From: Bacilli bacterium
GTDB taxonomy: Bacteria; Bacillota_I; Bacilli_A; RFN20; CAG-826
DNA: 64,000 bases
Assembly: GCA_022653695.1 (NCBI GenBank)
Contig: JALCSW010000001.1
Span: 53,979 to 117,978 of the forward strand
Direction: 5' to 3'
The position numbers were made by a program, and so were the translations under genes. Below the pieces are notes generated by a model. That model saw nothing but the letters and a program-made list of their open reading frames with translations, searched no databases and was not told the origin of the DNA. Positions within the stretch are counted from its first letter, which is position 1; every line of letters begins with the position of its first letter. Below, in pieces: positions 1-64,000 of the stretch.

Positions 1-132
1 CTTTTTCCTCGAAAGAGGACGATCCCTTCCTATTCTCCCCAAAACCTCGGGGACGAACATTTTGCGGATGAGGCAAACGGCGTCAAACGCCAGCGCGGCC
101 AAACAAAGACAGATCCCAAAAATGAGCATATG

Positions 133-411
133 TCAGTTTATCACCTCGTAAGGCCCCCACCATGATGGACCCCATCCCGCGTCTTCAGGCAGAAGCGGAG
201 GCGCCAATAGGTCAATAAATAAGGCCTCCCCGCCATACCGGCGGCAGAGGGCGCAGGCGTATTTGAATTTGGCCGCGTCGTACCCAAGCCCCTTCGAAAG
301 TCCGTGGATCGGAATGCCTTCCTTGAGGTGCCTTTTCACTATCCCAAGCTTCTGCGACTGGTTCAATCTCATAAAAAATTCCCTCCATAATGGCACCATT
401 TTCTGGTCCAA
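133..411 (-). CDS. hypothetical small basic protein, weakly HTH/transposase-N-terminal-like (possible degraded IS remnant beside tRNA genes)
   Basis: 92-aa ORF with a basic N-terminal segment (KLGIVKRHLKEG...GLSKGLGYD) reminiscent of IS OrfA HTH. No transposase catalytic body and no inverted repeats seen. Sits next to a tRNA cluster. Confidence 0.2.
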   Translation of the reverse strand: MDQKMVPLWREFFMRLNQSQKLGIVKRHLKEGIPIHGLSKGLGYDAAKFKYACALCRRYGGEALFIDLLAPPLLPEDAGWGPSWWGPYEVIN

Positions 412-436
412 ATCATGGGGGGAACTTCATCGAAAT

Positions 437-510
437 TGGAGCACCTGGCGGGAATCGAACCCGTGTAACCAGCTTGGGAAGCTGGTGTTCTGCCATTGAA
501 CTACAGATGC
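437..510 (-). tRNA. tRNA-Gly (anticodon CCC)
   Basis: Manual cloverleaf on minus strand: acceptor GCATCTG/CAGGTGC (one G-U pair), D-stem GTTC/GAAC, anticodon stem CCAGC/GCTGG with loop TTCCCAA, T-loop TTCGATT, 3' CCA encoded. Confidence 0.8.
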
Positions 511-613
511 GCGTGCACGACGCCTTATCATTATACGAACCGGGAAAAGAAAATCTAGAGGTAGATGCCCTTATCCACGAAAAAAGGCGACCGAAGCCGC
601 CTCGTTTCCTTGC

Positions 614-689
614 TGGTGGGTGCTAGAGGGTTCGAACCTCTGACCTTCTGTACGTCAAACAGATGCTCTCCCAGCTGAGCTAAGCACCC
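614..689 (-). tRNA. tRNA-Val (anticodon GAC)
   Basis: Minus strand reads GGGTGCTTAGCTCAGCTGGGAGAGCATCTGTTTGACGTACAGAAGGTCAGAGGTTCGAACCCTCTAGCACCCACCA. Perfect acceptor stem, anticodon loop TTGACGT, T-loop TTCGAAC, CCA encoded. Confidence 0.9.
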
Positions 690-851
690 TCATCTGGACG
701 ACCGAAATGGCCGCTCGAATATTATAGTAACGGGGCTTCCTTGAGACAAGAGGGAAAATCGGGAGACGACGAATGTGGATTCGTTAGGGAAGAGCACGAA
801 AAACTTATCGCGACGAAATGGTCCTTTGCCGAAAAGAATACGGAAGTCCAA

Positions 852-1373
852 TCAGCGCAGACTCGACAGACTCACGAGCGATTCGCAAGGAACGCCAAGT
901 CTGGCGGCGCCGTCCAACTCTCGGAGCGAGACGACGGCAAGGGCCCCGACCGGCTCGGCCCCGGCCAGCCTCGCGAGTTTCTCCATCGCCGAAAGGCTGC
1001 CGCCGGTAGCGATGAGATCGTCGACCAGAAGCGCCCGTTCGCCCTTGCGCAAGGCCTTGGTCTCGATTTCGAAGGAATCTCGTCCATATTCAAGACCGTA
1101 TGAAACCGTGAGGACTCTTCCAGGCAGCTTGCCGGGTTTGCGGACCATGACGAAACCCAACCCCATTTTCAAGGCCAGCGCGGAGCCGAAGACGAACCCC
1201 CGGCTCTCGGCCCCCATAATGACGTCCGGGCGGTATTTTTCGGCACGGTCGGCGAGATCCTCAATGCAGGTTTCAAGTGCCTCCGAGTCGCGAAGAAGAG
1301 GCGAGACGTCCTTAAAGGAAATGCCTTTCTTCGGGAAATCGGGAATGACATCGATATAACGGCTGTAATCCAT
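852..1373 (-). CDS. apt: adenine phosphoribosyltransferase
   Basis: 173 aa. Type I PRTase PRPP-binding motif (LLVDDLIATGGS) and typical Apt N-terminus (IDVIPDFPKKGISFKD). AGGAGG 7 nt upstream of ATG. Confidence 0.9.
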   Translation of the reverse strand: MDYSRYIDVIPDFPKKGISFKDVSPLLRDSEALETCIEDLADRAEKYRPDVIMGAESRGFVFGSALALKMGLGFVMVRKPGKLPGRVLTVSYGLEYGRDSFEIETKALRKGERALLVDDLIATGGSLSAMEKLARLAGAEPVGALAVVSLRELDGAARLGVPCESLVSLSSLR

Positions 1374-1555
1374 GGCAACGCCTCCTAAAAACTCTTCCGC
1401 CCACCCAAACCTGGGAAAAAGGGAACCGACATAGATTTAACTACGAAACGGGCTTCGATGCACGCTGAAAGCGATATGAGCGCGGCAAAACGAGAAAAAC
1501 CGCCTCTTTAAGAGACGAAGGTATTAGAATCAAAGGCGAAAAAAGGAGACCGCCC

Positions 1556-2206
1556 ATGGATATCCGCCAACGCAAGAACCTCATCCTCCTCAACCATCCG
1601 CTTCTCAAGCACAAGATCACCCTGCTTCGAAGCAAGGACACCGGAACCGTTCTCTTCCGCGAACTCGTGAAGGAAATCGCGATCATGGAGGGATACGAGG
1701 CCCTTAACGACCTCCCGCTTCACGAAGTCGACGTCGTGACCCCCATCGAGAAAGCGAGGGAACCCGCCATAGATTCCGACAGGCTGTGTTTCGTCCCCGT
1801 CCTTCGGGCCGGCCTCGGGATGGTGGAGGGGTTTCTGACCCTCGTCCCCACCGCCCAAGTGGGGCAAATCGGCCTGCGGCGCGACGAAACGAGCCACAAA
1901 CCGATCGAATACCTTTGCAAACTTCCCGCCTCGATAAGCAAAACGCGGGTTTACGTCCTCGATCCGATGCTCGCCACGGGCGGGTCCGCGATCAAGGCGG
2001 TCTCCCTCCTCAAGGAACGCGGGGCCACCGACATTCGGTTCGTCTCCATCATCGCGGCCCCCGAGGGGGTGGCCTCCCTTTTGGACAAGGAACCCGACGT
2101 GAAACTCTACGTCGGGGCTTTGGATCGCGAACTTAACGGGAACGCCTATATCTGCCCGGGGCTCGGCGATGCCGGCGACCGGCTCTTCGGAACGGACAAG
2201 GAATAG
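1556..2206 (+). CDS. upp: uracil phosphoribosyltransferase
   Basis: 216 aa. Upp hallmarks (LLRSKDT, VPVLRAGLGM, YVLDPMLATGGSA, AAPEG) and C-terminal GLGDAGDR. SD AAGGAG upstream. Confidence 0.9.
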   Translation: MDIRQRKNLILLNHPLLKHKITLLRSKDTGTVLFRELVKEIAIMEGYEALNDLPLHEVDVVTPIEKAREPAIDSDRLCFVPVLRAGLGMVEGFLTLVPTAQVGQIGLRRDETSHKPIEYLCKLPASISKTRVYVLDPMLATGGSAIKAVSLLKERGATDIRFVSIIAAPEGVASLLDKEPDVKLYVGALDRELNGNAYICPGLGDAGDRLFGTDKE

Positions 2207-2208
2207 GC

Positions 2209-2766
2209 CTATTTCGAAACCTGCCGCTCCATCTCCTCGATTTCCTCGTCCGTCGGGACATAAACGTAAGGGATGTTGCGGTTGAGCCCTTTGTAATCGA
2301 AGCCATACCCCATGAGGAACTGGCTCTTCTTGAGGGAACGTCCGCAAAGATCGATGCTGAGCGGGGTTTTCCGGGCGAATGGCTTATCGAAAAGAGCCAC
2401 CGTGAGGATCCGTTTAGGGTGGCCCAACTCCCGCAAGTGGGCGAGCAGGAGCTCCATGCTCTTGCCGGTCTCGACGATGTCGTCGACCACCACGACCGTC
2501 CGCCCCGAAAGGTCGCTTTGGCAATCCCTCACGATCCGGACCGTCCCGGTGTTGTGGGTCCCTTCCCAACTTTGGACCTTGACGTAATCGACCAGGAGGG
2601 GAACCTTCACGAAACGGATGAGGTCGCTCATGAACTCGACGGCGCCGTCCATGACGCCGATGAAAAGCGGAAGGCGGTCCTCTTCTTTCAATCGCTCCGT
2701 CAGTTCTCCGCCTAGGCGCGAGCAAGTTTCCTTGATCTCGGCTTCGTCCATCACGAGTTCCTTCAT
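2209..2766 (-). CDS. hpt: hypoxanthine-guanine phosphoribosyltransferase
   Basis: 185 aa. PRPP motif VVVVDDIVETGKSM and HPRT-like core (LKGxxxFM, DYxxVxSY). SD AAGGAGG upstream. Confidence 0.85.
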   Translation of the reverse strand: MKELVMDEAEIKETCSRLGGELTERLKEEDRLPLFIGVMDGAVEFMSDLIRFVKVPLLVDYVKVQSWEGTHNTGTVRIVRDCQSDLSGRTVVVVDDIVETGKSMELLLAHLRELGHPKRILTVALFDKPFARKTPLSIDLCGRSLKKSQFLMGYGFDYKGLNRNIPYVYVPTDEEIEEMERQVSK

Positions 2767-2906
2767 GGACCCCCTCCTTGTTTGGGCCCATTCTATAGCG
2801 GAGAAAGGCGGAGGGCAACGGAATAAGGCCGTTTATGCGTCAGGAAAGCGCTACGATGGGACAAATCGGGCATATCAATCTATACTGAAGGACGGAGAAC
2901 AAAACC

Positions 2907-3836
2907 ATGGAAAGCGAAAGAACGCATCCGTTGCTCTTTACCTTAGGCTCGAACCCGAGCCTCGCCCGAGGAACCTCGATTCTCGCCGGGCTGCCTCTTT
3001 CCAAAGCCTATGCGGGCCACTACGCCGACGGTGAATCTTTCGACAAGCCCCTCGATGACGTCGCGGGGCGCGATTGCTATCTGATCCATTCGACGTCCCG
3101 TCCCGTCAACGAAAGGCTGATGGACCTCTTGGTTTTCGTGGATGCCCTCGTGCGCGCCAACGCCCGCTCAATCACCGCGATCGTGCCTTATTTTGGCTAT
3201 GCCCGACAAGACCGAATCGTCGAGCCCGGCGACCCCGTAAGCGGTCTTCTCGTCGGGAAAATGCTCCGCGCGGCCGGGCTCACTCGCCTCGTCACCGTGG
3301 ATTTCCATTCGCTCAAATTGCTTGATGAATTCCCGCTTCCGCACGTGAACCTCACCGCGGAAGGCCTTTTCGCCAAAAGGTTCGCGAGTCTGCTGAAGGA
3401 AGAAGGGGTTACTGAGGGTGACGTCGCGATCGTCGGCCCCGACAAAGGGAGCCTGCCCCGAATAAGCCAGTTCGCCCAAAACTTCAAAGGATCCGCCATC
3501 GCATTTGCCGACAAGAGCCGGCCCCGGCCCAATCAAGCCGTCGTGCACGGCATCCATGGGGACGTCGCCGGGAAAACCTGCTTGGTTTTCGACGACATGA
3601 TCGACACCGCCGGCACCATCGGCGAGACGGTGAAGGCCCTTTACGCAAAGGGAGCCGCCGGCGTCCACGTCGCGGCCACGCACGGCATTTTCTCGGGAGA
3701 GGCCCAAAAAACCCTTTCCGGCATCGGCATCCGCTCGCTCTTCGTGAGCGATTCCATCGAACGGGAAAAGCCCGTCGGCGAAATCGTGAGTTTGGCCCCG
3801 CTTCTGGCGGATTTCATCCTCAAGGATCGCCGATAG
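2907..3836 (+). CDS. prs: ribose-phosphate pyrophosphokinase (PRPP synthetase), divergent
   Basis: 309 aa. Prs N-domain (HSTSRPVNERLMDLL, YFGYARQDR) and PRTase-type C-domain (LVFDDMIDTAGT). Several otherwise conserved positions are substituted. Confidence 0.8.
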   Translation: MESERTHPLLFTLGSNPSLARGTSILAGLPLSKAYAGHYADGESFDKPLDDVAGRDCYLIHSTSRPVNERLMDLLVFVDALVRANARSITAIVPYFGYARQDRIVEPGDPVSGLLVGKMLRAAGLTRLVTVDFHSLKLLDEFPLPHVNLTAEGLFAKRFASLLKEEGVTEGDVAIVGPDKGSLPRISQFAQNFKGSAIAFADKSRPRPNQAVVHGIHGDVAGKTCLVFDDMIDTAGTIGETVKALYAKGAAGVHVAATHGIFSGEAQKTLSGIGIRSLFVSDSIEREKPVGEIVSLAPLLADFILKDRR

Positions 3837-3911
3837 GGGGCTAATGGGGCTTGGCCTCAGGCCAGGACACGTTCTTTGCCGTTTTTGGGAACTGAAACGA
3901 CTTTTTTGGCA

Positions 3912-3943
3912 TTGAAAAGAAAACACCCGACAATATCGGGTGT
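3912..3943 (-). terminator. rho-independent terminator downstream of tRNA-Thr
   Basis: On minus strand: stem ACACCCGA / loop / TCGGGTGT followed by TTTTCTTTT. Confidence 0.6.
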
Positions 3944-3955
3944 CAGTCTGCCAAG

Positions 3956-4031
3956 TGGTGCCGACTAGAGGAATCGAACCCCCAACCTACTGATTACGAT
4001 TCAGTTGCTCTGCCAATTGAGCTAAGTCGGC
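3956..4031 (-). tRNA. tRNA-Thr (anticodon CGT)
   Basis: Minus strand reads GCCGACTTAGCTCAATTGGCAGAGCAACTGAATCGTAATCAGTAGGTTGGGGGTTCGATTCCTCTAGTCGGCACCA. Anticodon loop ATCGTAA, T-loop TTCGATT, CCA encoded. Confidence 0.85.
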
Positions 4032-4063
4032 GCGCGAAGATAAATATAGACCAAGCGGGCCGC

Positions 4064-6139
4064 CTAAACAAGCGCTGAAGTCCCATCTTTCGTTTTCGCG
4101 GGCTTCTTTTTCCCGTTTCGGGGACGACGCTCATAAAGTCCCCACGCGCCTAAGGCGAGCGTGCCCGCCGCGGACACCCAAAAAGTCACCCGGCCGATTC
4201 GGTAACTGAGGGGGCCCGGGAACGAGACTTCGAGGGTATAGCTTCCCGAGGCGACTTCGAATGCCACCAAACCGTCGACGTTCTTAAGGGGGGCGTAGCT
4301 CACCTTTCCGTCGACGGCGGTCAGTTTGGCCTCGTAACCATCATAATAGAACTGGGGGATTTGGATGAGGGCGTCCTCGCTTTCCACGGTCACCTCGAAA
4401 GTGGCGTCGGGGCTGTTGAGGGCGGTTATCTCACACGTGCCGTCTCCCTCAAGGAAGGCCGGGTCGAAATAGCCTTCGACCCCGACCGGGAAGCGGGCGT
4501 TGCCGTCGGCGAGGTAGGAATGAACGAGACCATAGAGGGAAGCGGAATATTCCGAATGGTAACCGCTCTCGGAGAAAACCCGTGGCAAATACTCGTTTTG
4601 CCAGCCGATTTTGTTGTTGTCCTGAACTTGGCTCACGGAGGCGTCGTGCCAATAGCCTTGGCCGTTTTGGAAAATGGAAATGCGCTTGTCGATCGGGCCT
4701 TGGCAGAACATGAGAAGGGCGCAGCCAAGGACGCCGAGGGAAGCGAGGGCGGTGCGGTTGTTGCGGAAGATCTTCGCAAGGTAGACGACGAGAAGCACGG
4801 CGAAAAAGCCGAAGAGCCCCCAGAGGCGATACGGGAACTGGATGTTGTAGAAAGCCTGCGGCACCGCCTTCCACGCGTCCGGAACGTAAATGAGGGTCAC
4901 GAGGACGATCATCGAGAGGCAAAGGAAATAAACCTCCGGGACCTCCAAGAACTCCTGTATGGGTTTGCGCGACAATTCGGGTTCCGCCGGATCTTTGGCG
5001 AAAAGGTCGAAAAGAAGGAAGAGGAGATAAAACGCCAAAAGGGAAAGCCAAGCCTCCGCCTCGGCAAGAATGCAAAGCGAAGGAAGGAAAAGGATAGCCG
5101 CATCGGCTAGGTAACGCCACTTTTCCTGATTCTTGAGTTTCCGGAAAAGCCGATCGAACACGATCATGAGAACCGCCGAAACGACGTAGAAAGAGGCTGA
5201 AAGAGCGACCCTGAAAGTGGCGTTCTGCTGGACGAGCCACTCAAAATTGAGGAAGCCGGTGAACTGGGTGCTCGTGCAGCCGATCCAATAGCTGAGCCAG
5301 GAAAGCGTCGTCCACATGATGTCGCCGTCGCTGATTGTATAGAGGTCGCCTGAGGTGTTCCTCAAAGCGGTAAAGACGTAAGGCGTGACGAACCCTACAA
5401 CCAGCAGGATGGAAACGAAGAAACTGACGAGCCGCCGCCATTCCTTGATGTGCCTTATGATCGCCTTGACGCTGAAAACCATGAAAACCACGCACGAGGT
5501 GGCCGTCACGAGGGCCGTGATCGGATGGGTGAGGACGATCGAGGCGGCGCTCAAGGTCAAAATAACGTAGGGGCCCACCCGCCACTTCTCGTCATGGATA
5601 AGACGATAAAGCCCATAGTAAATGAGAGGGATGAAGCACAGGGCGATGGCTTCGGGATAGGCGGCCCGGTAAAGGACGCAATACATCTTGTAAGGCAGGA
5701 AATTGTAGATGACCGTCGCGAGGAAGCCAATGCTGCGCCGCGAGGAAATCCGATTCGCGAGGGCGTACACGGCGAGGTTGGAGAGGAAGCAGAAAAAGAG
5801 GATCGCGAACTTGAGGGTCCCCGTGAGGCTGGCCCCGGCCCAATGCCACATCTCGTAGAGGATCACCACGAAATAATGCGGGAACGGCCCATAGAAGCCG
5901 TAGATGTTGACCGCGGTGAAACCGATGAGGTTATGGCCGAGGGAAAGCCCGGTGAAGCCGTGCTCGAACCCATAAGCCAAATCGGCCAATTCAAGCTGAT
6001 GCCAGTAGCAATCGTCGCCGGTCGTCATGCCGACGTCGGTGAAGAAAACGCAGAACGGCAACGCCGTGAGGACGAGAATCGCCAAGTAAGGGGCGGCGGC
6101 CTTCAGGAATTTAAGAAGCCGAGCCCGGGAAAATTTCAT
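4064..6139 (-). CDS. YfhO-family polytopic membrane protein (putative glycosyltransferase)
   Basis: About 690 aa from the internal ATG (MKFSRARLL...). 12+ TM helices followed by a C-terminal beta-rich extracytoplasmic domain with the YfhO-like segment YYDGYEAKLTAVDGK. The ORF-track start at 6280 lies upstream of the likely start. Confidence 0.5.
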   Translation of the reverse strand: MKFSRARLLKFLKAAAPYLAILVLTALPFCVFFTDVGMTTGDDCYWHQLELADLAYGFEHGFTGLSLGHNLIGFTAVNIYGFYGPFPHYFVVILYEMWHWAGASLTGTLKFAILFFCFLSNLAVYALANRISSRRSIGFLATVIYNFLPYKMYCVLYRAAYPEAIALCFIPLIYYGLYRLIHDEKWRVGPYVILTLSAASIVLTHPITALVTATSCVVFMVFSVKAIIRHIKEWRRLVSFFVSILLVVGFVTPYVFTALRNTSGDLYTISDGDIMWTTLSWLSYWIGCTSTQFTGFLNFEWLVQQNATFRVALSASFYVVSAVLMIVFDRLFRKLKNQEKWRYLADAAILFLPSLCILAEAEAWLSLLAFYLLFLLFDLFAKDPAEPELSRKPIQEFLEVPEVYFLCLSMIVLVTLIYVPDAWKAVPQAFYNIQFPYRLWGLFGFFAVLLVVYLAKIFRNNRTALASLGVLGCALLMFCQGPIDKRISIFQNGQGYWHDASVSQVQDNNKIGWQNEYLPRVFSESGYHSEYSASLYGLVHSYLADGNARFPVGVEGYFDPAFLEGDGTCEITALNSPDATFEVTVESEDALIQIPQFYYDGYEAKLTAVDGKVSYAPLKNVDGLVAFEVASGSYTLEVSFPGPLSYRIGRVTFWVSAAGTLALGAWGLYERRPRNGKKKPAKTKDGTSALV

Positions 6140-6180
6140 AACGAAGCCATTATAGAGAGGCGAAGAAGGCTTGTCTAAGC

Positions 6181-8901
6181 CTATCGGAGGCGAGAGGGCG
6201 CCAACTTGCCCTTCAGTGACAAAACGGCCACCACGATCTCGTGGACGAATAGAGGCGTGAGGGCGAGCAGGAAAACCCAAAGGTAGTCCATCGGCTCGTC
6301 ATGGAGCGGATAGACGCTGAAGAAACCGTTGAGCCCCGGGGTCTCGATGATGAGGAACTGAAGGCCCATGCCGATGAAGAACGAGGCCCAAAGCATCGCG
6401 TTCCTGTCTTTGAAGACGCGCAGGAACGTGTGTTTGACGTCCGTCATCCCGAGCATATGGAAAAGTTCGCTGAAACTCAGAACGCAAAAGGCCATCGACT
6501 GAGCCTCCTCGAGGGCCATCTCGTTCTCAAAGTAGCCGTCGATCGCGGAAATCGAGAAGCAGCCGGCTTGCCATGGCTTGATGAGGAAGGCGATGAGCGT
6601 CGCGGCGCCTATGACGGCCCCGTAGCCGAAAGTTATCGCATAGCCCCCGCGGGCGAAAAGCGATTCTTTGGGGTCGCGCGGGCGATCGCGCATGATATCG
6701 TCGGGCTTCTTGTCGGCCCCGAGGGCGATCGCGGGCAAAGAATCCGTGATGAGGTTCACCCACAGAAGATGGATCGCGATGAGCGGGGCGGGCAGGCCGC
6801 AGGCGATCGCCACGAACATGCAGATGACCTCGCCGATGTTGCTCGAGAGCAAAAAGAGGATGGTCTTGCGGATGTTGGCGTAAATGCCGCGCCCCTCCTC
6901 CACCGCTTTCTCGATGGAGGCGAAGTTGTCGTCGGTTAAGACCATGTCGGCGGCTCCTTTGGCCACGTCGGTTCCGGCGATGCCCATCGCGATGCCAATG
7001 TCGGCGGCCTTGAGGGAGGGGGCGTCGTTGACCCCGTCCCCCGTCATGGCGGCGATGTTGCCGTTGGCTTTGATGGCGGTGACGATCTGGACTTTGTTCT
7101 CCGGGCTCACGCGGGCGAAAACGCGGATGGTTTTCACCTTCTCCCGCAATTCTTCCGAAGAGCAGGCGTCGATCTGCTCGCCCGACATGCACTGCTCGGG
7201 CGCCTCGGCGATGCCAAGCTCCCTAGCGATCGCGAAGGCCGTGTCTTTGTGGTCCCCCGTGATCATGATGGTCGCGATGCCGGCCCCCCGCAGGGTCATT
7301 ACGGCCGGTTTCGCGGCCGGGCGCGGAGGATCGACCATGCCGACCAAGCCGACGAAAACGAGTCTGTCCTCCTCGATTTTATCGCTCTCGCGCAAGGCCA
7401 AGGCCAAGACGCGAAGCGCCTTCTCGGCCATCTTGGCCGCGGCCGCCTCGATTTTCGCGAGGTCCTCTTCCGCGAGGGCTTTGGTTTTGCCGCCTATGAG
7501 CACGCGATCGCAGCGCTTGAGGATCTGGTCCATCGCGCCTTTGGTGTACACGACTTTCCCGCCGCTCTTGCGGTGCTGGGTCGACATCATCTTACGGACG
7601 CTGTCGAAAGGGAGCTCGTCGATGCGCGGGGTCGCTTTCTCAAGCGCGCTTTTGCTCATCCCGAAATCGGCGGCGAACTGGACGAGGGCCACCTCCGTGG
7701 GGTCGCCATAGACGCCGTTCTCGATCGAGGCGTCGCTGCAAAGGCACATCCCTTCCGCTAGTAAGCCGAGGTCGTCCTTCCTGAAATCTTTTCTCTCATA
7801 AAGTTTCTCGTCGCAGTAGGCTTCGACGACGGTCATCTTGTTTTGGGTGAGGGTGCCGGTCTTGTCGCTGCAAATGACCGAGACGGCGCCGAGGGTTTCC
7901 ACGGAAGCCAGGCGGCGCACGATCGTATTGACCTTGATCATCTTCTGCATGCCGAGGGCGAGGACGATGGTGACGACCGCGGGAAGGCCTTCGGGGATCG
8001 CGGCGACGGCAAGCCCCACCGCGTCGAGCAAATCAGCGGTCCATTTCTCGACGAACGTTCCGGCCACGGCGTCGTATATGAAGGAGACGCCGAGCATCAG
8101 AACGACGATGCCGACGGTGAGGATGCCGAGGAATTTGGACAACTGGGCCAATTTCTTCTGAAGCGGGGTCGGCTCCTCCCCTTCCCCGGAGAGCATGGTC
8201 GCGATCTTGCCGATCTCGGTGTTCATGCCGGTCGCGATCACGACCCCTTCCCCGCGCCCGTAGACGATCGGGGTGGACATATAGGCTTCGTTGACGCGGT
8301 CGCCGACGCCGACCTCCTCGCTCAAAACGAGGTCCGGGTCCTTGTCGACGGGCAGCGACTCGCCGGTGAGGGAACTCTCGTCGGCCTTCATGGCGAAGGC
8401 TTTCGTAAGGCGCAGATCGGCCGGAACGGTTCTCCCTTCCTCGAGGACGACGACGTCCCCGGGGACGAGTTCCTCGGCCTTGACCTCGACGAGTTTGCCT
8501 TCGCGCCGGACGGTCGCGGTCGGAGAGGAAAGCTTCCGGAGGGCCGCGAGGGCCTTCTCGGCCTTGGTTTCCTGGATGGTGCCGATCGTTGCGTTAAGGA
8601 AAATGACCCCGAAGATGATGACGACGTCGGCGAAATCCTCGAAAGTCACGCCCGCGCCGGATTTCTGAGCCTTGAGGATGCCCACGATGACGGAGATGAT
8701 GGCGGCCCCGAAAAGGATGAACGTCATCGGGTCCTTGAATTGGTCGAGGAAAACGAGGAAAGCGCTTCGTTTCTTTTTCTCGGTGAGTTTGTTAAACCCG
8801 TATTCGGCGCGACGCGACGCCGCCTCCTCTATGGAAAGCCCCCTTTCCCCGTCCGTCTTCAACGCCTTCAAAGAATCGGAGATCGATTTGTTCTCGTACA
8901 T
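6181..8901 (-). CDS. P-type ATPase, type IIA (Ca2+-transporting, PMCA/SERCA-like)
   Basis: About 906 aa from MYENKS. Motifs TGES, DKTGTLT (phosphorylation site), MITGD, TGDGVNDAPSLKAADIG and 10 TM segments. N-terminus resembles Ca-ATPase (LSIEEAASRRAEYGFN). Confidence 0.85.
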   Translation of the reverse strand: MYENKSISDSLKALKTDGERGLSIEEAASRRAEYGFNKLTEKKKRSAFLVFLDQFKDPMTFILFGAAIISVIVGILKAQKSGAGVTFEDFADVVIIFGVIFLNATIGTIQETKAEKALAALRKLSSPTATVRREGKLVEVKAEELVPGDVVVLEEGRTVPADLRLTKAFAMKADESSLTGESLPVDKDPDLVLSEEVGVGDRVNEAYMSTPIVYGRGEGVVIATGMNTEIGKIATMLSGEGEEPTPLQKKLAQLSKFLGILTVGIVVLMLGVSFIYDAVAGTFVEKWTADLLDAVGLAVAAIPEGLPAVVTIVLALGMQKMIKVNTIVRRLASVETLGAVSVICSDKTGTLTQNKMTVVEAYCDEKLYERKDFRKDDLGLLAEGMCLCSDASIENGVYGDPTEVALVQFAADFGMSKSALEKATPRIDELPFDSVRKMMSTQHRKSGGKVVYTKGAMDQILKRCDRVLIGGKTKALAEEDLAKIEAAAAKMAEKALRVLALALRESDKIEEDRLVFVGLVGMVDPPRPAAKPAVMTLRGAGIATIMITGDHKDTAFAIARELGIAEAPEQCMSGEQIDACSSEELREKVKTIRVFARVSPENKVQIVTAIKANGNIAAMTGDGVNDAPSLKAADIGIAMGIAGTDVAKGAADMVLTDDNFASIEKAVEEGRGIYANIRKTILFLLSSNIGEVICMFVAIACGLPAPLIAIHLLWVNLITDSLPAIALGADKKPDDIMRDRPRDPKESLFARGGYAITFGYGAVIGAATLIAFLIKPWQAGCFSISAIDGYFENEMALEEAQSMAFCVLSFSELFHMLGMTDVKHTFLRVFKDRNAMLWASFFIGMGLQFLIIETPGLNGFFSVYPLHDEPMDYLWVFLLALTPLFVHEIVVAVLSLKGKLAPSRLR

Positions 8902-9069
8902 GGAGATATTTGCTCCCTGGGTGCGGCCGTGCCGTGACAAAGGTCTCGCGAAGCCATTGGCTTACCCTTCCCGGCCGGGGCTGATCCCCGACGTCTTGAC
9001 GGAAAAAGGTTGACCGCTACTCCCCTTTACAAGGGGAATGATAACACAAAAGGGAAAACGCCCGAAGGA

Positions 9070-9717
9070 TTAATACGAACGAAGCCGCAAAACGGTGAAA
9101 TAAATGCCGAGGCAAATGAGGATCTCGCTGATGGGGTAAAGGCATGACATGAGGACATTTAAGCCACTCGCCCCATCTAGAAGCAGGATGCCCGGCAAGA
9201 AGGAACTGGAGACGATCTGAAAGACGACGAAAGCCAGATTCCAGTTGCGGACATTCGTGTAGGAGACCGAAGAGCCGGTGAGGTATTGCCGCAGACGGAT
9301 GTAGGCGAAGATGCCGGCGACGACGCCGAAGACATTGAAGGCGAGTTGAACGAGGGCCATCGAACTGCCAAGGGGATCGCCCGAAAAAAGGGAGGAGAAA
9401 TTCATGGCGCCGCCGAAAAAAAGATTTATCACGGCCGAGAAAGCCGAGGCGAAGATATAAATCAAGACGCCGTTATAAGCGCTGTTGCTGCTATTGATGT
9501 TCCCGATGAGGATGACGAGGTACGCCACGAGCATGAACGCCAGATTGTACACGTTGATCGGGGTTAAGATCGAAGGGGTCTCGCGATAGGCGATCATCTC
9601 GACGACATAAATCACGGCCGAGGCCAAAAGCAAGGCCGTCGCAAGGGACGAGAAAACGATCGCGCAGTACTTTTTGTAGTTGTAGCGGAATCTCTCTTTG
9701 AACGCGTGCCAATTCAT
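9070..9717 (-). CDS. hypothetical polytopic membrane protein
   Basis: 215 aa, about 6 predicted TM helices, no recognisable motif. Confidence 0.45.
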   Translation of the reverse strand: MNWHAFKERFRYNYKKYCAIVFSSLATALLLASAVIYVVEMIAYRETPSILTPINVYNLAFMLVAYLVILIGNINSSNSAYNGVLIYIFASAFSAVINLFFGGAMNFSSLFSGDPLGSSMALVQLAFNVFGVVAGIFAYIRLRQYLTGSSVSYTNVRNWNLAFVVFQIVSSSFLPGILLLDGASGLNVLMSCLYPISEILICLGIYFTVLRLRSY

Positions 9718-9784
9718 AAACGCAATACTACCACAGGAAAGAAGGAAAACCCATACGCGCGAAAAATGCTAAAGTATCATCCGT

Positions 9785-10246
9785 ATGATCGAAGCGAAAT
9801 TCCAAGTCGGCCTCATGGCGGACGCCAAAGCCATCCGCCTTCGGGTCTTCAAAGAGGAGCAAGGCTACGAAAACGAGTTCGACGGGGATGAAGGCCGCGC
9901 CATCAACCTCGTGCTGTATTTGGACAAAAAACCGATCGGGACGGCGCGGCTGGTCGAAATCGACCCCGAGACGTATCGGGTGGGGCGCGTCGCCGTCTTG
10001 CCCGAGTACCGCCACCACAAAATCGGGACGTATCTCCTGAAATTCATGCAGGTCAAGGCCAAAACCCTCGGGGCCCGCCAACTCGTTTTGGGGGCGCAGC
10101 TCGACAAGACCGCCTTCTATGAGCGGCTCGGTTACGAAAAGGATCCCACGGGGGAGCTCTTTTTCGACGAAGGGCACCCCCACATCATGATGAGGAAGAC
10201 TTTGAAGTTCAGGAAAAGTCGAAGGAAAGGCGCGAACGGCCGTTAG
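9785..10246 (+). CDS. GNAT family N-acetyltransferase
   Basis: 153 aa. GNAT motif A (RVAVLPEYRHHKIGTYLL) and typical beta-alpha topology signature. Confidence 0.8.
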   Translation: MIEAKFQVGLMADAKAIRLRVFKEEQGYENEFDGDEGRAINLVLYLDKKPIGTARLVEIDPETYRVGRVAVLPEYRHHKIGTYLLKFMQVKAKTLGARQLVLGAQLDKTAFYERLGYEKDPTGELFFDEGHPHIMMRKTLKFRKSRRKGANGR

Positions 10247-11058
10247 ACGTTGCCGAGGTAAACGTGCTTCAGGTAGCGTCTCGCCACCGCCGCCAGTTCG
10301 GATAGGGCGCCCACATCCGTCGGGGGCTCTTTTTCTTTGTAACGCGGGAAGTAACGGGTGATATGAAGCGCGATCGCGGGGTCAAGCGAGGCGATCCACC
10401 TGGCCTCTTCTTCCATCATGGCCTTCGAATCGTTATGGCCCGGGACGATGAGCGTCGTGATTTCGAGGTGGCTTTCTCGGCAAGCCAGGGCGATGAAATC
10501 CTTCACCATCCCCAAATCGCCGCCGACGAAACGGTAAAATTCATCCGAAAAGCCCTTGAGATCGACGTTCATCGCATCGATGTAGGGAAGGATCTGCCCC
10601 AAAACGTCGAGGGAGGCCGTCCCGTTGCTCACGAGAACGTTAAGAAGGCCCCGCTCATGGATTAGGCGGGCGCAATCGCGCACGAACTCATAGCCGACGA
10701 GAGGCTCGTTGTACGTGTAGGCGAGGCCGATGTTCCCTTGCCTGAGGAGTTCCTGAGCGCAGTCAACGAGAGCCTCGGGGGTCAGGATGTCCGCGCTTGA
10801 GGAAAGGTCGAACTGCGAGATTTCGTAGTTTTGGCAAAACGGGCAACGGAGGTTGCAGCCATAGCTGCCCACCGACAGGATTTTGGAGCCGGGGTGGAAA
10901 AGCAAAAGAGGCTTCTTTTCGATCGGGTCGAGGGAAAGGGAAGTGACGGCCCCGTAGTTTTTGGCTACGATGCGGCCGCCTCTATTGACGCGGGCCCGGC
11001 AAAATCCCACTTGGCCCTCCGCGAGCTCGCAATGGCGGAAGCAAACGGGGCACCTCAT
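10243..11058 (-). CDS. amrS: AmmeMemoRadiSam system radical SAM enzyme
   Basis: 271 aa. CxxxCxxC radical-SAM cluster (GCNLRCPFCQN) plus N-terminal Cys pair (CPVCFRHC). Family-typical HPGS...SYGCNLRC context. Overlaps the upstream Memo/AMMECR1 gene by 4 nt. Confidence 0.7.
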   Translation of the reverse strand: MRCPVCFRHCELAEGQVGFCRARVNRGGRIVAKNYGAVTSLSLDPIEKKPLLLFHPGSKILSVGSYGCNLRCPFCQNYEISQFDLSSSADILTPEALVDCAQELLRQGNIGLAYTYNEPLVGYEFVRDCARLIHERGLLNVLVSNGTASLDVLGQILPYIDAMNVDLKGFSDEFYRFVGGDLGMVKDFIALACRESHLEITTLIVPGHNDSKAMMEEEARWIASLDPAIALHITRYFPRYKEKEPPTDVGALSELAAVARRYLKHVYLGNV

Positions 11059-12437
11059 TCGTGACGCACGACCGTGAAACGGAAGAGCTTAACCGGCGCC
11101 TCGGGGGCGATCCCGGCCTTTTTTTTGCAGATGGCGACCTGCTCGTCCGCCGTCTCGACGTTGGGAAGATCGGGCAAAAGAAGGCCCCTTTTGCCGTCGT
11201 TTTCGACAATGAGGCCGTATTTGCGGGGATTAAGCTCCGCCATGGAATCGACCGGTTCGGGGTCGCCAAGGACATCCACCGAAATCTTGAGATACGGGAT
11301 TTCTTTCTCCTCGATCGGGTCGAAGCGCGGGTCTTCGCTGGCGGAGGCGATGGCGTTGGCGACGATTTCCTTGCCGATGTTGCCCTGACTCGCTTTGGTG
11401 GTCCCGACGCAACCGCGAAGCTGGTCGAACTCATGGATCGAGACGAAAACGCCGGCCCGTCGGCCCGTTAACCCAGAGGGGACCTCACGCCCGGAAAGCT
11501 CCTTGCCCTCCTTCACGAAAACGTCGATCGCGTCGTAAGCCAGAAGGACGTAGGGGTCCGCCGCCGCTCGCTTGTTCCGGACTTCGAGGGCCTGCCGCGA
11601 ATAGTAGGCTTCGGCGAAGGAACGGGATGGATCGGCGGGGCCGGCGAGATACTCGCAGACTCCATACCCGACCCCGCAGGGGGCCTCATGCGACAGTTTC
11701 TTGGCTTTGACGGCCGTTCGGTCGAGCGCCCCGGCCATGATGAGGAAACTCCGGTGGCCGCATTCCTCGGCCTTCTCGAGGAAAGCGCCCGAGAAGGCGA
11801 GAAGCTCCCCAAAGGCGCCCCGCTGCATGAGGTCCATGAGGCGCTTGTCGTACTCCGGGCCCTCGGGCTCGTAGCCATAGGGGCCGTCTTCCTTTTGGCA
11901 ATGCGACAGGTCTCCGCTGGCGATGAAGACGATTCTTTTCTTCGTTTCGTCGCAAGCCCTTTTGATCAGCTCGCCGAAACGGTAATGGTCGATGAGGGGA
12001 AGCCCGCTTAAGCCAACCCTGACGAGACGATACGAGGTGTAGTGGCGGTTCACGAAAAAGAGCGGGACCATCGTTCCGTGATCGAGGTAGCGTTCCTCGT
12101 TGCCTTCCGTCCCCGCGGGGAAACGCTGGATTTTGGCCATGAGGGAGATGCGTTCGACGAGCTCGTAATCGTATTGGCAGCGGAACGTCACCCGAGGGAC
12201 GCCGAATTGGGAGAAAGAGCCGGTGACGACTTCCCCGTCGCTGATCTGGAAATAATCGGCGTAAGCCTCCGCGTGGGGGCTCGAAACGATGATCGTGTCG
12301 GGCTGAAGGCGGGCGATTTCCCGCCCCACTTTGTCATAGGCGTCCAAAGTGGCCTGGGCCTTGAGGGCGTCCGAGGCGTCGACGCCCGGGATGAGCATCG
12401 GCGGATGGGGAACCATGAAAGAAGCGATGATGGGCAT
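11055..12437 (-). CDS. fused AmmeMemoRadiSam system protein B (Memo-like) / protein A (AMMECR1 domain)
   Basis: 460 aa. The N-terminal ~270 aa is Memo/AmrB-like (class III extradiol-dioxygenase-like fold, IIVSSPHAEAY, GDLSHC). The C-terminal ~190 aa is an AMMECR1 domain (GVFVSIHEFDQLRGCVG...DPRF...LLLPDLP). Confidence 0.7.
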   Translation of the reverse strand: MPIIASFMVPHPPMLIPGVDASDALKAQATLDAYDKVGREIARLQPDTIIVSSPHAEAYADYFQISDGEVVTGSFSQFGVPRVTFRCQYDYELVERISLMAKIQRFPAGTEGNEERYLDHGTMVPLFFVNRHYTSYRLVRVGLSGLPLIDHYRFGELIKRACDETKKRIVFIASGDLSHCQKEDGPYGYEPEGPEYDKRLMDLMQRGAFGELLAFSGAFLEKAEECGHRSFLIMAGALDRTAVKAKKLSHEAPCGVGYGVCEYLAGPADPSRSFAEAYYSRQALEVRNKRAAADPYVLLAYDAIDVFVKEGKELSGREVPSGLTGRRAGVFVSIHEFDQLRGCVGTTKASQGNIGKEIVANAIASASEDPRFDPIEEKEIPYLKISVDVLGDPEPVDSMAELNPRKYGLIVENDGKRGLLLPDLPNVETADEQVAICKKKAGIAPEAPVKLFRFTVVRHE

Positions 12438-12511
12438 AGGCTATTTATAGCACGAATGGGGAATCCTTGCGCGCCAAAAGCGAGGAAAACGCCTCCCTGG
12501 CGCCGTTTTCG

Positions 12512-12539
12512 TTTACGAAAAAAGGGCGAATGGTATAAT
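12512..12539 (+). promoter_or_regulatory. sigma-A type promoter with extended -10 (TTTACG - 16 nt - TGgTATAAT)
   Basis: TTTACG at 12512-12517 and TGnTATAAT at 12531-12539. Sits just upstream of the riboswitch-like leader. Confidence 0.5.
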
Positions 12540-12544
12540 GGGGC

Positions 12545-12640
12545 CGCTCATATAATCCCATCGACTGGCGTGGGAGTCTCTACCGAGCCGCCGCACGGCT
12601 CCGCTATGGGCGCTCATTTTGCTGAGCCCCATTTTTTCAT
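12545..12640 (+). ncRNA. purine (guanine-type) riboswitch aptamer plus terminator-type expression platform; inferred ON switch
   Basis: P1 CGCUCAUA/UAUGGGCG. J1-2 UAAUC. L2 ...CUGG. J2-3 GUCUCUACC (xpt consensus GUUUCUACC). P3 GAGCC/GGCUC with a 7-nt loop containing CC. J3-1 ends in C (C74 equivalent, guanine specificity). Downstream hairpin GGGCGCUCA..UGAGCCCC plus UUUUUU shares GGGCG with the P1 3' strand. Confidence 0.6.
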
Positions 12641-12655
12641 AAAGGAGAGACAAGC

Positions 12656-13912
12656 ATGAAAATCCTCAAAGGCCGTCTGATCCAAGCCCCGAAGCTGGGA
12701 GAGATCCTCGCCTATCCGAACGGAGGCCTCCTCCTCGACGAGGACGGAGCCATCCTCAAAGTCTACGAAACCGTGCCGCGGGAAGCCCCCTGCGAAGTCG
12801 TCGACTACGGGGACAGGCTGATCATGCAATCCTTCGCCGACATGCACCTCCACGGCCCCCAATACCCGATGCTCGGGATGGGCATGGACCTTCCGCTCAT
12901 CGAATGGCTGAAGACATATACCTTCAAAACCGAATCGCGTTTTTCCGATCCCGAATACGCGCGAGGCGTTTACCGCAAACTGGCCCATAAACTCATCGCC
13001 AACGGCACCACCCGCGTCGCGATGTTCGGCTCGCTCCACGTCGATGCCACCCTCATTCTGATGGAGGAACTCGAGAAGGCCGGCCTGACCGGCTACGTCG
13101 GGAAAGTCAACATGGACCGCAACAACGAGCCCTACCTCACCGAAACGAGTGAGGAAAGCGAACGGGAAACCCTTCGCTGGCTCGACGAATGCGGCCGCTT
13201 CCGCTACATCCGCCCGATCCTGACCCCCCGCTTCACCCCGAGTTGCACGAACGGGCTCATGGCTTTCCTAGGGAAACTTTCCGCCGAAAGGCGCCTCCCC
13301 GTCCAATCGCACCTAAGCGAGAACGAGAACGAGATGGCCTGGGTCCATAGGCTCCATCCCGACACCACCCATTACTACCAGTCCTACCAAAAGTACGGCT
13401 TATGGAAAAAGAGGACCCTCATGGCCCATTGCGTCCATAGCGACGAAACGGAACGGAAAGCCATGAAGGAGGCCGGCGTCTACCTCGTCCACTGCCCCGA
13501 CAGCAACGTCAACCTCGTTTCCGGGGTCTGCCCCGTGAGGACCTTCCTCAACGAAGGCGTCAACGTCGTCCTGGGCAGCGACATCGCCGGAGGGGCGCTC
13601 CTGCCGATGTCCCAAAACATCCAGGAAACGATCAAAATCAGCAAAATCCATTCGATCGCCACCAAAGGCAAGGACGCCTTCCTTTCCGTGAATGAGGCCT
13701 ATTACCTCGCCACCACGGCCCCGGCCCTCTATTTCGAAGGGGGCGCGGGGTTCGAGGAAGGGAAGAAACTCCACGCGATCGTGGTCGACGACAGTTCCTT
13801 TTGCCCCGCGACGAGGCCCCTCAGCCTGCAGGAACGCTTTGAGCGCGCCATCTACATGATGGGCGAAAGCAACATCGTGGCCGTCTACAGCGAGGGCCGC
13901 AAAGTCCTCTAG
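12656..13912 (+). CDS. amidohydrolase-superfamily protein, probable guanine deaminase
   Basis: 418 aa. Metal-binding HxH (DMHLHGPQ), TIM-barrel amidohydrolase pattern with downstream His/Asp ligands (HCVH, DSNV...GSD). Purine-riboswitch leader supports a purine substrate. Confidence 0.6.
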   Translation: MKILKGRLIQAPKLGEILAYPNGGLLLDEDGAILKVYETVPREAPCEVVDYGDRLIMQSFADMHLHGPQYPMLGMGMDLPLIEWLKTYTFKTESRFSDPEYARGVYRKLAHKLIANGTTRVAMFGSLHVDATLILMEELEKAGLTGYVGKVNMDRNNEPYLTETSEESERETLRWLDECGRFRYIRPILTPRFTPSCTNGLMAFLGKLSAERRLPVQSHLSENENEMAWVHRLHPDTTHYYQSYQKYGLWKKRTLMAHCVHSDETERKAMKEAGVYLVHCPDSNVNLVSGVCPVRTFLNEGVNVVLGSDIAGGALLPMSQNIQETIKISKIHSIATKGKDAFLSVNEAYYLATTAPALYFEGGAGFEEGKKLHAIVVDDSSFCPATRPLSLQERFERAIYMMGESNIVAVYSEGRKVL

Positions 13913-14034
13913 AAAACGCGTGGGCCGAACCATCCCCGTTTCGCGAAAGGAAAGACGGCCTATGCCGAGGAACTCGGAAGCGAAATAGCCTTCATAAACC
14001 CTTCGTTTGCGTCCCTTCGCTTCGTCGAAACCCC

Positions 14035-14904
14035 TTAAAGAAGGAATTCGTCTTTCAGCCGAGCGGAGAGGGAAGGGGGCAAAAAAGCCTTGTCCCCGAA
14101 TGCGACGAAGGAAGACAAAACGGATCTCTCCTCGCGAAGAACGGATAGGGCCCAGTCCTTCCTAAGGCCCATCCGTTGGGCGGAACGGACGAAGTCATCG
14201 TCGACGAAACCATCCAATTTGCCATTAATCGTCATTTGGCGATGCTTGCTCCATTGTCCGTTCTCATTGTGGGAAAAAGACAAATCATAAGCCGGCGCGA
14301 GTCTCCATGAACCGTCGCGATCCATAAGAAAGGAGATGTTCTTCACGTGATCGTCGTCGTTTTGGGCCACCGCATTGAAGACCATGCGACGAAACAGTTG
14401 CTCCGTTTCCTTTTTCCCACCATGAAGGCGATCGATTATTCCGGCCACTTCTTCATAGGAATGGGCCCCCGGATCCCTGAAATCGAATCCGGCGAGGCCC
14501 GCCAAAGAAAGCATATGCGTCTTCTTTCCTTCCGCGGTCCGGTCAAAACGTTCGGTGAGAAAATGATAATGGCCGCCCGGCATCGGAAAAAGACGGGATG
14601 GCATCATCTCGATTCCGCATGAAACGGCCGCCAAATAGTATGCGTATTCAATTCTCGTATAGTACGTTTTGCCGCCATCCTCGCTTTCTTCGCTCGTGAG
14701 GCCATCGAACTTCAAAATCCCGTATTCGTATCTTTTTAAACCGGAGATCTGACCGGATCTGATTTCACCGTTAGGGCCTAAGGCGATCACCGCTTTGGCC
14801 CGAGCCCCGCCAATCGAGGAACCAACGGCCACCAGTTGGGCGAGACTCGCCTCGTGAATATCGGCTCTGGCTTCCTCGTTCACCGATTGAGAAAGGAAAA
14901 GCAA
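14035..14904 (-). CDS. short HipA/HipT-like Ser/Thr kinase (C-terminal kinase domain only; orphan)
   Basis: 289 aa. Gly-rich loop SIGGARAK, catalytic DDHVKN and Mg-binding LAPAYDLSF motifs are intact. No ATG start (TTG/GTG only), no HipA N-domain, no adjacent hipB/hipS. Confidence 0.5.
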   Translation of the reverse strand: MLFLSQSVNEEARADIHEASLAQLVAVGSSIGGARAKAVIALGPNGEIRSGQISGLKRYEYGILKFDGLTSEESEDGGKTYYTRIEYAYYLAAVSCGIEMMPSRLFPMPGGHYHFLTERFDRTAEGKKTHMLSLAGLAGFDFRDPGAHSYEEVAGIIDRLHGGKKETEQLFRRMVFNAVAQNDDDHVKNISFLMDRDGSWRLAPAYDLSFSHNENGQWSKHRQMTINGKLDGFVDDDFVRSAQRMGLRKDWALSVLREERSVLSSFVAFGDKAFLPPSLSARLKDEFLL

Positions 14905-14913
14905 AGCCGTAAA

Positions 14914-15462
14914 ATGCTAACCATGGGCAAAAAAAGAAAAAAACTCGATGAGCTGAGCCAAGCCAAACTCGTCTATTCGATCGAACTCGGCGTTTTCTCG
15001 CTGATCTTCCTCACCATGGGGCTTCTTTTCTATTTCGAGGTCATCCCGATGAGCGACCGCCGAATCGTCATCTTCAGCGTCATCACCCTCGTCGGCGGGT
15101 TCCTCGGCGTCGGGGATTTCGTTTGGTTCCTTTGCTCGCCCAAACGGAGAAAGAAGAACTCGATGCTCGACAAAGCCTCGCTTCTGCCCGTGCCCCTTTG
15201 CCTCATCCCCCTTGACATCGTGACCTTCGCGAACGGGGCCTTCCCCGACCGCGCCTACTCGATCATGTTCTTCGCCGTCTTCCTTTATTTCGCGATCGAT
15301 TACCTCGTTCAGCTCATCTACCACTGGTTCCGCCCGATCCCCATGCTCCTCGACACGGAGGAGGATCTCAAAAAGGCGGAGCGGAAGGACGCCGAGGCGG
15401 CCCCAAAAGAAAGAGGGGCCGAGCCCGCGACGGCGCCTAAGGACGGGGAAAAAGGCGAATAA
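14914..15462 (+). CDS. hypothetical membrane protein with basic N-terminus and acidic/Lys-rich C-terminal tail
   Basis: About 180 aa from MLTMGKKRKK. 4 predicted TM helices. Divergent from, and abutting, the HipA-like gene. Confidence 0.4.
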   Translation: MLTMGKKRKKLDELSQAKLVYSIELGVFSLIFLTMGLLFYFEVIPMSDRRIVIFSVITLVGGFLGVGDFVWFLCSPKRRKKNSMLDKASLLPVPLCLIPLDIVTFANGAFPDRAYSIMFFAVFLYFAIDYLVQLIYHWFRPIPMLLDTEEDLKKAERKDAEAAPKERGAEPATAPKDGEKGE

Positions 15463-15544
15463 GCGAAAAAAGGGCGGGTCGCGATTCCTGAGGCCCGCCT
15501 TTTTTCATGGATTCTCCCTAGAACCCCCAGCCGAAGGGTTTCGG

Positions 15545-16474
15545 CTAGGCTTTTCGCTTATGGGAGGCGTTTTCGGCCTTGCCTTTCCCGATCGGGTAAA
15601 GGATCAGATCGAAAACGAAGAAAGAGGAAGTCGTGAAGAGGGCCCCGAAGGAAACGTCGCTCAGGAAATGGGCGCCGATGAGCATCCGACTGTAAGCGAC
15701 TAGAGCCATCCAGATAAAACCGATCGCGAAGAGAAGAACGTCGTGCTTGGCGAGGCGGCTGTCGAGACGCGGCAGGCAACCCGCGATGAGCAAAGCGACG
15801 GAAGCGCTCGTGACGTGGCCCGAGGGAAAGCTCTTGAACTCCTCGGCGAGGCCCGGGTCGGTCCCCAAGACGGTGGCTCGCAAACCGTTGGCGCTCTCCC
15901 ACCAATTATGAAAGTCGCCCAAAACCGGAACCACCGACCCGCTCGTCTCGCCGACGAGCCAGCGGTACCGCGGACGGGCGTCGAATTTTTTGACGAGGGT
16001 CGTCAGCAAAAGGGCGAGGAAAATGGCCGCGATCATGCAAAGAAGGTCCCTCCGCCAATGGGGATCGTCGCATTTCCTGGCGAAAAAGAAGCCGCCCGAA
16101 TAGGCCAGCCCGCACAAGAGGAAACTGATGGGCCAGCCCAAGTACCACATGCCCTCGACGTCATAGGCGTTGCGGGAGATGATGGCTTTCCCGGCGTAAT
16201 AGACGCCAAAGCCCGTCACGAGAACGCCGAGGGCGATGACGAGAATCCTGCGCCAAAGGACTTTGTCGTCCCTGAGCTCGAGGGAAAGAAGCAGGCCGCC
16301 GATGAAACTGAGGCCGGCGTAGCAGGGCAATTCCCCGACCGCGGCCATGAAAAGGCCAAAGCCGTTGCGGCTGCTGTAGAGAGATTGGGCGATCGCTAGA
16401 TCGTAAAACGACCCGAGGACGATTCCTAAGGCGATAAGGGCGAACACCGGAACGAAAAGCCATTTCTTGCGCAT
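15545..16474 (-). CDS. PAP2-superfamily membrane phosphatase
   Basis: 309 aa. The three PAP2 motifs KKFDARPR, PSGH and SRMLIGAHFLSD. Multiple TM helices. Confidence 0.8.
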   Translation of the reverse strand: MRKKWLFVPVFALIALGIVLGSFYDLAIAQSLYSSRNGFGLFMAAVGELPCYAGLSFIGGLLLSLELRDDKVLWRRILVIALGVLVTGFGVYYAGKAIISRNAYDVEGMWYLGWPISFLLCGLAYSGGFFFARKCDDPHWRRDLLCMIAAIFLALLLTTLVKKFDARPRYRWLVGETSGSVVPVLGDFHNWWESANGLRATVLGTDPGLAEEFKSFPSGHVTSASVALLIAGCLPRLDSRLAKHDVLLFAIGFIWMALVAYSRMLIGAHFLSDVSFGALFTTSSFFVFDLILYPIGKGKAENASHKRKA

Positions 16475-16595
16475 AAGGTATCCTCCGTTTTATCCCATTA
16501 GGTAGATTATAGGCCGCCGTGAGCCTTCGGCGAAACGAGTTTGTGGATTTCGTGGCGGGGACGCCGCCGAAACGGCGCCCCTCCATCGAGGCCCG

Positions 16596-17711
16596 CTATT
16601 TCCTTTTCGGCGACTCGGGCCGTTTCGAGATGACGAGTTGGTTGAAGGGGATGTTGATGCCGTTATCGTTCATGAGGGTGAATATCTTCTCGTTGAGTTC
16701 CCGGGTGACCCCGAACTTGTCCTCCTCTTTGACCGAGGCGATGATGCGAAGCAGAATCCCCGAATCCTGAAACTCCTGAACGCCAAGGAATTTCGGGATC
16801 CCGATAACCCCTTTTGTCTCCTTGCCGATTTTGGGCAGGTTGTCATCGAGGAGCTTGCGGACCGCCTTGAGGTCCTGATCGTAATCGACGGGGATGTCCA
16901 CCACCGCGAACGAGTTCTCCTGGCTCAGGTTGATCGCGGTCGCGATCTTGGAGTTGTGGATGGTTTTGACGTTGCCGGCGGCATCGGTTATCTTGGTCGT
17001 GGCAAGGCCGATTTCGCTGACGACGCCGCGGAATTCATCGATGACGACCGTATCCCCCACCTCGAATTCCTGCTCAAAGACGATGGCGAGTCCTCCTATA
17101 ACGTCGGCGATGAGAGATTGGGCCCCGAGGCCGATGACGAGGGCGACGATGCCGGCGCTCGCGACGAGGGCGGCCGTGTTAACGCCCCAAACGCCCAAAA
17201 TAACGAAAAGCAGGACGATCCAACTCACGTATTTTATGGTGCTGTTGACGAGTTTGCCGATCGTGATGGCCTTCTTGTTGGCGTGGACGGTCGAAAAGGT
17301 GATGACGAAGCGGAGCAAACGCGAGATGCCGATCAAAAGGAAAAGATAGAAGACGGTCTGCAGGATCGGGCTGGCCTGATCGACGAGCCAATTGCCCGTG
17401 ACGGGGGCTTCGTTGCTGAATATTTTGGCGAAATAGCTTCCGGGCCACCACGTTGAGGCGTAAAGCCCGCAGACGACGTAAGCCACGGCGAGGGTCAGGA
17501 AAACCCAGGCCGCGATGGCTTGGGCCCGTTGCTTCCCGTCCATTTCCCGCCATGTCGGATCCTGGGAGCGGGGGCGGCCGCTTAGGTTTTTGCCGTAAAG
17601 GATGGCGTCGGTCGCCGCCTTGGCCCGCGTCCTTGAGCGGGCCCCGACTTCCCTAGCTTCCGCTTTGACCTTTTTGAGCCCGTCTTTTCTTTTTTCGTCT
17701 TTCATATCCAT
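16596..17711 (-). CDS. mechanosensitive ion channel, MscS family
   Basis: 371 aa. TM3/beta-domain signature (ALVIGLGAQSLIADVIGG...GDTVVIDEFRGVVSEIGLATTKI). KE-rich N-terminus. Confidence 0.8.
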   Translation of the reverse strand: MDMKDEKRKDGLKKVKAEAREVGARSRTRAKAATDAILYGKNLSGRPRSQDPTWREMDGKQRAQAIAAWVFLTLAVAYVVCGLYASTWWPGSYFAKIFSNEAPVTGNWLVDQASPILQTVFYLFLLIGISRLLRFVITFSTVHANKKAITIGKLVNSTIKYVSWIVLLFVILGVWGVNTAALVASAGIVALVIGLGAQSLIADVIGGLAIVFEQEFEVGDTVVIDEFRGVVSEIGLATTKITDAAGNVKTIHNSKIATAINLSQENSFAVVDIPVDYDQDLKAVRKLLDDNLPKIGKETKGVIGIPKFLGVQEFQDSGILLRIIASVKEEDKFGVTRELNEKIFTLMNDNGINIPFNQLVISKRPESPKRK

Positions 17712-17732
17712 GTCCCTCGCTTTCCCTTTGTT

Positions 17733-18359
17733 TTACTCGATGGTGACCGATTCGCTGAGAAGCGGCCTCGTGCCCACCATGGTCGAGGCGACGACCGTCA
17801 ACGTGTAGGTCCCGCTTTCAAGGGGCTCGAACGTCCCCGCGCAGTCGATGGTGGTAAGGCTGTTGAAACCGGTGAACGAATAGATTTGCCTCTCGATGTC
17901 GTTCCGTTCCTCGATCCCAACCTCGAGAGTGGCCTCGAAGGAGCACGTCGCGAAGAACGAATAGGAAACGCCGCCTCTTAGGGACGACACCTCCACGTCC
18001 GTCAGCTCCGGGACGGCCCCTTGAATGAGGGCGAACACGGAAACGGCCAAAATCCCAGCCACCCCCGTTGCCATCGCGGCATTGCTGGCCTTTTTTCGGC
18101 TCGCCAAACCGATGTTCCCTTCGTTCTTCGTCGCCTGAAGGGACGAGCCGAGGTCGCCGTCGCTATAGCCGGTGACTTCGTGGCGGATCCCTAGGGGATT
18201 TCCACTGAGGCTGGACGTTTTGATGTCGTTGTATTCACCATGCTCATATGTGTTGCGGGCCATGGCGAAATTAGCCCGCTCGTGCCACTTGAGGTTGTTT
18301 GGCGAAACGCCGGTTTTCATAACTAAGGAAATCATAGCAAGGAAACGATGCCGATGCAT
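17733..18359 (-). CDS. hypothetical protein with single TM helix and C-terminal beta-rich ectodomain
   Basis: 208 aa. Start ambiguous (three in-frame ATGs, none with SD). Faces a ~330-bp AT-rich divergent intergenic region. Confidence 0.35.
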   Translation of the reverse strand: MHRHRFLAMISLVMKTGVSPNNLKWHERANFAMARNTYEHGEYNDIKTSSLSGNPLGIRHEVTGYSDGDLGSSLQATKNEGNIGLASRKKASNAAMATGVAGILAVSVFALIQGAVPELTDVEVSSLRGGVSYSFFATCSFEATLEVGIEERNDIERQIYSFTGFNSLTTIDCAGTFEPLESGTYTLTVVASTMVGTRPLLSESVTIE

Positions 18360-18687
18360 TCAAAACGGAAGCGGCGAGGCGAAAGCGCGAAAATATAAAA
18401 TATTTACAATTCAACAATAAACCCGCTTTCCTCCGTCGCGGTTTTCTTTAACGCTTGACCACATCAAGGCAAAACGGTTTTCCCCGATCGTTAAGTAATC
18501 TCTCTTAGAGAATAGTGTCTCCTTTTTTTGATTGAAAACGCGCGCGTCCATACTTAGTATATATAACGTTTATTAAGGACCAATATCGGTTGTTTAGAGA
18601 CGTTGGGAATCCTAAACCCCGTTGGTCAATAGTAGGCTTCATAAACGCGTATCGCGCAAAAGCGATTGAGAAACAGGAGGCTCATCT

Positions 18688-19680
18688 ATGAAGTTCAAGA
18701 TGAAGATGCTTGGAAGCATCGCCGCGGTCGGCCTTTCGTTTGGCTTGCTCGGGACGGCTTTCGCTTCCATCAACCACAACAATGCCATAGAGGCGGACGC
18801 CGCGGCGGGCGACGTGGCGGCTATATACGATTTCACAACAGCAAGCTTTGCGAGTACCAGTTATACAAGTGCGTGGGATTACGGTGACGCCACCATTTTC
18901 GGCGGAGCGAACAATAATGCAGGTTGGAATTATGTCAAGATGGGCGGAAAAAGTACAAATCTTTCAATAGCCAACCCCGTTTACGTTTCCTCTCAAAAGG
19001 ACTCCATCTCAAAAGCAATACAAAAAGTAACGGTAAGCATTATTGACGGATCGCTTTCGTACACCGGAATGTCCGTGAATAGTTGGGGTCTTTATGTTTA
19101 TTCCGATTCCGAAATGTCAACTCAAATCGATTATGTGGCTGGCGGGACGATAACCAGTTCCGCGGCGGATTTCGATTTTACCCCAACGACCGGAAACGTG
19201 TGGGCAGCCGGTTCCTATTACAAAATAAGCTGGGATTTGGCAAACACAACCACAAAAAATGGGATTATCTACGTTGATACGATTTCTTTCATTGAAGGCA
19301 GTGCTATCACCGACAGCGAGGCTCTTGACACGTTTGTTTCGGATTATATGCACATAGACGAAACGACTGAAGGACAATGCATGACGTATTATCCGCCAGC
19401 CAAGTCCGCGTATAACAACCTGTCTTCGAGCCAAAGATCGTTGTTCGTCACGGACTCCCATTACCAGACCGCTTACAATCGCTTAGTCGCCTGGGCCGCA
19501 GCCAATGGCGAGAGCATTGATTCGGCCAATGACAATGTCCTAGGTGCCAAAACCTCGATCTTTGCCGCGGACACTTCTATGGAAACGGGATCGATTGCCG
19601 CTGGCGTTATCGCTTTGGTCGGCATTATCGCCCTCGGCGGATTCCTCTTCTACCGCAAGAAGAAAGGATTGCCCGAATAA
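18688..19680 (+). CDS. secreted surface protein with signal peptide and C-terminal TM anchor plus polybasic tail
   Basis: 330 aa. N-terminal signal (MKFKMKMLGSIAAVGLSFGLLGTAFA), Thr/Ser-rich beta-type body, C-terminus ...SMETGSIAAGVIALVGIIALGGFLFYRKKKGLPE (no LPXTG). AGGAGG SD. Confidence 0.55.
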   Translation: MKFKMKMLGSIAAVGLSFGLLGTAFASINHNNAIEADAAAGDVAAIYDFTTASFASTSYTSAWDYGDATIFGGANNNAGWNYVKMGGKSTNLSIANPVYVSSQKDSISKAIQKVTVSIIDGSLSYTGMSVNSWGLYVYSDSEMSTQIDYVAGGTITSSAADFDFTPTTGNVWAAGSYYKISWDLANTTTKNGIIYVDTISFIEGSAITDSEALDTFVSDYMHIDETTEGQCMTYYPPAKSAYNNLSSSQRSLFVTDSHYQTAYNRLVAWAAANGESIDSANDNVLGAKTSIFAADTSMETGSIAAGVIALVGIIALGGFLFYRKKKGLPE

Positions 19681-19711
19681 ACGATTGAATCCGATTGTCT
19701 CAGCCATTCGA

Positions 19712-19741
19712 AGCACCCTGATAAAACGGGGTGCTTTTTTG
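19712..19741 (+). terminator. rho-independent terminator
   Basis: AGCACCC-loop-GGGTGCT followed by TTTTTT. Confidence 0.75.
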
Positions 19742-19872
19742 AAAGCAATTAGCAAGGCGCGTTCTTTTAGCAAAAAGGCGAAGAGGGCTTCATGCGATTA
19801 TAAGCATACGGAAGGTACACAAATTGCTTGGGTTTGTGGTGATGGTTCCACTCGTCTATAATCGGTGTAGCC

Positions 19873-20883
19873 ATGAAAAAAAGACGCCTCGCCATGTCGC
19901 TGATCGCCATCGCCCTCCTCTCCGCCTGCAAAGCCACCGAAAGCGGGACCTACTACCTTTTCGACACCACCGTAAGCGCCGTCCTTTACGAAAGCGAGCA
20001 AGAGAACATCGACTATTTGGATAACTATTTAACCACCCTCAGCGGGGAGTTGGACGCCTACGCGAAGCCGGCGGAAGGGACGAACACCCTTTATACCCTC
20101 AACCACACGAACGAGCCGGTCGAGGTAAGCCAAAGCCTTTTCGACGCCCTCGGTTTCGCCGTTTCGATGCAAGAGGCGACGGAAGGGTACTTCAACCCCT
20201 TCATCGGAGCCATCTCATCGTTATGGAAAGATGACGTTCTCTCCAAAACGGACCCTACGGCGGGCGAGGTCAGCGGAGTCGAAAGCCAGTTGCCTGAGCT
20301 ATTAGGGAAAATGAGGGCCACCTCGCTCACGATGGATCGAGAAAAGCTGACCGTGCGACGGAACGGGGAGGGCCTCATCGACTTGGGCGCGCTCGCCAAA
20401 GGCTACGCTTTCTTGGGGGTCCGCGATTATTTAAGGAAAGAGGGGATCGGCGCTTATCTGGTCAATGGGGGCACCAGCTCCATTCTCCTTGGCACCACCG
20501 CCAAAGGAGAACCGTGGAAGGTCAACTTCAACGACGCGCCCGATTGCTACTTTATGGCCGCCTCGACGGCGCTGGCCACCAGCTCGGAAAGCGAGCAATG
20601 CGTAACGATCGAGGGGACGACCTATTCCCATATCGTCAACCCTTTCACCGGGGAAGCCGTCTCCCCTTATAGGATGTGCACCGTCGTGAGCGAGGATCCC
20701 GCCCTCGACGACGTCCTTTCGACCGCCTTCATGCTGGCCGGGGGGAGCAAAGCCAAGGAACTCTCCGCCTCGATAGGCAAAACTTACGGCGTCGACGTCG
20801 CCTTCGCCCTTCTGTCTTTCGACGAAAACGGGAACGGCGTGTGGGACGATAACGGAACCCTTGAGATCATGGCCGCCCAATGA
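19873..20883 (+). CDS. apbE: FAD:protein FMN transferase (ApbE family) lipoprotein
   Basis: 336 aa. Lipobox LLSAC. ApbE signature YYLFDT, GALAKGYA, C-terminal fold. Confidence 0.85.
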   Translation: MKKRRLAMSLIAIALLSACKATESGTYYLFDTTVSAVLYESEQENIDYLDNYLTTLSGELDAYAKPAEGTNTLYTLNHTNEPVEVSQSLFDALGFAVSMQEATEGYFNPFIGAISSLWKDDVLSKTDPTAGEVSGVESQLPELLGKMRATSLTMDREKLTVRRNGEGLIDLGALAKGYAFLGVRDYLRKEGIGAYLVNGGTSSILLGTTAKGEPWKVNFNDAPDCYFMAASTALATSSESEQCVTIEGTTYSHIVNPFTGEAVSPYRMCTVVSEDPALDDVLSTAFMLAGGSKAKELSASIGKTYGVDVAFALLSFDENGNGVWDDNGTLEIMAAQ

Positions 20884-21302
20884 AAACCAAGGGGTTTGTC
20901 AAAAAACATCTGTGGGACGGCGTTTTGACTTTGGGCCTCATCGCCCTTTCATGCGCCGTCTTGGCCGCTTGTTTCTGGCCCGTCGGCGAAGGAAGCGACG
21001 TCTACGCTTACGTCTATGTCTCCGCCAAGATCGTCCAGCTCCAGGAGGGCTCCGACTCAATCGACCTTACCAAAGTCGATAGCGGAGCCACCTACCTCAT
21101 CCAAGGCGCCATGGAAGGGGAAAAGGGCCTCGTCACCATTTCCGTCGAACCGGGGAGAATCGCGGTGAAGGAAAGCCATTGCCCCCATCAGTATTGCGTG
21201 AAAGAGGGCTATATCTCGCGGCCGGGCCAAAACATTATCTGCGCCCCCAACGAACTTCTGATCACCCTTACGGGGACTACGGGCGAGGTCTGGGTCGGAT
21301 GA
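20880..21302 (+). CDS. NusG domain II-containing protein (DUF1312 family), membrane-anchored
   Basis: 140 aa. N-terminal TM. Conserved CPHQYCV...GYISRPGQNIICAPN motif typical of the DUF1312 partner of ApbE and Gx transporter. Overlaps both neighbours by 4 nt. Confidence 0.6.
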   Translation: MKTKGFVKKHLWDGVLTLGLIALSCAVLAACFWPVGEGSDVYAYVYVSAKIVQLQEGSDSIDLTKVDSGATYLIQGAMEGEKGLVTISVEPGRIAVKESHCPHQYCVKEGYISRPGQNIICAPNELLITLTGTTGEVWVG

Positions 21303-21841
21303 AAAGCTTCACGGTCGCTCGCCTAAGCGCTCTGGCGATGGCTTTGGCCCTGGCGGTCGTCCTTTCCTACGTCGAGGGCTTCATTCCCTTTTTCGTGCCT
21401 GGGGTCAAGCTCGGTTTCGCGAACCTCATCGTTTTGCTCCTGCTATACGGGGTCTCGTGGTACGACGCCCTCATCGTCGACCTTTTGCGCGTGTTCCTCG
21501 TTTCCTTGCTGCGGGGCAATATCTTGCAGATGGGCTTCTTCATGTCGCTCGGGGGAGCCATCGCCTCTTTCGTCGCGATGTTGCTCGCCCGAATGTTTCT
21601 CAAAAAACTATCGATATACGGGGTCTCCGTCTTGGGGGCTTACGTGCATAGCCTCGTCCAACTTTTAATCGGGGTGCCGTTTTTGGGCACTTGGGCCGTC
21701 TTTTCCTATTTTCCCTTTATCTCGCTCCTTTCCATCGCAACGGGCCTTTTGATCGGGGTTCTGGCGGATCAGATCCTCCGAAGCGGGGTCCTTAAAAGAA
21801 TCAAGGCTTCTTCCCCGCCCCAAGCCGACGGGCCCAAGTGA
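21299..21841 (+). CDS. Gx transporter family membrane protein (HepT-component-I-like)
   Basis: About 180 aa from MKSFTV. 5 TM helices. Usual partner of ApbE/DUF1312. Confidence 0.6.
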   Translation: MKSFTVARLSALAMALALAVVLSYVEGFIPFFVPGVKLGFANLIVLLLLYGVSWYDALIVDLLRVFLVSLLRGNILQMGFFMSLGGAIASFVAMLLARMFLKKLSIYGVSVLGAYVHSLVQLLIGVPFLGTWAVFSYFPFISLLSIATGLLIGVLADQILRSGVLKRIKASSPPQADGPK

Positions 21842-21852
21842 AGGCAAAAGAA

Positions 21853-21888
21853 AAGCCCTTCGAGGACCGAAGGGCTCTTTTCTTTGCT
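21853..21888. terminator. bidirectional rho-independent terminator between convergent genes
   Basis: AAAGCCCTTCG-AGGAC-CGAAGGGCTTT flanked by A-run and T-run. Confidence 0.7.
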
Positions 21889-22472
21889 TAGAAGGGCAGT
21901 TTCGCCTTGTCTCCCTTGGGGTTGAAGGGGCAGTTTTCGTTAAGGCACTGCCGGTTGTTCGGATAGAAACCGCAGACCGGGACCGAAATATCCATTTTAT
22001 GGGGATAATGCGCGTTCATGTATTCGGCCGCCGTGAATAGGCTGATGAAGGCGTCGCGCTTGCAGCAACGCGGCCCCCCGATCGCGCCCATCCGCCCAAG
22101 GGCCTGAGCTGACACTTTGAGATGCTCGCCCCAATCCTTGGCGGAAAGAGGGCCCGTCCCCTCAATGAAGGAGAGGGCAGCCCCGACGGAGGCCGTCGAT
22201 CCGCACACGGCCCAATAGCCGCAGATGGCCCCCGGCATGGCGGAACCCTGTTCCAAAAGATACCGCAAACCCCGCTCCAAATCGATCTCGCCCCCGGCGT
22301 TATGGTAAGCGGAAAGAAGGCAGGCCCCATCCAGCACGTGGTGCTCCGGCCCGTGCATCCTCACGAAATCCATGTGGGCGATCCGAACGAACATTTTGAT
22401 CGGGTCTTTTTCTTTCGCTTCCTTAACCGCGGCGACGATCCTCTCGCACCGCTCCTCAAATGCGCAATCCAT
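21888..22472 (-). CDS. hypothetical Cys-rich cytoplasmic protein
   Basis: 194 aa with >10 Cys in pairs (CGYWAVCGS, CCKRD, CGFYPNNRQCLNENC). No identifiable family from sequence alone. Confidence 0.4.
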   Translation of the reverse strand: MDCAFEERCERIVAAVKEAKEKDPIKMFVRIAHMDFVRMHGPEHHVLDGACLLSAYHNAGGEIDLERGLRYLLEQGSAMPGAICGYWAVCGSTASVGAALSFIEGTGPLSAKDWGEHLKVSAQALGRMGAIGGPRCCKRDAFISLFTAAEYMNAHYPHKMDISVPVCGFYPNNRQCLNENCPFNPKGDKAKLPF

Positions 22473-22484
22473 AAACGATTCCTC

Positions 22485-24632
22485 CTATCCTTTCTTATCC
22501 AAACGGATGAACTCGACCTTTTCGTAATGGCTCTTCATCCCCTCGTGGAGGCAAAGACACGAACATTTTCCGCCTCTATTGGCGACACGATAGAGATTGT
22601 ACTCGCCCTTCCGGTAGGAGAGACCATCCCCACTGTCTTCGTAGTGGGTATAGGAGCCTTCCTCCCCCGTCACGAGGAAAGAGAGGGTTTTCGGGTATTC
22701 GGTCGTGGGGTTGCCTTTGACGATCGGGACGATCGAATTCTCCCTCACGAAAAGGGGGATCGCCTCTAAGGGGACGTCGATCAGATGGTAGCCCTTCCCA
22801 TAGCGGCGCCCGGAGAAATAATCGTAGAACGCCGAAGGGAAATAGACGCTCCGGCAACGCTCGCCGGGGAAAAGGGCCGGGGCGAAAAGAAGCGAGGCGC
22901 CGAGCATCGCCTCGGTGTTCTCGTTCCTTAGGAGGGGGTCGGCGGGGAAATTGGCGATGAGAGGGCGGTATACGGGCGAGCCGGTTTCCTCGTGCTCGCG
23001 CAGCAAATCGTAAAAATAGGATATGAGCTCGTAGCGGAGCGAAACCGCCTTGCGATAGATCCCCGTCGTCTCGTCGTCGAAAGCGTAGCCCTCCTGCCGT
23101 TTCGTTCCAAAAGCGCTGTGGTTGCGCATTAACGGCGAGAAAACGCCGAGTTCGATCCAGCGGATCAGGAGCTCTTTCGTCGCGTCGCCCGAGAAGCCCC
23201 CGATGTCGTTGCCCGTCATCTCGATCCCGGAAAGGGCCATGTTTGCCAGTTGGGGGATCGTCAGCCTCAAGTGATCCCAGATCGATTGGTTGTCCCCCGT
23301 CCACGAGGCGGCGTAGTGGGCGGTCCGGGCGTAAGCGGCCCGCGTCACGATGAAGGGGCGCATCTTTGCCCTTAAGAAGCCTTCGCAAGTGGCTCTGTCC
23401 ATCTTTTCGGCGTAAAGGTTATGGGCCATCGCGTGGGGCATCCCCCCCATATCGACTTCATCGGGAAGCGGACCGAGGAAAGAAGCGGGCTCGTTCATGT
23501 CGTTCCAGATCCCCGAAACGCCGCTTTTAAGAAGGAAAGACTCCACGTGAGAGGCCCACCAATCTTGCGTTTTCTCGTCCATGAAGGCGGGGAAGACGGA
23601 ATCGCCGGGCCAAACCTCGTTATGGTAGGCCTCGCCCCCAAGGGTGCACAGAAAGCCGTTCCTCAGCCCTTCGTCGTACATGAAATACCCGGGCAGGGCC
23701 TTCAGACCCGCGTCGATTATGGGGACGATGCGAACGCCTTCGCGCCGCTTCGCCGCGACCCAGGAGGGAAAAGAGGGGAACCTCTTCTCATCGACGGTGA
23801 AATCCATATAGCGGTCCATGTAGGCGATGTCGAGATAGAGGGCGCTCAGGGGGATGCCGGCTTTTTTATATCCGGCTATTACCTCGTCGCACTCCTCTTC
23901 GCTCCCATAGCTCCAGCGGCTTTGCTGATAGCCAAGGGCCCAGCGGGGCGGCAAAGGGCCCGTGCCGACGCAGCGGGAGAATTGGCGCGATACGTCCAAA
24001 AGGGAACCGAAGAAAAGATAAAGGTCCATTCCGCCAAGGAGATAGGACGCCGTGACCGTTTTCGGGTCCCGCTTCTCGAAATCGAAGAAGGTCTTGCCGG
24101 AGTTGTCGAGGAAGACCCCCACCGAATCCTCGCCCTGAAACATCGTAAAGAAAGGGATCGATTTGTAAAGGGACTTGAAGGTGTCCACCTGAGCGCTCGG
24201 GTCGTCGGTGTTGTAATTGAGGTAATCGTATCCCGCCTTGTCGAGCGGCCCGGTCTTGTCGCCCAGCCCATACACCGGACCCGCGAAAACGAAGGAGACC
24301 CCGCCCGCAGGCGAGGGCGTCTTCTTCGGACCGTCAAGGCTTTCCGCGAAACGGTTCCCCGCATGGGAGGCGGCCATCCGCCCCGAACCATAAAGGCGCC
24401 CCTCGATAACGGGCTTCCGGCCTTTTTTGACCACGAAAGACCCATCGCGGGAAAGGGCGAAAACGTAAGCGCCGAAAGAAAACTCCGCGCTTTCCTCCCC
24501 GCCGCCCTCGGCCGAGGAAGCTGGATCCATCATCGAGATCCTGATGGCGGTTTGGCTGAGGGAGGTGGCTTCATAAACTCCTCCCTCGAGGAGAAGGAGA
24601 CGGCAAACGGAATTGGCTATGGGACGATTCAT
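22485..24632 (-). CDS. glycoside hydrolase family 31 (alpha-glucosidase/alpha-xylosidase type), cytoplasmic
   Basis: 715 aa. GH31 nucleophile motif GIWNDMNEP and acid/base-region motifs. No signal peptide. Confidence 0.85.
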   Translation of the reverse strand: MNRPIANSVCRLLLLEGGVYEATSLSQTAIRISMMDPASSAEGGGEESAEFSFGAYVFALSRDGSFVVKKGRKPVIEGRLYGSGRMAASHAGNRFAESLDGPKKTPSPAGGVSFVFAGPVYGLGDKTGPLDKAGYDYLNYNTDDPSAQVDTFKSLYKSIPFFTMFQGEDSVGVFLDNSGKTFFDFEKRDPKTVTASYLLGGMDLYLFFGSLLDVSRQFSRCVGTGPLPPRWALGYQQSRWSYGSEEECDEVIAGYKKAGIPLSALYLDIAYMDRYMDFTVDEKRFPSFPSWVAAKRREGVRIVPIIDAGLKALPGYFMYDEGLRNGFLCTLGGEAYHNEVWPGDSVFPAFMDEKTQDWWASHVESFLLKSGVSGIWNDMNEPASFLGPLPDEVDMGGMPHAMAHNLYAEKMDRATCEGFLRAKMRPFIVTRAAYARTAHYAASWTGDNQSIWDHLRLTIPQLANMALSGIEMTGNDIGGFSGDATKELLIRWIELGVFSPLMRNHSAFGTKRQEGYAFDDETTGIYRKAVSLRYELISYFYDLLREHEETGSPVYRPLIANFPADPLLRNENTEAMLGASLLFAPALFPGERCRSVYFPSAFYDYFSGRRYGKGYHLIDVPLEAIPLFVRENSIVPIVKGNPTTEYPKTLSFLVTGEEGSYTHYEDSGDGLSYRKGEYNLYRVANRGGKCSCLCLHEGMKSHYEKVEFIRLDKKG

Positions 24633-24683
24633 GAACCCATTTTACGGCGGGGGAAGCCTTCTTGCACCAAAAGGAAGTTCGCC

Positions 24684-27032
24684 TCACCAAAGGGCCACCC
24701 GATCCTCCGGGGCGACATACATCGCGTCGCTGGCCTCGAGGGCGAAGGTCTCCGCGAATTTGCCGCTGTTGCTTAGAAGGCGGTTGACGCGGGCCCGCCC
24801 ATAAGGATGGACGTCGTCGATGTTGTAGGTCAGATAGGAAGCGAGGGTTTCCTTGTCGGCGAAGTTATAGGAGAAATCGCGGTAGAACTCCTTGTAATCG
24901 AAGCCGTCGATCGTCGCGACGATCCCTTCCACGAGCCCCAACCCGCCGATGTCGGCCATGTCTTCGGTGATCGTGAGGGATCCTTTGGTCGCGGCCCTCG
25001 TATCGGGCAGACATTCGTAGCCCTCATAAAGGGCGGAAATCTCGTTTTGCTTCATGGCGAACGTCTTTTGATCGGCTTCGCCGAAGATGGTCGTTTCCGC
25101 TCCAAGGTAGCGCCCGTCCTTGTCATAGTGGCTGCCGTTCTTGTCGTATCCGTGCGTCATCTCGTGGCCCGTCACGATGCCTAGCGAAGCGAAAAGGGCC
25201 TCGTCGCTGAAGGAAGCGAAATCCCCGCCGTAGGCAAACAGGAAGCCAAGCGTGATCGTAACCGAATTAAAGACCGGCATATAGAAGGCGTTGGCAAGGA
25301 AAGGATCGATCGAACGCATGTAGGCTCGAGCGGGGCTCATCTCAGATTCGATGTCGTTCAGGGAGAGGCGCCACGTGGCGTTGCGGACCGTCCCGAGGTC
25401 CTTCGAAAGCCTCTGGCTAATCGGGGAAACGACGGAAGAGTAATCAAACGGCGCCCCGTCCGGATAAGCCGAGTACAGATAAAAGGTGAGGCCACTCAGT
25501 TTGTCGGCGATCGCCTCGGCCCCACCTTCGCTCAGCCAAGGGCTGTTCTCCGAGCGGCTGACGAACGAGGATTCAAGGGCGGAGAGGACCCTTTTGGCGA
25601 GCGCCACGTTGGAAGCGCAGGCCTCGCTGGCGAGGAAATCGGTGGCTAGCGGCCATTTGACGAGGTATTCGAAGGCCCCGTCCAGCCACCTCTGGCCCTT
25701 CTTGTAGGATAGCGTGGTCCGGTTGGCGCGATAGAAGGTATAAAGCCCCAAAGCCCCTAACTCATCCATGCCGGCTTCCGCGATGGCTTTCCCGCTCGAA
25801 AGGCAGAGCCCCTCGTTCGTGCAGATGAGATGGCCTAGATCCGCGTTCGACAGGCCGGAGGCGCCCGCGACATCGCTTAAGGAAAGGGCGAGGCCGAAGC
25901 CTTCATAGAGATCCTGACTCGTCGAGGCGTCGTAAAGATCGCAATACCGCTTGGCGAACTGGGCGTACTCGCCGACGTAATAGCTTTTTTGCCTCCTGGC
26001 GAAAGAGAGGAGCGAATCGGCCAAAAGGGTCGATTTCGCGCTGGAAAAGCCCAAGGAACCGAAAGCCGTTTCGTAGGTTCCCCGCAAACTCGAGACAACC
26101 GTTCCGTCGTTTAAATCGCTCTCCGAGACGTCAAAGACCCCCGGCTCGCAGGAAACGGCCTCCTCGTATGAGCCGCGGATCACGAACGTCGGCGAAGAGA
26201 AAAACGGCGAAACGCCATAGTCGGCGAACATTTTGCCCGTGGCGGCGACCCAATCGGTGAGGCTTGAGGGCGAAGATAGGCCAGTTATCTCCTCCGCGAC
26301 GCCCGGCTCCGCAAGGAAGGAGTAATCGACCTCGCCCTCGAGGAAATCGAGCGCCTGCTTGTAGCTATCCGCGTGGGGGTTCGAGGAATCGACCGCATAG
26401 GCCCTAGCGGTATCTTCGATCGTCTTGTGCATTAGCCGCTCGTTCACGATGTTCGCCTTGCCGTAGATGTCCTCGCAGGTGTGGCCGTCGTCGTCGGGGT
26501 CGCCGAAATAGAACCCATACTGACTCGCGGTCGCGAAATCGTCTTTGGCGTTCGTCCCGAAATATTGGTAGAAACGGGACAGGATTCGCTCGACGTCATC
26601 GACGCTCACCTCCGCCGCCTCGTCGCTGAATTCGTGATAGAGGCCATAGGGGGAAAGCCACTCCAACGCGGATTCGACCTCTTTCGTCGTGGCTTTCGGG
26701 GAGACCGCATAGCCAGGATGGCCAATGTAATTCCTTTGCCCCGTTTTCGGAGGCATGAAGGAAGAGAAAGCCGCTTTCAGAAGCCGGACGAGGTTCCCTT
26801 CCGTGAACGCGCAATCGGGGGAGAGGCCGGAGGCGGACAAGAGGGCGTTTTCGCTTTTGCCGCCATCGTAGGGGAAGGCGCGCTTGGCGACGATAGAAGC
26901 CAAGCCGGTCGCCTCCTGGGCCGAACCGCCTGAGGAGACGAAAGGCGAAGAAACGGCGGCGCTGGAGAGGTTCCCGCAACTGACCATCCCCAAAACGAGA
27001 AACGGAAAAACGAAAATGCTGACCTTTTTCAT
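24684..27032 (-). CDS. M13 family zinc metallopeptidase (PepO/neprilysin-like) lipoprotein
   Basis: 782 aa. Lipobox MVSCG. HExxH (GHEMTHG), NAFY motif, ExxxD (TEDMADIGG). Confidence 0.8.
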   Translation of the reverse strand: MKKVSIFVFPFLVLGMVSCGNLSSAAVSSPFVSSGGSAQEATGLASIVAKRAFPYDGGKSENALLSASGLSPDCAFTEGNLVRLLKAAFSSFMPPKTGQRNYIGHPGYAVSPKATTKEVESALEWLSPYGLYHEFSDEAAEVSVDDVERILSRFYQYFGTNAKDDFATASQYGFYFGDPDDDGHTCEDIYGKANIVNERLMHKTIEDTARAYAVDSSNPHADSYKQALDFLEGEVDYSFLAEPGVAEEITGLSSPSSLTDWVAATGKMFADYGVSPFFSSPTFVIRGSYEEAVSCEPGVFDVSESDLNDGTVVSSLRGTYETAFGSLGFSSAKSTLLADSLLSFARRQKSYYVGEYAQFAKRYCDLYDASTSQDLYEGFGLALSLSDVAGASGLSNADLGHLICTNEGLCLSSGKAIAEAGMDELGALGLYTFYRANRTTLSYKKGQRWLDGAFEYLVKWPLATDFLASEACASNVALAKRVLSALESSFVSRSENSPWLSEGGAEAIADKLSGLTFYLYSAYPDGAPFDYSSVVSPISQRLSKDLGTVRNATWRLSLNDIESEMSPARAYMRSIDPFLANAFYMPVFNSVTITLGFLFAYGGDFASFSDEALFASLGIVTGHEMTHGYDKNGSHYDKDGRYLGAETTIFGEADQKTFAMKQNEISALYEGYECLPDTRAATKGSLTITEDMADIGGLGLVEGIVATIDGFDYKEFYRDFSYNFADKETLASYLTYNIDDVHPYGRARVNRLLSNSGKFAETFALEASDAMYVAPEDRVALW

Positions 27033-27147
27033 AAACGAGCCTCCATTTATTTTATTATGCGCCTTTAGGGCGCCTCAGGAAGCGGCAAAAGCCATATGGG
27101 GGTCTCTTTTGACCCATGGTCCGTTCTTCGCAAAGGCCGAAGCGCGA

Positions 27148-27200
27148 CAAAAAAAGCGGCTCTCCGCCAACGCCGTCAGGGAAAGCCGCTTCTTTTTTTC
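27148..27200. terminator. hairpin flanked by A-run and T-run (bidirectional terminator candidate)
   Basis: AAAAAAAGCGGCT...AGCCGCTTCTTTTTTT between the 3' end of the zinc-ribbon gene and the M13 peptidase start. Long loop. Confidence 0.4.
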
Positions 27201-27210
27201 CTTAAAACGC

Positions 27211-27732
27211 TCAAAGGCGTTTGCCGCACTTCCGGCAATAGGTCGCGTCGGCGTCGTTGACTTCGCCGCAAGCGGGGCATTTTTTGCCAAGGGGTTTGCC
27301 GCAATTGTCGCAAAAAAGGGCCCCCGGCTCATTCTTGGTGCCGCAGTTCGGGCAGATAAGCCCTTCCTTAATCGGTTCCTTCCCTTTAACCGCCTCAGTC
27401 ACCCCGGCGACGGTTTTCGTGAATTCCTCGCGCGTTCCGTCAAGCATATAGTTGGTCACGTCCTTGGCCACCGGAGCGGTCTCCCCCGCCGAATAATTCG
27501 CGAACGCATGAAGATAGCCGAACATCAGGCAGGAAACGCCAACGAACAAGAGGGGCGCCCCAACGAAAAACGCCCAAAAATTGGTGGGCATGCCAAAACC
27601 GCTCATCGCCCCGAAGAAATCGATCAGGCCAATGACGATGAAAACAAAGCCCAAACCCGTGCAAACGAAACCGACGACGCGCAAGACCAATTTGGCTTTC
27701 CCGTTATTCTTGAACGAGTATTTCTCACCCAT
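27211..27732 (-). CDS. double zinc-ribbon membrane protein
   Basis: About 173 aa from MGEKYSF (ATG with GGGAGGGG SD). 2 TM helices. C-terminal CPNCG...CDNCG...CPACG...CRKCG. Confidence 0.6.
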   Translation of the reverse strand: MGEKYSFKNNGKAKLVLRVVGFVCTGLGFVFIVIGLIDFFGAMSGFGMPTNFWAFFVGAPLLFVGVSCLMFGYLHAFANYSAGETAPVAKDVTNYMLDGTREEFTKTVAGVTEAVKGKEPIKEGLICPNCGTKNEPGALFCDNCGKPLGKKCPACGEVNDADATYCRKCGKRL

Positions 27733-27829
27733 ATGCAAGCCCCTCCCAAAAAACGACAACCCCACTATAGCCTAATCGCCATGAAAAGGAAAAGCGGCAA
27801 GTGAGGGAAAATCGGCTTTATTCCGGTCT

Positions 27830-28252
27830 CTATTTGCTTGCCTTCTTCTGACACTCGGGGCAAATGCCGTAGATTTCGGCGTTATGGTCGACGATTTTGA
27901 AACCCGTTCCCTTTTCGAGGGCCTTATTGGCCTCTTCGTAGGGGCAACCCTCAATCTCAACCCGCTTATGGCATTTAAGGCAAACGATGACGTGCTTATC
28001 AGGGCGGGAGGCGAGGGAAAAGAGACTGACGTGATCGGGCGAAACCTCCTTGTGGACGAGCCCTTTGCCCACGAAGAAATTCAGGCAACGGTAAACGGTC
28101 GAGAGGTTGATCCCTTCCCTTTTCGCCGCATCATAGACTATGATGGCCGTGACGGGATAGGCACTTTTCCTTAAAAAGGCGAGAATCGCCTGCCGGCCTT
28201 TGGTGTTTTTGTAGACGGTGGTCTCCATGTCGCTTGCCATTTTACTATTCAT
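27830..28252 (-). CDS. zur: Fur-family transcriptional regulator, probable Zur
   Basis: 140 aa. Fur-family DNA-binding helix and metal sites (HxH...CxxC...CxxC: VCLKCHK, GICPEC). Divergent from the znu operon. Confidence 0.8.
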   Translation of the reverse strand: MNSKMASDMETTVYKNTKGRQAILAFLRKSAYPVTAIIVYDAAKREGINLSTVYRCLNFFVGKGLVHKEVSPDHVSLFSLASRPDKHVIVCLKCHKRVEIEGCPYEEANKALEKGTGFKIVDHNAEIYGICPECQKKASK

Positions 28253-28268
28253 GGGCTATATTATCAAA

Positions 28269-28289
28269 CGCAAATGATTTGCATTTGCA
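28269..28289. promoter_or_regulatory. Fur-family 7-1-7 inverted repeat (putative Zur box) with an extra half-site
   Basis: cGCAAAT-G-ATTTGCa followed by a repeated ATTTGCA. Lies in the zur/znuA divergent intergenic region. Confidence 0.55.
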
Positions 28290-28304
28290 TTAAGGATCAA
28301 CCGA

Positions 28305-29177
28305 ATGAAGAAAACCTTTGCCTTGTTCGCCGTCTCGGCGATGCTCCTCGCCGGATGCGCCGGATCGTCCAGTCTTCCCCTCAAGGATGGCCTCACCGTC
28401 TATGCGAGCTTTTACCCGATTTACGATTTCGCCAAGCGCGTGGGAAAAGGGCACGTCACGGTCGTGAACCTCACCCCCGCCGGCGCCGAGCCGCACGATT
28501 ATGAGCCGACGACCGAGAAAATCGCGGGCCTAGAGGAAGCCGACGCCATCTTCGTCAACGGACTGGGCATGGAGAGTTGGACCGGCTCCCTGAGCGAAAA
28601 GGCTAAGAGCAAAACCGTCACCGTGACCTCAGGCATCCCCACCCGAAAGATCGACGGCGTCGTCGACCCCCACGTTTGGCTCGACCCCAATAACGCCATC
28701 AAAGAAATGCAAAGCATCGAGAAAACGCTCGCGGAGGCCGACCCCGCCCACGAGGCCGATTATGAGAATAACCTGGCCGACGCGACGCTGCTTTTCACGG
28801 CCCTTGACGAGAAAATAGCCGCCGTGAGCGCCTCTTTCACGCAAAAGCACATCGTCGTGTCCCACGCCGCGTTCGGGTATTTCTGCGACCGATACGGGCT
28901 TGAGCAAATCTACGTCGATGGCATTTCCCCCGATGACGAACCGACCGCCAGGGGGATCGCCGAAGTGATCGACGCGGTCAACGAATACGGCGTCGACACC
29001 GTCTATAACGAGGAACTGACATCCAACGAGATCGCCGAGAAAATAGCCGACGAAACCGGATGCGCCATGAAAACCCTCTATACTCTGGAGGGGCTTGAAG
29101 AGGACGAGCTCGGCACCGAGAATTACGTGAGCAAACTCACCCGCGACGTCAATATCCTCGCCGAGGACTGCCGATGA
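28305..29177 (+). CDS. znuA: metal (zinc) ABC transporter substrate-binding lipoprotein
   Basis: 290 aa. Lipobox LLAGCAG. TroA/ZnuA cluster-9 SBP fold motifs. Confidence 0.85.
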   Translation: MKKTFALFAVSAMLLAGCAGSSSLPLKDGLTVYASFYPIYDFAKRVGKGHVTVVNLTPAGAEPHDYEPTTEKIAGLEEADAIFVNGLGMESWTGSLSEKAKSKTVTVTSGIPTRKIDGVVDPHVWLDPNNAIKEMQSIEKTLAEADPAHEADYENNLADATLLFTALDEKIAAVSASFTQKHIVVSHAAFGYFCDRYGLEQIYVDGISPDDEPTARGIAEVIDAVNEYGVDTVYNEELTSNEIAEKIADETGCAMKTLYTLEGLEEDELGTENYVSKLTRDVNILAEDCR

Positions 29178-29827
29178 TCGAATTCGACGACGTGTCCTTC
29201 TCCTATCGCGACGAAGCCATCCTCCAAAGGGTGAGCTTTCGCCTTGAGGACGGGGAATACGCCGGCATCATCGGGCTCAACGGCACGGGCAAAACCACGC
29301 TTCTGAAACTCATTTTGGGTTTGGCTAGACCCACCGCGGGGAACATTAAGCGCGATCTTGGGACCGTTTCCTACGTCTCGCAGACCACCTCGCTCAGCGA
29401 CGCCTCCTTCCCCTGCAGCGTCTACGAGGCGGTGTCCCTCGGCCTCGTCGGGGCAAAGCCCGCCCTCTTCGACTTGCGGAAACGCAAAGAGAAAACGCTC
29501 GCCGCCCTGAAGGAAGCCCATCTCTACGATTTGCGGAACCGCTTGGTCTCCGAACTTTCGGGCGGTCAGCTCCAAAAGGTCAAAATCGCGAAAGCCCTTA
29601 TCGGCGGACCAACCACGTTGGTGCTCGACGAACCCGATGCCGGAATGGACGAGGCCAGCCACGGACGCCTGATCGAAACCATCGCCGATTTGCACGAAAA
29701 GCGCCACATCTCCATCGTCTTCGTGAGCCACCACTACGAAGACCTCAAAGACGCCGAGGCAATCTACGAAGTCAAGGATCGGGGACTTATCAGGCTCGAG
29801 AAGGAGGACAAACGTGTTCGCCTATAG
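29174..29827 (+). CDS. znuC: metal ABC transporter ATP-binding protein
   Basis: 217 aa. Walker A GLNGTGKTT, signature LSGGQLQ, Walker B LVLDEP. Confidence 0.85.
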   Translation: MIEFDDVSFSYRDEAILQRVSFRLEDGEYAGIIGLNGTGKTTLLKLILGLARPTAGNIKRDLGTVSYVSQTTSLSDASFPCSVYEAVSLGLVGAKPALFDLRKRKEKTLAALKEAHLYDLRNRLVSELSGGQLQKVKIAKALIGGPTTLVLDEPDAGMDEASHGRLIETIADLHEKRHISIVFVSHHYEDLKDAEAIYEVKDRGLIRLEKEDKRVRL

Positions 29828-30638
29828 TTTCATGCGACTGGCCTTCGCCGTGGGGATCCTCCTCGCCATCGCGATCCCCCTCGTCGGGAGCACCGCCGTC
29901 TTCAAACGCCTTTCGATGGCGGGCGACGCGCTCGCGCATACGTCCTTAGCCGGCGTCGCGATTGGGCTGGCCGCCGGGACGAACCCCCTTTACGTCGCCG
30001 TCATCGCCTGCGTCGTCGCCTTTCTCATCATCGAGCTCATCCGCAAGAAATTCCAGAAGTTCAGCGAACTCGGGGTCGCGGTCGTCCTTTCGGCCGGCGT
30101 CGCGATCGCCGGCGTCATGACCTCTTTCACCACCGCGGCGAACTTCGAGCAGTATCTGTTCGGATCCATCGTCCTCGTCAGCATGGACGAACTTTATATC
30201 ACGATCGCCCTTGTGGCGGTCGTCGTTCTGGCCTACCTCTTTTTCCACGAGCAGATCCTCGCCTCCATCTACAGCGAGGACGAAGCCAAGATCCAAGGCG
30301 TCAAGCCGGAGCTCATCAACCTCGCCCACTCGTTGCTCCTATCCCTCGTCATCGCCATCTCAAGCAAAATCATCGGTTCGATGGTCGTCTCCTCGCTCAT
30401 CGTGCTGCCGGTGGCGTGCGCCCTTCAGCTCAAGAGGAATTACCTTTGGACCATTCTCTCCTCGATCGGGTTCTCGCTCGTTTCGGTCACTTCCGGCCTC
30501 GTCGCTTCCTACTATCTCGATCTCAGGCCCGGCGCGACCATCGTGAGCGTCAACGTCGCCATCCTCCTTGTCCTTCTTCTCGTCAGCCAAAGCCTCTCCT
30601 ACGTTAAAAAGAGACGCTCGCTCGCCAAAAGGGAATAA
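29814..30638 (+). CDS. znuB: metal ABC transporter permease
   Basis: 274 aa, 8-9 TM. ZnuB/TroC-type permease. Confidence 0.85.
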   Translation: MFAYSFMRLAFAVGILLAIAIPLVGSTAVFKRLSMAGDALAHTSLAGVAIGLAAGTNPLYVAVIACVVAFLIIELIRKKFQKFSELGVAVVLSAGVAIAGVMTSFTTAANFEQYLFGSIVLVSMDELYITIALVAVVVLAYLFFHEQILASIYSEDEAKIQGVKPELINLAHSLLLSLVIAISSKIIGSMVVSSLIVLPVACALQLKRNYLWTILSSIGFSLVSVTSGLVASYYLDLRPGATIVSVNVAILLVLLLVSQSLSYVKKRRSLAKRE

Positions 30639-30666
30639 GAGCCAAGGGAACGTCAGGCGGGTTTTC

Positions 30667-31236
30667 CTATTTTCCAGATTCTCTCTTATCGATCATCGCG
30701 ATTATCTCCTCGGACGATCTTTGATTCGTTGCATCGGCGACGCCGTTAGGTCGCCTAAGCGCTTGAGCGCGCTTGGATTCGCCGTTCTTGGCTTGGTTAA
30801 AAAGGGATTCAAGATCATCGCGGGCCAAGGCTTCTTTTAAAAACCGCATTGAATCCTTAGGAGCCTTCGCCCAACCTCCATAAAGCCTTTCCATCGCCGA
30901 ATCGACGGCGGCGAAAGAAACGGGGTTTCCTTTTTTCTTCTCCTCGATCAGAATGCCAACGATATCGCTTTGATCGCTCCGATATGGCCTAAAAGCCATG
31001 AGCTTCGTCGCGATTAGGTATTCCCTCACGACTTTTCTTACGCTTAGAACGTAAGCAAAGGTCTTATAAGGGACCGAACAAGAAACCAGCCTCGACGAAT
31101 ATGACGGCGTTTCTTTGAAATCATCGTTAAGCCACCGATCGGACAAGCCCATTTCGTCGCCCACGCATTCGATGGTTTCCTTCATGCAGGAGTCGCAGAT
31201 GGACTGTCGGCATCCACGTCGCAAGAGGACTCTCAA
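30667..31236 (-). CDS. hypothetical protein (Cys cluster near N-terminus)
   Basis: 189 aa. ORF-track start is TTG and the first ATG is at MKETIEC. Overlaps the upstream 49-aa ORF by 4 nt. Confidence 0.3.
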   Translation of the reverse strand: MRVLLRRGCRQSICDSCMKETIECVGDEMGLSDRWLNDDFKETPSYSSRLVSCSVPYKTFAYVLSVRKVVREYLIATKLMAFRPYRSDQSDIVGILIEEKKKGNPVSFAAVDSAMERLYGGWAKAPKDSMRFLKEALARDDLESLFNQAKNGESKRAQALRRPNGVADATNQRSSEEIIAMIDKRESGK

Positions 31237-31382
31237 AACTTATAGGTCGTGATTACGGCGGCTTCTCCGACCAAAACGATTTCGGCCCGAGCCTTTCGCC
31301 CAGCCCGTTTTCGGTACTCCAAAGCCAATCGATGAAGGGCTTTATCCACGCTCTCGGAAGTCATCGCCTTCTCAAATGACAT
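31233..31382 (-). CDS. hypothetical small protein (49 aa), overlapping both neighbours
   Basis: ATG at 31382 gives MSFEKAMTSESVDKALHRLALEYRKRAGRKARAEIVLVGEAAVITTYKF. Not in the ORF track (<60 aa). Could instead indicate a frameshifted longer gene. Confidence 0.25.
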   Translation of the reverse strand: MSFEKAMTSESVDKALHRLALEYRKRAGRKARAEIVLVGEAAVITTYKF

Positions 31383-31953
31383 TTCTGATATCCCCTTCCA
31401 CGATGTTGAAACGAAGAAACTCCGGAATCGCCTCGTCTATGGCTTTCATCGTTTCTTTGCCTTTTGGCAGAATCTTGGAAACCAGGGATAACGATGCGGG
31501 CCGATATTGTCTCCGCAGTTTCATCTTCCTAAGACAGGCGAAATCCGAAGGGCTGGGTAAGCCGTTGACCCGGCAAAGGTAATCAACCATGCCCAAAAGA
31601 TAAAGCGCCTCGAAACTACGGCCCTCCTCCTTGGCCTTTTGGATGCGTTTGCTCTTTAAAACGTCTTTGATGAAAGAAAGGTCGCCTTCCTCGGACACGG
31701 CATGGCAAACGTTGCTTCGGAAAACGCTTCGGTTAGCACTTTCCATCTTTTTTTGCTCAATCGCGGATTCGATCAGTTCATCGACGCTCAGCCCCAAAGC
31801 CTGGCTCAGCCGATAAACCGTCAAAGCCGAGCAATCCAAAATATCCGCGGCTCCGCTTATTATGTCGGTCACGGTTGTTTGGGGGATCCCACTTTGCTTA
31901 GAAAGACGATATCCGCTCATATCTTTGTTTTTAAGGGCAAATTGAAGGTTCAT
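31372..31953 (-). CDS. XRE-family HTH transcriptional regulator with C-terminal domain of unknown function
   Basis: About 193 aa from MNLQFALKNKDMSGYRLSKQSGIPQTTV (classic XRE HTH). Start chosen downstream of a perfect palindrome that the longer ORF would read through. Confidence 0.55.
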   Translation of the reverse strand: MNLQFALKNKDMSGYRLSKQSGIPQTTVTDIISGAADILDCSALTVYRLSQALGLSVDELIESAIEQKKMESANRSVFRSNVCHAVSEEGDLSFIKDVLKSKRIQKAKEEGRSFEALYLLGMVDYLCRVNGLPSPSDFACLRKMKLRRQYRPASLSLVSKILPKGKETMKAIDEAIPEFLRFNIVEGDIRNVI

Positions 31954-31966
31954 AGGCAACAACAAT

Positions 31967-31984
31967 ATGTCGGTTAACCGACAT
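31967..31984. promoter_or_regulatory. perfect 18-bp palindrome ATGTCGGTTAACCGACAT (putative autoregulatory operator of the XRE regulator)
   Basis: Self-complementary 18-mer 14 nt upstream of the proposed start codon. Confidence 0.45.
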
Positions 31985-32061
31985 AAATGCAACCTGATTC
32001 TATGGGTTGAGTTGCGCTTTTTTTCTTGTCTTGAGGTTTCCTTTGAAAAGGAATGCCGTCT

Positions 32062-33783
32062 TCAGGACATAAGGTACTTTAGCAAGCCCCAAAAGCCTCG
32101 CTCATCGTAGATTTGGCGATAAAAAGACAGTTCGTCTTTGATGATGCCATCGATCGCCCCCATGCTCCGAAGTTCCACATCCGCGTTGTCGTCGGTGAGG
32201 CGGATGCCGCCATCGGCGTATGGTTTGGCGGCGTCGACGACGGAGCGGAGATTGTATTTCATCGCTTCGTCGACCGGAAGCGTCTCGATGACCGCCGGAG
32301 TGAGGTTCCGCGCCGATTCCGGATTCTTGAAGGCGAAGAACTCGAGATTCCCTCCCGTCTTGACGGATCGGCAGGAAGGGAAAACGGAGGCCACAGTATC
32401 CCCGATCGCCGCGTTTACGCTTCGGGGTCCTTCGTCGATCATGTTGAAATTGAGGACCATGACCCCGTTATCATTGAGGTGATCGTAAACCTCTTGGAAA
32501 AACTCGACGCTCGCCATCTGGAAGGGGATCGAAATCCCACTATAGGGATCGGCCATGATGACGTCGTAGGTTTTCTCCGCGTGCGTGATGAAATAGCGGC
32601 CGTCGTCGCAACGGACGTCTTCCACCTCGTCGGTGATTCCGAAGTACTTATGCGAAATATCGATGATTTTCCGATCGATCTCCACCCCTTCGATCGCGGT
32701 CCGGTAAGGCAGATAAAGGTCGTTCTTGCACAAACTCGCATAGGTGCCCGTGCCATTGCCAAGGACCAAAATGTCAGCGGAACCCGTTTGGTCGATGCCC
32801 GCGTAATAGGGGGCCGCCAAGGCGACGTCGTAATACATGCCTGTGAGGGCATCGTTCGGCTTTTTGACCGACTGGACGCCAAAGAGGACGTTCGTCGAGA
32901 AAGTGAGGGTCCCGTCGCTTTCGCGCTTGACTTGGAGATAGTTGTAAACCGACTCCCCTTGATACACGAGCTCCTCGTTCCAAAAGACGAAGTTGCTGCC
33001 GGCGTCAAGAACGCCGCCCGCCACGGCAAGGGCCAGCATCAGCGGAATGACGACGGCTTTGCCGATAAGGGACCCGTGGGCTCGTTTGCCAAGTTTCCTT
33101 TCCTTAAGCGGAACGCCCTCCTTATCCTTGGGTTTCCTCTTTCTCCCATTGAAAAAATCGATGAACCAAAAAACGTAATAGAGAAGCCCGACGATGACGA
33201 GGAGACCGCCGAAAAGGAGGAACGTCAAGGCGGTGCCGATCGTGGGAATGGTGACAAAAGTCGGCAGAAAAGTGCCGATGATGGAACCGATGGTGTTGAG
33301 CGCTTCCAGCAGACCGACGGTCTTGCCGGACGTGTTTTTCCTCACCGCGCAGCGCTTCACCAACGTCGGGGTGACCATGCCAAGGATAAGAAGGGGCGGC
33401 ACGAAAAGGATCAGGCAAGTCAATAGAGACGACCAAATAAGAAGCCCATTATCGACGAATAGGGCCAAAAACGCCGTGAAAAGGGCGATTACGTAGCGGC
33501 CGAAGAAAGGAACGCAGCAAATATAGGCTCCGGCGATAAGGATCAGCAAAAACAAATGGTCGACCCCCGGATGCTTATCGGCGATTTTCCCGCCCCACAA
33601 GTTCCCGATCGCCATCGCGATCATAATGGAGCCGATGATAAGGGTCCAAATGATCTGGCTGCTCGAAAAATAAGGAGCCAGCAAACGGCTAGCGCCTATC
33701 TCCACCGCCATGATCGAAGTCCCGCAAACGAATTCCGTCACGAAAAAGAAAATGTTCCGCTTCAAAAGTTTGCTTTCCAACAT
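32062..33783 (-). CDS. membrane-fused spermidine synthase-like (polyamine aminopropyltransferase family) protein
   Basis: 573 aa. N-terminal ~7 TM MFS-like domain, then SAM-dependent spermidine-synthase fold (ILVLGNGTGT, DVIMADPYSG). Confidence 0.65.
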   Translation of the reverse strand: MLESKLLKRNIFFFVTEFVCGTSIMAVEIGASRLLAPYFSSSQIIWTLIIGSIMIAMAIGNLWGGKIADKHPGVDHLFLLILIAGAYICCVPFFGRYVIALFTAFLALFVDNGLLIWSSLLTCLILFVPPLLILGMVTPTLVKRCAVRKNTSGKTVGLLEALNTIGSIIGTFLPTFVTIPTIGTALTFLLFGGLLVIVGLLYYVFWFIDFFNGRKRKPKDKEGVPLKERKLGKRAHGSLIGKAVVIPLMLALAVAGGVLDAGSNFVFWNEELVYQGESVYNYLQVKRESDGTLTFSTNVLFGVQSVKKPNDALTGMYYDVALAAPYYAGIDQTGSADILVLGNGTGTYASLCKNDLYLPYRTAIEGVEIDRKIIDISHKYFGITDEVEDVRCDDGRYFITHAEKTYDVIMADPYSGISIPFQMASVEFFQEVYDHLNDNGVMVLNFNMIDEGPRSVNAAIGDTVASVFPSCRSVKTGGNLEFFAFKNPESARNLTPAVIETLPVDEAMKYNLRSVVDAAKPYADGGIRLTDDNADVELRSMGAIDGIIKDELSFYRQIYDERGFWGLLKYLMS

Positions 33784-34067
33784 AAGACCCCCTTTTGTTT
33801 CTGTTGATTAAGATTATACAGGAAAAGGCATCCGACGATGAAAAACGGCAAAACCCGATTTGACATTCGGCGGTTCTTCTTAAGCCAAAACGAAAACTAC
33901 TTCATCCGACAAAGAGCCGAAACGCGATCCTTAGGAAACATGGCAATTGTCTTAATGACGTTAAGAAAACAGGGCTTTCGACGAACAACAATCGCTTTAT
34001 TTCAATAATTAGTTCGCGCGCGCGAAATTAGCCTATGCCAAAGGAGAAAGACGATAAGCGGATTTGG

Positions 34068-34081
34068 TGAAAGCGCTTTCG
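34068..34081. promoter_or_regulatory. cre-like palindrome TGAAAGCGCTTTCG upstream of -35
   Basis: Matches the CcpA cre consensus TGWAARCGYTWNCW at 13/14 positions. Same motif recurs at 38978, 39002 and 47037. Confidence 0.5.
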
Positions 34082-34089
34082 GTTTTTTG

Positions 34090-34118
34090 TTGACGGACGG
34101 GGGAAGCGTTCCTATAAT
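34090..34118 (+). promoter_or_regulatory. consensus sigma-A promoter TTGACG-17-TATAAT
   Basis: -35 at 34090-34095, -10 at 34113-34118, exact 17-nt spacer. Confidence 0.65.
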
Positions 34119-34125
34119 AGTGATG

Positions 34126-34145
34126 TTAGGAAATCGGTTTCCTAA
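34126..34145. promoter_or_regulatory. LacI-family-type operator TTAGGAAATCGGTTTCCTAA (20-bp palindrome, central CG)
   Basis: 9-bp arms TTAGGAAAT / GTTTCCTAA (one mismatch) around CG. Lies 8 nt after the -10 box. Related copies at 38906, 46966 and 47096. Confidence 0.6.
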
Positions 34146-34247
34146 AATGATGAGCCGGTAAGGCAATCAATCAGGAAATCAAGTTAAAGTCGGTATTTGA
34201 GGTTCATGCCCTTGAATATAAAACCCACAATTTGGGAGGGAAAAAGT

Positions 34248-35786
34248 ATGAGAAAAACAAAAATCCTGTTTGTCTTGGCGGCAAGCGGACTTATGTTGTC
34301 GGCATGCGGAGGCACTAGCTCGTCAGCGAGTAGTCTCACCCCGTCGTCAACGTCCGCCTCGGCCTCTTCGAACGGCGGATCCACTTCAGAAAGCTCCTCT
34401 AGCCACAGCGCTAGTTCGTCGAGTCAGGCCGGTTCTTCTAGTTCCTCGAGTTCTTCCAGCTCCTCGAGTTCGTCAAGCTCTTCTTCGACTCCTTTCGTCG
34501 GAACGGACGTTTTCCTCACCGCGAGCAACGTTTTGGTTTACGGCGGCGAAGCGGCGGCCAAAACCGGTTACCTCACCTATTGGGCCGGCGATGGCGGAGC
34601 CCTTACGAGTTCAAGTTATGATGGCACCACCATCACGATGAACTTCACGATGGGGTGGGCTTGGTACGGCGTGCAACTGTTCTATGTCGCCCCTTATGCC
34701 ACTCCCAACAACGACTATGCCATCTCGGCCACTCTTAACTCGAGCGTTTCCGGCAGCGTTACGATCGACGGGAAAGCCGTTTCCCTGACGGCGAACGCGA
34801 ACTATGACTTCAGCACCGACTTCACCCAAGGCAACGGGGCGACCTTCGGCATGCAAATGGGCGTTGACGGCACTCCGCTAGGAAACGCCACCGTCAAAAT
34901 CTCGAATCTCAAAATCGTCGATAACACCAAAACCAACGTCTATCATGAAGTCACCTTCAAGAACGGCGACTCCCTCGTCGGCACGGTGCTCGCCAAGGAA
35001 GGCGAGGCCCTTTGGACTTATCCGGCCGATCCGACGCCCGCGGAAGGTTACGTCTTCGATGGCTGGTTCTATGGCGACAGCGAATTCAAGCCGGGATCAG
35101 ACGTCGTCAACGGCGATTTCACCGTAACCGCCAAATTCATCCAATGCGCCACCTATTCCGTCAAGCTATATAACGGCAGCGAACTTCTTGACACCTTGAC
35201 CGTCGCGGAAGGGAAGACCGTTTCGATCCCTGACGACCTTGACTATGGCTTCGCCCATAAGGCCAACGGCTGGTACAAGGACAGCGAATTCACGAACGCC
35301 TGGGACTTCGACGCCGACACCATCACCGCCGAAACCAGCCTTTACGTCCGCACCGCCGTCTATCCGGACGAGACTTACGAAAACAGCGAAGACCTTGGCT
35401 GGAAGATCGCCGACCAATACATGGCGATGCAAGACGACGGCTCCTTCCTCTACAGCGGGGAGGCCCCCTTTGGGGGAAGCGAAAGCTGGCATCGCCAAAT
35501 CAACTTCGACAACGTGCCGGTCGGCGTCGCGGGCACCAACTACGCGCTGACGTTCGAATACAAGATGAACTATGCCGCGGATACGAAGATTTGGGACAAT
35601 GTCGCCAACGCCGACAACGGCACCACGACTTCCCTGGCCGTCGCCGCCTCTTGGACGAAGATCACCATCAATTTCGCCGGCGGCGCCTTCAACGCCAACA
35701 ACAAACTCTCGTTTGAGCTCGGCGCCCAAAGCGGAGACGACACCGTCGCCTTCGCCCTCCGCGACGTCGCCGTCGCGGCGGCCTGA
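34248..35786 (+). CDS. surface lipoprotein with Ser-rich linker and two Listeria-Bacteroides-type repeat domains
   Basis: About 512 aa from MRKTKILF. Lipobox LSACGG. ~70-aa poly-Ser linker. Two repeats of pattern Y.V.F..G....T......A..P.DPT..GY.F.GW (List_Bact_rpt-like). GGGAGGG SD. Confidence 0.55.
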   Translation: MRKTKILFVLAASGLMLSACGGTSSSASSLTPSSTSASASSNGGSTSESSSSHSASSSSQAGSSSSSSSSSSSSSSSSSSTPFVGTDVFLTASNVLVYGGEAAAKTGYLTYWAGDGGALTSSSYDGTTITMNFTMGWAWYGVQLFYVAPYATPNNDYAISATLNSSVSGSVTIDGKAVSLTANANYDFSTDFTQGNGATFGMQMGVDGTPLGNATVKISNLKIVDNTKTNVYHEVTFKNGDSLVGTVLAKEGEALWTYPADPTPAEGYVFDGWFYGDSEFKPGSDVVNGDFTVTAKFIQCATYSVKLYNGSELLDTLTVAEGKTVSIPDDLDYGFAHKANGWYKDSEFTNAWDFDADTITAETSLYVRTAVYPDETYENSEDLGWKIADQYMAMQDDGSFLYSGEAPFGGSESWHRQINFDNVPVGVAGTNYALTFEYKMNYAADTKIWDNVANADNGTTTSLAVAASWTKITINFAGGAFNANNKLSFELGAQSGDDTVAFALRDVAVAAA

Positions 35787-35876
35787 TCACCCTGAGGATC
35801 ATACGCCATCATAAGGGGCGAAGCATCGCGATTGCTTTGCCCCTATTCAATGCCATCGCCAAATAAGGAAAAACCC

Positions 35877-38843
35877 ATGAACAAAAACACAAAGAAATTC
35901 GTCGTCGCCGCCTTGCTGGCCCTCACCATGGCCGGAACGGTTTCCTGCTCCTGCTCAAGCGTCGGAGGATCCTCGGAATCGAGCGCGGGAGAAAGCCAAT
36001 CGGCCGGAGCCTCGTCCGGAGAGGGAAGCTCCGCCTCTTCAGGCGCCTCTTCATCGAATGGCGGTTCGTCCGCCTCTTCAAGCTCGAGCGGCTCTTCTTC
36101 CGACTCGACCGGATCATCAAACTCGTCTTCGGGCACTTCGTCCAGCTCATCTTCCTCCTCCGGTTCCCCCAGCGGGGAAATCTCGCTCACGGGCGTCGAA
36201 GGCGCCTCGACCCCGAAAGGCCGTTATTTCGATCCCCTGAAGGGAGTCAGCGCGAAAGGAGCCGACGGAGCCGACATCACGAGCGCGATCGATATCTCCG
36301 GCAACGTCGACTACAGTATCGCCGGCGATTACCCTCTCGTTTACACCGTCTCGGATAACGGCAAGAAAGTCACCAAGAACCGGACCATAACCGTCACGAA
36401 CGACGGTTTGGGAAGCTATGCCCGCAAGAAAAGTTACGGCGAAGAAAAGACCGTCAACCTCGGCAAGGGATCGTATCTGGAAGGCAACAGCGACCTTATC
36501 GATTTCCGACCAGCCGACCCCTCGTTCGTCGACGACGAATTGATTGACGAAGCCCCGCTTCCGACCAATCGGTGGTGGAGCGGATTCGAAACCGCCAATT
36601 ACGGCGGGGTGACGCTCGCGGCCACCAATCCCCTTTACGTGAAGCTCAGCGCCGCTGGGGTCTCACTCACCAACAAAGGCACCGGCTTCACCCAGTATTT
36701 CACGGTCAACGACACCTTTGGGACCGCGCAGACCACCATGAGCCAATTCGCCCCCACCTTCAACGACATCAGCGTCGCCTCCGCCTCAATGGGATCCAAT
36801 CCCGTCAGCAAAGTCATCGGCTACAGCGAGAACTCCGTTCGCCTTTCCATGCGGAACAGTTCCGCTGGGGCCGATGAACTGGTGGCCAACCTCGTGCAGG
36901 GATCGCCTTTCGTCTTCTTTGAGAGCGATTCCCACACCATAAATTTGAACCTGCGCCTCGACGCGGTCACGAAACCCTATATCTTCTATGACCTCTCGGG
37001 CAACGTCATTACCGACTCCTACACCGGAGACGGCATCGTGATCGAACTGCCCCAAGCCCACTGCGGCTACGCGACGACTTATCCTAGCGTCGGCATCGGG
37101 GCCGCCCTTTATAAGGACTTCTATTACATCGTCAACGCCCCGAAGGGGTCCTCCTTCGCTTTCTCGCAACTCAAACACCCTTCAAATGAGTACAAAGACC
37201 ATGTGGCCATCACGCTCAACGGATCGAATTATCTCTCCGTGGGGATGTTGCCAAGCCTCGGCGAGGCAGGCCTCTACCATGCGGCCGGCTACTCCTTCAT
37301 CGACGCAGCCGATTCCTCATTCAGCATCGACAAGGCGAAAGCCGAGGTCACCACGACTTTCCGCGAAGCCGTGCAACATGTCGACGGCGGAAACGAAGAG
37401 CCCCTGCTAGCCCTGTTGCCGCACCAGTGGAAACATAGCGACGCCGCTTTGACATCCAGCTCTTTCAAAACCATGCGGGGAACCAATAAGGTACTTAAGG
37501 GCCGCACGTTCGCGACGACGAATGAGTTCCGGGGTCTTCTCCCCGGTTTCACGACCCCGCTCAACGGCGCCTTTAGCGCCGCGGACGCCAAAACCTACGC
37601 GACCAACTTGCTTAACGCCACCGTTCCGACGGGAAGCTTCGAAGAGGGGGGCAAGAACTTCATCGACGCCCCGGGGCCATACTGGAACGCCAAAGCGCTT
37701 TATCCCCTTTCACAAGCCATCTTGGCGATGAAGCAGCTTGGGGAGACCGAACTCACAAGCCAACTCGTCGCCCGCCTCAAGGACGACATGGTCGATTGGT
37801 TCACCTATTCGGGAACCGACGACGACCGTTTCCTCTATTACGACGAAGTCTACGGCACGATGTATTACAGCAATGACGATTTCTCGACCGGCAGCCGCCT
37901 TAGCGACCACCACTTCACTTCGGGATATCTCGTCTACGCCTCGGCCGTCCTCTCGATGGTCGACGGCTCCTTCCTCAGCGATTACGGCGACATCGTGACC
38001 CTCCTAGCCCGCGATTACGCTGATTACCAACGGAACGACGGAACCTATCCCTATCTCCGCTCCTTCGACACTTGGGCCGGCCACAGCTGGGCCGACGGTC
38101 GAGGTGACTTCGGGGATGGGAACGACGAGGAAAGCTCGGGCGAGTCGCTGAATTCCTGGGCCGCCGCTTACCTATTCGGAACGGTGTCGGGCAACCAAGA
38201 TATGGTCGACGCCGCCATCTATGGCTATGCGACCGAAATGGAATCCGTGAAGCAATACTGGTTCAACTACGATGGCGACAATTGGGATGCCGGCCTTTCG
38301 AACAACACCCACGTCGTCGGCATCGTCTGGGGGGCCAAGAACGACTGCGCGACGTGGTTCGGCAGCAACCCCGAATTCATCTATGGGATCCATTGGCTTC
38401 CCACGGGCGAGTATCTCACGGGCTACACCCTCGGCGATCAGGACGCCGCCACCTTCACGACCATCTATGACGAAATGCTCTCCAAACTCAATGGCACCAT
38501 CCGCACCTGGTGGAGCAACATGTGGGCCATGCAGGCCCTCATCGATCCCGACGGCGCCGTCAACGCCTTCGACAGTTCCAAGATCCTCGGCGACGATTAT
38601 CCGTATGAGCTCACAGGTTCGTACTGGATGGTGAACGCCCTCGCGGGTCTGGGCCGCAAGAGCCTCGACGACTATGCCGAGTTGAAAGAGGGAATCGCAG
38701 CCTCGGTCTACGAGAAAGGCGAAACGAAGACCCTGCTGGCCTATAACAGCACCGCTTCCGCCCAAAGCGTTCAGGTCGTGGTGAATGGGGGTGTCGTCAC
38801 CAAAACCATAGCCGCCAACAGTTACGCCAACTACAGCCTTTAA
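35877..38843 (+). CDS. GH81-family endo-beta-1,3-glucanase lipoprotein with Ig-like domain
   Basis: About 988 aa from MNKNTKKF. Lipobox VSCSC, Ser-rich linker, Ig-like/DUF5011-type domain. GH81-like motifs SDHHFTSGYLVYASAV and FDTWAGHSWADG...EESSGESLNSWAAAYLFG. Confidence 0.65.
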   Translation: MNKNTKKFVVAALLALTMAGTVSCSCSSVGGSSESSAGESQSAGASSGEGSSASSGASSSNGGSSASSSSSGSSSDSTGSSNSSSGTSSSSSSSSGSPSGEISLTGVEGASTPKGRYFDPLKGVSAKGADGADITSAIDISGNVDYSIAGDYPLVYTVSDNGKKVTKNRTITVTNDGLGSYARKKSYGEEKTVNLGKGSYLEGNSDLIDFRPADPSFVDDELIDEAPLPTNRWWSGFETANYGGVTLAATNPLYVKLSAAGVSLTNKGTGFTQYFTVNDTFGTAQTTMSQFAPTFNDISVASASMGSNPVSKVIGYSENSVRLSMRNSSAGADELVANLVQGSPFVFFESDSHTINLNLRLDAVTKPYIFYDLSGNVITDSYTGDGIVIELPQAHCGYATTYPSVGIGAALYKDFYYIVNAPKGSSFAFSQLKHPSNEYKDHVAITLNGSNYLSVGMLPSLGEAGLYHAAGYSFIDAADSSFSIDKAKAEVTTTFREAVQHVDGGNEEPLLALLPHQWKHSDAALTSSSFKTMRGTNKVLKGRTFATTNEFRGLLPGFTTPLNGAFSAADAKTYATNLLNATVPTGSFEEGGKNFIDAPGPYWNAKALYPLSQAILAMKQLGETELTSQLVARLKDDMVDWFTYSGTDDDRFLYYDEVYGTMYYSNDDFSTGSRLSDHHFTSGYLVYASAVLSMVDGSFLSDYGDIVTLLARDYADYQRNDGTYPYLRSFDTWAGHSWADGRGDFGDGNDEESSGESLNSWAAAYLFGTVSGNQDMVDAAIYGYATEMESVKQYWFNYDGDNWDAGLSNNTHVVGIVWGAKNDCATWFGSNPEFIYGIHWLPTGEYLTGYTLGDQDAATFTTIYDEMLSKLNGTIRTWWSNMWAMQALIDPDGAVNAFDSSKILGDDYPYELTGSYWMVNALAGLGRKSLDDYAELKEGIAASVYEKGETKTLLAYNSTASAQSVQVVVNGGVVTKTIAANSYANYSL

Positions 38844-38862
38844 CAGTTGAGCGAAAAAGATC

Positions 38863-38890
38863 AGCGCCACGAAAATGGCGCTTTTCTTTT
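38863..38890 (+). terminator. rho-independent terminator
   Basis: AGCGCCA-CGAAAA-TGGCGCT followed by TTTCTTTT. Confidence 0.75.
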
Positions 38891-38905
38891 ATTGTGTTAA
38901 CCGAA

Positions 38906-38925
38906 AAGCGAAATCGGTTTCCTAA
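38906..38925. promoter_or_regulatory. degenerate copy of the LacI-type operator (perfect right half GTTTCCTAA)
   Basis: AAGCGAAATCGGTTTCCTAA, flanked by GTTAAC...GTTAAC. Confidence 0.4.
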
Positions 38926-38977
38926 AAAACGTTAGTTAACATCGAAGAAACAAGTAACCATCAGCATTTTCAAATTG

Positions 38978-39015
38978 TGAAAGCGCTTATATTTTTGATT
39001 GCGAAAGCGCTTTCC
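38978..39015. promoter_or_regulatory. two tandem cre-like sites (TGAAAGCGCTTATA and CGAAAGCGCTTTCC)
   Basis: Both contain the GAAAGCGCTT core. The second overlaps the -35/spacer of the downstream promoter. Confidence 0.45.
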
Positions 39016-39027
39016 TTAATCTATACT
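38999..39027 (+). promoter_or_regulatory. sigma-A promoter TTGCGA-17-TATACT
   Basis: -35 at 38999-39004, -10 at 39022-39027. AGGAGG SD before ATG 39077. Confidence 0.5.
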
Positions 39028-39076
39028 TGCTTTGTATTTATGGGAGAAGTGCGTTCTCCCTTACAGGAGGGTTTCT

Positions 39077-41005
39077 ATGCATAAGTCCAAGAAACTGTTT
39101 ACGATTTTCTCTAGCGCGGCGCTGGCTTTGACGGTCGGCGGAGTCGCCATTGGCCTCAGCGGCGGCAACGTCAAAGCCGCCAACGCCGATGAAGTTGCCA
39201 CGATCGGTTCGCTAAGCGACTTCAACAGCGTGTTCGATGGAGGCGCCGGAAGTTCTGCCAAAGATATCACTTTGACGGCCGATATCGATTTGGGTGGCAT
39301 GTCTTTCGGGACAGCCAAAATGGCCGGTGAATATACCGGAACATTTGACGGGGGCGGTCACAAAATAACCAATTTCCTTGCCGGCGGAAATGCCGGTTTG
39401 TTCAACATTTCGTCGGGAACCATCAAGAATTTGACGCTTGAGTGCACCGCTAACGCCAATGGAACCTCGCCTCTGGCGTTCCAAAATAACGGCTCTGTCA
39501 CCGGGTGTCACGTCGTCGAAACGGTTTCATCCGCCTTAAACACCCTTTCAGGCTATTTCTGCAACGGAAGCGGAACGATCTCTGACTCCTACGCCCATTA
39601 CATATTCAACGCCTCCTGCCAAGGAACGAATACCGTATTTCCGTTCTATCGCGAAGGCTCGCCGACGATCACCGACTCCTATTACACAAAGAGCGACGCA
39701 ACGACCGGGATAACCATTACAGCAAACGTGGGAGCCAGCGAAACGGACCAGGTTTGCGGCGTGTCCGTTGCCGACAAAACCATAACCATGGGCGCCGATG
39801 AAACTCTTTCGGCTTCCACATATGGGTCGACGTATTCCGCGATCGCGTGGACGATTGACGATACGGGAATTGCGACGCTATCGAACGAAACGACCGACAC
39901 GGTTACCATTTCGGGCGTCTCCGCCGGCACCGCGACGCTGACATGCACCTATACATCGACTTTGGGAAGTTTCGCGAGTTCCTCGACCATCACCGTGCAA
40001 AACAGCTCGGCCGTTTCGGACGTAAGCGTTTCCCCCACATCAACATCTCTGTACACCGGGGCCACCACAACCCTCACCGCTACCCTGACCGGCAACGTTT
40101 ATGATCACGTCGCTTGGACGAGCGATGACGAAAGCCATGCGACCGTCGCGGGAGACGGCTTAACCGCCACCGTGACCGGCGTCGCCGCCGGCCCTGCCAA
40201 TGTCGCGATAACTGTTTACGATTCAAGCAACGGCGTCTTGGCGAGCGCCTCCTGCGCCGTGACAGTCAACGCCGCCGTGACGTTCGACTTCTACCTCGCC
40301 GTCAACTCGTCCTTCTCTTGGACCGCCGAATCGGCCATCTTCTACGGAGGCGGAATCACCGAAACCTCCTTCGATATGACCAATACCGGATATACTCTTC
40401 GCTTAAACGACGCCACCAACTTGAACACGCTGACCGAATATGACCTTTACTATCTGAACGTCAACGCTTCGGCCCTCGGAATGGTTGGCGCGACTGGCGT
40501 TTATGTCCAGGCCGGCAACGGTCAGAACCCCGGACGCTGGGGCTCGGGTTATAACGTCGATTCCTACACCAACGGTTTTGCGCTCTACACTCCTTTCGCT
40601 TCATCGGGCGCCCTTCAGAGCATCTGCACGGGTAGCGGGGCCAAAGAAGGCATCGATTGGGTCAACGGGCTTACCGATTGGAGAGACGGCAACGATTCGA
40701 TCTGCTATCTCCTCGATGGGGCGAACGAAACCAAGAAAACGACCATCCTCGATTCCTATAATGCCCTTTCGGGCGACGCGAAGACCTTCTTAGGGACCCT
40801 CACCGACGATACCGCCGATTACGATTCGACTTACGGCACCACGATTTCCTATCTAAGCGCCGCCGGAAGTCCCGCCATCGCCGTATTCTCCGAACTCCCC
40901 GACACCAAGTACACCGTTCTCTTCGTCACCGTCGGCATCGCCGCGTTGGCGGTCGGCGGTTACTTCATCGTCAGAGCCACGAAGAAAAGGAAAGCCAAAG
41001 ACTGA
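39077..41005 (+). CDS. surface protein with GLUG-motif domain, Big_2 Ig-like repeats and C-terminal TM anchor
   Basis: About 642 aa from MHKSKKLF. Signal peptide. GLUG-like segment FDGGGHKITNF...GLFNISSGTIKNLTLE. Two or more BIG2-like repeats (TISGVSAGTATLTCTY, TATVTGVAAGPANVAITV). C-terminus LPDTKYTVLFVTVGIAALAVGGYFIVRATKKRKAKD. Confidence 0.55.
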   Translation: MHKSKKLFTIFSSAALALTVGGVAIGLSGGNVKAANADEVATIGSLSDFNSVFDGGAGSSAKDITLTADIDLGGMSFGTAKMAGEYTGTFDGGGHKITNFLAGGNAGLFNISSGTIKNLTLECTANANGTSPLAFQNNGSVTGCHVVETVSSALNTLSGYFCNGSGTISDSYAHYIFNASCQGTNTVFPFYREGSPTITDSYYTKSDATTGITITANVGASETDQVCGVSVADKTITMGADETLSASTYGSTYSAIAWTIDDTGIATLSNETTDTVTISGVSAGTATLTCTYTSTLGSFASSSTITVQNSSAVSDVSVSPTSTSLYTGATTTLTATLTGNVYDHVAWTSDDESHATVAGDGLTATVTGVAAGPANVAITVYDSSNGVLASASCAVTVNAAVTFDFYLAVNSSFSWTAESAIFYGGGITETSFDMTNTGYTLRLNDATNLNTLTEYDLYYLNVNASALGMVGATGVYVQAGNGQNPGRWGSGYNVDSYTNGFALYTPFASSGALQSICTGSGAKEGIDWVNGLTDWRDGNDSICYLLDGANETKKTTILDSYNALSGDAKTFLGTLTDDTADYDSTYGTTISYLSAAGSPAIAVFSELPDTKYTVLFVTVGIAALAVGGYFIVRATKKRKAKD

Positions 41006-41022
41006 TTAGCCGCCCTTAATGG

Positions 41023-41059
41023 AAGGCGTTCCTCATTCAAAAAAGGGGAGCGCCTTTTT
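41023..41059 (+). terminator. rho-independent terminator
   Basis: AGGCGTTCC-loop-GGAGCGCCT (one G-U pair) followed by TTTTT. Confidence 0.65.
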
Positions 41060-41100
41060 CTAAACTCCGCATTCCCCCGCCAAGAGGTTACAATGAATCG

Positions 41101-41595
41101 ATGAAACAATCCCTCATCTCGCTAGAAGACCTAAGGGCCGCCGATCGAAAGAACGCCTGGCTCATCGCTTTCGAGGTTTTTCTCGTCATGGCGATGGGGG
41201 CCGCCACCGCTTTGATATACGTTTTCCAAAGCAGGGCCACCCAAACCATTTTCATTTGGGTAGGATCAATCATCTATATCCTCGTTCTAACCGTTTTTTT
41301 CTATGTTCTTTTCATGATGATCCGACCGCTAGGCAGTTACCGCCGCTTCATGAGGAAGGCCCTCTCCAAACCGCGTCCGCTCAATGACGTCAGCGTCCTT
41401 TCCTTGAGCAAGGAGAGGGAGACCTACAAGGGTTTTCCTTGCTTTTCCCTCCGCGTCAGGGAACTCGACGAAGGCACCGTCTGGAACGTCCGTTACGAAT
41501 CGTCGGCGCCGATCGACGTCACGATAGGCGGCGTCTACGAAATCGAAACCTACGATGAGGTCCTCTGCGCGATAAAAGAGGAGAAACGGCGATGA
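41101..41595 (+). CDS. hypothetical membrane protein (2 TM plus ~80-aa soluble domain)
   Basis: 164 aa. First gene of a chain of five ORFs all joined by ATGA overlaps. Confidence 0.45.
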   Translation: MKQSLISLEDLRAADRKNAWLIAFEVFLVMAMGAATALIYVFQSRATQTIFIWVGSIIYILVLTVFFYVLFMMIRPLGSYRRFMRKALSKPRPLNDVSVLSLSKERETYKGFPCFSLRVRELDEGTVWNVRYESSAPIDVTIGGVYEIETYDEVLCAIKEEKRR

Positions 41596-42257
41596 AGGTA
41601 GGCGTCACAAAAGAGAAAATCGGCGACTTCTTCACGAGTTATGGCTGGGTCGAACTGCTTCTTGCCATCGTGAGCGTGGTGGCCTGGTACTGGCCCATAA
41701 CCGCCATCGACCAAATCAGGAGCGACGAACGAATCAACTTCTTCATCGAATGCTATGGTTTCAAAGACGAGGAATTCCAAAACCAATTGCGGGATGATTT
41801 GGCCGATAGCGGGGTCGAGGAGGTCAACGTCTACTCTTATTCCCCGAGCGATTCCCTCATCAACAGCTATTACGAGGCCTTCGGAACCGAAAGCGACTTC
41901 CTCTTTCTCTTATCAAGCGACCTCGACACGATGTTCGAAAACCCCAACGCCGCTCTTCTTAGCGAATTCCTCGCTTGGGGGGACGCGCTGAAAGCGGAAG
42001 TCATGCCAAACTTCTCCGCCGCTTCGTTCTACGAGGTCGAAGGGGTCCCTTACGCCCTCAAGGTTTATGACCCTGAAGATGCCTCCTATAGCCAGAGGAT
42101 CGAGGATTTCGCCCTTTTCCATACCGAGATGAAGAGCGAGGCCGTCTACCTCCTCCTTAACGCGGCGACCCCCAATTTCGGTTCCTACGCCGACGGATCG
42201 GCGACCTCCAACGCCGTAGCGGCCTTATCTATGTTCATCGAAAGGTATTACTTATGA
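41592..42257 (+). CDS. hypothetical membrane-anchored protein (1 TM plus acidic ~190-aa extracytoplasmic domain)
   Basis: 221 aa, ATGA overlap on both sides. No recognisable family. Confidence 0.45.
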   Translation: MKVGVTKEKIGDFFTSYGWVELLLAIVSVVAWYWPITAIDQIRSDERINFFIECYGFKDEEFQNQLRDDLADSGVEEVNVYSYSPSDSLINSYYEAFGTESDFLFLLSSDLDTMFENPNAALLSEFLAWGDALKAEVMPNFSAASFYEVEGVPYALKVYDPEDASYSQRIEDFALFHTEMKSEAVYLLLNAATPNFGSYADGSATSNAVAALSMFIERYYL

Positions 42258-43072
42258 GAGAACGCAAACGAAAAGTCGAAAGAACGGAGGATGGCAACTT
42301 GCCCCGCACCCGCTGGCAATTGCTCAAAGACACGCTCCGCTGGCGGTTTTGGTCCCTCGCCGTCATCAGCCTCATGGCCATCGTTTTTTACGTCCCCTCT
42401 TTTGCTTGGATGAGTTTTGCCAGCATGTCCGGCCTCTTAGAAGCCGACAACTTCTACTCGATTTTGCTCACCCACGCGGTGGATGCCCTTTTGCTAGGCG
42501 TATTCGGCCTTGGGCAAGCCGGCCTTTTCTATTTCCTGAAGCGGCTCGCGTGGGGGGAAGGGGCCAGCATCCCCTCCGATTTTTTCGAAGGCATCAAGAA
42601 AAATTGGAAAGCCTTTTTCCTTCTTTTCTTCGTCATGGGGCTCCTCTATGCCGTTTTGGAGCTTAATCTGGCCTCCATCGCCAATTCCGGATGGGATTCC
42701 GTTGCCATCGGGGCCGTGAGTGGGGTGAGTTACGCCGTTTTCTTCCTTTTTGTGGCCGCCATCCTCATAACCCTCGTCGAAAGCGTCATCTACAGCTCCC
42801 GCCTCTTCTCCCTCTTCGTCAACGCGTGGCGGTTCCTCATCGGGGCTTTCCTCACGAACGTCCCCGTTTTCTTGGCCTATTTGCTGCCCCTCATCCTTTA
42901 CGAATCCATCCCCAGCTACATCGCTCAGTGGGTCGCCATTCTCTTCGAGGGGGTCTTCTATCTAGGTTTCAGCGGTTTTTTCCTCACCATCTATTGCCAC
43001 TCCCTTTTCGATAAGACCATCAACAAACGCCAATTCCCGGAAATCGTCCGCAAGGGGCTCCGCAAAGAATGA
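42254..43072 (+). CDS. YesL-like (DUF624 family) polytopic membrane protein
   Basis: 272 aa, ~6 TM. DUF624-like N-region (...FFEGIKKNWKAFF...) resembling B. subtilis YesL-type proteins found beside sugar ABC systems. Confidence 0.5.
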   Translation: MRERKRKVERTEDGNLPRTRWQLLKDTLRWRFWSLAVISLMAIVFYVPSFAWMSFASMSGLLEADNFYSILLTHAVDALLLGVFGLGQAGLFYFLKRLAWGEGASIPSDFFEGIKKNWKAFFLLFFVMGLLYAVLELNLASIANSGWDSVAIGAVSGVSYAVFFLFVAAILITLVESVIYSSRLFSLFVNAWRFLIGAFLTNVPVFLAYLLPLILYESIPSYIAQWVAILFEGVFYLGFSGFFLTIYCHSLFDKTINKRQFPEIVRKGLRKE

Positions 43073-44385
43073 GATACGAATTCCGCCTCAGCCAAATCGG
43101 CGGCCCTTATTGGGAGAAAAGAAGCCTGTCCGAAGGCGAAGGCGAGCCGATTTCCTTCGATCCGTCGAAGCCTCAGCAAACCATCATCGGCTTCGGGGGC
43201 GCCTTCACGGAAGCCGCCGCCCATGTCTACGCGTCGATGAGCCCCGCGCTGAAAAGGCAGACGATCGCCCTTTGCTTTGGGGAAGACGGGCTCCGTTACA
43301 ACCTCGGAAGGACGACGATCGGCTCCTGCGACTTCTCGCTCTCCCAATACGATTACGCGAGGAAAGACGACCTTTCGGACTTTTCCTTGCGCCACGACGA
43401 AAAGGAAATCATCCCCTTTCTTAAGGACGCCGAAAAAGCAAGGCCGCTGCGCCTATTGGCTTCTTCATGGTCGCCTCCCGCCAAATGGAAAACGAGCGGA
43501 AGCAAACTTCAGGGCGGGCGCTTGAAAAAGGACTGTTACGGCATTTACGCCGACTATCTCGCCAAATATGTCGAAGCCATGGCGGAAAACGGCCTGCCGA
43601 TCGAATTTCTCACCCCCCAAAACGAGCCGCTGGCCGCCCAAACGTGGGAAAGCTGCCTCTATGGACCCGCGGAGGAGGCCAAACTGATACTCGAACTGAA
43701 AAAGCGGATGCCGAACATCAAAATCCTGGCCTATGACCACAACCGAGACAAACTGTGGGACCGGGAAAAGGACATCTTCCGGAAACGCGAGGTCAAGGAG
43801 GCCGTCCACGGAATGGCCTACCACTGGTACTTCCCAGGTGGTCACGAGGAAATCGCCAAATGCCTGGCCTCATTCCCCGACAAGCCCCTCATCCAAACCG
43901 AAAGCTGCGTTGAGTTGCTGAACCTTAATCGCGCGGATCCCGCCGCCGCGATCGGGAACCCAGAAGGCATGAGGCGTTATGCCAAAGACCGCCTCGAGGA
44001 TCTTCGAAGCGGATCGTCCGGCTTCATCGACTGGAACCTTCTGCTCGACCTGAAAGGGGGGCCAAATCACGCCGGCAATTACTGCGAGGCGCCCCTCATG
44101 AGCGATGGGACGCGCTTGCTCATCAACCCTTCCTACTACGCGATCAAGCACCTTTCGCGTTTTATCGATCCGAATTCGCGGCTCATCGCCTCGGCTTTCC
44201 CTATGGGGATCGTCGGGGCGGCTTTCCTGAACCCCGATGGCGGCCTTTCCCTCGTGATGCTTAACGAAGGAGAGGGGAAAGCGGTTTCTTTATTCGTTGA
44301 AAACCACCAGTGTTCATGCTATCTTAATGGAAATTCCATCTGTTCAATACGCATATGGCAAGCCTTGAAGCAAACTGAAAAATGA
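43069..44385 (+). CDS. GH30-family glycoside hydrolase (beta-1,6-glucanase/glucosylceramidase-like), cytoplasmic
   Basis: 438 aa. GH30 motifs IGFGGAFTEAA, ASSWSPPAKWKTSG, TPQNEP (acid/base), DHNRD, nucleophile region QTESCV. The last ~25 codons run through the lacI promoter and look low-complexity. Confidence 0.75.
   Translation: MRYEFRLSQIGGPYWEKRSLSEGEGEPISFDPSKPQQTIIGFGGAFTEAAAHVYASMSPALKRQTIALCFGEDGLRYNLGRTTIGSCDFSLSQYDYARKDDLSDFSLRHDEKEIIPFLKDAEKARPLRLLASSWSPPAKWKTSGSKLQGGRLKKDCYGIYADYLAKYVEAMAENGLPIEFLTPQNEPLAAQTWESCLYGPAEEAKLILELKKRMPNIKILAYDHNRDKLWDREKDIFRKREVKEAVHGMAYHWYFPGGHEEIAKCLASFPDKPLIQTESCVELLNLNRADPAAAIGNPEGMRRYAKDRLEDLRSGSSGFIDWNLLLDLKGGPNHAGNYCEAPLMSDGTRLLINPSYYAIKHLSRFIDPNSRLIASAFPMGIVGAAFLNPDGGLSLVMLNEGEGKAVSLFVENHQCSCYLNGNSICSIRIWQALKQTEK
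44297..44339 (+). promoter_or_regulatory. sigma-A promoter TTGAAA-17-TATCTT followed by perfect 13-bp palindrome ATGGAAATTCCAT
   Basis: -35 at 44297-44302, -10 at 44320-44325, palindrome at 44327-44339. Lies inside the 3' end of the GH30 ORF, just upstream of the lacI-family gene. Confidence 0.45.
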
Positions 44386-45395
44386 TCACCATTTACGACA
44401 TCGCCAAAAAAGCCGGCGTCTCGCCCAGCACCGTCAGCAAAGTCATCAACGATTACAAAGCCATCCCCGAGGAAACGAAAGAAAAAGTCCATCGTATCAT
44501 GGATGAGATGAACTACATTCCCAACACCGGCGCCAAAGCCTTAAGCAGCCGCAAGAGTTACAACGTTGGGATCTTAGCCTACTTCGGAATGAAAATATCG
44601 CCTTTCAAGCACACTCTTTTCACCGATATCCTCGATTCCTTCCAAACCGAGATGAACGCTCAGAACTACGACCTTCTTTTCATCTCCCATAACGTGGCCG
44701 GCCAAAACGGCTCTTTCTACAAAAACTGCATCTCCCGCGACGTCGCCGGCGTCTTGCTTTTCGGCAACACCAACAACGAGGAAATGCAAGAAGTCATCCA
44801 CAGTTCCATCCCCAAGGTCTGCTTCGATTACGTGGGCGGGGAAATGACGAGCGTCCATAGCGACAACTACGCCAAAATGAAGGAACTCACGAAACGGCTC
44901 ATCGAGATGGGCCACCGCAACATCTTCTTCGTCCACGGCGAACCCAACGGGGTCACCTCCGAACGTATCGCGGGTTTTAAGGACGCTCTCAAGGAAGCGG
45001 GCATCCCCCTTAAGGACTCGATGCTCCAAGAAAGCATGTATCTCGACAACGAGCACATCCGCTCCCTCACGACCGATATCTTGCGGCAACCTCGCGATGT
45101 GCCTACCGCCATCATGTACCCTGACGACTATTCGGCCATCCAGGGCATCGCCGCCATCAAAAAAGAAGGCCTTTCCTGCCCTAAGGACATCTCGGTCACG
45201 GGCTTCGACGGCATATTCTCGGGGCAAGTGACGAACCCCCGTCTCACCACGGTAAAGCAAAATACCGAGGAAATAGGGCAAACGCTCGCCAAATCGCTCA
45301 TCGAGTGCATCGAGAGAAAGAGAGTTGAGCCTCGTTCGATTGAGATCAAGGCAACCATTCTTAGCGGGGAGAGCACCGGCCCCGCCCGAAAGTAA
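44382..45395 (+). CDS. LacI-family transcriptional regulator
   Basis: 337 aa. N-terminal HTH (MITIYDIAKKAGVSPSTVSKVIN) and periplasmic-binding-protein-like sugar-binding core. Confidence 0.85.
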   Translation: MITIYDIAKKAGVSPSTVSKVINDYKAIPEETKEKVHRIMDEMNYIPNTGAKALSSRKSYNVGILAYFGMKISPFKHTLFTDILDSFQTEMNAQNYDLLFISHNVAGQNGSFYKNCISRDVAGVLLFGNTNNEEMQEVIHSSIPKVCFDYVGGEMTSVHSDNYAKMKELTKRLIEMGHRNIFFVHGEPNGVTSERIAGFKDALKEAGIPLKDSMLQESMYLDNEHIRSLTTDILRQPRDVPTAIMYPDDYSAIQGIAAIKKEGLSCPKDISVTGFDGIFSGQVTNPRLTTVKQNTEEIGQTLAKSLIECIERKRVEPRSIEIKATILSGESTGPARK

Positions 45396-45402
45396 GAAAA
45401 GA

Positions 45403-45440
45403 AAACCCGTTTCGGTCCGCAAGACGAAACGGGTTTTTAA
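45403..45440. terminator. bidirectional rho-independent terminator
   Basis: AAACCCGTTTCG-loop-CGAAACGGGTTT flanked by A and T runs, between convergent genes. Confidence 0.75.
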
Positions 45441-45455
45441 AACGCTTGGCGCTTC

Positions 45456-46958
45456 TTATGCGTGCCCTTCGTAGACAAGGGAGACGTCGTCGAAGCAGGC
45501 GCTGCCGCTGGAGGCGACGAGACGAACCTCAAGGGTTTTGGCCTTAGCGGGGACCGTGATCTCGCCGGAATAGGTCTTGTAAGCGTCGGCGGAATCGATG
45601 GCGATCGTGGTCGCGGGGGCCACGTCAAGCCCCAAACGGCTGAGATAATGGATCTCAAGGGCTCCGGCGCCGGAGGCAACGTTCTTCCCGGCGAACGAAT
45701 AGCGGTATCGGTAGCCTTCGTAGGCACTGCCGATATTCTGGGCGAAAATCATCGGCTCGGTCGCGGCGGCGGTCAGCCGCAAGGCCTTCGATCCGCTCGC
45801 GGAATCGCTCACGAACTCGCTGGTCCCGTCCCCGGCGTCGCTCTTGAGCCAACCCATGTAAGACGAGTCTTGCCTAGCAATCGCGCTGCGCTCCATGTCG
45901 CCGTTAGAAAGGCGATTGGCGTTTTTGACGTCGGAATAATCGATCGAATCGATTCCGGCCATCGAGGGGTCGACTTGCGTGTAACCGGCTTTGGCTCGCG
46001 ACTCCTCGTAATACTGCGTTTCGTCGAAGGCGGTGTACTTGATGGATTTGACGAGCATGAAATCCTCGTCGAAGGCCGCCATGTTGGTCCAGTTGGGGAA
46101 CCACAGCCCGATCCATAGCGGCATGTCGATGTCGGTGACGACGCCTCCGCTCACGGAAGCGATGCAGACACCATCGACGAACCAATCGACTTTGCCTTTG
46201 TCGGTGCCGTTGTAATTGGTGTACCAATCGAAGGTGTACTTATGGAAACTGCCGTCGTTCAGATAGCAAAGCGATGAAGTGTCCACGTTGACGGTCTGCT
46301 TGTTGGTCTTTTTGGTCCAGCTCGTGCACCACTCATGGGAAAAGGTGTCTTTCTCCGCCTCCCCGCCGATCTCGATGTCGATCTCGTTTTGGGACGTGTT
46401 CTCGTTTCCGGTCTCACATAGGTAGGTCCACATGGCCGAAACGCCGCCATAGCGTGGCATCGCCGCCATATCGATCTCATAGCGGCCCGGCGCCAAGTGG
46501 TTCTTGCTGATCAGGCATCCGCCCTCGGGCAGGATATAGCCATTCGCATCGACTTTGCTGTCGGAAGATGAGCTATACATGCCGCGGCCTTTGATGCCGA
46601 GGTAGGTTTCGTCACCATCCTTAACATAATAGAGGTTACGCGCCTGAACCCCGTTATGGGGATAAGAAGTCGCGTCGTTCTGCCACACGCCGGATAGGGC
46701 GTTCCAATAATCGTCGTTAAGAGCCCCTCCGCTTAGTTCCTCGTCGATATTGAGGTCGCATCCCGCGTCGAAGCCAACGCGGGTATTCACGTGATCGTAA
46801 TAGGCCGTCCCGTTAAACGGGGTGTCGTCAAGATCGGGTTCAAGGCCGCTTGAGGAAACGGCGGAAGAGCCCAAACTTGAGGCTTCGCCACAGGCGGCCA
46901 AAGGCAAAAACGCGAGGGCGGAGATCAGAAGGGCGAAAGGCTTTTTATTTGGTTTCAT
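45456..46958 (-). CDS. GH16-family beta-glucanase (laminarinase-type) lipoprotein with C-terminal carbohydrate-binding module
   Basis: 500 aa. Lipobox LAACGE. GH16 catalytic motif EIDIEIGGE. C-terminal ~140-aa CBM4_9/CBM22-like jelly roll ending ...CFDDVSLVY. Confidence 0.75.
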   Translation of the reverse strand: MKPNKKPFALLISALAFLPLAACGEASSLGSSAVSSSGLEPDLDDTPFNGTAYYDHVNTRVGFDAGCDLNIDEELSGGALNDDYWNALSGVWQNDATSYPHNGVQARNLYYVKDGDETYLGIKGRGMYSSSSDSKVDANGYILPEGGCLISKNHLAPGRYEIDMAAMPRYGGVSAMWTYLCETGNENTSQNEIDIEIGGEAEKDTFSHEWCTSWTKKTNKQTVNVDTSSLCYLNDGSFHKYTFDWYTNYNGTDKGKVDWFVDGVCIASVSGGVVTDIDMPLWIGLWFPNWTNMAAFDEDFMLVKSIKYTAFDETQYYEESRAKAGYTQVDPSMAGIDSIDYSDVKNANRLSNGDMERSAIARQDSSYMGWLKSDAGDGTSEFVSDSASGSKALRLTAAATEPMIFAQNIGSAYEGYRYRYSFAGKNVASGAGALEIHYLSRLGLDVAPATTIAIDSADAYKTYSGEITVPAKAKTLEVRLVASSGSACFDDVSLVYEGHA

Positions 46959-46965
46959 GCTTGTT

Positions 46966-46985
46966 TTGGGAAATCGGTTTCTCTA
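46966..46985. promoter_or_regulatory. LacI-type operator copy (TTGGGAAATCGGTTTCTCTAA) downstream of the GH16 gene promoter on the minus strand
   Basis: Left arm and CG centre conserved. Right arm has a 1-nt insertion. Confidence 0.45.
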
Positions 46986-46990
46986 ATCAA

Positions 46991-47019
46991 AATATAACTT
47001 GTATTCGGTCCTTTTACAA
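46991..47019 (-). promoter_or_regulatory. sigma-A promoter for the GH16 gene (minus strand TTGTAA-17-TATATT)
   Basis: Reverse complement of 46991-47019 gives TTGTAA ... TATATT with a 17-nt spacer. Confidence 0.5.
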
Positions 47020-47036
47020 CATGCGATTTGAAAAAG

Positions 47037-47050
47037 TGAAAGCGCTTCCT
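47037..47050. promoter_or_regulatory. cre-like site TGAAAGCGCTTCCT (perfect match to TGWAARCGYTWNCW) between divergent promoters
   Basis: 14/14 match to the cre consensus. Placed between the divergent GH16 and SBP promoters. Confidence 0.55.
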
Positions 47051-47058
47051 GAATTTCG

Positions 47059-47087
47059 TTGACGGGAAGCCGTCCCATCCATATAAT
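47059..47087 (+). promoter_or_regulatory. consensus sigma-A promoter TTGACG-17-TATAAT for the sugar ABC operon
   Basis: -35 at 47059-47064, -10 at 47082-47087. Identical architecture to the 34090 promoter. Confidence 0.65.
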
Positions 47088-47095
47088 GAGATCGG

Positions 47096-47115
47096 TTAGG
47101 AAATCGATTTCTTAA
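47096..47115. promoter_or_regulatory. LacI-type operator TTAGGAAATCGATTTCTTAA
   Basis: 20-bp palindrome with ATCGAT centre and one arm mismatch, 8 nt after the -10 box. Confidence 0.6.
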
Positions 47116-47136
47116 ACCCTTAAGGAGAAGAGCAAA

Positions 47137-48612
47137 ATGAGTAAAAAACATGGATTGTCCGCCTTTATCATGGGATTGGCCCTAACGGCTTCTTTGGCCG
47201 CTTGCGGCGATACGAGCGGAGCGGCGAACTCCGGAGCCGGACGCAGTTCCAACGGCGGTTCGAACGATGAATTGTGGATCTGTGTCTACGATGGCGGATA
47301 TGGAACCCAATGGTTGAAGGACGTCGGCGCGGAATTCACCGCGGCGACCGGCATCAGCGTCCATTATGATGCCGACACCTCTCTTCTCGACCGCATCGAA
47401 AGCGCCCTCCGAGACGGGGGCGATTACGATCTCTATATGTCGCACGGCCTCAACTGGCAAACCTACGCCGCCAACGGCTGGCTCGCCTCGCTTGACGACG
47501 TTTATTCAAGCCCGGTCGAAGGCTTCAACGGCACTTTTGCCGACCGCGTGATCAATGGGGCCGGCGATTTCAGCAAAACGATCGGAAAAGACAACGCGGA
47601 GCATTATTACAAAGCCTGCTACACCCAAGGAGCCGGCGGCTTCGTCTATAACATGAACATGTTCGAGAAAAACGGCTGGAGCGTCCCGAAGACTTATGCC
47701 GATCTGGTCAACCTTTGCGGCACGATCAATGCCGCGGGGCTTAAGAACGCCCTCAATAAACCCGTCAGGCCTTTCGCCTGGAGCGGAAGAGACCGCGAGT
47801 ATTACTGGGACTATCCGCTATTCGAATGGTGGGCTCAGTTAGCCGGCGTCGACAAAGTCGAAACCGTCCATAAGTACCTCGGTCCGACCGGGCAGTACTC
47901 CGACGGCTACGAAATGTATAACCCCAACACCTATTACAAGGAGTTCATGCAGGCTTACGATATGTGGTACGACCTCATCGGAAACAATAGCGGCAATTAT
48001 TGCACGAACGACTATTCGGCGACCCTAAGCACCGCCAAAGCCGAATTCATCACCGGACAAGCCGCGATGATCCCTTACGCCCAATGGGCCAAATACGAAC
48101 TCGAGGAGCTCAACGACGGGCCGCTCGATTTCAACATCGCCATGATGCCGACCCCGAAGGCCACCGCTTCCTCGATCGACGTCAACTACCGCGTCGGCTT
48201 CGGCGATTCCATGATCGTCCCTTCCAACGCCGTCAACGTGAGCGCCGCCAAGAAATTCATCAACTTCATGGCTACCGAACAAGCCTGCAAGACTTTTGTC
48301 AAGGATAGCCGCGGCGCCTTCCTCGCCTTCAACTATGGCGACATCGACATGAGCGACATCGAAAAGGACGATCCTTATATCAAGAGCGTTCATCAGAAAG
48401 TCAATTTCACGGGTATCAGCGACGCTTCGACGAACCCCATCACCTATCGCAACATCAACTGCGTCATGCCGTGGGTCCTTAACAAGTACTACTACAAGAG
48501 TTGCTGCAGCGATCCCTCGAACTTCACCGCTTCCAAAGTCGGCGCCGAGGTTTACGCGACCGCCAAAGAAAACTGGGCCACCTGGCTCCGCAACGCCTCC
48601 CTTAGCGACTAA
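47137..48612 (+). CDS. sugar ABC transporter substrate-binding lipoprotein (SBP family 1)
   Basis: 491 aa. Lipobox LAACGD. Extracellular solute-binding family-1 fold. AAGGAGAAGAG SD. Confidence 0.85.
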   Translation: MSKKHGLSAFIMGLALTASLAACGDTSGAANSGAGRSSNGGSNDELWICVYDGGYGTQWLKDVGAEFTAATGISVHYDADTSLLDRIESALRDGGDYDLYMSHGLNWQTYAANGWLASLDDVYSSPVEGFNGTFADRVINGAGDFSKTIGKDNAEHYYKACYTQGAGGFVYNMNMFEKNGWSVPKTYADLVNLCGTINAAGLKNALNKPVRPFAWSGRDREYYWDYPLFEWWAQLAGVDKVETVHKYLGPTGQYSDGYEMYNPNTYYKEFMQAYDMWYDLIGNNSGNYCTNDYSATLSTAKAEFITGQAAMIPYAQWAKYELEELNDGPLDFNIAMMPTPKATASSIDVNYRVGFGDSMIVPSNAVNVSAAKKFINFMATEQACKTFVKDSRGAFLAFNYGDIDMSDIEKDDPYIKSVHQKVNFTGISDASTNPITYRNINCVMPWVLNKYYYKSCCSDPSNFTASKVGAEVYATAKENWATWLRNASLSD

Positions 48613-48621
48613 GGTGCCCTT

Positions 48622-49641
48622 ATGACCAAACTCGCGGCGCCGGTAATCGAAGCAAAAGTGGCCCCCGCTCCCAAAAAGCGGAAGGCCCACAAGGGGAACT
48701 GGAAGACATATCTCTTCGTCTTTCTCATGCTTCTTTACCCGCTCGCGCAGTTCTGCCTCATGTGGTTCGGGGTCAATATCAATTCGATTTTCCTGACCTT
48801 CAAATCCATTGATCCGGCCACGAACGTCCTTACGTGGAATCTTTCGATTCCCTATCTTTGGGAGCAGGAAGGCGATGCGTTTGGGGTGTTCTTCTACAAT
48901 TACAAGACCCTGTTCCTCAGCCTTACGACCAAAACGGTTAGCGATATGTTCCTATCATCCTTCGCCTATTTGGTCATCTCTTGCTTCGTCACCCTCCCGA
49001 TCGCTCTCTTCATGAGCTATTTCATCTTCAAAAAGATTATCGGGGCCTCCTTTTACAAAACCATCTTTTTCATCCCTTCGATCTTCCCGCTGTTCATCCT
49101 TTGCCTCGTGTTCTCGCTGTCTTTGTCCTCAAGCGGGGGCATCATCCCGGGGATACTTAGCAAAATGGGAATCGATTACGGCGATTTCTTCAACAACATC
49201 TTCCTCGGCGAAAACGTCGGCGACAGCGCTTCATGGGCCGTGTGGGTCTTCTTCCTTTGGAGCGGGCTCGGTTACGACATCATCCTTTTGACCGCCGGCA
49301 TGAGCCGCATTCCGCGGGATATTTTGGAAAGCTGCCGCATGGATGGCGTGAGTCCGATGAAAGAGTTTTTCCGGATCATCGTACCCCTCACTTGGCCCAC
49401 CATAACCACCCTTTTCATCTTCGGCATGATGGCCATCTTCAGCACCACCTTCCAGCCTTTCTTCCTTACGAGCGGCCGCTACGCGACCATGACGATCGGC
49501 TTGCAGATATACCAGTCGAGCCAAGGAACGGCCTTGCAAACGCCGGCCACTTTAGGTCTCTTCTGCTCATTGGTGGCCGCTCCGGTCATCATCGCGACGC
49601 GCAACGGACTCAACCGCTGCTTCAAGAACGTGGGGTTTTGA
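48622..49641 (+). CDS. carbohydrate ABC transporter permease (MalF/UgpA-like)
   Basis: 339 aa, 6 TM. EAA-loop region (SRIPRDILESCRMDG). Confidence 0.85.
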   Translation: MTKLAAPVIEAKVAPAPKKRKAHKGNWKTYLFVFLMLLYPLAQFCLMWFGVNINSIFLTFKSIDPATNVLTWNLSIPYLWEQEGDAFGVFFYNYKTLFLSLTTKTVSDMFLSSFAYLVISCFVTLPIALFMSYFIFKKIIGASFYKTIFFIPSIFPLFILCLVFSLSLSSSGGIIPGILSKMGIDYGDFFNNIFLGENVGDSASWAVWVFFLWSGLGYDIILLTAGMSRIPRDILESCRMDGVSPMKEFFRIIVPLTWPTITTLFIFGMMAIFSTTFQPFFLTSGRYATMTIGLQIYQSSQGTALQTPATLGLFCSLVAAPVIIATRNGLNRCFKNVGF

Positions 49642-49644
49642 TTT

Positions 49645-50592
49645 ATGGGTCCAGCCACTTGGTTTAAAAAGAAATTCCGCGCTCGGCGCGAGGAGTCGCG
49701 CCAAACTTCCTACGAGAGAAAGCACGACATCCTTTATAAGCGCAAAGGAGGCGAGAAAGTTCTCTTCATCGTCATGGGGGTTATCTTCGTCGTCTTCGCG
49801 ATCACCTTCATTTTCCCCTTCCTTTGGATCCTCATGAATTCCTTCAAGGGCAAACTCGAGTTCGCCATGGATTTCATGGGTTGGCCGGTGGCCTGGAACT
49901 GGAGCAATTTCGCCAAGGCCGTCACGTTCCAAAGCGCCGAAACGCATAACTACACCGTCTTCCAAATGATGGGCATGAGCTTGCTCGTCGCCGGCGGAGG
50001 AACCCTCGCCACGGTCATCACTTCCAGCTGCGCGGCCTACGTGGTCGCCAAATACAAGTTCCCCGGGCGCGGCCTCATCTTCAGCGTCGTCATCTTCTCG
50101 ATGATCATCCCGATCGTCGGTTCCTTGCCTTCTCAGATCCAACTTATGCGGGCGATGGGCCTCGATAACACCGTCATCGGTTTGATATTCCTTTATTCAG
50201 GCGGCTTCGGCAGCAATTTCCTGCTCCTATACGGTTTCTTCAAAAACCTCAGTTGGACCTACGTCGAGGCGGCCAAGATCGATGGGGCCAGCGACTTCCG
50301 CATCTTCCTGCAGATCATCCTTCCGATGGCCAAAGGCCCGATCACCGCGGTCGGCATCCTCTCGCTCATCGGACTATGGAACGATTACTTCAACCCATCC
50401 ATCTTCCTTTCCAAACAACCCACGATCGCGGTCGGCATCTATTACATGCAGAACGCGATGCTCGAGACGAAAGGCAACTACCCAATGTTCTTCGCCACCG
50501 TCATCATCACCCTGATTCCGATTCTGCTGGTCTTCCTTTGCTTCAGCAAAACCATCATGGAGAACACCTCCGTCGGTGGCTTAAAAGGATAA
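49645..50592 (+). CDS. carbohydrate ABC transporter permease (MalG/UgpE-like)
   Basis: 315 aa, 6 TM. EAA motif (YVEAAKIDGASDFRIF). Confidence 0.85.
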   Translation: MGPATWFKKKFRARREESRQTSYERKHDILYKRKGGEKVLFIVMGVIFVVFAITFIFPFLWILMNSFKGKLEFAMDFMGWPVAWNWSNFAKAVTFQSAETHNYTVFQMMGMSLLVAGGGTLATVITSSCAAYVVAKYKFPGRGLIFSVVIFSMIIPIVGSLPSQIQLMRAMGLDNTVIGLIFLYSGGFGSNFLLLYGFFKNLSWTYVEAAKIDGASDFRIFLQIILPMAKGPITAVGILSLIGLWNDYFNPSIFLSKQPTIAVGIYYMQNAMLETKGNYPMFFATVIITLIPILLVFLCFSKTIMENTSVGGLKG

Positions 50593-50620
50593 TAACTAAT
50601 TTCATGAAAGGAGAAAAACA

Positions 50621-52090
50621 ATGAAAAAAGTTACAAAAAACGCTACGTTCGCTTTGCTAGTCGCCTTCGCTCTCGTCGGGGCCGCCTCGTGTTCCTGCAA
50701 AAGCGTCGGTACCTCGGGGGAATCCGCTGGAACGTCCGGCGGAAACTCCGGATCGCCCACCCCGAGCGCCCAGGTCTTCAAAGACAATAAGGCCTATTAC
50801 GACACAAGCGCGGACGCTTATGACCTGAGCGTGGAAACGGGCCTTACCGGAGAGGCGACTTCCGTCAAAGTCGGGCGGAGCGAAGCCAGCGCGGATCAGT
50901 ACTCACTCGACGGCAACGGGGTCTTGACCCTTTCCGGGTCCTTCTTGTCAAGCCTTAACGCCGGCGAGAAGGAAGTCTCCCTCGTCGCGGGAGGCAAGAA
51001 AGCCACCATCGACCTCTTCATGGCCACCAAAGTCATCAAAACCGCCGACGAGTTTCAGGCCATCAACGACGATTTGACCGGTTATTACGTCCTTGGCAAC
51101 GACATCGACCTGTCCTCGATTCAAAACTTCGAGCCTTTGGGCAAGTATTGGAGCGAAACGGACACCAACAACGCTTATTTCCATGGCATCCTCGAGGGCA
51201 ACGGTCACACGATCGAGAACGCCAACGTCCTCTATAGCGACAGCGTCGCCACCAATTACAACGTCTATAGCAACAGCGGGAATTACAAGTTCGACTTAAG
51301 CTGCCACTCGGCCGGTGACAACATCGGCCTCTTCCAGATCATTGGCAGCTCCGGCGTCGTCCGCGATTGCAATTTCAAGAACATCAAAGTGCGGGGCCGC
51401 ACGATTTGCGGGGTCATCGCCGGCAACTGCTCCGGAACGGTCTACAACTGCCATATCGACAGCTCCTGCTCCGTTGAGATGGGCACCCACTTCTACGACG
51501 ACGACTGCAATATGGGCGGGGCCTTCGGCATCGTGGCCGGAACCGGGAACGTGTACAACCTCGTCAGCGAGGTCACGAGCCTGACCCTTGGGGCGACCGG
51601 TTCGAGCACCGTCAACGGGGTCTCGGTCGAAAAAGCCGGCATCTTCTTGGACTGGGATGACGATTACATCGGCCAAACCGGCAACGGCTGGGACCATGGC
51701 GAAGGCACCGACAACCCCTGGTGGAAGTTCTGCGGGGTCGACAAAGTCAACTCCAGCAGCGTCGCTTATACCGACAGCAACGGCGCCCCCACCAACGGCG
51801 AATACGCTTTCGTCGGCAAGTGCTGGGGCAACGTCAGCGACTGCGTCGCGAAAGCCTTCAACGTCGTGCCGATGGACGGATCGGCGAGACCGATTTATTT
51901 CGGGCAAACCCATCTCGGAGCCAACAAACCCACGAGCGGAGAGAGCGATCTCGGATCGCTGACCGACGATGTCCTTCTCGATTCCTCCGGCCTTAAGACG
52001 GCTTCCAACTACGCAAGCTTCGATAACGAGGTCTGGAACATCCAAGACGGCTCGGTCCCAAGCCTCAACGCCTATTACGAATTCGAATAA
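50621..52090 (+). CDS. surface lipoprotein with GLUG-motif beta-helix-like domain
   Basis: 489 aa. Lipobox ASCSC. GLUG-like motifs (FHGILEGNGHTIENANV; NIGLFQIIGSSGVVRDCNFKNIKV). Many Gly/Asn-rich turns. Confidence 0.5.
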   Translation: MKKVTKNATFALLVAFALVGAASCSCKSVGTSGESAGTSGGNSGSPTPSAQVFKDNKAYYDTSADAYDLSVETGLTGEATSVKVGRSEASADQYSLDGNGVLTLSGSFLSSLNAGEKEVSLVAGGKKATIDLFMATKVIKTADEFQAINDDLTGYYVLGNDIDLSSIQNFEPLGKYWSETDTNNAYFHGILEGNGHTIENANVLYSDSVATNYNVYSNSGNYKFDLSCHSAGDNIGLFQIIGSSGVVRDCNFKNIKVRGRTICGVIAGNCSGTVYNCHIDSSCSVEMGTHFYDDDCNMGGAFGIVAGTGNVYNLVSEVTSLTLGATGSSTVNGVSVEKAGIFLDWDDDYIGQTGNGWDHGEGTDNPWWKFCGVDKVNSSSVAYTDSNGAPTNGEYAFVGKCWGNVSDCVAKAFNVVPMDGSARPIYFGQTHLGANKPTSGESDLGSLTDDVLLDSSGLKTASNYASFDNEVWNIQDGSVPSLNAYYEFE

Positions 52091-52140
52091 ACGGTTCTGG
52101 CCGCCCTTGTGGCGGCCCTCCCAAAAAGAGGATCAACATC

Positions 52141-55100
52141 ATGGTGAAATACGGATATAAAAACGATTCCTTTATCATTAAGGATTATCAGAAGGCGAAG
52201 ACTTTCGCTTCTTTTCTCCCGGCCGTCGCCGGGGTCGACGGAAAGCCTTTGTGGGCTTTCTACGCGAACGTCGGGCAAGCCATGGGTGGGTTCGGAGTGA
52301 CTTCGAAAGACACTCCGATAACCCCCTTTGACAGCGCCAACCTCGCCTATCAGAACATCCCAATCCGTTCCTTCCGAACGTTTTTGAAGGTCAACGGCAA
52401 AACATACGCGCCTTTCTTCCCGGGCAACGGGGGAAAAGACGACATGGCGATCCGCCGCAGCGACTTCTCAATCAGCGAGAAAGGCCCCGGCTACGCCATG
52501 AAAATCACTTATTTCACCGTCCCCCACCAAAACTATGCGGCGTTGATCCGCAAGGTAACCTACAAGAACCTCGGCAAGAGTGCGGCGAAATTCGTCGCCC
52601 TCGACGGCGTTCCCGTCTTTTTCCCGCATGGGCTCAGCAACGTCTGCTATAAGGAACTCGTTTCCCTCATGGCGGCCTATTGTCAGGTTTATGGCCTCAA
52701 GGACAGGCGGCCGTTCATAAAATTCAAGACCTCGACCGGGGACAACTCGGTCGTCAAGGAAGCGGTGTCCGGCAACGGTTTCTTCGCCAAAGACGAAGAG
52801 GGTCGCCTCTTGCCCGATATCGTCGATCCTTCATCCGTCTTTGGGGACGACCTCTCGCTTCTTTCGGCCGCCCCGTTTGTCGAGAAAAGCCCAAAGGCCT
52901 TTTTATCGGGCGATCAGCAAACCGAAAACAAACTCCCTTGCGCTTTCTCGCTTTTCGAGAGAAAACTGCTTCCCGACGAAGAAGCCTCGGTCTATGAAGT
53001 CTATGGCATGTTCGACAGCGTCGAAGCTTTTCACGCGGCTGAGAAAGGCCTGAGGGTCGCTCACATCGAGGAACTCCAAAAGGAAAACGCCAAATTGATC
53101 GAAGAGTTGCTCGCCCCGGCGAGCTGCCACACGGCGAACCCCCTTTTCGACGATTACCTCAAGCAAAGTTATCTCGATAACGATTTGCGTGGGGGTTTCC
53201 CCGTCCTGCTCGACGACAAGAAAGACGGGCAGGTCTACTACGTCTATGGCCGCAAGCACGGCGACATGGAGCGTGACTACAACGCTTTTAACATCCCCTC
53301 CCGCTACTATAGTTCGGGCCCGGGCAATTTCCGCGACGTCAACCAAAACCGCCGCACCGACCTTTTCTTCCATCCTTTCGTGGGCGATTACAACATTCGC
53401 CTCTTCTTTAACCTCATCCAAGCCGATGGACAGAACCCCCTCAACGTCAAGCCGGAGGTTTTTTGCCTTAACAAAGGGGCGGATCTTTCCTTTCTAGGCA
53501 AGGAGACGAAAGACGAACGACTGCTAAAAATCGCCGCCAAATATGAGCCAAGCGACCTTTACGCCTACCTCAAGGACACGATGGGACTCACCAACGAAAA
53601 GGCCAACGAAATCCTCGCCGACTTCCTTAGCGTCTCCCACCAAGAAATAGAAGCCAACTTCGCGGAAGGGTATTGGGTCGACCATTGGACGTACAACGTC
53701 GACCTGCTCGAGAATTACAGCGCCATTTTCCCCGATAAGGAGGAATCGCTCCTCTTCGCGCCCGGCTATCGCTACTTCTATAGCCCCGTCTACGTCGAAC
53801 CGCGCAGCGAGAAAACGTGCCTGCTCAGCGACGGAAGGATCCGCCAATACGGCGCCATCGACCTTAAAAAACTCAAGGACGTCTGCGAGAAAAAGCATTT
53901 CGACATCAAGAAAACGGCATGGCTCGCCGACAAAAACGGGAAAGAGATAAACGTCGATCTGGCCTCGAAGATCATCAATCTCGCCCTCGTCAAATTCAGC
54001 GCCCTCGACACCCAGCAGATGGGCATCGAGATGGAATGCGAGAAACCAGGCTGGAACGACGCGATGAACGGCTTGCCTGGGCTCTTTTCAAGCGGCCTTT
54101 CGGAATCCGTCGAACTTCTGCGCCTCGTCCGTTACGCCCGGAAGCATCTGTCCCCATTCGGGAAACGCGATCTTTCCTTCCTTGAGGAACAATACGCCCT
54201 TTACGAGGTCATCAAGGAAAAGCTACCCTCGCTCATGAAAGGCGAACTCGCCCCCTTTTCCTATTGGGACGCGGTCACATCGGCGCGCGAAAAGATGCGC
54301 CTCGCCCTCAAGGACCGAGCCGAAGGAAACGTCATCAAGGTCTCCGTCTCTGAAATCCTTCCCCTTCTGGATAGCATGGACGAAACCCTTGAGAAAGGGA
54401 TCCAAAAGGCCAAAGCGATCGGAAACGGCATTCTCCCCAGTTACCTCATTTACGACGTCGCGTCCTACGAGAAAACCGACCATGTCAACCACCTTGGCTT
54501 CCTAACCGTCAAGGCGACCTCTTTCTCTTTACGGACGATCCCGCCCTTCCTCGAGGCTAGCGCGCGCGCCCTTAAACTCGGCCCGAAAACCATTACTCAT
54601 GAGGATTGCCTTCGCATCAAGCAAAGCGACCTCTACGACAAGACGTTCCGTTTCTACAAGACCTGCTCCTCTCTCGATAAGGCCCCCTTTGAAATCGGCC
54701 GCGTCCACGCTTTCACGAAAGGCTGGCTGGAGCGGGAATGCAACTTCCTCCATATGTCCTATAAATATATGCTTGGCCTATTGACCGCCGGCTATTACGA
54801 GGATTTCTATAAGGAAATCAAAACCAATTTCGTGGTTTTCATGGACCCGAAGGTTTACGGGCGCAGCCCCATCGAGGCTTCCAGTTTCGTCGTTCCCAGT
54901 TGCAACCCCGACGCGAGCAAACGCGGCGAGGGTTTCTTCGCCCGCCTCACGGGGGCCAACGCCGAGTTCCTCAACATGTACATGCTGATGTTCGCGGGAC
55001 CCACCATTTTCGAAATGGATCATGGGAAACTCGTTTTCTCCCTTTCGCCGAAGCTTTCCAAGGATTTCTTCGACCAAAAGGACGAGGTTTCCTTCCTTCT

Positions 55101-55272
55101 TTTCGGAAAGACGAAAGTCACCTACCATAACCCCAGGCGGATCGATTGCTATAAGGGAGCCAAACTGAGATACGCGATCGGCGGGGAGGTCTACGAGAAA
55201 GTCGAAGGCCCGCTCGCGGAAAACGTCCGCGAAGGCGGAGTCAAAAACATCTACGTGGAGATCAGCCGATGA
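52141..55272 (+). CDS. large cytoplasmic GH94-clan glycoside phosphorylase-like protein (candidate beta-1,3-glucan/oligosaccharide phosphorylase, GH149/GH161-like size)
   Basis: 1043 aa, no signal peptide. Segments resembling GH94-clan catalytic motifs (GNFRDVNQN similar to GFRDxLQD; EKPGWNDAMNGL similar to GDWNDxxN with the general-acid Asp). Sits in a beta-glucan locus. Confidence 0.5.
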   Translation: MVKYGYKNDSFIIKDYQKAKTFASFLPAVAGVDGKPLWAFYANVGQAMGGFGVTSKDTPITPFDSANLAYQNIPIRSFRTFLKVNGKTYAPFFPGNGGKDDMAIRRSDFSISEKGPGYAMKITYFTVPHQNYAALIRKVTYKNLGKSAAKFVALDGVPVFFPHGLSNVCYKELVSLMAAYCQVYGLKDRRPFIKFKTSTGDNSVVKEAVSGNGFFAKDEEGRLLPDIVDPSSVFGDDLSLLSAAPFVEKSPKAFLSGDQQTENKLPCAFSLFERKLLPDEEASVYEVYGMFDSVEAFHAAEKGLRVAHIEELQKENAKLIEELLAPASCHTANPLFDDYLKQSYLDNDLRGGFPVLLDDKKDGQVYYVYGRKHGDMERDYNAFNIPSRYYSSGPGNFRDVNQNRRTDLFFHPFVGDYNIRLFFNLIQADGQNPLNVKPEVFCLNKGADLSFLGKETKDERLLKIAAKYEPSDLYAYLKDTMGLTNEKANEILADFLSVSHQEIEANFAEGYWVDHWTYNVDLLENYSAIFPDKEESLLFAPGYRYFYSPVYVEPRSEKTCLLSDGRIRQYGAIDLKKLKDVCEKKHFDIKKTAWLADKNGKEINVDLASKIINLALVKFSALDTQQMGIEMECEKPGWNDAMNGLPGLFSSGLSESVELLRLVRYARKHLSPFGKRDLSFLEEQYALYEVIKEKLPSLMKGELAPFSYWDAVTSAREKMRLALKDRAEGNVIKVSVSEILPLLDSMDETLEKGIQKAKAIGNGILPSYLIYDVASYEKTDHVNHLGFLTVKATSFSLRTIPPFLEASARALKLGPKTITHEDCLRIKQSDLYDKTFRFYKTCSSLDKAPFEIGRVHAFTKGWLERECNFLHMSYKYMLGLLTAGYYEDFYKEIKTNFVVFMDPKVYGRSPIEASSFVVPSCNPDASKRGEGFFARLTGANAEFLNMYMLMFAGPTIFEMDHGKLVFSLSPKLSKDFFDQKDEVSFLLFGKTKVTYHNPRRIDCYKGAKLRYAIGGEVYEKVEGPLAENVREGGVKNIYVEISR

Positions 55273-56348
55273 AAAAAGGGAAAACGGTTCTCGCTTTAAC
55301 GGCCGTGCTGACCCTTTCCGCCTGCTCGTTTGAGTTCGATTTTTTCGCGAACTCGTCGAGTTCAGCCGGCTCGCTAAGCGCTTCCGCCTCCGAAAGCGGC
55401 TCTTCTTCCGGCGACCATCCCCTTCCTTCCTCCTCCAGCGAAACGAACTCAAGCGAGGGGGACTCGTCTTCCTCTGCCCCCTCGAGCTCTTCCAGCGGCC
55501 TGCCTTTTGGGCCAGGCGGCTCTTCAAGCTCCGACGATTCTTCCTCTTCCTCCGATTCCTCGAGTTCATCGAGTTCCGCTTCGTCGGGCGACCCATACGT
55601 GCCATCGGGTTACGATTTGGCGTGGAGCGACGAATTCGACGGAGACGCCGTCGACGAAAGCAAGTGGGCTTTTCAAACGGGAGACGGCAGCGATTACGGC
55701 ATTTGGGCCTGGGGCAACAACGAAAAGGAATACTACCAAAAGGATAACGCCACGGTCAGCGACGGATGCCTATCCATCACCGCCAAAAAAGAGAACGTCG
55801 CAAACTATCCCTATACCTCCGCCCGGATGCGGACGTATGGCAAAAAGTCTTGGACGTATGGCTTTTTCACGGCTCGGATGTCTTTGCCGGGCATCGTGGG
55901 AAGCTGGCCCGCCTTTTGGATGCTCCCCGTTTCCTCTTGGAACGGCAAGGGTTGGCCGTGGAGCGGGGAAATCGACATCATGGAGAACGTGGGCGGGTCC
56001 AATGGGACCGTCTTCACGACCGTCCATACGGGTCTCGACAACAGTTCGGGCAGCAATGCCAATTCCCATCGTTCGCCGGTTGGCGATGCCACCGCTTTCC
56101 ACGAGTATAGCGTCCTTTGGGACGAAAGCGGCCTCCGTTTCTATACCGACGGGGCCCCGACTTTCTTCGTAAGTGCCTCTTCCTACGCCACCTATAGCGG
56201 CTATAGTTCGGGCGATCCCTTCGACGTTCCGTTCTATCTCATCCTCAATCTCGCGATAGGCGGGAATTTCGTGAACAACGCCACCCCGAACGACGCCGAG
56301 ATGCCTTGCGCGATGAAAGTCGATTATGTGAGGGTTTACCAACAATGA
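55269..56348 (+). CDS. GH16-family beta-glucanase lipoprotein
   Basis: 359 aa. Lipobox LSACS, ~90-aa Ser-rich linker. GH16 motif [11 protein letters not shown]. Confidence 0.8.
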   Translation: MKKGKTVLALTAVLTLSACSFEFDFFANSSSSAGSLSASASESGSSSGDHPLPSSSSETNSSEGDSSSSAPSSSSSGLPFGPGGSSSSDDSSSSSDSSSSSSSASSGDPYVPSGYDLAWSDEFDGDAVDESKWAFQTGDGSDYGIWAWGNNEKEYYQKDNATVSDGCLSITAKKENVANYPYTSARMRTYGKKSWTYGFFTARMSLPGIVGSWPAFWMLPVSSWNGKGWPWSGEIDIMENVGGSNGTVFTTVHTGLDNSSGSNANSHRSPVGDATAFHEYSVLWDESGLRFYTDGAPTFFVSASSYATYSGYSSGDPFDVPFYLILNLAIGGNFVNNATPNDAEMPCAMKVDYVRVYQQ

Positions 56349-57274
56349 AAAAGAAAACAGTTTTGATCGTCGCCTGCCTCCTCTCCGTTTCCGCCATTGC
56401 CGGGTGCGCGGGTTTCTCGAGCGCCCCCCTCGACTCGTCGCTCCCTTCCTCCTATTCTTCCTCTTCCGCCCCGGCTTCCTCCGGCGAAGGCGGGATGAGT
56501 TTGGTTTGGTCCGACGAATTCGACGGCACCGCCCTCAACGAGGACTATTGGAGCTATATGATCGGCAATGGCAGCGATTATGGGGTTTACGAATGGGGGA
56601 ACAACGAAGCCGAGAATTACCAACGGGATAACGTCGAGGTCTCCGACGGTTTTCTCCACATCACCGCCAAAGCGGAGAAAACGAAAATCGGCTCGAAGGA
56701 GTATTCCTACACTTCCGGGCGGATTCGCACCGCCGGCAAAGTCAGTTGCGTTTATGGCCGCGTCGAGGCTCGGATCGCCCTTCCTTTCGTCGATGGGATG
56801 TGGCCCGCTTTCTGGATGCTTCCCGAAAAGGCCTATAATGGTTTGGGTTGGCCCACCTCAGGGGAAATCGACATCATGGAAAACAAAGGCAGCACCGACG
56901 CCTACGCCTCGAGCGCCGTCCACTACGCCAACCTCAACGGCGACCACGCTTACGTGACCGACGGGAAAACCTTCAGCAAACGCAACGGCGAGAGCACGAC
57001 CGATTTCCATGTCTATTCGTGCGATTGGGACGAGGACGGATTCGTCTTCTCGTGCGACGGGGAAAGCTACTTCAGCGTTGAGAAGAGGGTCTACCATCCC
57101 GGCAACAGCCGCATCTACCCCGACGACGACAACGCCCCCTTCAACGCCCCGTTTCATATCCTCCTCAATTTGGCCGTGGGCGGAAATTTCGACAACGGGG
57201 CTTTGCCTCCCAGCGGTTTCGATAGTTGTGAGATGAAGGTCGATTACGTGAGGATCTACGGTTTCGAGGGATAG
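56345..57274 (+). CDS. GH16-family beta-glucanase lipoprotein (paralogue)
   Basis: About 309 aa from MKKKTVLIV (ATGA overlap with previous gene). Lipobox IAGCAG. GH16 motif [11 protein letters not shown]. Roughly 45% identical to the preceding GH16 by eye. Confidence 0.8.
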
Positions 57275-57276
57275 CC

Positions 57277-59028
57277 ATGTTCACCAAAAAGAAAGTTCTC
57301 GCCCCCACCAAAAAGGAAATAGAGGGGCTTTATGCCCTCGAGGATGAGGTAAGCGACCAAAACGAAGCCCGCAAGCGAAAGCTCCGCCGCGAAAAGGAGG
57401 CGCTCCGGCACAGCAAGTTCCTTTCGCGCTCCCACGGGCAAGAGGAAATCCAAAAAGAGGACGAGCGCGTCAAGGCTTTCGAGCGGAAAGAGGAAGCGAT
57501 GCGCCTCGCCTACGAAAAAGAACGGCTCGAGGCTCATGAGGTCCGGCGCGCCGAGGAAGCGGCGAAAAGGAAAAACGAGGAAAGCCTCAAGGCTTCCCTC
57601 AGCCCCGAGCTATACGCTAGGCGCCACGAAGAAGCGGCCCGCGAAGCCCGCCACGCCTTCAAAAGGGCGCAGGAACGGTTGCTTTTGAGGAAAGAGGACG
57701 CCGACATCGCCGACCGCAATCTCGTTTACCGCGACGTGAACGATTACGAAACCGTCCACCGGAAGGAGGCGAAAAAAGCCCCCAAAGGCGTTTTCCTCAG
57801 TTGCCAGCGGGTCAGCAAAATCTATTCGAATCGCGTTGAAGCGGTCCATGATTTCTCCCTTGACGTCAATAAGGGCGACTTCATCGTTCTGGTCGGCCCC
57901 TCGGGATGCGGCAAATCGACGACGCTCCGCATGATTGCCGGGCTTGAGGATATCACGACGGGCGACCTTTATATCGATGGCCGATACGCCAACAAACTCG
58001 AGCCAAAGGAACGCGGGGTCGCGATGGTCTTCCAAAACTACGCCCTCTATCCCCATATGTCGGTCTTCGAAAATATGGCCTTCGGCTTATCGGGCTTGCC
58101 GAAAGAGGAGATCAAAGCCCGTATCAAGGCGGCCGCCGACATGCTTCAGATCGCCGAATTCCTCGACCGTAAGCCTACGGCCCTCTCCGGCGGCCAGTGC
58201 CAGCGCGTGGCCCTCGGGCGCGCCGTGGTAAGGAAGAGCCCGATTTTTCTGCTCGACGAGCCTCTCAGCAACCTCGACGCCAAACTCCGCGTCCAGATGC
58301 GAAGCGAGCTCATCAAACTCCATGAAAGCCTTGGCAACACGATGATTTACGTCACCCACGACCAGACCGAGGCCATGACCATGGCGACCCGCATCGTCGT
58401 CATGAAACGCGGCCTCATCCAGCAGGTCGGCACCCCTTCGGAGGTCTATCGGAAACCCGCCAACGTTTTCGTGGCCACCTTCATCGGCAGCCCAACCATG
58501 AACGTCATCGAAGCCGTCTACAAGAAAGGGCGCGTCCGTTTTTCCGACGGCCAGTCGATCGCCCTTCCCAAGAGCGAGGTCAAATCCCATGACGACTTCT
58601 ACGCGGCGCGCAAGGCGCTTCTTGAGAAAGAAATCGGGGATTTGCGGGATGAGGAGAGGAAACGCGCGGAAGCTAAGGCCTCCAAAGTCCGCTTCCTGCC
58701 GCTCGACTTCCGGAAGGAAATCTCTTCGCGCGAAGAGGAACTCGATTCCATCGCCGACATCATCAAAACGGGCGAGCATCAGATTTTCTTCGGGATCCGC
58801 CCCGAAAACATCGAACTGGGAACGAAGGAAAGCGCCCTCAAGAGCGACATCGTTTTCACCGAACTATTGGGCGCCGACTACCATCTGCACCTTGCCTTCA
58901 ACGGCGGCGAGATCATCGCCAAAGTCCCAGCGGGGGATAAGCCCATCGAAAAAGGCCCGATCCGGATTTCCTTCAAACCCGGACGGAGCCATCTCTTCGA
59001 CTTCGAAAGCGAACTCCGCATCATCTAA
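57277..59028 (+). CDS. msmK: sugar ABC transporter ATP-binding protein (MsmK/MalK-like) with ~170-aa charged N-terminal extension
   Basis: 583 aa. Walker [10 protein letters not shown] only at ~aa 205. Q-loop, signature [14 protein letters not shown], Walker B FLLDEP, H-loop, then MalK-type C-terminal TOBE domain with a KE-rich insertion. Confidence 0.75.
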
Positions 59029-59083
59029 AGGAAACGGCCGTCTGATCCGCTCTTTCTTGTCGTCCCCTCGCGAAACCACGTTT

Positions 59084-59401
59084 CTAGATCACTTCCGCGG
59101 CCATCGCGCAAAACGACATCTCACCCATTTTTTCTTTTAGCGTCAAAACGACTTTCCTTGAGGAAAAATACGTGACTATCCAACCGATGAAAAAAGGGAA
59201 AATCAGTTTCTCCGACAAGACGATGGCAAGGATTTTGAGGATGGGGTTCCAATCGCGGAGCGGCGATTTGCCCCTTTTTATCCTCCCGACCACGATTCCG
59301 CCGACGCGTTTCCCCTCATAGTAGTAATTGGCGTAGAATTTGCTTCGGCTCAGCGGGATCAGCAGGGATTTCGCTTCCGCGGGCCGCGCGCCTTGTCGCA
59401 T
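59084..59401 (-). CDS. hypothetical small membrane protein (uncertain)
   Basis: 105-aa ORF with one hydrophobic segment. Start may be internal. No support beyond ORF length. Confidence 0.2.
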   Translation of the reverse strand: MRQGARPAEAKSLLIPLSRSKFYANYYYEGKRVGGIVVGRIKRGKSPLRDWNPILKILAIVLSEKLIFPFFIGWIVTYFSSRKVVLTLKEKMGEMSFCAMAAEVI

Positions 59402-59470
59402 CTATACGGCTTTCCTAAACTCCGGATGTGGGAGGATGGGGGCTAGCTAACGCCGCATTGGCACGAACGG

Positions 59471-59950
59471 CTAATCCCAATAGACTTCCTTCACCTCGTC
59501 AAAGAGGGCCCTCACTTCCGGGGTGGGCTCCTCATAGGCCCTGATGAAATCCGTTATGACTTCCTCCGGCACCCACTTGTATTCGATCCTTTGTTTGTTC
59601 CTTCGGTAGCAAATCGAGTAGTCGTGAAACCTGATCATATAAAGGACCGCACGGTCGTAGCCAACGAGGCGCTCCATATAGTATTTCCGACGGTAGTTAT
59701 CCGTGAAAGTGCTGTCCTCGATGAGGGTGCACTCGCCCTTTTGGGAGGCTAGGAAGGCATTGCCTTCCCGGATCATCTCGTCATAGAGGACGCGACGGTC
59801 CTCGGGGAAGAGCCGGTAACTGCCCATAACCTTTTTGCGGACCTCGTCGGTGTCCACGACGAAGGTGTTCGGGTGCGTCTTGGCATAGGCTTTCGCGAAG
59901 GTGCTTTTGCCGCTTCCGGGGACCCCGGCGAGCATGATGAGGGTCTTCAT
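59471..59950 (-). CDS. P-loop NTPase/kinase (AAA_33-like), translationally coupled to phn transporter operon
   Basis: About 159 aa from MKTLIML. Walker A AGVPGSGKST. Zeta-toxin/polynucleotide-kinase-like small kinase fold. ATGA overlap with upstream permease. Confidence 0.5.
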   Translation of the reverse strand: MKTLIMLAGVPGSGKSTFAKAYAKTHPNTFVVDTDEVRKKVMGSYRLFPEDRRVLYDEMIREGNAFLASQKGECTLIEDSTFTDNYRRKYYMERLVGYDRAVLYMIRFHDYSICYRRNKQRIEYKWVPEEVITDFIRAYEEPTPEVRALFDEVKEVYWD

Positions 59951-60867
59951 ACGAGTTTCTTCCTCACCCAACTGCTGAAGAGATCGATCCCGACGACGAG
60001 GATCACGACCCCGAGGATGCAGGAACCCATCATGTGGTAATGGTCGCGCAGGGCCGAGAGGGAGTAGCCGATCCCGCCTTCGCTAAGGAGGATGACGCCG
60101 AGGATCGTCGCGGTCCGGACGTTGATGTCGAAACGGTAGAGGGCGACGGATAGGAGATTCGGCCGCACCTGCGGCATGACCCCGAGATGCACCCGCTGAA
60201 AGGCGTTCCCGCCGCAGGCGCTGATGCTCTCGAGGGGTTCCATGACGATTCCGTCGATCTGGTCGCCATAGAGCTTTCCGATCATCCCGATCGAATGGAT
60301 GCCGAGGGCCAAAATTCCCGAGACGGCGCTTAGCCCGGTGAACTTCACGAGGATGATCGCGAAGATGAGTTCCGGGAAAGTGCGGATGGAAATGAGGAGG
60401 ATCTCGGAAATCCAAGCCCATTTGCCGCACAGTTTGCGGGAGGCGAGCAAGCCAAACGGCAAAGCCAGGAGCGAGGCGATGAGGGTTCCGATGAAGGCCA
60501 TCGAGAACGTGACGAAAATCTGGTAGATGACCCCTTCCGAGAAAGTGTATGACCCGATCCCGAAGAAGTAATCCCAGTCGAGCGTGAAGAGCATCTCGAT
60601 GTTGCTCCAAGCCGCTCTGGGATTCGAGATATTGACCAGTTGCTTCCACATGCTGAGGTCGTCGTTCATGTAGATGAGGGCGCACACGAGGGCCGCGACG
60701 AATAGAAGCGTGATGACCCAATGGTATGGCTGATGCCGATAGGCGTCCTCGGGACTCGAGAAATGCTTGAAGTGCTTGGCGGATATTTCCTCCATGAGCA
60801 TCATGATGAGAAAGGCGAGGATAAGGGCGAGCGAAGAAAGGCTCCAGCCGCTAGTGAAAATGCTCAT
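59947..60867 (-). CDS. phnE: phosphonate-type ABC transporter permease (PhnE family)
   Basis: 306 aa, 6 TM, PhnE-type EAA region. Confidence 0.75.
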   Translation of the reverse strand: MSIFTSGWSLSSLALILAFLIMMLMEEISAKHFKHFSSPEDAYRHQPYHWVITLLFVAALVCALIYMNDDLSMWKQLVNISNPRAAWSNIEMLFTLDWDYFFGIGSYTFSEGVIYQIFVTFSMAFIGTLIASLLALPFGLLASRKLCGKWAWISEILLISIRTFPELIFAIILVKFTGLSAVSGILALGIHSIGMIGKLYGDQIDGIVMEPLESISACGGNAFQRVHLGVMPQVRPNLLSVALYRFDINVRTATILGVILLSEGGIGYSLSALRDHYHMMGSCILGVVILVVGIDLFSSWVRKKLV

Positions 60868-61817
60868 CTCATTTTCCTCGCGACGAAATTGGTCACGATC
60901 TGAAGGAACATGACCTCGATAAAGAGAGGAAGGAGCAGGGCCCCGACCTTATCGTACTGGCCTTGGCCGATGCACTCCTTCATCGTGTAGCCATAGCCTC
61001 CGGCCCCGACGTAGCCGAGGATGACGCTCGCGCGGATGTTAATCTCGAAGGTATAGAGGAAGTTGGCGAAGAACATGGGTTTGATCTCCGGATGAAGGCC
61101 CAAATGCACGGCCTGCAGCGTCGTCCCCCCGCATGAGCGGGCGCTTTCGAAAGGCGACATCTCCAAGGTCTCGATGTATTCGTACATGAGTTGGTACATG
61201 ATGCCGATCGTGAAGATGGTCATCGCCGCCACGCCCGAGACGGCGCTATAGCCCCAGAAGTTCTCGAAAAACATGGCGAGAAGCATCGTCGGGATGGTCC
61301 GCAGAAGGTCATTGACGACCCGAACCGGGGTCCTTAGGCAAGCCTTGGACGTGATGTTGCGGGAGCTGAGGTAATAGACGGGGATCGAGAGGATGGCCCC
61401 GATGAGGCTCGAGATGAAGCACATCTCGGTCGTCTGCCAGATGGTATGGAGGGCGTCGTTCCCGACGTAGTGCCACCACCCCGACCAGTCGTTCGTGCTG
61501 TAGGCCATCGGGGTGAACATCGCGACGAAGATGGCCCCGAGCTGATCCCACTTGAAACCTTTGAAGGTCTTGAAATTGATGGCGAGGAAACAGAGCCCGA
61601 ACACAAGGAGGAGACCGCAGACGGAAACGATGGCCGCATAGGGCTTCTTTTTCCGAATCGTCCGCACCTGGCTCCCGTCCCGCTCAGGGGACAAATCCAC
61701 CCTCACATCATAAAAAAGATGGGCGTCCTGCCATGCCTTCCTCTTCGCGGCCTTCGCTTCCTTCCGCTTTTCTTTCGCGATCGATCTCTCGATGGCCGTT
61801 TCCTTACGATCGATCAC
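60864..61817 (-). CDS. phnE: phosphonate-type ABC transporter permease (PhnE family), second copy
   Basis: 317 aa, paralogous to the downstream permease. KR-rich N-terminus. Confidence 0.75.
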
Positions 61818-62592
61818 TTTTCTTGCCCTCTTCGATGCCGAGATTGTCGTTTTTGGTGAGCGAGCGGCCGTAGATGAGGATCGTCACTTCGTCCGTGACG
61901 TCCTTGGGCTTGCCGTCGAAGACGACCTTGCCTTCTTTTATGCCGATGATGCGCGAGGAGTATTTCTTGGCCAGGTCCACGTGGTGCATGTTGGCGATGA
62001 TGGTGATGCCCATCCGGTTGATGCGCGCGAAATCGTCCATGACCGAAAGGGTGGTGATGGGGTCAAGCGAGGCGACCGGTTCATCCGCCAGAATCAGTTT
62101 CGGCTTTTGGGTCAAGGCTCTCGCGAGAGCCACCCGTTGCTGCTGGCCGCCGGAAAGCTGGTCGGCGCGGACGAAGGCCTTATCGAGGATCCCGAGTTTG
62201 TCGAGCGAGGATAACGCCAGGATTTTCTCTTCTTTCGAATAAAGGCCGAAAAGAGTCGAGAACGTGTTGTGGTAACCGACGCGGCCCGCCAGAACGTTAT
62301 TAAGAACGCTCGAGCGTTTCACGAGGTTGAAGGATTGGAAGATCATGCCGATGTTCCGCCGCTCAAGGCGCAGGGCTTTCCCCCGCAGCTTCGAGATGTC
62401 GACGCCGTCGAGGAGGATCTTCCCCTTCTCGATGTCGTGCATCCGGTTGAGGCAACGGATAAGCGTGCTCTTCCCCGCCCCGGAAAGACCGATGATCGAG
62501 ACGAACTCGCCGTCTTTGACCGTGAGGTTGATATCGCTAAGGGCTTTATAGCCGTTAGGGTATATTTTGTCGACGTGTTCGAGTTCAATCAT
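61804..62592 (-). CDS. phnC: phosphonate-type ABC transporter ATP-binding protein
   Basis: 262 aa. Walker [10 protein letters not shown], signature [15 protein letters not shown], PhnC-type C-terminus. Confidence 0.85.
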
Positions 62593-62638
62593 GGCTTTCT
62601 CTTTTCGGGGGGTGGAAGATCAATCGTTATCGGCTAAA

Positions 62639-63907
62639 TCAGGCGATGGCGTTGCCGTCGGCGTCGATCTGGCCGTTCATGGCCTTGATCTGCAAGGCTT
62701 TGGCGGCGTCGTCGAAGCCCGGGAAATCGTCGGCCTGGACTTTGTAACCAGCGCGCGAGGCGGAAAGAAGGACGCCGACTTTGCCCGGATTCAGTTCCGT
62801 GGCTTGGGCGTAAGAGGCGGCCGGCAGGAACGCGGCGTCGATGGTCTCGCTGACGAGAGCCTGCGTCACGAGTTCGTAGCCGCCTTCGGCGGTGCCGACG
62901 GTAAGCGAGAAGCTGAACTTGTTGTCGACCGCGGCGTCAAGGAGCGGCTCAAGCGCTTTGGCGCGGGTGGCGAGCGTCGTCGGATCGTTGCTCGGAACGA
63001 GCTCGATCGAGATGGTGTTGTCCTCGACGTTCTTCGGGGCGGTCACCGGCGTCGCGATGGCGCGGGAGACGCTCTTGCCGCTATGGTCGCGGGTCCATTC
63101 GTACATCTCGCGGGCCTTGTCGTAATCGCTATCGGCGGCATCGACGTAGCCGGTGTGCGAATAGATTTGATAAAGGAGATAAGCCCCGGTTCCTTCGGTG
63201 TTCTTGTCCCCCTGCTTCACCACGGTCTTGAAGGCGGTCTTGATGGCTTCCTGCTTCTCCTCGCTCAAGTCGGAGCGGATGGAAACGGTGTCGTTCATGA
63301 TCGGATCGGTGATGGCGACGGTATAGGTATTGAGGAAAAGATTGTCGTTGCCCTTGTACTTGCTGTCGGCCTGGACGTAGGCGCTGCCGTAGCGGGTGTC
63401 CATGAAGCCGCAGACGACATCGAGCTTGCCCGTGAAGAGGGAGTCGATGCTGTCAGGGTAGGTCCCCTGGTCGACGCCGATCACGGCCTTGGCCTTGTCG
63501 TCGGCGCTGAGGGCGTCGTATTCGCTCTGCGTCTTGAAGCCGAGCGTATAGCCGTTGTTATAGAGGTAGTAGTTCGGATAGACGGTGCCCGAGCTGGAGG
63601 TGGAGCTCATATGGCCCCAAACGGCGCCGGCGTCATGGAGTTCGGCCAGAGTAACGGTCCCGTCTCCGTTGGCGTCGAGGGCTTTCTTCCCGATGTAGGA
63701 GCGAGCCTCATCGCGAAGGCAGAACATAATGCCCGAATAGTACATGACTTCGGTCGACGATTGTTGGCCCAGATACTTATAGGCGTTGCTCGCGAGCGGC
63801 GTGACGGTCGCGTCGATGGCGTTTCCGGTTCCGCTGGAGCAGGAGGCTAAGGAGCCTGCGAGAATGATGCTGCCGACGATTAACGTCTTAACCAAATGCT
63901 TCTTCAT
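62639..63907 (-). CDS. phnD: phosphonate/phosphite-type ABC substrate-binding lipoprotein (PhnD/SsuA/transferrin superfamily), unusually long
   Basis: 422 aa. Lipobox LASCSSG. PhnD-like type-2 PBP core with extra insertions. GAAGGAAGG SD. Confidence 0.65.
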   Translation of the reverse strand: MKKHLVKTLIVGSIILAGSLASCSSGTGNAIDATVTPLASNAYKYLGQQSSTEVMYYSGIMFCLRDEARSYIGKKALDANGDGTVTLAELHDAGAVWGHMSSTSSSGTVYPNYYLYNNGYTLGFKTQSEYDALSADDKAKAVIGVDQGTYPDSIDSLFTGKLDVVCGFMDTRYGSAYVQADSKYKGNDNLFLNTYTVAITDPIMNDTVSIRSDLSEEKQEAIKTAFKTVVKQGDKNTEGTGAYLLYQIYSHTGYVDAADSDYDKAREMYEWTRDHSGKSVSRAIATPVTAPKNVEDNTISIELVPSNDPTTLATRAKALEPLLDAAVDNKFSFSLTVGTAEGGYELVTQALVSETIDAAFLPAASYAQATELNPGKVGVLLSASRAGYKVQADDFPGFDDAAKALQIKAMNGQIDADGNAIA

Positions 63908-63920
63908 TTTTCCTTCCTTC

Positions 63921-63933
63921 GGGGCAATGCCCC
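63921..63933. promoter_or_regulatory. perfect 13-bp palindrome GGGGCAaTGCCCC immediately upstream of the phnD SD
   Basis: Self-complementary. Located between the presumed promoter and the RBS of the phn operon. Confidence 0.3.
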
Positions 63934-64000
63934 ATTAACGGCCAAACGAGAGAGCGAGACAGCGAAAACCGCGCTTCATTCGCGTGCACGTCGAATGGAT

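Follow-up and report, generated by a model that had tools for sequence, protein, structure and literature searches.

In the 64-kb stretch of DNA that we analyzed (hereafter, the window), a gene on the forward strand (12656-13912) encodes a 418-amino acid amidohydrolase that resembles guanine deaminases. It is monocistronic, the next gene being convergent, and we found no purine-catabolic cluster among the neighboring genes checked. The protein belongs to Pfam Amidohydro_1 and its best NCBIfam match was the guanine deaminase family TIGR02967, at 308.9 bits and under the curated equivalog cut-off of 375.4, followed by a second-best family at 148 bits; the 8-oxoguanine deaminase model NF006055, with a cut-off of 532, gave just 76 bits. 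The best solved relative was 2I9U of C. acetobutylicum (328 bits, E = 8e-97), after which the guanine deaminases of human, yeast, and E. coli ranked, and the HxH, PRF, SHLSEN, HC.H, and GSD motifs were conserved in the alignment. These comparisons support the guanine deaminase-like character that an earlier note on this DNA had proposed for the protein.

Upstream of the gene, and like all features below on the forward (+) strand, a sigma-70-like promoter was located at 12512-12539 (10 of 12 positions matching, with TG). Specifically, a -35 element TTTACG (12512-17) was separated by a 16-nt spacer from an extended -10 element TGgTATAAT (12531-39). Such promoter-like sites numbered one observed against 0.6 expected, and the orthologous leader L003 has this promoter too, while all orthologous leaders had a promoter-like CTTGCA/TTGACA...TAnnnT just 5′ of the first aptamer helix, P1. 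The predicted transcription start, at approximately 12545-12547, coincides with the first bases of P1, so that this helix may be just 6-7 bp long. A fold begun at 12540, the MFE structure of which paired GGGGCCG with the 3′ strand of P3, was dropped because those Gs precede the predicted start; lying between the -10 box and that start, they are probably not in the transcript, and refolding of the leader was begun at 12544-12546.

The leader contains a guanine-I type purine riboswitch aptamer with a three-way junction (12545-12612), recognized by RF00167 and by covariation in orthologous leaders. The covariance-model search returned 47.2 bits, above the gathering score of 37, and covered the model in full; E was 8.6e-5 for both strands of the entire 64-kb window, in which this was the sole RF00167 match. 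Our own model, R1, gave the aptamer 68.9 bits. P1 pairs CGCUCAUA (12545-52) with UAUGGGCG (12605-12), J1-2 is UAA (12553-55), P2 is formed by 12556-61 and 12570-75, and L2 (12562-69) carries GG at 12567-68. J2-3 is the 8-nt GUCUCUAC (12576-83), P3 has six Watson-Crick pairs (12585-90/12596-601), L3 (12591-95) carries CC at 12591-92, and J3-1 is the dinucleotide GC (12603-04). The canonical guanine-I pocket is complete, comprising U12553 (U22), U12577 (U47), U12581 (U51), and C12604 (C74), and the GG of L2 and the CC of L3 can form the G-C pairs of the loop-loop kiss. The earlier note had thus correctly placed a purine riboswitch 5′ of the deaminase gene, with its P1, its specificity-determining C at 12604, and its GG/CC loop pairs. 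Two details needed correction: the J1-2 that it gave as UAAUC is UAA, the UC being part of P2, and the P3 that it described as a perfect 5-bp stem has the six pairs listed above and a C-C mismatch at its base.

The window aptamer also has peculiarities. Two positions at helix ends form C-C mismatches, G takes the place of the consensus A at position 73, and L3 is 2 nt short of the family model, so that further loop-loop contacts could not be mapped. Its RF00167 score is modest, 47 bits compared with 78-100 bits for typical guaA and guaB aptamers. The short L3, the C-C mismatches, and G73 make its binding strength uncertain. The aptamer is a plain member of the purine riboswitch family, and the pocket points to guanine as the ligand. 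Guanine-I aptamers reportedly bind hypoxanthine and xanthine as well (Mandal et al. 2003, Batey et al. 2004), and the low family score, G73, and short L3, like the position of the enzyme under the guanine deaminase equivalog cut-off, would fit a functional aptamer whose physiological ligand is another purine, be it hypoxanthine, xanthine (the product of the enzyme), or a modified guanine. Moreover, close variants of the fold have shifted to xanthine, 8-oxoG, and 2′-dG via small changes in the junction (PMC9295807, PMC10556655). We consider such a ligand quite improbable, however: all known ligand-contacting bases are of the guanine-I type, J2-3 and J3-1 have guanine-I length, the changes that define the 8-oxoG, xanthine-II, guanine-II, and adenine classes are all absent, and the enzyme has a guanine deaminase as its best structural relative and falls far below the cut-off of the 8-oxoguanine deaminase model.

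Membership in other described classes was ruled out. In the case of the 8-oxoguanine riboswitch, U47 is present, J2-3 has 8 nt, and NF006055 reached 76 rather than 532 bits (criteria of PMC10556655). In the case of xanthine-II and guanine-II, J2-3 and J3-1 lack insertions and U51 is kept (criteria of PMC9295807). An adenine riboswitch, with U74, is ruled out by the C at 12604.

An intrinsic terminator (12606-12637) with a 10-bp hairpin of -13.7 kcal/mol overlaps the end of the aptamer. Its 5′ arm (12606-12616, with C12611 bulged), loop UUUUGC (12617-22), and 3′ arm (12623-12632) form the hairpin GGG(C)GCUCA-UUUUGC-UGAGCCCC, followed by A and the U tract UUUUUU (12632-37). The earlier note had the 3′ strand of P1 and the 5′ arm of the terminator sharing five nucleotides; the sharing is real and extends to 12606-12612, that is, seven of the eight nucleotides of the P1 3′ strand, owing to the extra pairs A12606-U12632 and U12607-A12631. 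In the region as a whole, terminator-like patterns were not in excess (three found, 3.6 expected in shuffles), and a simple terminator scan reports just the inner 5-bp stem of this one, so that what makes it significant is where it lies and that it is conserved in orthologous leaders, not a pattern count. In L003, the hairpin is conserved, with changes.

P1 and the terminator were mutually exclusive in folding calculations, as the earlier note had anticipated. The free MFE structure of the window leader consists of P2, P3, and the terminator, without P1 (-32.1 kcal/mol), while enforcing the aptamer gave -28.1 kcal/mol, or -30.8 kcal/mol when the transcript begins at 12546 and P1 has 7 bp; the resulting gap between states of 1.3-4 kcal/mol comes from a nearest-neighbor model that ignores tertiary contacts and ligand. 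Pair probabilities in the full leader were 0.74-1.0 for the terminator and approximately 0.05 for P1, and with the aptamer enforced a residual hairpin of 4-5 bp alone was left, 5 nt from the U tract. In stepwise folding, the aptamer was the MFE fold for 3′ ends from 12612 to 12630 and was lost only at 12632.

We therefore favor, with a probability of about 0.78, a canonical guanine-I riboswitch that acts as a transcriptional ON switch from the extreme 5′ end of a monocistronic mRNA for guanine deaminase. RNA polymerase would start at approximately 12546 and make the aptamer first, with P1, P2, and P3 expected to be most stable once the 3′ strand of P1 (12605-12612) emerges. The aptamer would then stay favored for about 20 nt, until the 3′ arm of the terminator is nearly complete. 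Guanine bound in the junction, in a Watson-Crick pair with C12604 and in contact with U12553, U12577, and U12581, would lock P1; hypoxanthine or xanthine would presumably bind more weakly. With P1 locked, only a 4-5-bp stub (GCUCA/UGAGC), 4-5 nt from the U tract, could form, and polymerase would read through so that the deaminase is made. Without ligand, the 3′ arm UGAGCCCCAU would nucleate on the free CUCA and displace the 5′ strand of P1 by branch migration, giving the 10-bp hairpin beside U6, and transcription would halt ahead of the gene. In sum, guanine in excess would switch on its own deamination to xanthine.

We pursued this wiring in orthologous loci, in 56 of 80 of which the same aptamer lies directly 5′ of the gene (51 above the RF00167 gathering score and five further by our own model). 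All 55 full-length orthologous aptamers have C74, and all have an 8-nt J2-3, GUNUCUAC, with a 2-nt J3-1. Among 45 distinct orthologous leaders, the covariation expected by the earlier note was found for P2 (6/6 pairs) and P3 (6/7 pairs), with double-sided changes; P1 was uninformative, being mostly invariant. In total, 14 pairs had double-sided changes, paired cells amounted to 92% compared with 35-55% for slid registers, and none of 500 shuffles reached the observed covariation values. The kissing positions were G-C in 42-43 of the 45 sequences. The terminator 5′ arm overlapped the P1 3′ strand in every terminator-bearing orthologous leader (50/50), by 2-7 nt, which bears out the ON wiring claimed by the earlier note. 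In many orthologs the overlap is just 3-4 nt and leaves a strong residual hairpin, separated from the U tract by 2 nt, which makes the magnitude of the switching effect in these unclear. Five leaders are free of a terminator, and in their free folds the SD/AUG pairs with strands of the aptamer, an apparent translational version of the ON switch.

A pattern scan of metagenomes for close relatives of the window leader returned only unrelated guanine and adenine riboswitches, namely those of guaA and guaB, a guanine plus ykkC-type tandem, and one with U74. These gave no covariation for the terminator within the clade of the window and were reused as OFF-type controls. When folded, the guaA and guaB control leaders, which stem from other organisms, showed OFF wiring, their terminator either being compatible with P1 or being released by it.

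Guanine riboswitches are normally OFF switches (PMC9295807, PMC10556655), as the earlier note had also stated, and this holds for most described guanine-I members (PMC9295807). Taken with the low family score and a GC-rich P1 that might form without ligand, this could suggest that the window holds an OFF switch, or else an aptamer that has decayed beside a constitutive attenuator, without guanine-dependent activation. We regard both as very improbable. An alternative anti-terminator is absent and the terminator itself incorporates the 3′ strand of P1, here as in all of the terminator-bearing orthologous leaders, and a ligand-stabilized P1 can therefore only oppose termination; on these grounds, the OFF reading was rejected. 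The invariant pocket bases and the covariation of P2 and P3 argue against decay, and the OFF-type control leaders differ under the same analysis.

The ribosome-binding site, AGGAGAG (12643-12649), lies 6 nt 5′ of the ATG. At 12646-51, AGAGAC is perfectly complementary over 6 nt to GUCUCU of J2-3 (12576-81), and the unconstrained MFE structure of 12546-12690 contains this pairing, the relevance of which is uncertain. Dual control, in which the ligand would also free the ribosome-binding site that unliganded read-through RNA would otherwise pair with J2-3, seems unlikely to us, and it would be an addition to the main explanation and not an alternative to it. The leaders L001, L002, and L023/31/32/64, which seem reliant on sequestration of the SD/AUG by aptamer strands, are in line with it, as is the complementarity itself. 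However, the pyrimidine-rich J2-3 of the purine riboswitch family has partial complementarity to every purine-rich SD, the probability that the SD is unpaired was little altered (0.21 in the free leader and 0.37 with P1 forced), the complementarity is down to 5 nt in L003, the closest relative (AGAGAG), and the J2-3 variant U48C does not track the SD sequence among orthologs.

ON platforms are well known in the purine riboswitch fold, and the transcriptional ON switch favored here has likenesses to several described systems. The B. subtilis xpt-pbuX riboswitch (RF00167) shares the three-way-junction aptamer with U22, U47, U51, and C74, the GG/CC kissing pairs, a P1 core that is almost the same (CUCAUA/UAUGGG), and regulation through intrinsic termination; the window aptamer departs from it in its G73, short L3, and lower family score. 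Most described members, xpt among them, place the 3′ strand of P1 in an anti-terminator, so that guanine turns expression off, and they control genes for the synthesis, salvage, or uptake of purines, whereas in the window that strand is in the terminator, predicting an ON switch, and the gene is catabolic. The B. subtilis pbuE (ydhL) adenine riboswitch has the same fold, a terminator that shares the 3′ part of the aptamer, and an ON response in which ligand-locked P1 blocks termination, the decision being kinetic and co-transcriptional. It differs in its U74 (adenine), in controlling a purine efflux pump, and in a terminator that also invades P3, while that of the window shares P1 only. In the add adenine riboswitch (Vibrio vulnificus/Clostridium perfringens), a purine aptamer likewise turns on a deaminase, that for adenosine, when a purine is abundant. 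It is adenine-specific and translational, by sequestration of the SD/AUG, unlike the guanine-type, putatively transcriptional switch of the window; the leaders L001 and L023/31/32/64 resemble its translational solution.

Closer in gene content, the 8-oxoguanine riboswitch of Paenibacillaceae is derived from guanine-I, precedes a purine deaminase of the amidohydrolase superfamily, and is an ON switch with a terminator overlapping P1, but it is without U47, has a 7-nt J2-3, and rejects guanine, whereas the window aptamer has U47 and an 8-nt J2-3 (PMC10556655). Guanine-II and xanthine-II are variants of the same fold and predicted ON switches, xanthine-II being tied to purine degradation genes; both have J2-3 and J3-1 extended by insertions, accompanied in xanthine-II by U51G, while the window aptamer is free of these insertions and retains U51 (PMC9295807). 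The earlier note had called the arrangement rarely documented, and in the literature searched we did not find an association of a guanine riboswitch with guanine deaminase (guaD), as an ON switch or in purine catabolism, an earlier mention elsewhere being possible. Likewise, the main text of Barrick & Breaker 2007 is silent on a link between guanine riboswitches and guanine deaminase.

None of the three outcomes that the earlier note had named as refuting its reading was obtained. On the evidence of sequence, we regard the element as a true guanine-I riboswitch of a type already known, conserved and wired to switch on guanine catabolism. A wider and more tentative reading, to which we lean less than to its negation, is that the window represents an undescribed, widespread guanine-I subgroup with aptamer peculiarities that is dedicated to inducing guanine catabolism. 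If so, the subgroup would span no fewer than 56 species-level genomes, chiefly of Oscillospiraceae from gut and rumen and of other Clostridia, together with the Bacilli-like MAG lineage of the window, and would use as ON platforms a terminator sharing P1, sequestration of the SD by J2-3, or sequestration of the SD/AUG by the P3 3′ strand. The peculiarities are a low family score, G73, and a short or variable L3, and one third of the members carry a coupled A24G and C insertion; these features might tune selectivity, for example against the product xanthine.

Conversion of guanine to xanthine is the entry into purine fermentation in gut and rumen anaerobes. If confirmed, the switch would mean that canonical guanine riboswitches also induce purine breakdown, beyond feedback repression of purine supply, and that this role spans a large set of these anaerobes. 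A guanine-ON switch before a guanine-degrading gene would be a sensible, seldom described use of a well-known RNA element, and the riboswitch in turn backs calling the sub-threshold amidohydrolase a guanine deaminase. For annotation, a purine riboswitch match should not be equated with repression by guanine unless the expression platform is inspected. Additionally, a compact natural guanine-ON transcriptional switch, with approximately 90 nt between the start and the U tract and with only P1 shared, could serve as a genetic part. The apparent ON wiring itself recurs in dozens of related bacteria from guts and bioreactors.

The deaminase-like gene, a 418-aa ORF at 12656-13912 (+), is separated from a divergent gene at 11055-12437 (-) by an intergenic gap of 218 bp that contains four elements. 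A promoter-like site at 12512-12539 (TTTACG, a 16-nt spacer, and TGgTATAAT; a 10/12 match with an extended -10 box) is followed by a 68-nt three-way-junction RNA at 12545-12612, a hairpin and U6 tract at 12606-12637, and an AGGAGAG ribosome-binding site 6 nt ahead of the ATG. The purine family model (RF00167) matched in full at 12528-12626 (+), its 47.2 bits exceeding the gathering score of 37 (cmscan, Rfam 15), and this was the single riboswitch in the whole window by that search. The purine riboswitch that the earlier note had read in this leader is thus borne out, and we consider its presence confirmed at the level of sequence, while its interpretation as a guanine ON switch is supported by the folding models and the conserved wiring described below.

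Within the aptamer, P1 is formed by CGCUCAUA and UAUGGGCG, P2 by UCCCAU and GUGGGA beneath an 8-nt L2 with GGC at its end, and P3 by GAGCCG and CGGCUC beneath L3 CCGCA, with the junctions UAA (J1-2), GUCUCUAC (J2-3), and GC (J3-1). The parts named previously hold apart from details, in that J1-2 has 3 nt and P3 6 pairs; likewise, the proposed hairpin and U6 are present, with a bulged C and 2 bp more than had been stated. In the solved guanine aptamer, the ligand is contacted by U22, U47, U51, and C74, all of which are kept in the window (12553, 12577, 12581, and 12604, respectively). Relative to the family consensus, L3 is short by 2 nt, C-C mismatches occur at the P2 inner end and the P3 base, and position 73 is G, not A; G73 and the short L3 are among the main uncertainties.

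Adenine riboswitches carry U74, and this class was rejected because position 74 of the window aptamer (12604) is C. The 8-oxoguanine class, which is without U47 (PMC10556655), was rejected because U47 is present; xanthine-II, characterized by U51G and insertions in J2-3 and J3-1 (PMC9295807), because U51 is kept and these junctions have no insertions; and guanine-II, with insertions in both J2-3 and J3-1 (PMC9295807), because neither junction has one. Since no variant-class junction change was found, the window aptamer is classified from its sequence as plain guanine-I type. It is unremarkable within this very familiar family, and any Rfam-based annotation would already label it.

Folding of the leader from a start at 12544-12546 up to the U tract gave an MFE structure of -32.1 kcal/mol that comprised P2, P3, and a 10-bp terminator (12606-16 paired with 12623-32, C12611 bulged), with P1 missing. 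When the aptamer was enforced, the energy was -28.1 kcal/mol, or -30.8 kcal/mol with a 7-bp P1, and the terminator was reduced to a residual 4-5-bp stub (GCUCA/UGAGC) ending 4-5 nt short of the U tract. Ensemble pair probabilities were 0.74-1.0 for the terminator and ~0.05 for P1 under an energy model without ligand binding and tertiary contacts, both of which would favor the aptamer state. In growing transcripts, the full aptamer was the MFE structure from the synthesis of 12612 through 12630, and the terminator won only at 12632. The ligand would accordingly have a capture window of ~20 nt during transcription, after which the invading terminator 3′ arm would use a 4-nt toehold, CUCA. P1 is the sole element common to aptamer and terminator, and, because of this folding order and the mutually exclusive structures, the modeled layout matches that of a kinetically controlled ON switch. 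The ON wiring proposed earlier, in which P1 competes with the terminator, is supported by both the MFE fold and the stub left in the aptamer state.

One main uncertainty is the predicted transcription start at the P1 edge. A G+C-rich stretch, GGGGCC (12540-12545), lies between the -10 box and this start; were transcription to begin further upstream, the P3 3′ strand and the terminator 3′ arm (through its GCCCC) would become possible partners for its G's, which would alter the fold, and such pairing is present in the fold begun at 12540. Additionally, J2-3 GUCUCU (12576-12581) is a perfect complement of AGAGAC (12646-12651), which lies in the ribosome-binding region, and the free MFE fold of the full leader contains this pairing. 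It may provide an additional layer of control, at translation, or simply reflect chance complementarity of purine- and pyrimidine-rich stretches.

A protein scan with one genome per species recovered 80 orthologous loci of the deaminase gene (L001-L080). The ortholog in a MAG labeled Bacilli bacterium UW_MP_BACIL4_1 (L003) is 97% identical, and the differences between its leader and that of the window map to the terminator (loop and arm) and the variable portion of L2, with both hairpins intact. The remaining orthologs (60-67% identity) belong mostly to gut, rumen, and digester bacteria of the Oscillospiraceae and other Clostridia. RF00167 scored above gathering directly upstream of the gene at 51/80 loci, and a covariance model built from these added 5 (56/80). 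All 55 full-length aptamers have C74, the base before P1′ (12604 in the window) from which the earlier note had assigned the guanine type, together with an 8-nt J2-3 (GUNUCUAC) and a 2-nt J3-1.

In an alignment of 45 distinct sequences, 92% of cells formed pairs, compared with 35-55% in slid registers, and the observed values were reached by 0/500 shuffles. Double-sided changes occurred in 14/24 pairs, with covariation in 6/6 pairs of P2 and 6/7 of P3, and both loop-loop G-C pairs were kept in 42-43 of the 45 sequences. Covariation therefore supports P2 and P3, while the inner P1 pairs are uninformative because they are invariant. Fifteen of the 45 aptamers have G for A at position 24 and a one-base C insertion directly before G46 (columns 11 and 35 of this alignment, A1), always together (G-C in 15/15; e.g., L043, L044, L050, L054, L057, L069, L071, L076, and L077), which would lengthen P2 by one pair beside the binding pocket; the window aptamer has neither change.

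The deaminase-linked aptamers scored 40-59 bits against RF00167, in contrast to 78-100 bits for guaA/guaB-linked or tandem aptamers on other contigs (L081, L082, and L085), and form a somewhat divergent subgroup near the gathering threshold. Some members may therefore escape routine annotation, the 5 loci above having needed the custom model. Among these other contigs, L085 (2256-2446; also L087 and L088) carries a purine aptamer (100 bits) followed immediately by a ykkC-type aptamer (RF00442, 78 bits), resembling the known guanine + PRPP tandem and unrelated to the window, and L081 has a group II intron domain match (10942-11063; RF02001, 84 bits) alongside two typical purine riboswitches.

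The terminator 5′ arm begins inside the P1 3′ strand in 50/50 orthologous leaders with a hairpin and U tract, with an overlap of 2-7 nt and zero in none, and forcing P1 shifts the leftover stem 2-5 nt off the U tract. Five leaders have no terminator (L001, L023, L031, L032, and L064); in their ligand-free folds the ribosome-binding site or start codon pairs with J2-3 or the P3 3′ strand, a sequestration that the models indicate to be a translational ON form. In four of these (L023, at 2901-3003, L031, L032, and L064; MAGs, some labeled Alphaproteobacteria UBA6347/UBA6411), the same gene is again preceded by a guanine-type aptamer, whose P3 3′ strand and J3-1 sequester the ribosome-binding site and start codon by pairing, as in a translational ON version like the add riboswitch, and in L001 J2-3 pairs with the ribosome-binding site. 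In L002, one hairpin is both terminator and sequestrator of the ribosome-binding site. A promoter-like site lies directly upstream of P1 in each orthologous leader. By the same analysis, guaA/guaB guanine riboswitches from unrelated metagenome contigs behaved as OFF, in that P1 and terminator coexist or forced P1 releases the terminator.

Of the 24 orthologs that have no aptamer, most lie right behind another gene or have another promoter and a GTG start. In many (L022, L026, L030, L033, L034, L036, L041, L046, L049, L051, L072, L074, and L075), the gene directly follows, or overlaps the end of, a conserved coding region that lies before position 3001 and ends ...GDVGGSQVI...DIDT, which suggests an operon with another gene in place of riboswitch control.

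The ON platform in the window is of a known type. Its mechanism is like that of the pbuE adenine riboswitch, in which the terminator competes with P1 and ligand leads to read-through, and its biological logic is shared with the add adenine and 8-oxoG riboswitches, through which a purine turns on the deaminase that acts on it. Guanine-I riboswitches are described as controlling purine biosynthesis, salvage, and uptake by lowering expression (PMC9295807) and as predominantly associated with biosynthesis and transport genes (PMC10556655). No paper in the literature searched connects guanine deaminase with a guanine or purine riboswitch, although an earlier mention may exist. What is added here is the predicted use of the canonical guanine class as an inducer of guanine catabolism, and the conservation of this wiring in dozens of species, where it takes three mechanistic forms.

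For the 418-aa protein, the top NCBIfam model was guanine deaminase (TIGR02967) at 308.9 bits, under the equivalog cut-off of 375.4, and this sub-threshold score is one main uncertainty; the second-best family reached 148 bits and 8-oxoguanine deaminase 76 bits. The Pfam domain is Amidohydro_1. Among solved structures, 2i9u of Clostridium acetobutylicum ranks first, with a full-length match of 328 bits (E = 8e-97) and conservation of the motifs for metal binding and catalysis (HxH, PRF, SHLSEN, HC.H, and GSD), ahead of guanine deaminases from human, yeast, and E. coli.

Downstream, a convergent 289-aa ORF (14035-14904, -) contains only a HipA C-terminal kinase domain (HipA_C, 154 bits), and the deaminase gene is therefore monocistronic. 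No further purine-catabolic gene was found among the neighboring ORFs scanned; the only purine-related gene among those selected (2907-27032) encodes ribose-phosphate pyrophosphokinase (PRPP synthetase; 2907-3836, +), located ~9-12 kb upstream with three tRNA genes (440-510, 617-689, and 3959-4031, -). Finally, of the two genes divergent from the riboswitch gene (10243-12437, -), one encodes a 460-aa LigB/Memo-like and AMMECR1 fusion (AmmeMemoRadiSam system A, with a weak B signal) and the other its radical SAM partner (TIGR04337, 224 bits), so that the three-component AmmeMemoRadiSam system appears to be condensed into two genes.

Follow-up and report, generated by a model that had tools for sequence, protein, structure and literature searches.

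Two classes of LacI-type palindromic site at the promoters of a beta-1,3/1,6-glucan utilisation locus in an uncultured Bacilli bacterium

We found that the promoters of a beta-1,3/1,6-glucan (laminarin-type) utilisation locus from an uncultured Bacilli bacterium carry two kinds of short palindromic site, which differ at specificity positions and in their placement relative to the promoter. Motif A is very likely the operator of the LacI-family repressor encoded within the locus at 44382-45395, as judged by comparison of related sequences. Motif B is cre-like and, to judge by its bases, is a specificity class separate from A. We consider it likely that two proteins act at these promoters: the local LacI-family regulator at A and a different LacI-type protein, most likely a CcpA homologue, at B.

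The analysis covered a window of 64 kb (the whole stretch of DNA that was analysed) together with related loci. The lineage consists of uncultured gut and digester Bacilli, and the glucan locus previously carried only generic annotation; an operator matrix, promoters, operon boundaries and a probable autoregulatory site now provide a regulon model for it. The combination of a pathway repressor with a catabolite site is a standard design in Bacillota, and the model thus describes well-supported but ordinary regulation. The fixed upstream position of the cre-like site is a small oddity, one that bears on how LacI/CcpA-type proteins act from upstream.

Organisation of the locus

The glucan locus comprises four transcription units and five promoters, the latter located by a consensus scan of the sequence. 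An operon on the plus strand (34248-38843) encodes a Listeria-Bacteroides-repeat lipoprotein followed by a GH81 endo-beta-1,3-glucanase; it is preceded by the promoter TTGACG-17-TATAAT (34090-34118, plus strand), and a terminator-like hairpin followed by a T run lies 3' of the GH81 gene (38863-38882, plus strand). The Big_2 operon (39077-45395, plus strand) has the promoter TTGCGA-17-TATACT (38999-39027, plus strand), and a putative internal promoter for its lacI gene, TTGAAA-17-TATCTT with TG before the -10, is found at 44297-44325 (plus strand). A GH16 gene occupies the minus strand (45456-46958) behind the promoter TTGTAA-17-TATATT (46991-47019, minus strand), and a bidirectional terminator hairpin, read from the sequence, separates the converging lacI and GH16 genes (45402-45438). 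Divergent from the GH16 gene is the SBP operon (47137-59028, plus strand), with the promoter TTGACG-17-TATAAT (47059-47087, plus strand), which encodes a solute-binding protein, two permeases, an unknown protein, a GH149-like protein, two GH16 enzymes and an MsmK-like ATPase.

The gene order LacI, GH30, GH16, transporter, GH149, GH81 is kept in relatives ranging from 28 to 60% GC. From the content of GH16, GH81, GH30 and GH149-like genes, the pathway would be expected to end in glucose and glucose-1-phosphate. Pfam, NCBIfam and PDB sequence searches returned nothing significant for the conserved unknown genes at 41101-43072 and 50621-52090, and no Rfam family reached threshold between 33700 and 59000. 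The only other carbohydrate-active gene found in the window is a GH31 gene at 22485-24632.

The two main promoters might be thought recent duplicates of each other. We rejected this origin: the aligned identity between them is confined to B, the -35, the -10 and A.

Motif A and the local LacI-family regulator

Motif A has the consensus TTAGGAAAYCGRTTTCYTAA, an even 20-bp palindrome with a central CG. The initial annotation had placed it at 34126, 38906, 46966 and 47096, and all four copies lie exactly there. The strongest are TTAGGAAATCGGTTTCCTAA at 34126-34145 (7 nt after the -10, centre ~+11, 35.4 bits) and TTAGGAAATCGATTTCTTAA at 47096-47115 (8 nt after the -10, centre ~+12, 35.0 bits), both with 8 of 9 arm positions paired around the central CG. 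A third operator, TTGGGAAATCGGTTTCTCTA at 46966-46985 (25.1 bits), lies 5 nt after the GH16 -10 and 8 nt before the GH16 start codon. The promoter boxes proposed in the initial annotation were thus recovered by our scan, but its uniform spacing of 8 nt between -10 and A becomes 7, 8 and 5 nt.

The Big_2 promoter at 38999 is arranged differently: its -10 is not followed by an A site, and of its two A-type sites one overlaps the -35 and spacer while the other is ~93 bp upstream. The overlapping 20-mer, TTGCGAAAGCGCTTTCCTTA at 38999-39018, scores 19.4 bits with the A matrix and 15.5 bits with the B matrix. It aligns with A-type sites of the related loci L087 (TTGGAAACCGCTTTCGTAA) and L089 (TTGAAAACCGATTTCCTAA), which likewise overlap the -35. 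Motif B copies had earlier been assigned to 34068, 38978, 39002 and 47037, and these coordinates are right, but the one at 39002 (CGAAAGCGCTTTCC) falls in this alignment with A-type operators over the -35 in L087 and L089. The distal site, AAGCGAAATCGGTTTCCTAA at 38906-38925 (21.0 bits), has one good half, and L089 contains its equivalent.

A sixth A-type site, AGGGGAAAGCGGTTTCTTTA at 44273-44292 (14.4 bits), falls within the 3'-terminal part of the GH30 gene, with 4 nt between it and the lacI -35 downstream. It is conserved in L085, and in L087 too, where it is intergenic; it is lost in L089. This site, which the initial annotation had missed, is probably the autoregulatory operator of lacI, judging from its position and conservation. 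The annotation had pointed instead to the short palindrome ATGGAAATTCCAT after the lacI promoter. That palindrome is present at 44327-44339, but we rejected it as a probable operator: it lacks a central CG and differs in L085, a 90%-identical relative. L087 has a different short palindrome, AAGGAAACTTTCCTT, with other arm spacing.

Within the 64-kb window all six A-type sites stand at promoters of one locus, and the core GAAANCGNTTTC, common to A and B, occurs in 7 places, all between 34069 and 47111, inside the glucan locus. With at most one mismatch, GGAAATCGNTTTC gave 10 matches against 1.36 expected, a number reached by none of 100 shuffled sequences. We then scanned 1.39 Mb (the window plus related loci) with the A matrix at a threshold of 14 bits; the 65 matches are nearly all intergenic and adjoin the regulator or glucan genes. 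More than 20 distinct genomes and metagenome contigs, of 28-60% GC, carry motif A next to an orthologue of the local LacI gene, and over the same GC range relatives keep the sites in place at their SBP, GH16, GH81 and Big_2 promoters. The A matrix can be used for finding more regulon members in these genomes.

Are these sites operators, or might the motifs have no regulatory role, being scattered copies of a repeat or palindromes that arose by chance? The exact 20-mer has 54 matches in metagenomes, ~16 of them in orthologous loci at the same position, and its presence in 38 other metagenome contigs unrelated to the glucan locus is what a repeat might produce. Even there, 33 of the 39 occurrences outside orthologous loci are intergenic and directly upstream of genes. 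All window copies lie in promoter regions of a single locus, both motifs are enriched over shuffled sequence, and both are conserved at orthologous promoters across 28-60% GC while the adjacent non-coding DNA diverges. We regard a repeat or chance origin as extremely improbable, and a REP- or MITE-like element in particular does not agree with six A-type sites in 64 kb that all belong to the promoters of one locus. On this point the initial annotation had named genome-wide abundance outside promoters as the sign of a repeat; what we see is a core restricted to the glucan locus within 64 kb and matrix matches that are nearly all intergenic. In other organisms the motif A 20-mer precedes unrelated genes, and motif A alone therefore does not identify the regulator.

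The regulator itself (44382-45395, plus strand, 337 aa) consists of a helix-turn-helix and a periplasmic-binding-protein-like sugar domain, with matches to PF00356 (LacI helix-turn-helix), PF13377 and PF00532. It aligns end to end with dimeric PurR and CcpA and does not have the tetramerisation tail of Lac repressor. We considered whether it could be CcpA and rejected this: identity to B. subtilis CcpA is 28%, and the score lies far under the NCBIfam ccpA cut-off.

Regulator and site are also connected through the recognition helix. Pairs of a cognate LacI gene and motif A occur in more than 20 related loci, and three helix variants correspond to three variants of the motif: VSPSTVSKV(I/V)N pairs with TTAGGAAA, FAPATVSKALN with TATGGAAA or ATAGAAA, and CSSATVSKALN with CGAAA..TTTCG. 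The correspondence is a correlation. LacI-family operators, as described by Ravcheev et al. (PMC4052901), are even palindromes of 16-22 bp with a central CG, located at most 140 bp from a start codon, with autoregulation. Motif A shows the palindrome, a cognate regulator nearby, conserved promoter positions and covariation with the helix. Since A adjoins LacI orthologues, is intergenic and changes its outer bases with the recognition helix, we read it as a LacI operator, and the palindrome, the intergenic conservation beside orthologues and the covariation all favour the assignment, made in the initial annotation, to the regulator of this locus.

The regulator would then act as a dimeric repressor. 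At three promoters A lies just downstream of the -10 (centre ~+8 to +12) and at the Big_2 promoter over the -35 and spacer, so placed that a bound repressor could block either the binding of RNA polymerase or promoter escape. The A-type site upstream of the internal lacI promoter would provide autoregulation. By analogy with GlyR3 of C. thermocellum, a breakdown product of beta-glucan, for example laminaribiose, may release the repressor.

Motif B and the protein that may read it

Motif B has the consensus TGNAAGCGCTTWCN, and its copies were found by mismatch-tolerant and matrix scans. They are TGAAAGCGCTTTCG at 34068-34081 (20.9 bits), 8 nt upstream of the lipoprotein-GH81 -35 with its centre at ~-50.5; TGAAAGCGCTTATA at 38978-38991 (19.5 bits), 7 nt before the Big_2 -35; and TGAAAGCGCTTCCT at 47037-47050 (18.4 bits), which stands between two divergent -35 boxes, 8 nt from that of the SBP operon and 17 nt from that of the GH16 gene. 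Allowing at most two mismatches, TGAAAGCGCTTTC has 12 matches in place of the 3.16 expected, and 0 of 100 shuffles reach 12.

Among 14 non-redundant promoters, T1, G2, A4, C7, G8 and T10 are invariant, and only one promoter departs from C13. The motif agrees in these promoters with the cre consensus (WTGNNARCGNWWWCAW, or TGWAANCGNTNWCA) and with the high-affinity form of cre in B. subtilis, TGAAAGCGCTTTCA (PMC3463425), which the site at 34068 matches at 13 of 14 positions. The strict cre patterns TGWAANCGNTNWCA and TGNAANCGNTTNCA have no exact match in the window; the B copies miss one or two outer bases. The resemblance to cre noted in the initial annotation is therefore upheld, and it extends to a distinct, conserved class of sites.

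That class might still be a second grade of the same operator. It is possible, but quite unlikely, that the local LacI protein binds both A, as a strong site near the start, and B, as an auxiliary site at ~-50, and represses cooperatively in the manner of the paired operators of GalR and LacI, with no part for CcpA. The core GAAANCGNTTTC is, after all, common to A and B in the window, and B never occurs without A in 473 kb. Hybrid A/B sites exist at 38999, at 44273 and in L113 (GGAAAGCGCTTTCC), so that the local regulator might cross-bind, the lacI promoter has an A-type site at ~-50, where B stands elsewhere, and no ccpA was found in the window and related loci. Base by base, the two motifs nevertheless diverge. 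At its promoter-distal outer position B has T in all 14 promoters, where 27 of 28 half-sites of A have G or A and none has T; the bases flanking the central CG are G and C in B as against Y and R in A. These differences argue for selection for a different specificity and not for a degraded A site. In L016 and L019, where the outer bases of A differ, B stays cre-like. The geometry likewise speaks against looping of the GalR/LacI type: the centres of A and B are 61-67 bp apart, a span of 6 bp that exceeds half a helical turn and would not suit a phase-locked loop, and the regulator lacks a tetramerisation tail. We therefore retain the model of two specificity classes.

At each of the three structural promoters of the window, and at 14 of 14 related ones, 7-8 nt separate B from the -35 downstream of it, which puts its centre at -49.5 or -50.5. 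Of the 14 promoters, 13 have a spacing of exactly 8 nt here (centre ~-50.5). The distance between the -10 and A, by contrast, ranges over 7-13 nt, and A and B are 61-67 bp apart. The fixed spacing of B indicates that it is phased to RNA polymerase and not to A. A scan of 473 kb of lineage loci, a sample made up almost wholly of glucan loci and short flanks, showed no B site scoring 18 bits or more that stood alone; all strong sites (at least 18 bits) lay 25-70 bp from an A-type core or, in L014, 37 bp from a degenerate A-like site. The GH31 gene at 22485-24632 has no B site. The promoter arrangement described here is absent from 1 Mb of Clostridia paralogue loci.

This raises a question: which protein reads motif B? 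By its bases, the most likely candidate is a CcpA homologue bound to HPr-Ser-P. We infer this protein indirectly, because neither a ccpA gene nor a stand-alone B site occurred in the sequence searched. No ccpA, hprK or ptsH gene was found in the window and related loci, and tblastn with B. subtilis CcpA against the window and 84 loci returned only the local regulators, at 26-31% identity. Some of the relatives are assigned to Acholeplasmatales. A CcpA homologue has been reported in Acholeplasmatales (PMC5138195).

The initial annotation had seen in the locus a textbook layout of catabolite repression, and here its description does not hold. B lies upstream of the -35, at a fixed gap of 8 nt and with its centre at ~-50.5, and not over the promoter or downstream of the start, the positions typical of catabolite repression. 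In B. subtilis a cre upstream of the -35 goes, as a general rule, with activation, and with repression in special cases only (PMC3463425); repression by B is therefore not the default expectation.

One may ask whether CcpA, bound at B as a cre, switches on the glucan promoters or works from upstream with the alpha subunit of RNA polymerase, so that high glycolytic flux would reinforce beta-glucan use and not repress it. We judge this decidedly unlikely. It would accommodate the strictly conserved distance at which B precedes the -35 of every structural promoter, the upstream-cre rule of B. subtilis (ackA, pta, ilvB; PMC3463425), and the glucose and glucose-1-phosphate expected as end products. 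If CcpA does activate here, beta-glucan would be a preferred substrate, with glycolytic flux reinforcing its use, in these small-genome Bacilli. The geometry fits poorly: activating cre sites are reported to be centred at -56.5 or -55.5 or at 10.5-bp intervals farther upstream (Turinsky 1998, Presecan-Siedel 1999 and Zomer 2007), and a site at -50.5 would fall roughly half a helical turn off this register. Furthermore, polysaccharide utilisation loci are usually catabolite-repressed, which counts against activation.

Unlikely as well, in our estimation, is the wider proposal that B is a module phased to RNA polymerase and not an ordinary repressing cre, in which a LacI-type dimer bound 8 nt from the -35 (centre -50.5) throughout this lineage would work via the alpha subunit; the dimer could be either a regulon-specific second factor or an activating CcpA homologue. 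In the two-class model that we prefer, B at ~-50.5 would lie over the region where the alpha C-terminal domain of RNA polymerase docks, and would most likely depress transcription in the presence of a preferred sugar by disturbing the contact of the alpha subunit or of the UP element; it is this negative sign that we infer.

Comparison with known systems

It is instructive to compare this arrangement with the gal operon of E. coli, where, as Choy, Adhya and co-workers reportedly showed, GalR bound upstream at the operator OE (-60.5) acts via the alpha subunit of RNA polymerase, together with the downstream operator OI; both operators are said to bind the same protein and to form a loop with HU. 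As in gal, a LacI-family site upstream of the -35 is combined with another beyond the start, and the upstream site could touch the alpha C-terminal domain. Unlike gal, A and B differ in specificity and their spacing is variable.

With the CcpA/cre system of Bacillota, motif B shares the strongly conserved T1, G2, C7, G8 and C13 and a location at the promoters of sugar-catabolic operons (PMC3463425). It differs in its fixed position at -50.5, neither over or downstream of the promoter, as in repressing sites, nor at -56.5 or -55.5, where activating sites are reported, and in that no B site lies outside the glucan regulon in the sequence scanned.

The local LacI-family sugar regulons that Ravcheev et al. 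2014 (PMC4052901) reconstructed by comparative genomics resemble the present one in the even 20-bp palindrome with central CG at most 140 bp upstream of start codons, the regulator inside the regulated cluster, autoregulation, and a motif conserved across orthologues. In the text searched, no regulon for laminarin or beta-glucan turned up, and the orthologous group here is made up of uncultured Bacilli and Acholeplasmatales-like genomes.

Another close parallel is GlyR3 of Clostridium (Acetivibrio) thermocellum, a LacI-family repressor of celC-glyR3-licA that is released by laminaribiose (PMC5483248). Both systems have a LacI repressor encoded within a beta-1,3-glucan gene cluster, a palindromic operator with a central CG near the start, autoregulation, and an operator resembling cre. 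The operators themselves differ, TGAACGCGCGTACA for GlyR3 and TTAGGAAAYCGRTTTCCTAA here. Also unlike the GlyR3 cluster, the regulon described here spans five promoters, includes an ABC transporter and possesses an additional class of site distinct from the first.

Transcription units, promoters and motif copies

The window has a GC content of 56% and comes from an uncultured Bacilli bacterium. On the plus strand, its beta-glucan locus encodes a lipoprotein with Listeria-Bacteroides repeats (34248-35786), GH81 (35832-38843), a Big_2 surface protein (39077-41005), three small proteins, unknown or DUF624 (41101-43072), GH30 (43069-44385) and a LacI-family regulator (44382-45395); beyond a minus-strand GH16 gene (45456-46958) follow an ABC solute-binding protein (SBP) with two permeases (47137-50592), an unknown protein (50621-52090), a protein weakly similar to GH149 beta-1,3-glucan phosphorylase (52141-55272), two further GH16 enzymes (55269-57274) and an MsmK-like ATPase (57277-59028). 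Two hairpin terminators, after GH81 (38863-38882) and between the converging lacI and GH16 genes (45402-45438), divide the locus into four transcription units with five promoters, including an internal lacI promoter. Four genes at 41101-43072 and 50621-52090 (164, 221, 272 and 489 aa) gave no significant family or structure match, the 272-aa product matching DUF624 weakly; their order is kept in nearly all related glucan loci, and they are candidate components of beta-glucan uptake or processing.

A consensus promoter scan placed TTGACG-17-TATAAT at 34090 and 47059, TTGTAA-17-TATATT at 47019 to 46991 (minus strand), TTGCGA-17-TATACT at 38999 and TTGAAA-17-TATCTT at 44297. All copies of the two palindromes reported in the initial annotation, the 20-mer motif A and the cre-like motif B, were recovered at their positions. 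Motif A does lie downstream of the -10 box at three promoters, but the gap is 7, 8 and 5 nt rather than a uniform 8 nt. Matches to GGAAATCGNTTTC with at most one mismatch number 10 (1.36 expected), and those to TGAAAGCGCTTTC with at most two mismatches number 12 (3.16 expected); no shuffle reaches either count. The core GAAANCGNTTTC, common to both motifs, is present seven times in the 64-kb window, each time within 34069-47111. An origin of the motifs as a repeat or by chance is contradicted by the position of the copies, their enrichment and their conservation. The two main promoters are alike only at motif B, -35, -10 and motif A. A perfect 14-bp GC-rich palindrome, TTCGCGCGCGCGAA (34013-34026), lies ∼40 bp upstream of motif B of the first promoter; the scan listed it only as a terminator-like stem.

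Several other features were observed in the window. Divergent from the glucan locus, 32062-33783 (minus strand) encodes a 573-aa protein with a major-facilitator-like membrane region and a spermidine/spermine synthase domain. A purine riboswitch aptamer (12528-12626, plus strand; Rfam RF00167, scoring 47.2 bits where the gathering threshold is 37) directly precedes a gene of the amidohydrolase family (12656-13912) that possibly encodes a guanine or adenine deaminase. A gene with a HipA-like C-terminal kinase domain (14035-14904, minus strand) and the small ORF alongside it possibly form a toxin-antitoxin module. Three tRNA genes lie on the minus strand (440-510, 617-689 and 3959-4031).

Motif A and the LacI-family regulator

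Relatives were collected as 80 reference-genome loci from a regulator profile search, further loci from exact protein look-up, and 54 metagenome contigs added by scanning for the motif A 20-mer. The regulator has an identical copy on a 642-kb JGI contig and shares 90% identity with a protein from a MAG labelled 'Bacilli bacterium'; remoter relatives carry the labels Acholeplasmatales, Mollicutes or Erysipelotrichaceae. The record L005 (CAVGNR010000010.1) is titled Escherichia coli, yet its GC content is 38% and it hardly differs from the 'uncultured Mollicutes' contig L006: evidently it is a mis-binned or mislabelled assembly.

Loci whose regulators are 46-66% identical retain the gene set GH30, LacI, GH16, transporter, unknown protein, GH149, GH16, MsmK and GH81, and they carry TTAGGAAAYCGRTTTCCTAA-type sites at equivalent promoters despite genomic GC contents of 28 to 60%. 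A matrix built from the relatives' sites found 65 matches scoring 14 bits or more across 1.39 Mb; almost every one is intergenic and adjoins the regulator or its target genes. Within the window the matrix matched only at 34126, 38906, 38999, 44273, 46966 and 47096. The recognition helix and the operator vary together: VSPSTVSKV(I/V)N pairs with TTAGGAAA, FAPATVSKALN with TATGGAAA or ATAGAAA, and CSSATVSKALN, from Clostridia paralogues, with CGAAA..TTTCG. Motif A also has the features described for LacI-family operators, namely an even palindrome centered on CG and lying no more than 140 bp from the start codon, in a family where autoregulation is frequent (PMC4052901). We conclude that motif A is the predicted operator of the local regulator, so that the initial interpretation was largely right for this motif, several details being corrected, and for motif B is plausible.

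Some of these details concern individual sites. The copy at 39002, formerly assigned to motif B, forms the right half of a 20-mer, TTGCGAAAGCGCTTTCCTTA (38999-39018), whose left arm also serves as the -35 box; the scores of this 20-mer are 19.4 bits with the A matrix and 15.5 bits with the B matrix. At the equivalent position, the related loci L087 and L089 have clear A-type sites (TTGGAAACCGCTTTCGTAA and TTGAAAACCGATTTCCTAA, respectively); a cre-like site lies ahead of it in L089, 7 nt upstream of the -35 box, and also upstream, much more distant from the -35 box, in L087. The palindrome ATGGAAATTCCAT at 44327, listed as related to motif A in the initial annotation, lacks the central CG and is altered to ATAAAAACTCCAT in a 90%-identical relative, and we reject it as a probable operator. 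A previously overlooked site, AGGGGAAAGCGGTTTCTTTA (44273-44292), precedes the -35 box of the lacI promoter by 4 nt and is likely to be the autoregulatory site of lacI; the arrangement is retained in L085 and L087 (intergenic there, with GH30 absent) and lost in L089.

Given operator centers that fall between about +8 and +12, or on the -35 box, the regulator would repress sterically. By analogy with GlyR3 of C. thermocellum, whose effector is laminaribiose (PMC5483248), the inducer may be a beta-glucan oligosaccharide.

In other organisms, the 20-mer occurs in unrelated contexts (33 of 39 copies intergenic), preceding genes for large proteins with a glycerophosphodiester-phosphodiesterase domain, for a pectate lyase-like protein and for others. 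Some copies adjoin distant LacI paralogues. The 20-mer is thus either common to other regulators or marks further regulon members in related lineages. Five metagenome contigs with 31-40% GC (L096, at 3360-3600, L097, L098, L106 and L138) carry the perfect 20-mer 2-5 nt past a TTGACA-17/18-TATAAT promoter, with AGAAAACGTTTTCA or TGATAGCGCTTTTA as a cre-like site further upstream and, downstream, genes for proteins of 920-1008 aa that contain a glycerophosphodiester phosphodiesterase domain; either of these explanations may apply to them. In L091, L094, L100, L118, L121 and L130 the 20-mer adjoins LacI-family genes 23-30% identical to the window regulator, so these distant paralogues appear to use the same operator.

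Motif B and its position at the promoter

Across 14 non-redundant promoters, motif B reads TGNAAGCGCTTWCN, with T1, G2, A4, C7, G8 and T10 each in 14/14 and C13 in 13/14. It fits the cre consensus, and the window copies almost match the high-affinity B. subtilis form, TGAAAGCGCTTTCA (PMC3463425). We rejected motif B as a weak A site on two grounds: the promoter-distal outermost base is T in all 14 B sites, but its counterpart in A is G or A in 27 of 28 half-sites and T in none, and the central CG is flanked by G and C in B but by Y and R in A. In L016 and L019 the outer bases of A are altered and B is still cre-like.

B is separated from the -35 box by 8 nt in 13 promoters and by 7 nt in the remaining one, while the spacing from -10 to A varies between 7 and 13 nt and that of the A and B centers between 61 and 67 bp. 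This contrast indicates placement of B relative to RNA polymerase, not A, which speaks against looping between the two. At the divergent promoters, B sits between both -35 boxes, 8 nt from that of SBP and 17 nt from that of GH16. On this sequence evidence, motif B forms a cre-like class of its own that is in phase with the -35 box. Hybrid A/B sites do occur, as expected if one regulator read both motifs and used B as an accessory operator. That explanation is disfavored, given that A and B differ in specificity, that the spacing between them varies and that the regulator is dimeric (337 aa, aligning over its full length with dimeric PurR and CcpA, without the Lac repressor tetramerization tail).

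Within 473 kb of lineage loci, almost entirely glucan loci, B sites of at least 18 bits lie 25-70 bp from an A-type core, except in L014, where the B site is 37 bp from a degenerate A-like site. The B arrangement was not found in 1 Mb of Clostridia paralogue loci. Neither a B-type nor an A-type site was found near the GH31 glycosidase gene of the window (22485-24632, minus strand), downstream of an M13 peptidase gene.

Candidate readers of motif B and known systems

The local regulator was rejected as CcpA (28% identity, far under the NCBIfam ccpA cut-off), and ccpA was not found in the window or related loci. A CcpA homologue with a small regulon is reported from A. laidlawii and other Acholeplasmatales (PMC5138195), making CcpA a plausible reader of motif B.

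The B center falls near -50.5, upstream of the -35 box. Activating cre centers are known at -56.5 or -55.5, roughly half a helical turn from that of B, and this offset favors a model in which a protein at B would disturb the alpha C-terminal domain or UP-element contact. In B. subtilis, a cre upstream of -35 leads as a rule to activation (ackA, pta, ilvB); repression from there is confined to special cases, lev among them (PMC3463425).

The combination of a local LacI-family repressor with a cre-type site is a well-known design, here in a locus uncharacterized so far; the only mildly unusual point is that the cre-like site keeps strictly to one upstream position.

Follow-up and report, generated by a model that had tools for sequence, protein, structure and literature searches.

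Does the stretch of about 25 kb between positions 34248 and 59028 of the window, that is, the whole 64 kb of DNA analysed, form one system for the use of beta-1,3-glucan, and which glucan would such a system serve? A sequence-only reading had proposed a coherent Gram-positive-style locus in which surface endo-beta-1,3-glucanases, ABC import and cytoplasmic phosphorolysis and hydrolysis are joined under a local LacI regulator with shared operators, and this functional logic has been upheld. Judged from its gene content, the region is a genuine self-regulated cluster predicted to break down and import beta-1,3-glucan (laminarin or yeast-type glucan). The reading that we prefer, with a probability of about 80%, is a regulon of five transcription units for beta-1,3-glucans with beta-1,6 branches, possibly including some mixed-linkage glucan, in an RFN20/CAG-826 host.

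The host is an RFN20/CAG-826 bacterium of a UBA4951-like genus, a member of an uncultured lineage with small genomes from gut and bioreactor. RFN20 has no cultured representative and has been described as possessing minimal metabolic capability (PMC10868615). A literature search on how CAG-826 or UBA4951 use glycans came back empty, as did one on GH161, GH81 and laminarin together in bacteria.

Extent and content of the locus

All 17 open reading frames were found where they had been placed before, with the starts at 34248, 35877 and 52141 and the end at 59028 agreeing with the ORF map (Table 1), and the genes on either side are unrelated to the locus. An Rfam scan identified no RNA element within it. 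By the definition attributed to Sheridan et al. (2016), a Gram-positive PUL brings together, in one co-regulated cluster, at least one enzyme that degrades a polysaccharide, a transporter for carbohydrates and a transcriptional regulator; all three components are co-localised here, and the shared operators suggest their co-regulation. The label 'Gram-positive-style' is, however, only loosely apt, fitting this definition of a PUL but not a host predicted to be peptidoglycan-deficient and sortase-less.

Table 1. Features of the predicted beta-1,3-glucan locus, in window positions
Feature	Position	Strand	Basis or remark
Beta-1,3-glucan locus (predicted)	34248-59028		~25 kb; 17 ORFs
Motif A (TGAAAGCGCTTTCG, cre-like palindrome)	34068..34081	.	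9 bp upstream of -35
Promoter-like TTGACG-17-TATAAT (11/12), List_Bact-GH81 unit	34090..34118	+
Motif B (GGAAATCGGTTTCC)	34129..34142	.	immediately downstream of -10
List_Bact lipoprotein, 512 aa, Ser-rich linker and Listeria-Bacteroides repeats	34248..35786	+	Pfam, lipobox LSAC
GH81 endo-beta-1,3-glucanase lipoprotein (predicted), 988 aa, Ig-like domain	35877..38843	+	Pfam, PDB, lipobox
Terminator-like bidirectional hairpin 3' of GH81	38863..38882	.
Motif B (CGAAATCGGTTTCC)	38909..38922	.
Two motif A sites (38978-38991 and 39002-39015)	38978..39015	.
Promoter-like site	38999-39027		-35 overlapped by second motif A (39002-39015)
Surface protein, 642 aa: signal peptide, GLUG-like region, 2 Big_2, C-terminal TM anchor	39077..41005	+
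164-aa protein, 2 TM segments	41101..41595	+	ortholog in L011
221-aa protein, 1 TM segment	41592..42257	+	accompanies DUF624 gene in related loci
Polytopic membrane protein, 272 aa, weakly DUF624/MusI-like	42254..43072	+	Pfam, NCBIfam, synteny
GH30, 438 aa, group-1 type, cytoplasmic (predicted)	43069..44385	+	Pfam 1.2e-42
LacI-family regulator, 337 aa	44382..45395	+	Pfam LacI 1.3e-19, Peripla_BP_3 1.5e-27
Hairpin (CCCGTTTCG...CGAAACGGG) and T-run	45402..45438	.	between convergent LacI and GH16 genes; read from sequence
Divergent GH16 lipoprotein, 500 aa, EIDIE, C-terminal CBM4/9-like beta-sandwich	45456..46958	-	Pfam, AF2, Foldseek
Motif B, 5' leader of divergent GH16 gene	46969..46982	.
Promoter-like site, divergent GH16 gene	46991..47019	-
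Motif A, midway between two divergent promoters	47037..47050	.	position kept in orthologous loci
Promoter-like TTGACG-17-TATAAT (11/12), transporter-phosphorylase operon	47059..47087	+
Motif B, downstream of -10	47099..47112	.
Solute-binding lipoprotein (SBP), 491 aa	47137..48612	+	SBP_bac_1 9e-20; lipobox LAAC
ABC permease 1	48622..49641	+	Pfam BPD_transp_1
ABC permease 2	49645..50592	+	Pfam BPD_transp_1
Lipoprotein, 489 aa, unannotated family: Ig/X2-like and beta-rich domains	50621..52090	+
GH161 beta-1,3-glucan phosphorylase (predicted), 1043 aa, cytoplasmic	52141..55272	+	PDB sequence search
GH16 laminarinase-type lipoprotein, 359 aa, EIDIME, Ser-rich linker	55269..56348	+	Pfam 2.8e-20
GH16 laminarinase-type lipoprotein, 309 aa, EIDIME, lipobox IAGC	56345..57274	+	Pfam 8.2e-18
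MsmK/UgpC-type ABC ATPase, 583 aa	57277..59028	+	Pfam ABC_tran, OB_MalK, TOBE_2

Shared operators and the unity of the locus

The locus had been credited with its own LacI regulator and common operators, and both were recovered. The regulator combines an N-terminal LacI HTH with the fold of periplasmic binding proteins. Near the promoters lies a palindrome of 14 bp with CG at its centre, a predicted operator. An identity of this protein with CcpA was rejected (142 bits against a cut-off of 442 in the NCBIfam ccpA model). Motif B (GGAAAYCGRTTTCC) is found at all four promoters and is kept in orthologous loci; as GAAATCGRTTTC it has four exact sites, all within three promoter regions, while a search with at most one mismatch gives nine strand matches; these fall on five positions, one of them (44277) within coding sequence, and none of 100 shuffles reaches nine. 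The four sites of motif A (GAAAGCGCTTTC-type) occupy the same three promoter regions, and all other intergenic sequence of the 64 kb is free of both motifs. The order A, -35/-10 (TTGACG-17-TATAAT), B is seen twice, in addition to a B-A-B arrangement in the divergent region. The orthologous intergenic regions of L005, L007, L011, L020, L021, L027, L041 and L047 repeat this arrangement, spaced by 67-70 bp and 61-66 bp, at just 40-78% protein identity. Position and resemblance to cre suggest that motif B may be bound by the local LacI protein and motif A by CcpA; a LacI repressor would then sit just downstream of each -10, and the cre-like motif beside each -35 would provide a second input, probably catabolite control.

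The core order GH16(-)|SBP-permease-permease-489-aa lipoprotein-GH161-GH16-GH16-ATPase is kept in about 25 species-level MAGs, and it is on this synteny together with the shared operators that the unity of the locus is based. That the 25 kb are not one system, with the List_Bact/GH81 and Big_2 units being adhesins or unrelated enzymes beside a smaller GH161/ABC operon, could be argued from the GH81 gene, which adjoins the core in a single related locus (L023, within the fetched flanks), and from the positions of List_Bact and of the GH30/LacI module, which differ between species. We judge this very improbable, as the promoters of precisely these units carry both motifs, B-A-B sites likewise accompany the List_Bact orthologs of L013 and L018, and the List_Bact gene lies inside the transporter operon in L007 and L008.

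Predicted surface glucanases and the probable substrate

The assignment of the 35877 protein to GH81, on which the sequence-only reading had staked its case, withstood the comparison with Pfam, where the C-domain passes the cut-off (Glyco_hydro81C 3.2e-51) and the N-domain stays under it (20.5 versus 25.6 bits), and with solved GH81 structures (6fop 3.5e-70; BH0236 ~3e-53). The protein also contains DHHFTSGY (DHHFxxGY) and EESSGE (ExxxE), motifs that we take to be significant in GH81. The three expected GH16 enzymes all score over the Pfam gathering threshold, and the two of laminarinase type display the catalytic ExDxxE beta-bulge motif within the GH16 domain.

The minus-strand GH16 (Pfam 2.8e-9, 37.1 bits versus a cut-off of 22; NCBIfam BglS 2.9e-8) combines a beta-jelly-roll with a catalytic ExDxE motif, E192-I-D194-I-E196, invariant across 34 homologs, and has a CBM4/9-like C-terminal tail, one of the three GH16 having been credited with a CBM before; homologs carry PF02018. 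Its AF2 model (pLDDT 88.8) resembles lichenase 1u0a (Foldseek 6e-12, TMt 0.80), with Bacillus 1,3-1,4-glucanases as best structural matches, which marks it as a divergent, lichenase-like GH16 and could mean that the substrate is wider or another one. The main target might even be the mixed-linkage beta-1,3-1,4-glucan of cereals, the substrate of the MLG locus of Blautia producta, and not beta-1,3/1,6-glucan: this EIDIE enzyme is universally conserved, the relatives inhabit gut and rumen, environments in which glucan from cereals is common, and PapP, a GH161 enzyme, tolerates other beta-linked disaccharide acceptors (PMC6484121). We nevertheless consider such a target improbable, with GH81 being a beta-1,3-specific family, two GH16 matching laminarinases best (6jh5 9.5e-53 and 3azx 5e-47, a PDB comparison that covers the 55269 protein of the two), and the phosphorylase belonging to GH161, whereas GH94 is used for MLG or cello-oligosaccharides (PMC10318527).

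Anchoring and surface proteins

Seven proteins, the List_Bact protein, GH81, the three GH16, the SBP and the 489-aa protein, show the G+LPP lipobox pattern and are, by signal sequence and lipobox cysteine, predicted lipoproteins, so that all the endo-acting enzymes fall into this class as had been claimed. The cysteine is kept as Cys23 in at least 90% of sequences of the divergent GH16 family and is invariant as Cys24 in the 489-aa family. LPXTG occurs in no protein of the locus, and anchoring by lipobox or, for the Big_2 protein, by a C-terminal TM tail agrees with the earlier proposal. The host is predicted to lack peptidoglycan and sortase, wall-lessness being a published prediction at family level, which would explain lipid and TM anchoring as a necessity rather than a choice of Gram-positive style.

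Among the surface proteins described as GLUG/List_Bact/BIG2, the List_Bact repeat (Pfam Flg_new 9.5e-9) and Big_2 (6e-13, in a protein with TM segments at 7 and 612) were confirmed, whereas the GLUG motif was not: a relaxed Pfam search of the 489-aa and 642-aa proteins produced no PF07581 match at E<=10, only Peptidase_M26_N at 0.08, and Foldseek a weak match to IgA1 protease (7uvk 6e-3, TM 0.23). GLUG-like strings, for example GVIAGNCSGTVYNC, are visible by eye only. The List_Bact lipoprotein is a putative surface glycan-binding protein.

The 489-aa lipoprotein is without match in Pfam, NCBIfam and PDB sequences (phmmer and a 40-sequence profile versus PDB), and Foldseek of its model (AF2 pLDDT 90.4) versus PDB gave weak matches only, none at E<=0.001. 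Of its 178 homologs only a few are named, each of them as 'hypothetical', and the family is always located after the permease genes in related loci; in P0219 a fusion joins its module to a GH16. BLASTP against the 642-aa protein (E 0.21) led us to reject paralogy of the two. The protein is a putative surface glucan-binding component. According to the proposed mechanism, polymer would be cut at the membrane surface by the lipid-anchored GH81, the two laminarinase-type GH16 and the lichenase-like GH16 with its CBM, and held there by the List_Bact lipoprotein, the Big_2/TM-anchored protein and the 489-aa lipoprotein.

Proposed import and cytoplasmic breakdown

The uptake genes listed by the earlier reading were all matched by Pfam. 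The ATPase belongs to the UgpC subfamily (NCBIfam 1e-133). It starts with a K/E/R-rich extension of 171 aa, which 21 of 22 orthologous loci share, and its regulatory domain contains an insert of some 50 aa. The 272-aa membrane protein scores under the cut-offs of both DUF624 (Pfam, 8.8e-4) and MusI_fam (NCBIfam, 1.9e-3) and is a possible accessory of a sugar ABC importer. Oligosaccharides would be imported via the SBP, the two permeases and the locus's own ATPase, perhaps aided by this protein.

The 1043-aa protein, which has no Pfam match, aligns over residues 7-1040 with solved GH161 (9qqk, 'GH161A', 2.9e-198; 9h8v 8.9e-197), weakly with GH149 (6hq6, 5e-6) and with no GH94 in the PDB; the NCBIfam GH149 model reaches 2.8e-15, 55 bits versus a cut-off of 1150. 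Conserved with 9qqk are KPGWNDAMNG (KPGWYDALNG in 9qqk), LHMSYKY (LHMEYKY) and FRDVNQNRR, which, going by GH94 and by the text to Fig. 3B of PMC6484121, may correspond to the catalytic Asp and Pi-binding His segments common to GH94, GH149 and GH161. Proposed as a GH94-clan phosphorylase, again as a decisive point, the protein thus keeps its clan (GH94/GH149, GH-Q) but not GH94 itself: by similarity over its full length it is a clear GH161 member and predicted beta-1,3-glucan phosphorylase, and the public name of MCI2110817.1, 'cellobiose phosphorylase', is corrected. PapP (GH161) phosphorolyses beta-1,3-oligosaccharides of DP>=3 (Kuhaudomlarp et al. 2019, PMC6484121), and the enzyme of this locus would release glucose units as glucose-1-phosphate and save ATP. 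GH161 is reversible and has been used for in vitro synthesis (PMC6484121; bioRxiv 10.1101/2025.04.05.647330), so that it might instead build an intracellular beta-1,3-glucan reserve from Glc-1-P. This is scarcely credible for a gene that shares its operon with an importer on one side and secreted endo-glucanases on the other and is governed by a sugar-type repressor, a setting for which degradation has been proposed in bacterial GH161 clusters (PMC6484121).

Degradation of imported oligosaccharide would be completed by GH30, which, like GH161, has neither signal sequence nor TM segment. Family and cytoplasmic location stand as proposed. The BT3312-like endo-beta-1,6-glucanase equivalog (Nd1_6BtaGucnBT3312, NCBIfam) scores 185.7 bits, well under its cut-off of 700, and SrfJ (2wnw 8e-74) is the closest solved relative, ahead of 5ngk (2e-40), the protein resembling SrfJ and glucocerebrosidase-type enzymes most closely. 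Beta-1,6 debranching, the type proposed before, is no more than plausible, and GH30 may equally clear laminaribiose; it would hydrolyse what GH161 leaves, laminaribiose and/or beta-1,6-linked glucose. Elsewhere in the window no GH1/GH3 beta-glucosidase or GH94 was found, just one unrelated GH31, and clearance of laminaribiose therefore has no guarantee, which speaks against the preferred reading.

Comparison with known systems

Laminarin PULs of Bacteroidota, for example the Formosa GH30/GH17 locus, bring together surface endo-beta-1,3-glucanases, glycan-binding proteins, a beta-1,6-acting GH30, an importer and a regulator, with SusC/SusD outer-membrane import and periplasmic hydrolysis and without phosphorylase. 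The present locus is alike in co-encoding surface glucanases, putative surface binding proteins, GH30, importer and regulator, and differs in its lipoprotein SBP with ABC transporter, cytoplasmic phosphorolysis and single-membrane cell. The same logic is seen in the MLG locus of the Bacillota gut bacterium Blautia producta, where cell-anchored GH16 is followed by SBP-dependent ABC import and a cytoplasmic glycoside phosphorylase with beta-glucosidases, although GH94, GH3 glucosidases and beta-1,3-1,4-glucan are involved there and GH81 and GH161 are absent (Singh et al. 2023, PMC10318527).

GH161-ABC transporter clusters have been known since 2019, in Paenibacillus polymyxa (PapP), Bacillus weihaiensis, Acholeplasma laidlawii and A. 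oculi. In these bacteria, Acholeplasma included, the neighbours of GH161 are ABC transporter genes and genes of GH1/GH3/GH30/GH16 (PMC6484121). The design of the 25-kb locus matches these clusters: a cytoplasmic GH161 adjoins an ABC transporter and GH16 and/or GH30/GH1/GH3 hydrolases, degradation of imported beta-1,3-oligosaccharides is proposed, and Mollicutes-type hosts are among them. In contrast to them, it has its own ATPase, which most lack, and additionally GH81, three GH16, three surface proteins and the conserved unannotated lipoprotein, while a GH94, GH1 or GH3 partner is missing; GH30 is predicted to be cytoplasmic here and secreted in B. weihaiensis (PMC6484121). In mechanism, the locus hardly goes past the models already published for GH161 and for Gram-positive PULs.

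Meaning for the host lineage

The locus amounts to about 1.6% of the closest related MAG (1.59 Mb), and related loci come from about 25 species of human, ruminant and chicken gut and of bioreactors. The conservation of the locus and its regulatory architecture across these species points to beta-1,3-glucan as a core niche, whether it derives from the walls of yeasts or fungi, from algae as laminarin or from cereals. Enzymology gains new sequences of GH161, GH81 and GH16 and a candidate for a new module that binds glucan. Going further, the 489-aa protein could be an unrecognised surface module for beta-1,3-glucan binding, or perhaps a new catalytic family, that, together with the K/E/R-extended ATPase, defines a clade-specific foraging machine and the signature carbohydrate niche of RFN20/CAG-826, a tentative idea that we find rather doubtful; if true, it would open an isolation route in which beta-glucan is the only source of carbon and antibiotics against the cell wall are added. 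Independently of this idea, beta-glucan is suggested as a selective substrate for the isolation of RFN20-type bacteria.

Gene content and borders of the locus

The sequence-only reading of a locus for beta-1,3/1,6-glucan utilisation at 34248-59028 is confirmed in its observation and supported, with refinements, in its interpretation. An ORF map places 17 genes in this interval, 16 on the plus strand and one on the minus strand, and reproduces the proposed gene coordinates exactly. The proposed borders are equally right, because the neighbouring genes are unrelated: upstream lie a spermidine-synthase-like/MFS fusion and an HTH protein, downstream a kinase-like protein and a phosphonate ABC system.

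Features of the locus and its surroundings
Feature	Position	Strand	Assignment and basis
LigB-AMMECR1 fusion	11055-12437	minus	460-aa single ORF; LigB-type domain fused to AMMECR1 domain
Purine riboswitch aptamer	12528-12626		Rfam RF00167, 47.2 bits; directly upstream of amidohydrolase-family gene 12656-13912
GH31 gene	22485-24632	minus	Pfam 1e-103; ~10 kb upstream of locus, no locus operators nearby; appears unrelated to it
573-aa protein	32062-33783	minus	MFS-like membrane region + spermidine-synthase-like domain; immediately upstream of locus
Perfect GC-rich palindrome TTCGCGCGCGCGAA	34013-34026		~40 bp upstream of first promoter's motif A; unrelated to motif A or B
List_Bact protein	from 34248		Listeria-Bacteroides repeats (Pfam)
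GH81 protein	from 35877		GH81 C-domain 3e-51 + Ig-like domain (Pfam)
Big_2 protein	from 39077		Big_2 (Pfam)
Five-gene unit	41101-45395		2-TM protein, 1-TM 221-aa protein, DUF624/MusI-like membrane protein, GH30, LacI
GH30 protein			GH30 1e-42 (Pfam)
LacI regulator			LacI with PBP fold (Pfam)
Divergent GH16 gene	45456-46958	minus	ORF map, Pfam
Three GH16 domains			each over gathering score (Pfam)
Importer genes			one SBP_bac_1, two BPD_transp_1 permeases, ABC_tran/OB_MalK/TOBE_2 ATPase (Pfam)
489-aa lipoprotein	50621-52090
GC-rich hairpin GGCCGCC-CTTGT-GGCGGCC	52098-52116		without T-run; between 489-aa lipoprotein gene and GH161, within operon
GH161 phosphorylase	52141-55272		1043 aa
ABC ATPase	57277-59028		583 aa

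Phosphorylase and glucanases

The 1043-aa protein has no match in a Pfam search; among PDB sequences, its full length can be aligned to those of a pair of structurally solved GH161 phosphorylases (9qqk, 2.9e-198; 9h8v, 8.9e-197), with only a weak match to a GH149 enzyme (5e-6), so that by sequence similarity its precise family is GH161. Its earlier description as GH94-clan phosphorylase-like was correct, since GH161, GH149 and GH94 together make up clan GH-Q (PMC6484121). The name "cellobiose phosphorylase" of the identical NCBI protein MCI2110817.1 is misleading and probably wrong about the substrate, as similarity to the solved structures gives GH161. The GC-rich hairpin preceding the gene could act in attenuation or in RNA processing or stability. 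The characterised GH161 enzyme PapP stops at laminaribiose (PMC6484121); another GH161 accepts glucose, according to the abstract of a preprint (bioRxiv 10.1101/2025.04.05.647330).

The GH81 assignment is upheld by Pfam and by PDB matches to the endo-1,3-glucanases of C. thermocellum (3.5e-70) and B. halodurans (~3e-53). Three GH16 enzymes, one with a CBM, had been proposed; all three domains are recovered by Pfam, and the CBM is supported by CBM_4_9 domains in several homologs of the divergent GH16. The GH16 encoded from 55269 matches laminarinases (9.5e-53, PDB sequences). The divergent GH16 has a lichenase-type EIDIE motif, which lacks the bulge Met and whose residues are invariant across 34 homologs; its AlphaFold model (pLDDT 88.8) resembles most closely Bacillus 1,3-1,4-glucanases (6e-12, TMt 0.80).

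The remaining hydrolase was read as a cytoplasmic GH30 of the beta-1,6 debranching type. Family and predicted cytoplasmic location stand, GH30 and GH161 both being without a signal sequence. The debranching specificity is plausible at most: the protein scores 186 bits against the NCBIfam BT3312 model, under the 700-bit cut-off, and its closest solved relatives are Salmonella SrfJ (8e-74), human glucocerebrosidase (1.5e-43) and only then 5ngk (2e-40), the BT3312 endo-1,6-glucanase. As the window holds no GH1, GH3 or GH94 gene, GH30 is the obvious candidate to clear laminaribiose and/or beta-1,6-linked glucose.

Surface anchoring and an unannotated lipoprotein

Anchoring by lipoboxes or C-terminal transmembrane tails in place of LPXTG is borne out: seven proteins (List_Bact, GH81, all three GH16, the substrate-binding protein and the 489-aa protein) carry a lipobox of the standard Gram-positive pattern, the Big_2 protein combines a signal peptide with a C-terminal transmembrane helix, and an LPXTG terminus is absent from all locus proteins. 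GLUG as a feature of the surface proteins is not supported by Pfam, whose GLUG motif finds no match even at E<=10. Field et al. predicted CAG-826 to be peptidoglycan-deficient and RFN20 to be without srtA/B sortases (PMC10868615). A predicted lack of wall and sortase would explain the anchoring mode, since LPXTG anchoring would be unavailable to such a host.

The 489-aa lipoprotein has no match in Pfam, NCBIfam or PDB sequences, either as single sequence or as profile, and its 178 close homologs are mostly nameless, the few named all being "hypothetical". An AlphaFold model from a 40-sequence alignment (pLDDT 90.4, pTM 0.87) predicts an Ig/X2-like domain and, after it, a beta-rich one. This model has no Foldseek match at E<=0.001; its top hits are the X2 module found in trimodular GH5_4 cellulases (5e-3) and, at 6e-3 and TM 0.23, an IgA1 protease. 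The profile recovers 4682 proteins at E<=1e-3 among 1.8 billion representatives; the best 150 are mostly very long multi-repeat proteins sharing profile positions ~118-300, and include one protein (P0219) with a GH16 catalytic domain followed by a module of the 489-aa type (30% identity, E 3e-22).

Operators and regulation

The shared operator motifs that had been proposed are found as two distinct 14-bp palindromes. Motif A (TGAAAGCGCTTTC), near the cre consensus, occurs at 34068, 38978, 39002 and 47037, and the exact core of motif B (GGAAAYCGRTTTCC) is found four times, at 34129, 38909, 46969 and 47099; none of these eight sites lies outside the locus's three promoter regions. Allowing up to one mismatch, motif B gives nine strand matches, a number reached in 0 of 100 shuffles; they are distributed over five positions, of which one (44277) is in coding sequence. 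The two best promoter-like sites of the region share one sequence (TTGACG-17-TATAAT, 11/12); in both, motif A precedes the -35 element by ~9 bp and motif B follows the -10 element by ~11 bp. Between the divergent GH16 and SBP genes the elements are arranged symmetrically (B, minus-strand promoter, A, plus-strand promoter, B). At least eight further species, with protein identities of only 40-78%, have this B-A-B layout in the corresponding intergenic region, spaced by 67-70 and 61-66 bp. On this sequence comparison the layout is a phylogenetic footprint that cannot be chance.

The locus encodes its own LacI regulator, as proposed. A CcpA equivalog is ruled out by the CcpA NCBIfam model, leaving a generic LacI-family protein. 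It presumably binds motif B, because B occupies the repressor position at every promoter, and motif A is a putative cre-like site for catabolite control. All genes of the five-gene unit containing LacI are linked by 4-bp ATGA overlaps, and the unit lacks an upstream operator motif, which would keep the regulator expressed.

An atypical ATPase

The locus ATPase is larger than the usual ~370 aa. It carries a K/E/R-rich (44%) N-terminal extension of 171 aa. Its OB_MalK and TOBE regions are separated by a charged insert of ~50 aa, which most orthologous loci share. Of 22 orthologous loci, 21 have a K/E/R-rich extension, 23-171 aa long, and in many this extension terminates in an ...EKIAPKD-like motif.

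Conservation and host lineage

Conservation was analysed by a tblastn matrix and gene order in 80 genomic loci retrieved with the GH161 protein. The core order GH16(-), then divergently SBP-perm1-perm2-[List_Bact]-lipo489-GH161-GH16-GH16-ATPase (perm, permease; lipo489, the 489-aa lipoprotein), is found in ~25 species-level MAGs. These originate from bioreactors and from the gut of humans, ruminants, rabbits and chickens, and carry the labels Bacilli, Mollicutes, Erysipelotrichaceae, Acholeplasmatales and Ca. Enteromonas/Alloenteromonas. The module of 221-aa protein and DUF624, partly with GH30 and LacI, varies in position within the neighbourhood, and many relatives have the 221-aa/DUF624 pair with their GH161 locus; in L023, GH81 lies next to the core. 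More remote GH161 loci (35-42% identity), from Halobacillus, Pontibacillus and Chloroflexota, retain GH30, LacI and permeases, but the SBP type seen here is missing from them, as are lipo489 and the divergent GH16. One sub-clade (L012, L014, L015) has a rearranged order, observed ~10 kb upstream of GH161: perm2, lipo489 paralogue (33-35% identical), GH16, ATPase, 221-aa protein, DUF624, (GH16), GH161, with a single motif B directly upstream of GH161.

The window is part of a metagenome contig of 642 kb. The closest genome, UW_MP_BACIL4_1 (89-99% protein identity; 1.59 Mb, 52.4% GC), was classed by its authors as o__RFN20; f__CAG-826; g__UBA4951 (PMC9302107), and Ca. Enteromonas likewise belongs to RFN20/CAG-826 (PMC8035907).

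Relation to known systems and significance

Bacterial GH161 genes, including those of Acholeplasma, are known to cluster with ABC transporters and GH1, GH3, GH30 and GH16 genes, and import followed by phosphorolysis was proposed for them (Kuhaudomlarp et al., 2019; PMC6484121). An experimentally dissected analogue is the MLG locus of Blautia producta with GH16, ABC transporter, GH94 and GH3 (PMC10318527). Compared with published systems, this locus adds GH81, three GH16 enzymes, a conserved new lipoprotein and an RFN20 host, and it encodes its own ATPase, which most published GH161 clusters do not (PMC6484121). Within the literature library searched, no paper treats glycan use by CAG-826 or UBA4951. 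The mechanism is unsurprising; the value of the locus lies in its host lineage, which is uncultured, of reduced genome and predicted to be wall-less, and in a strongly conserved regulon, and further in a lipoprotein without family assignment and an atypical ATPase.
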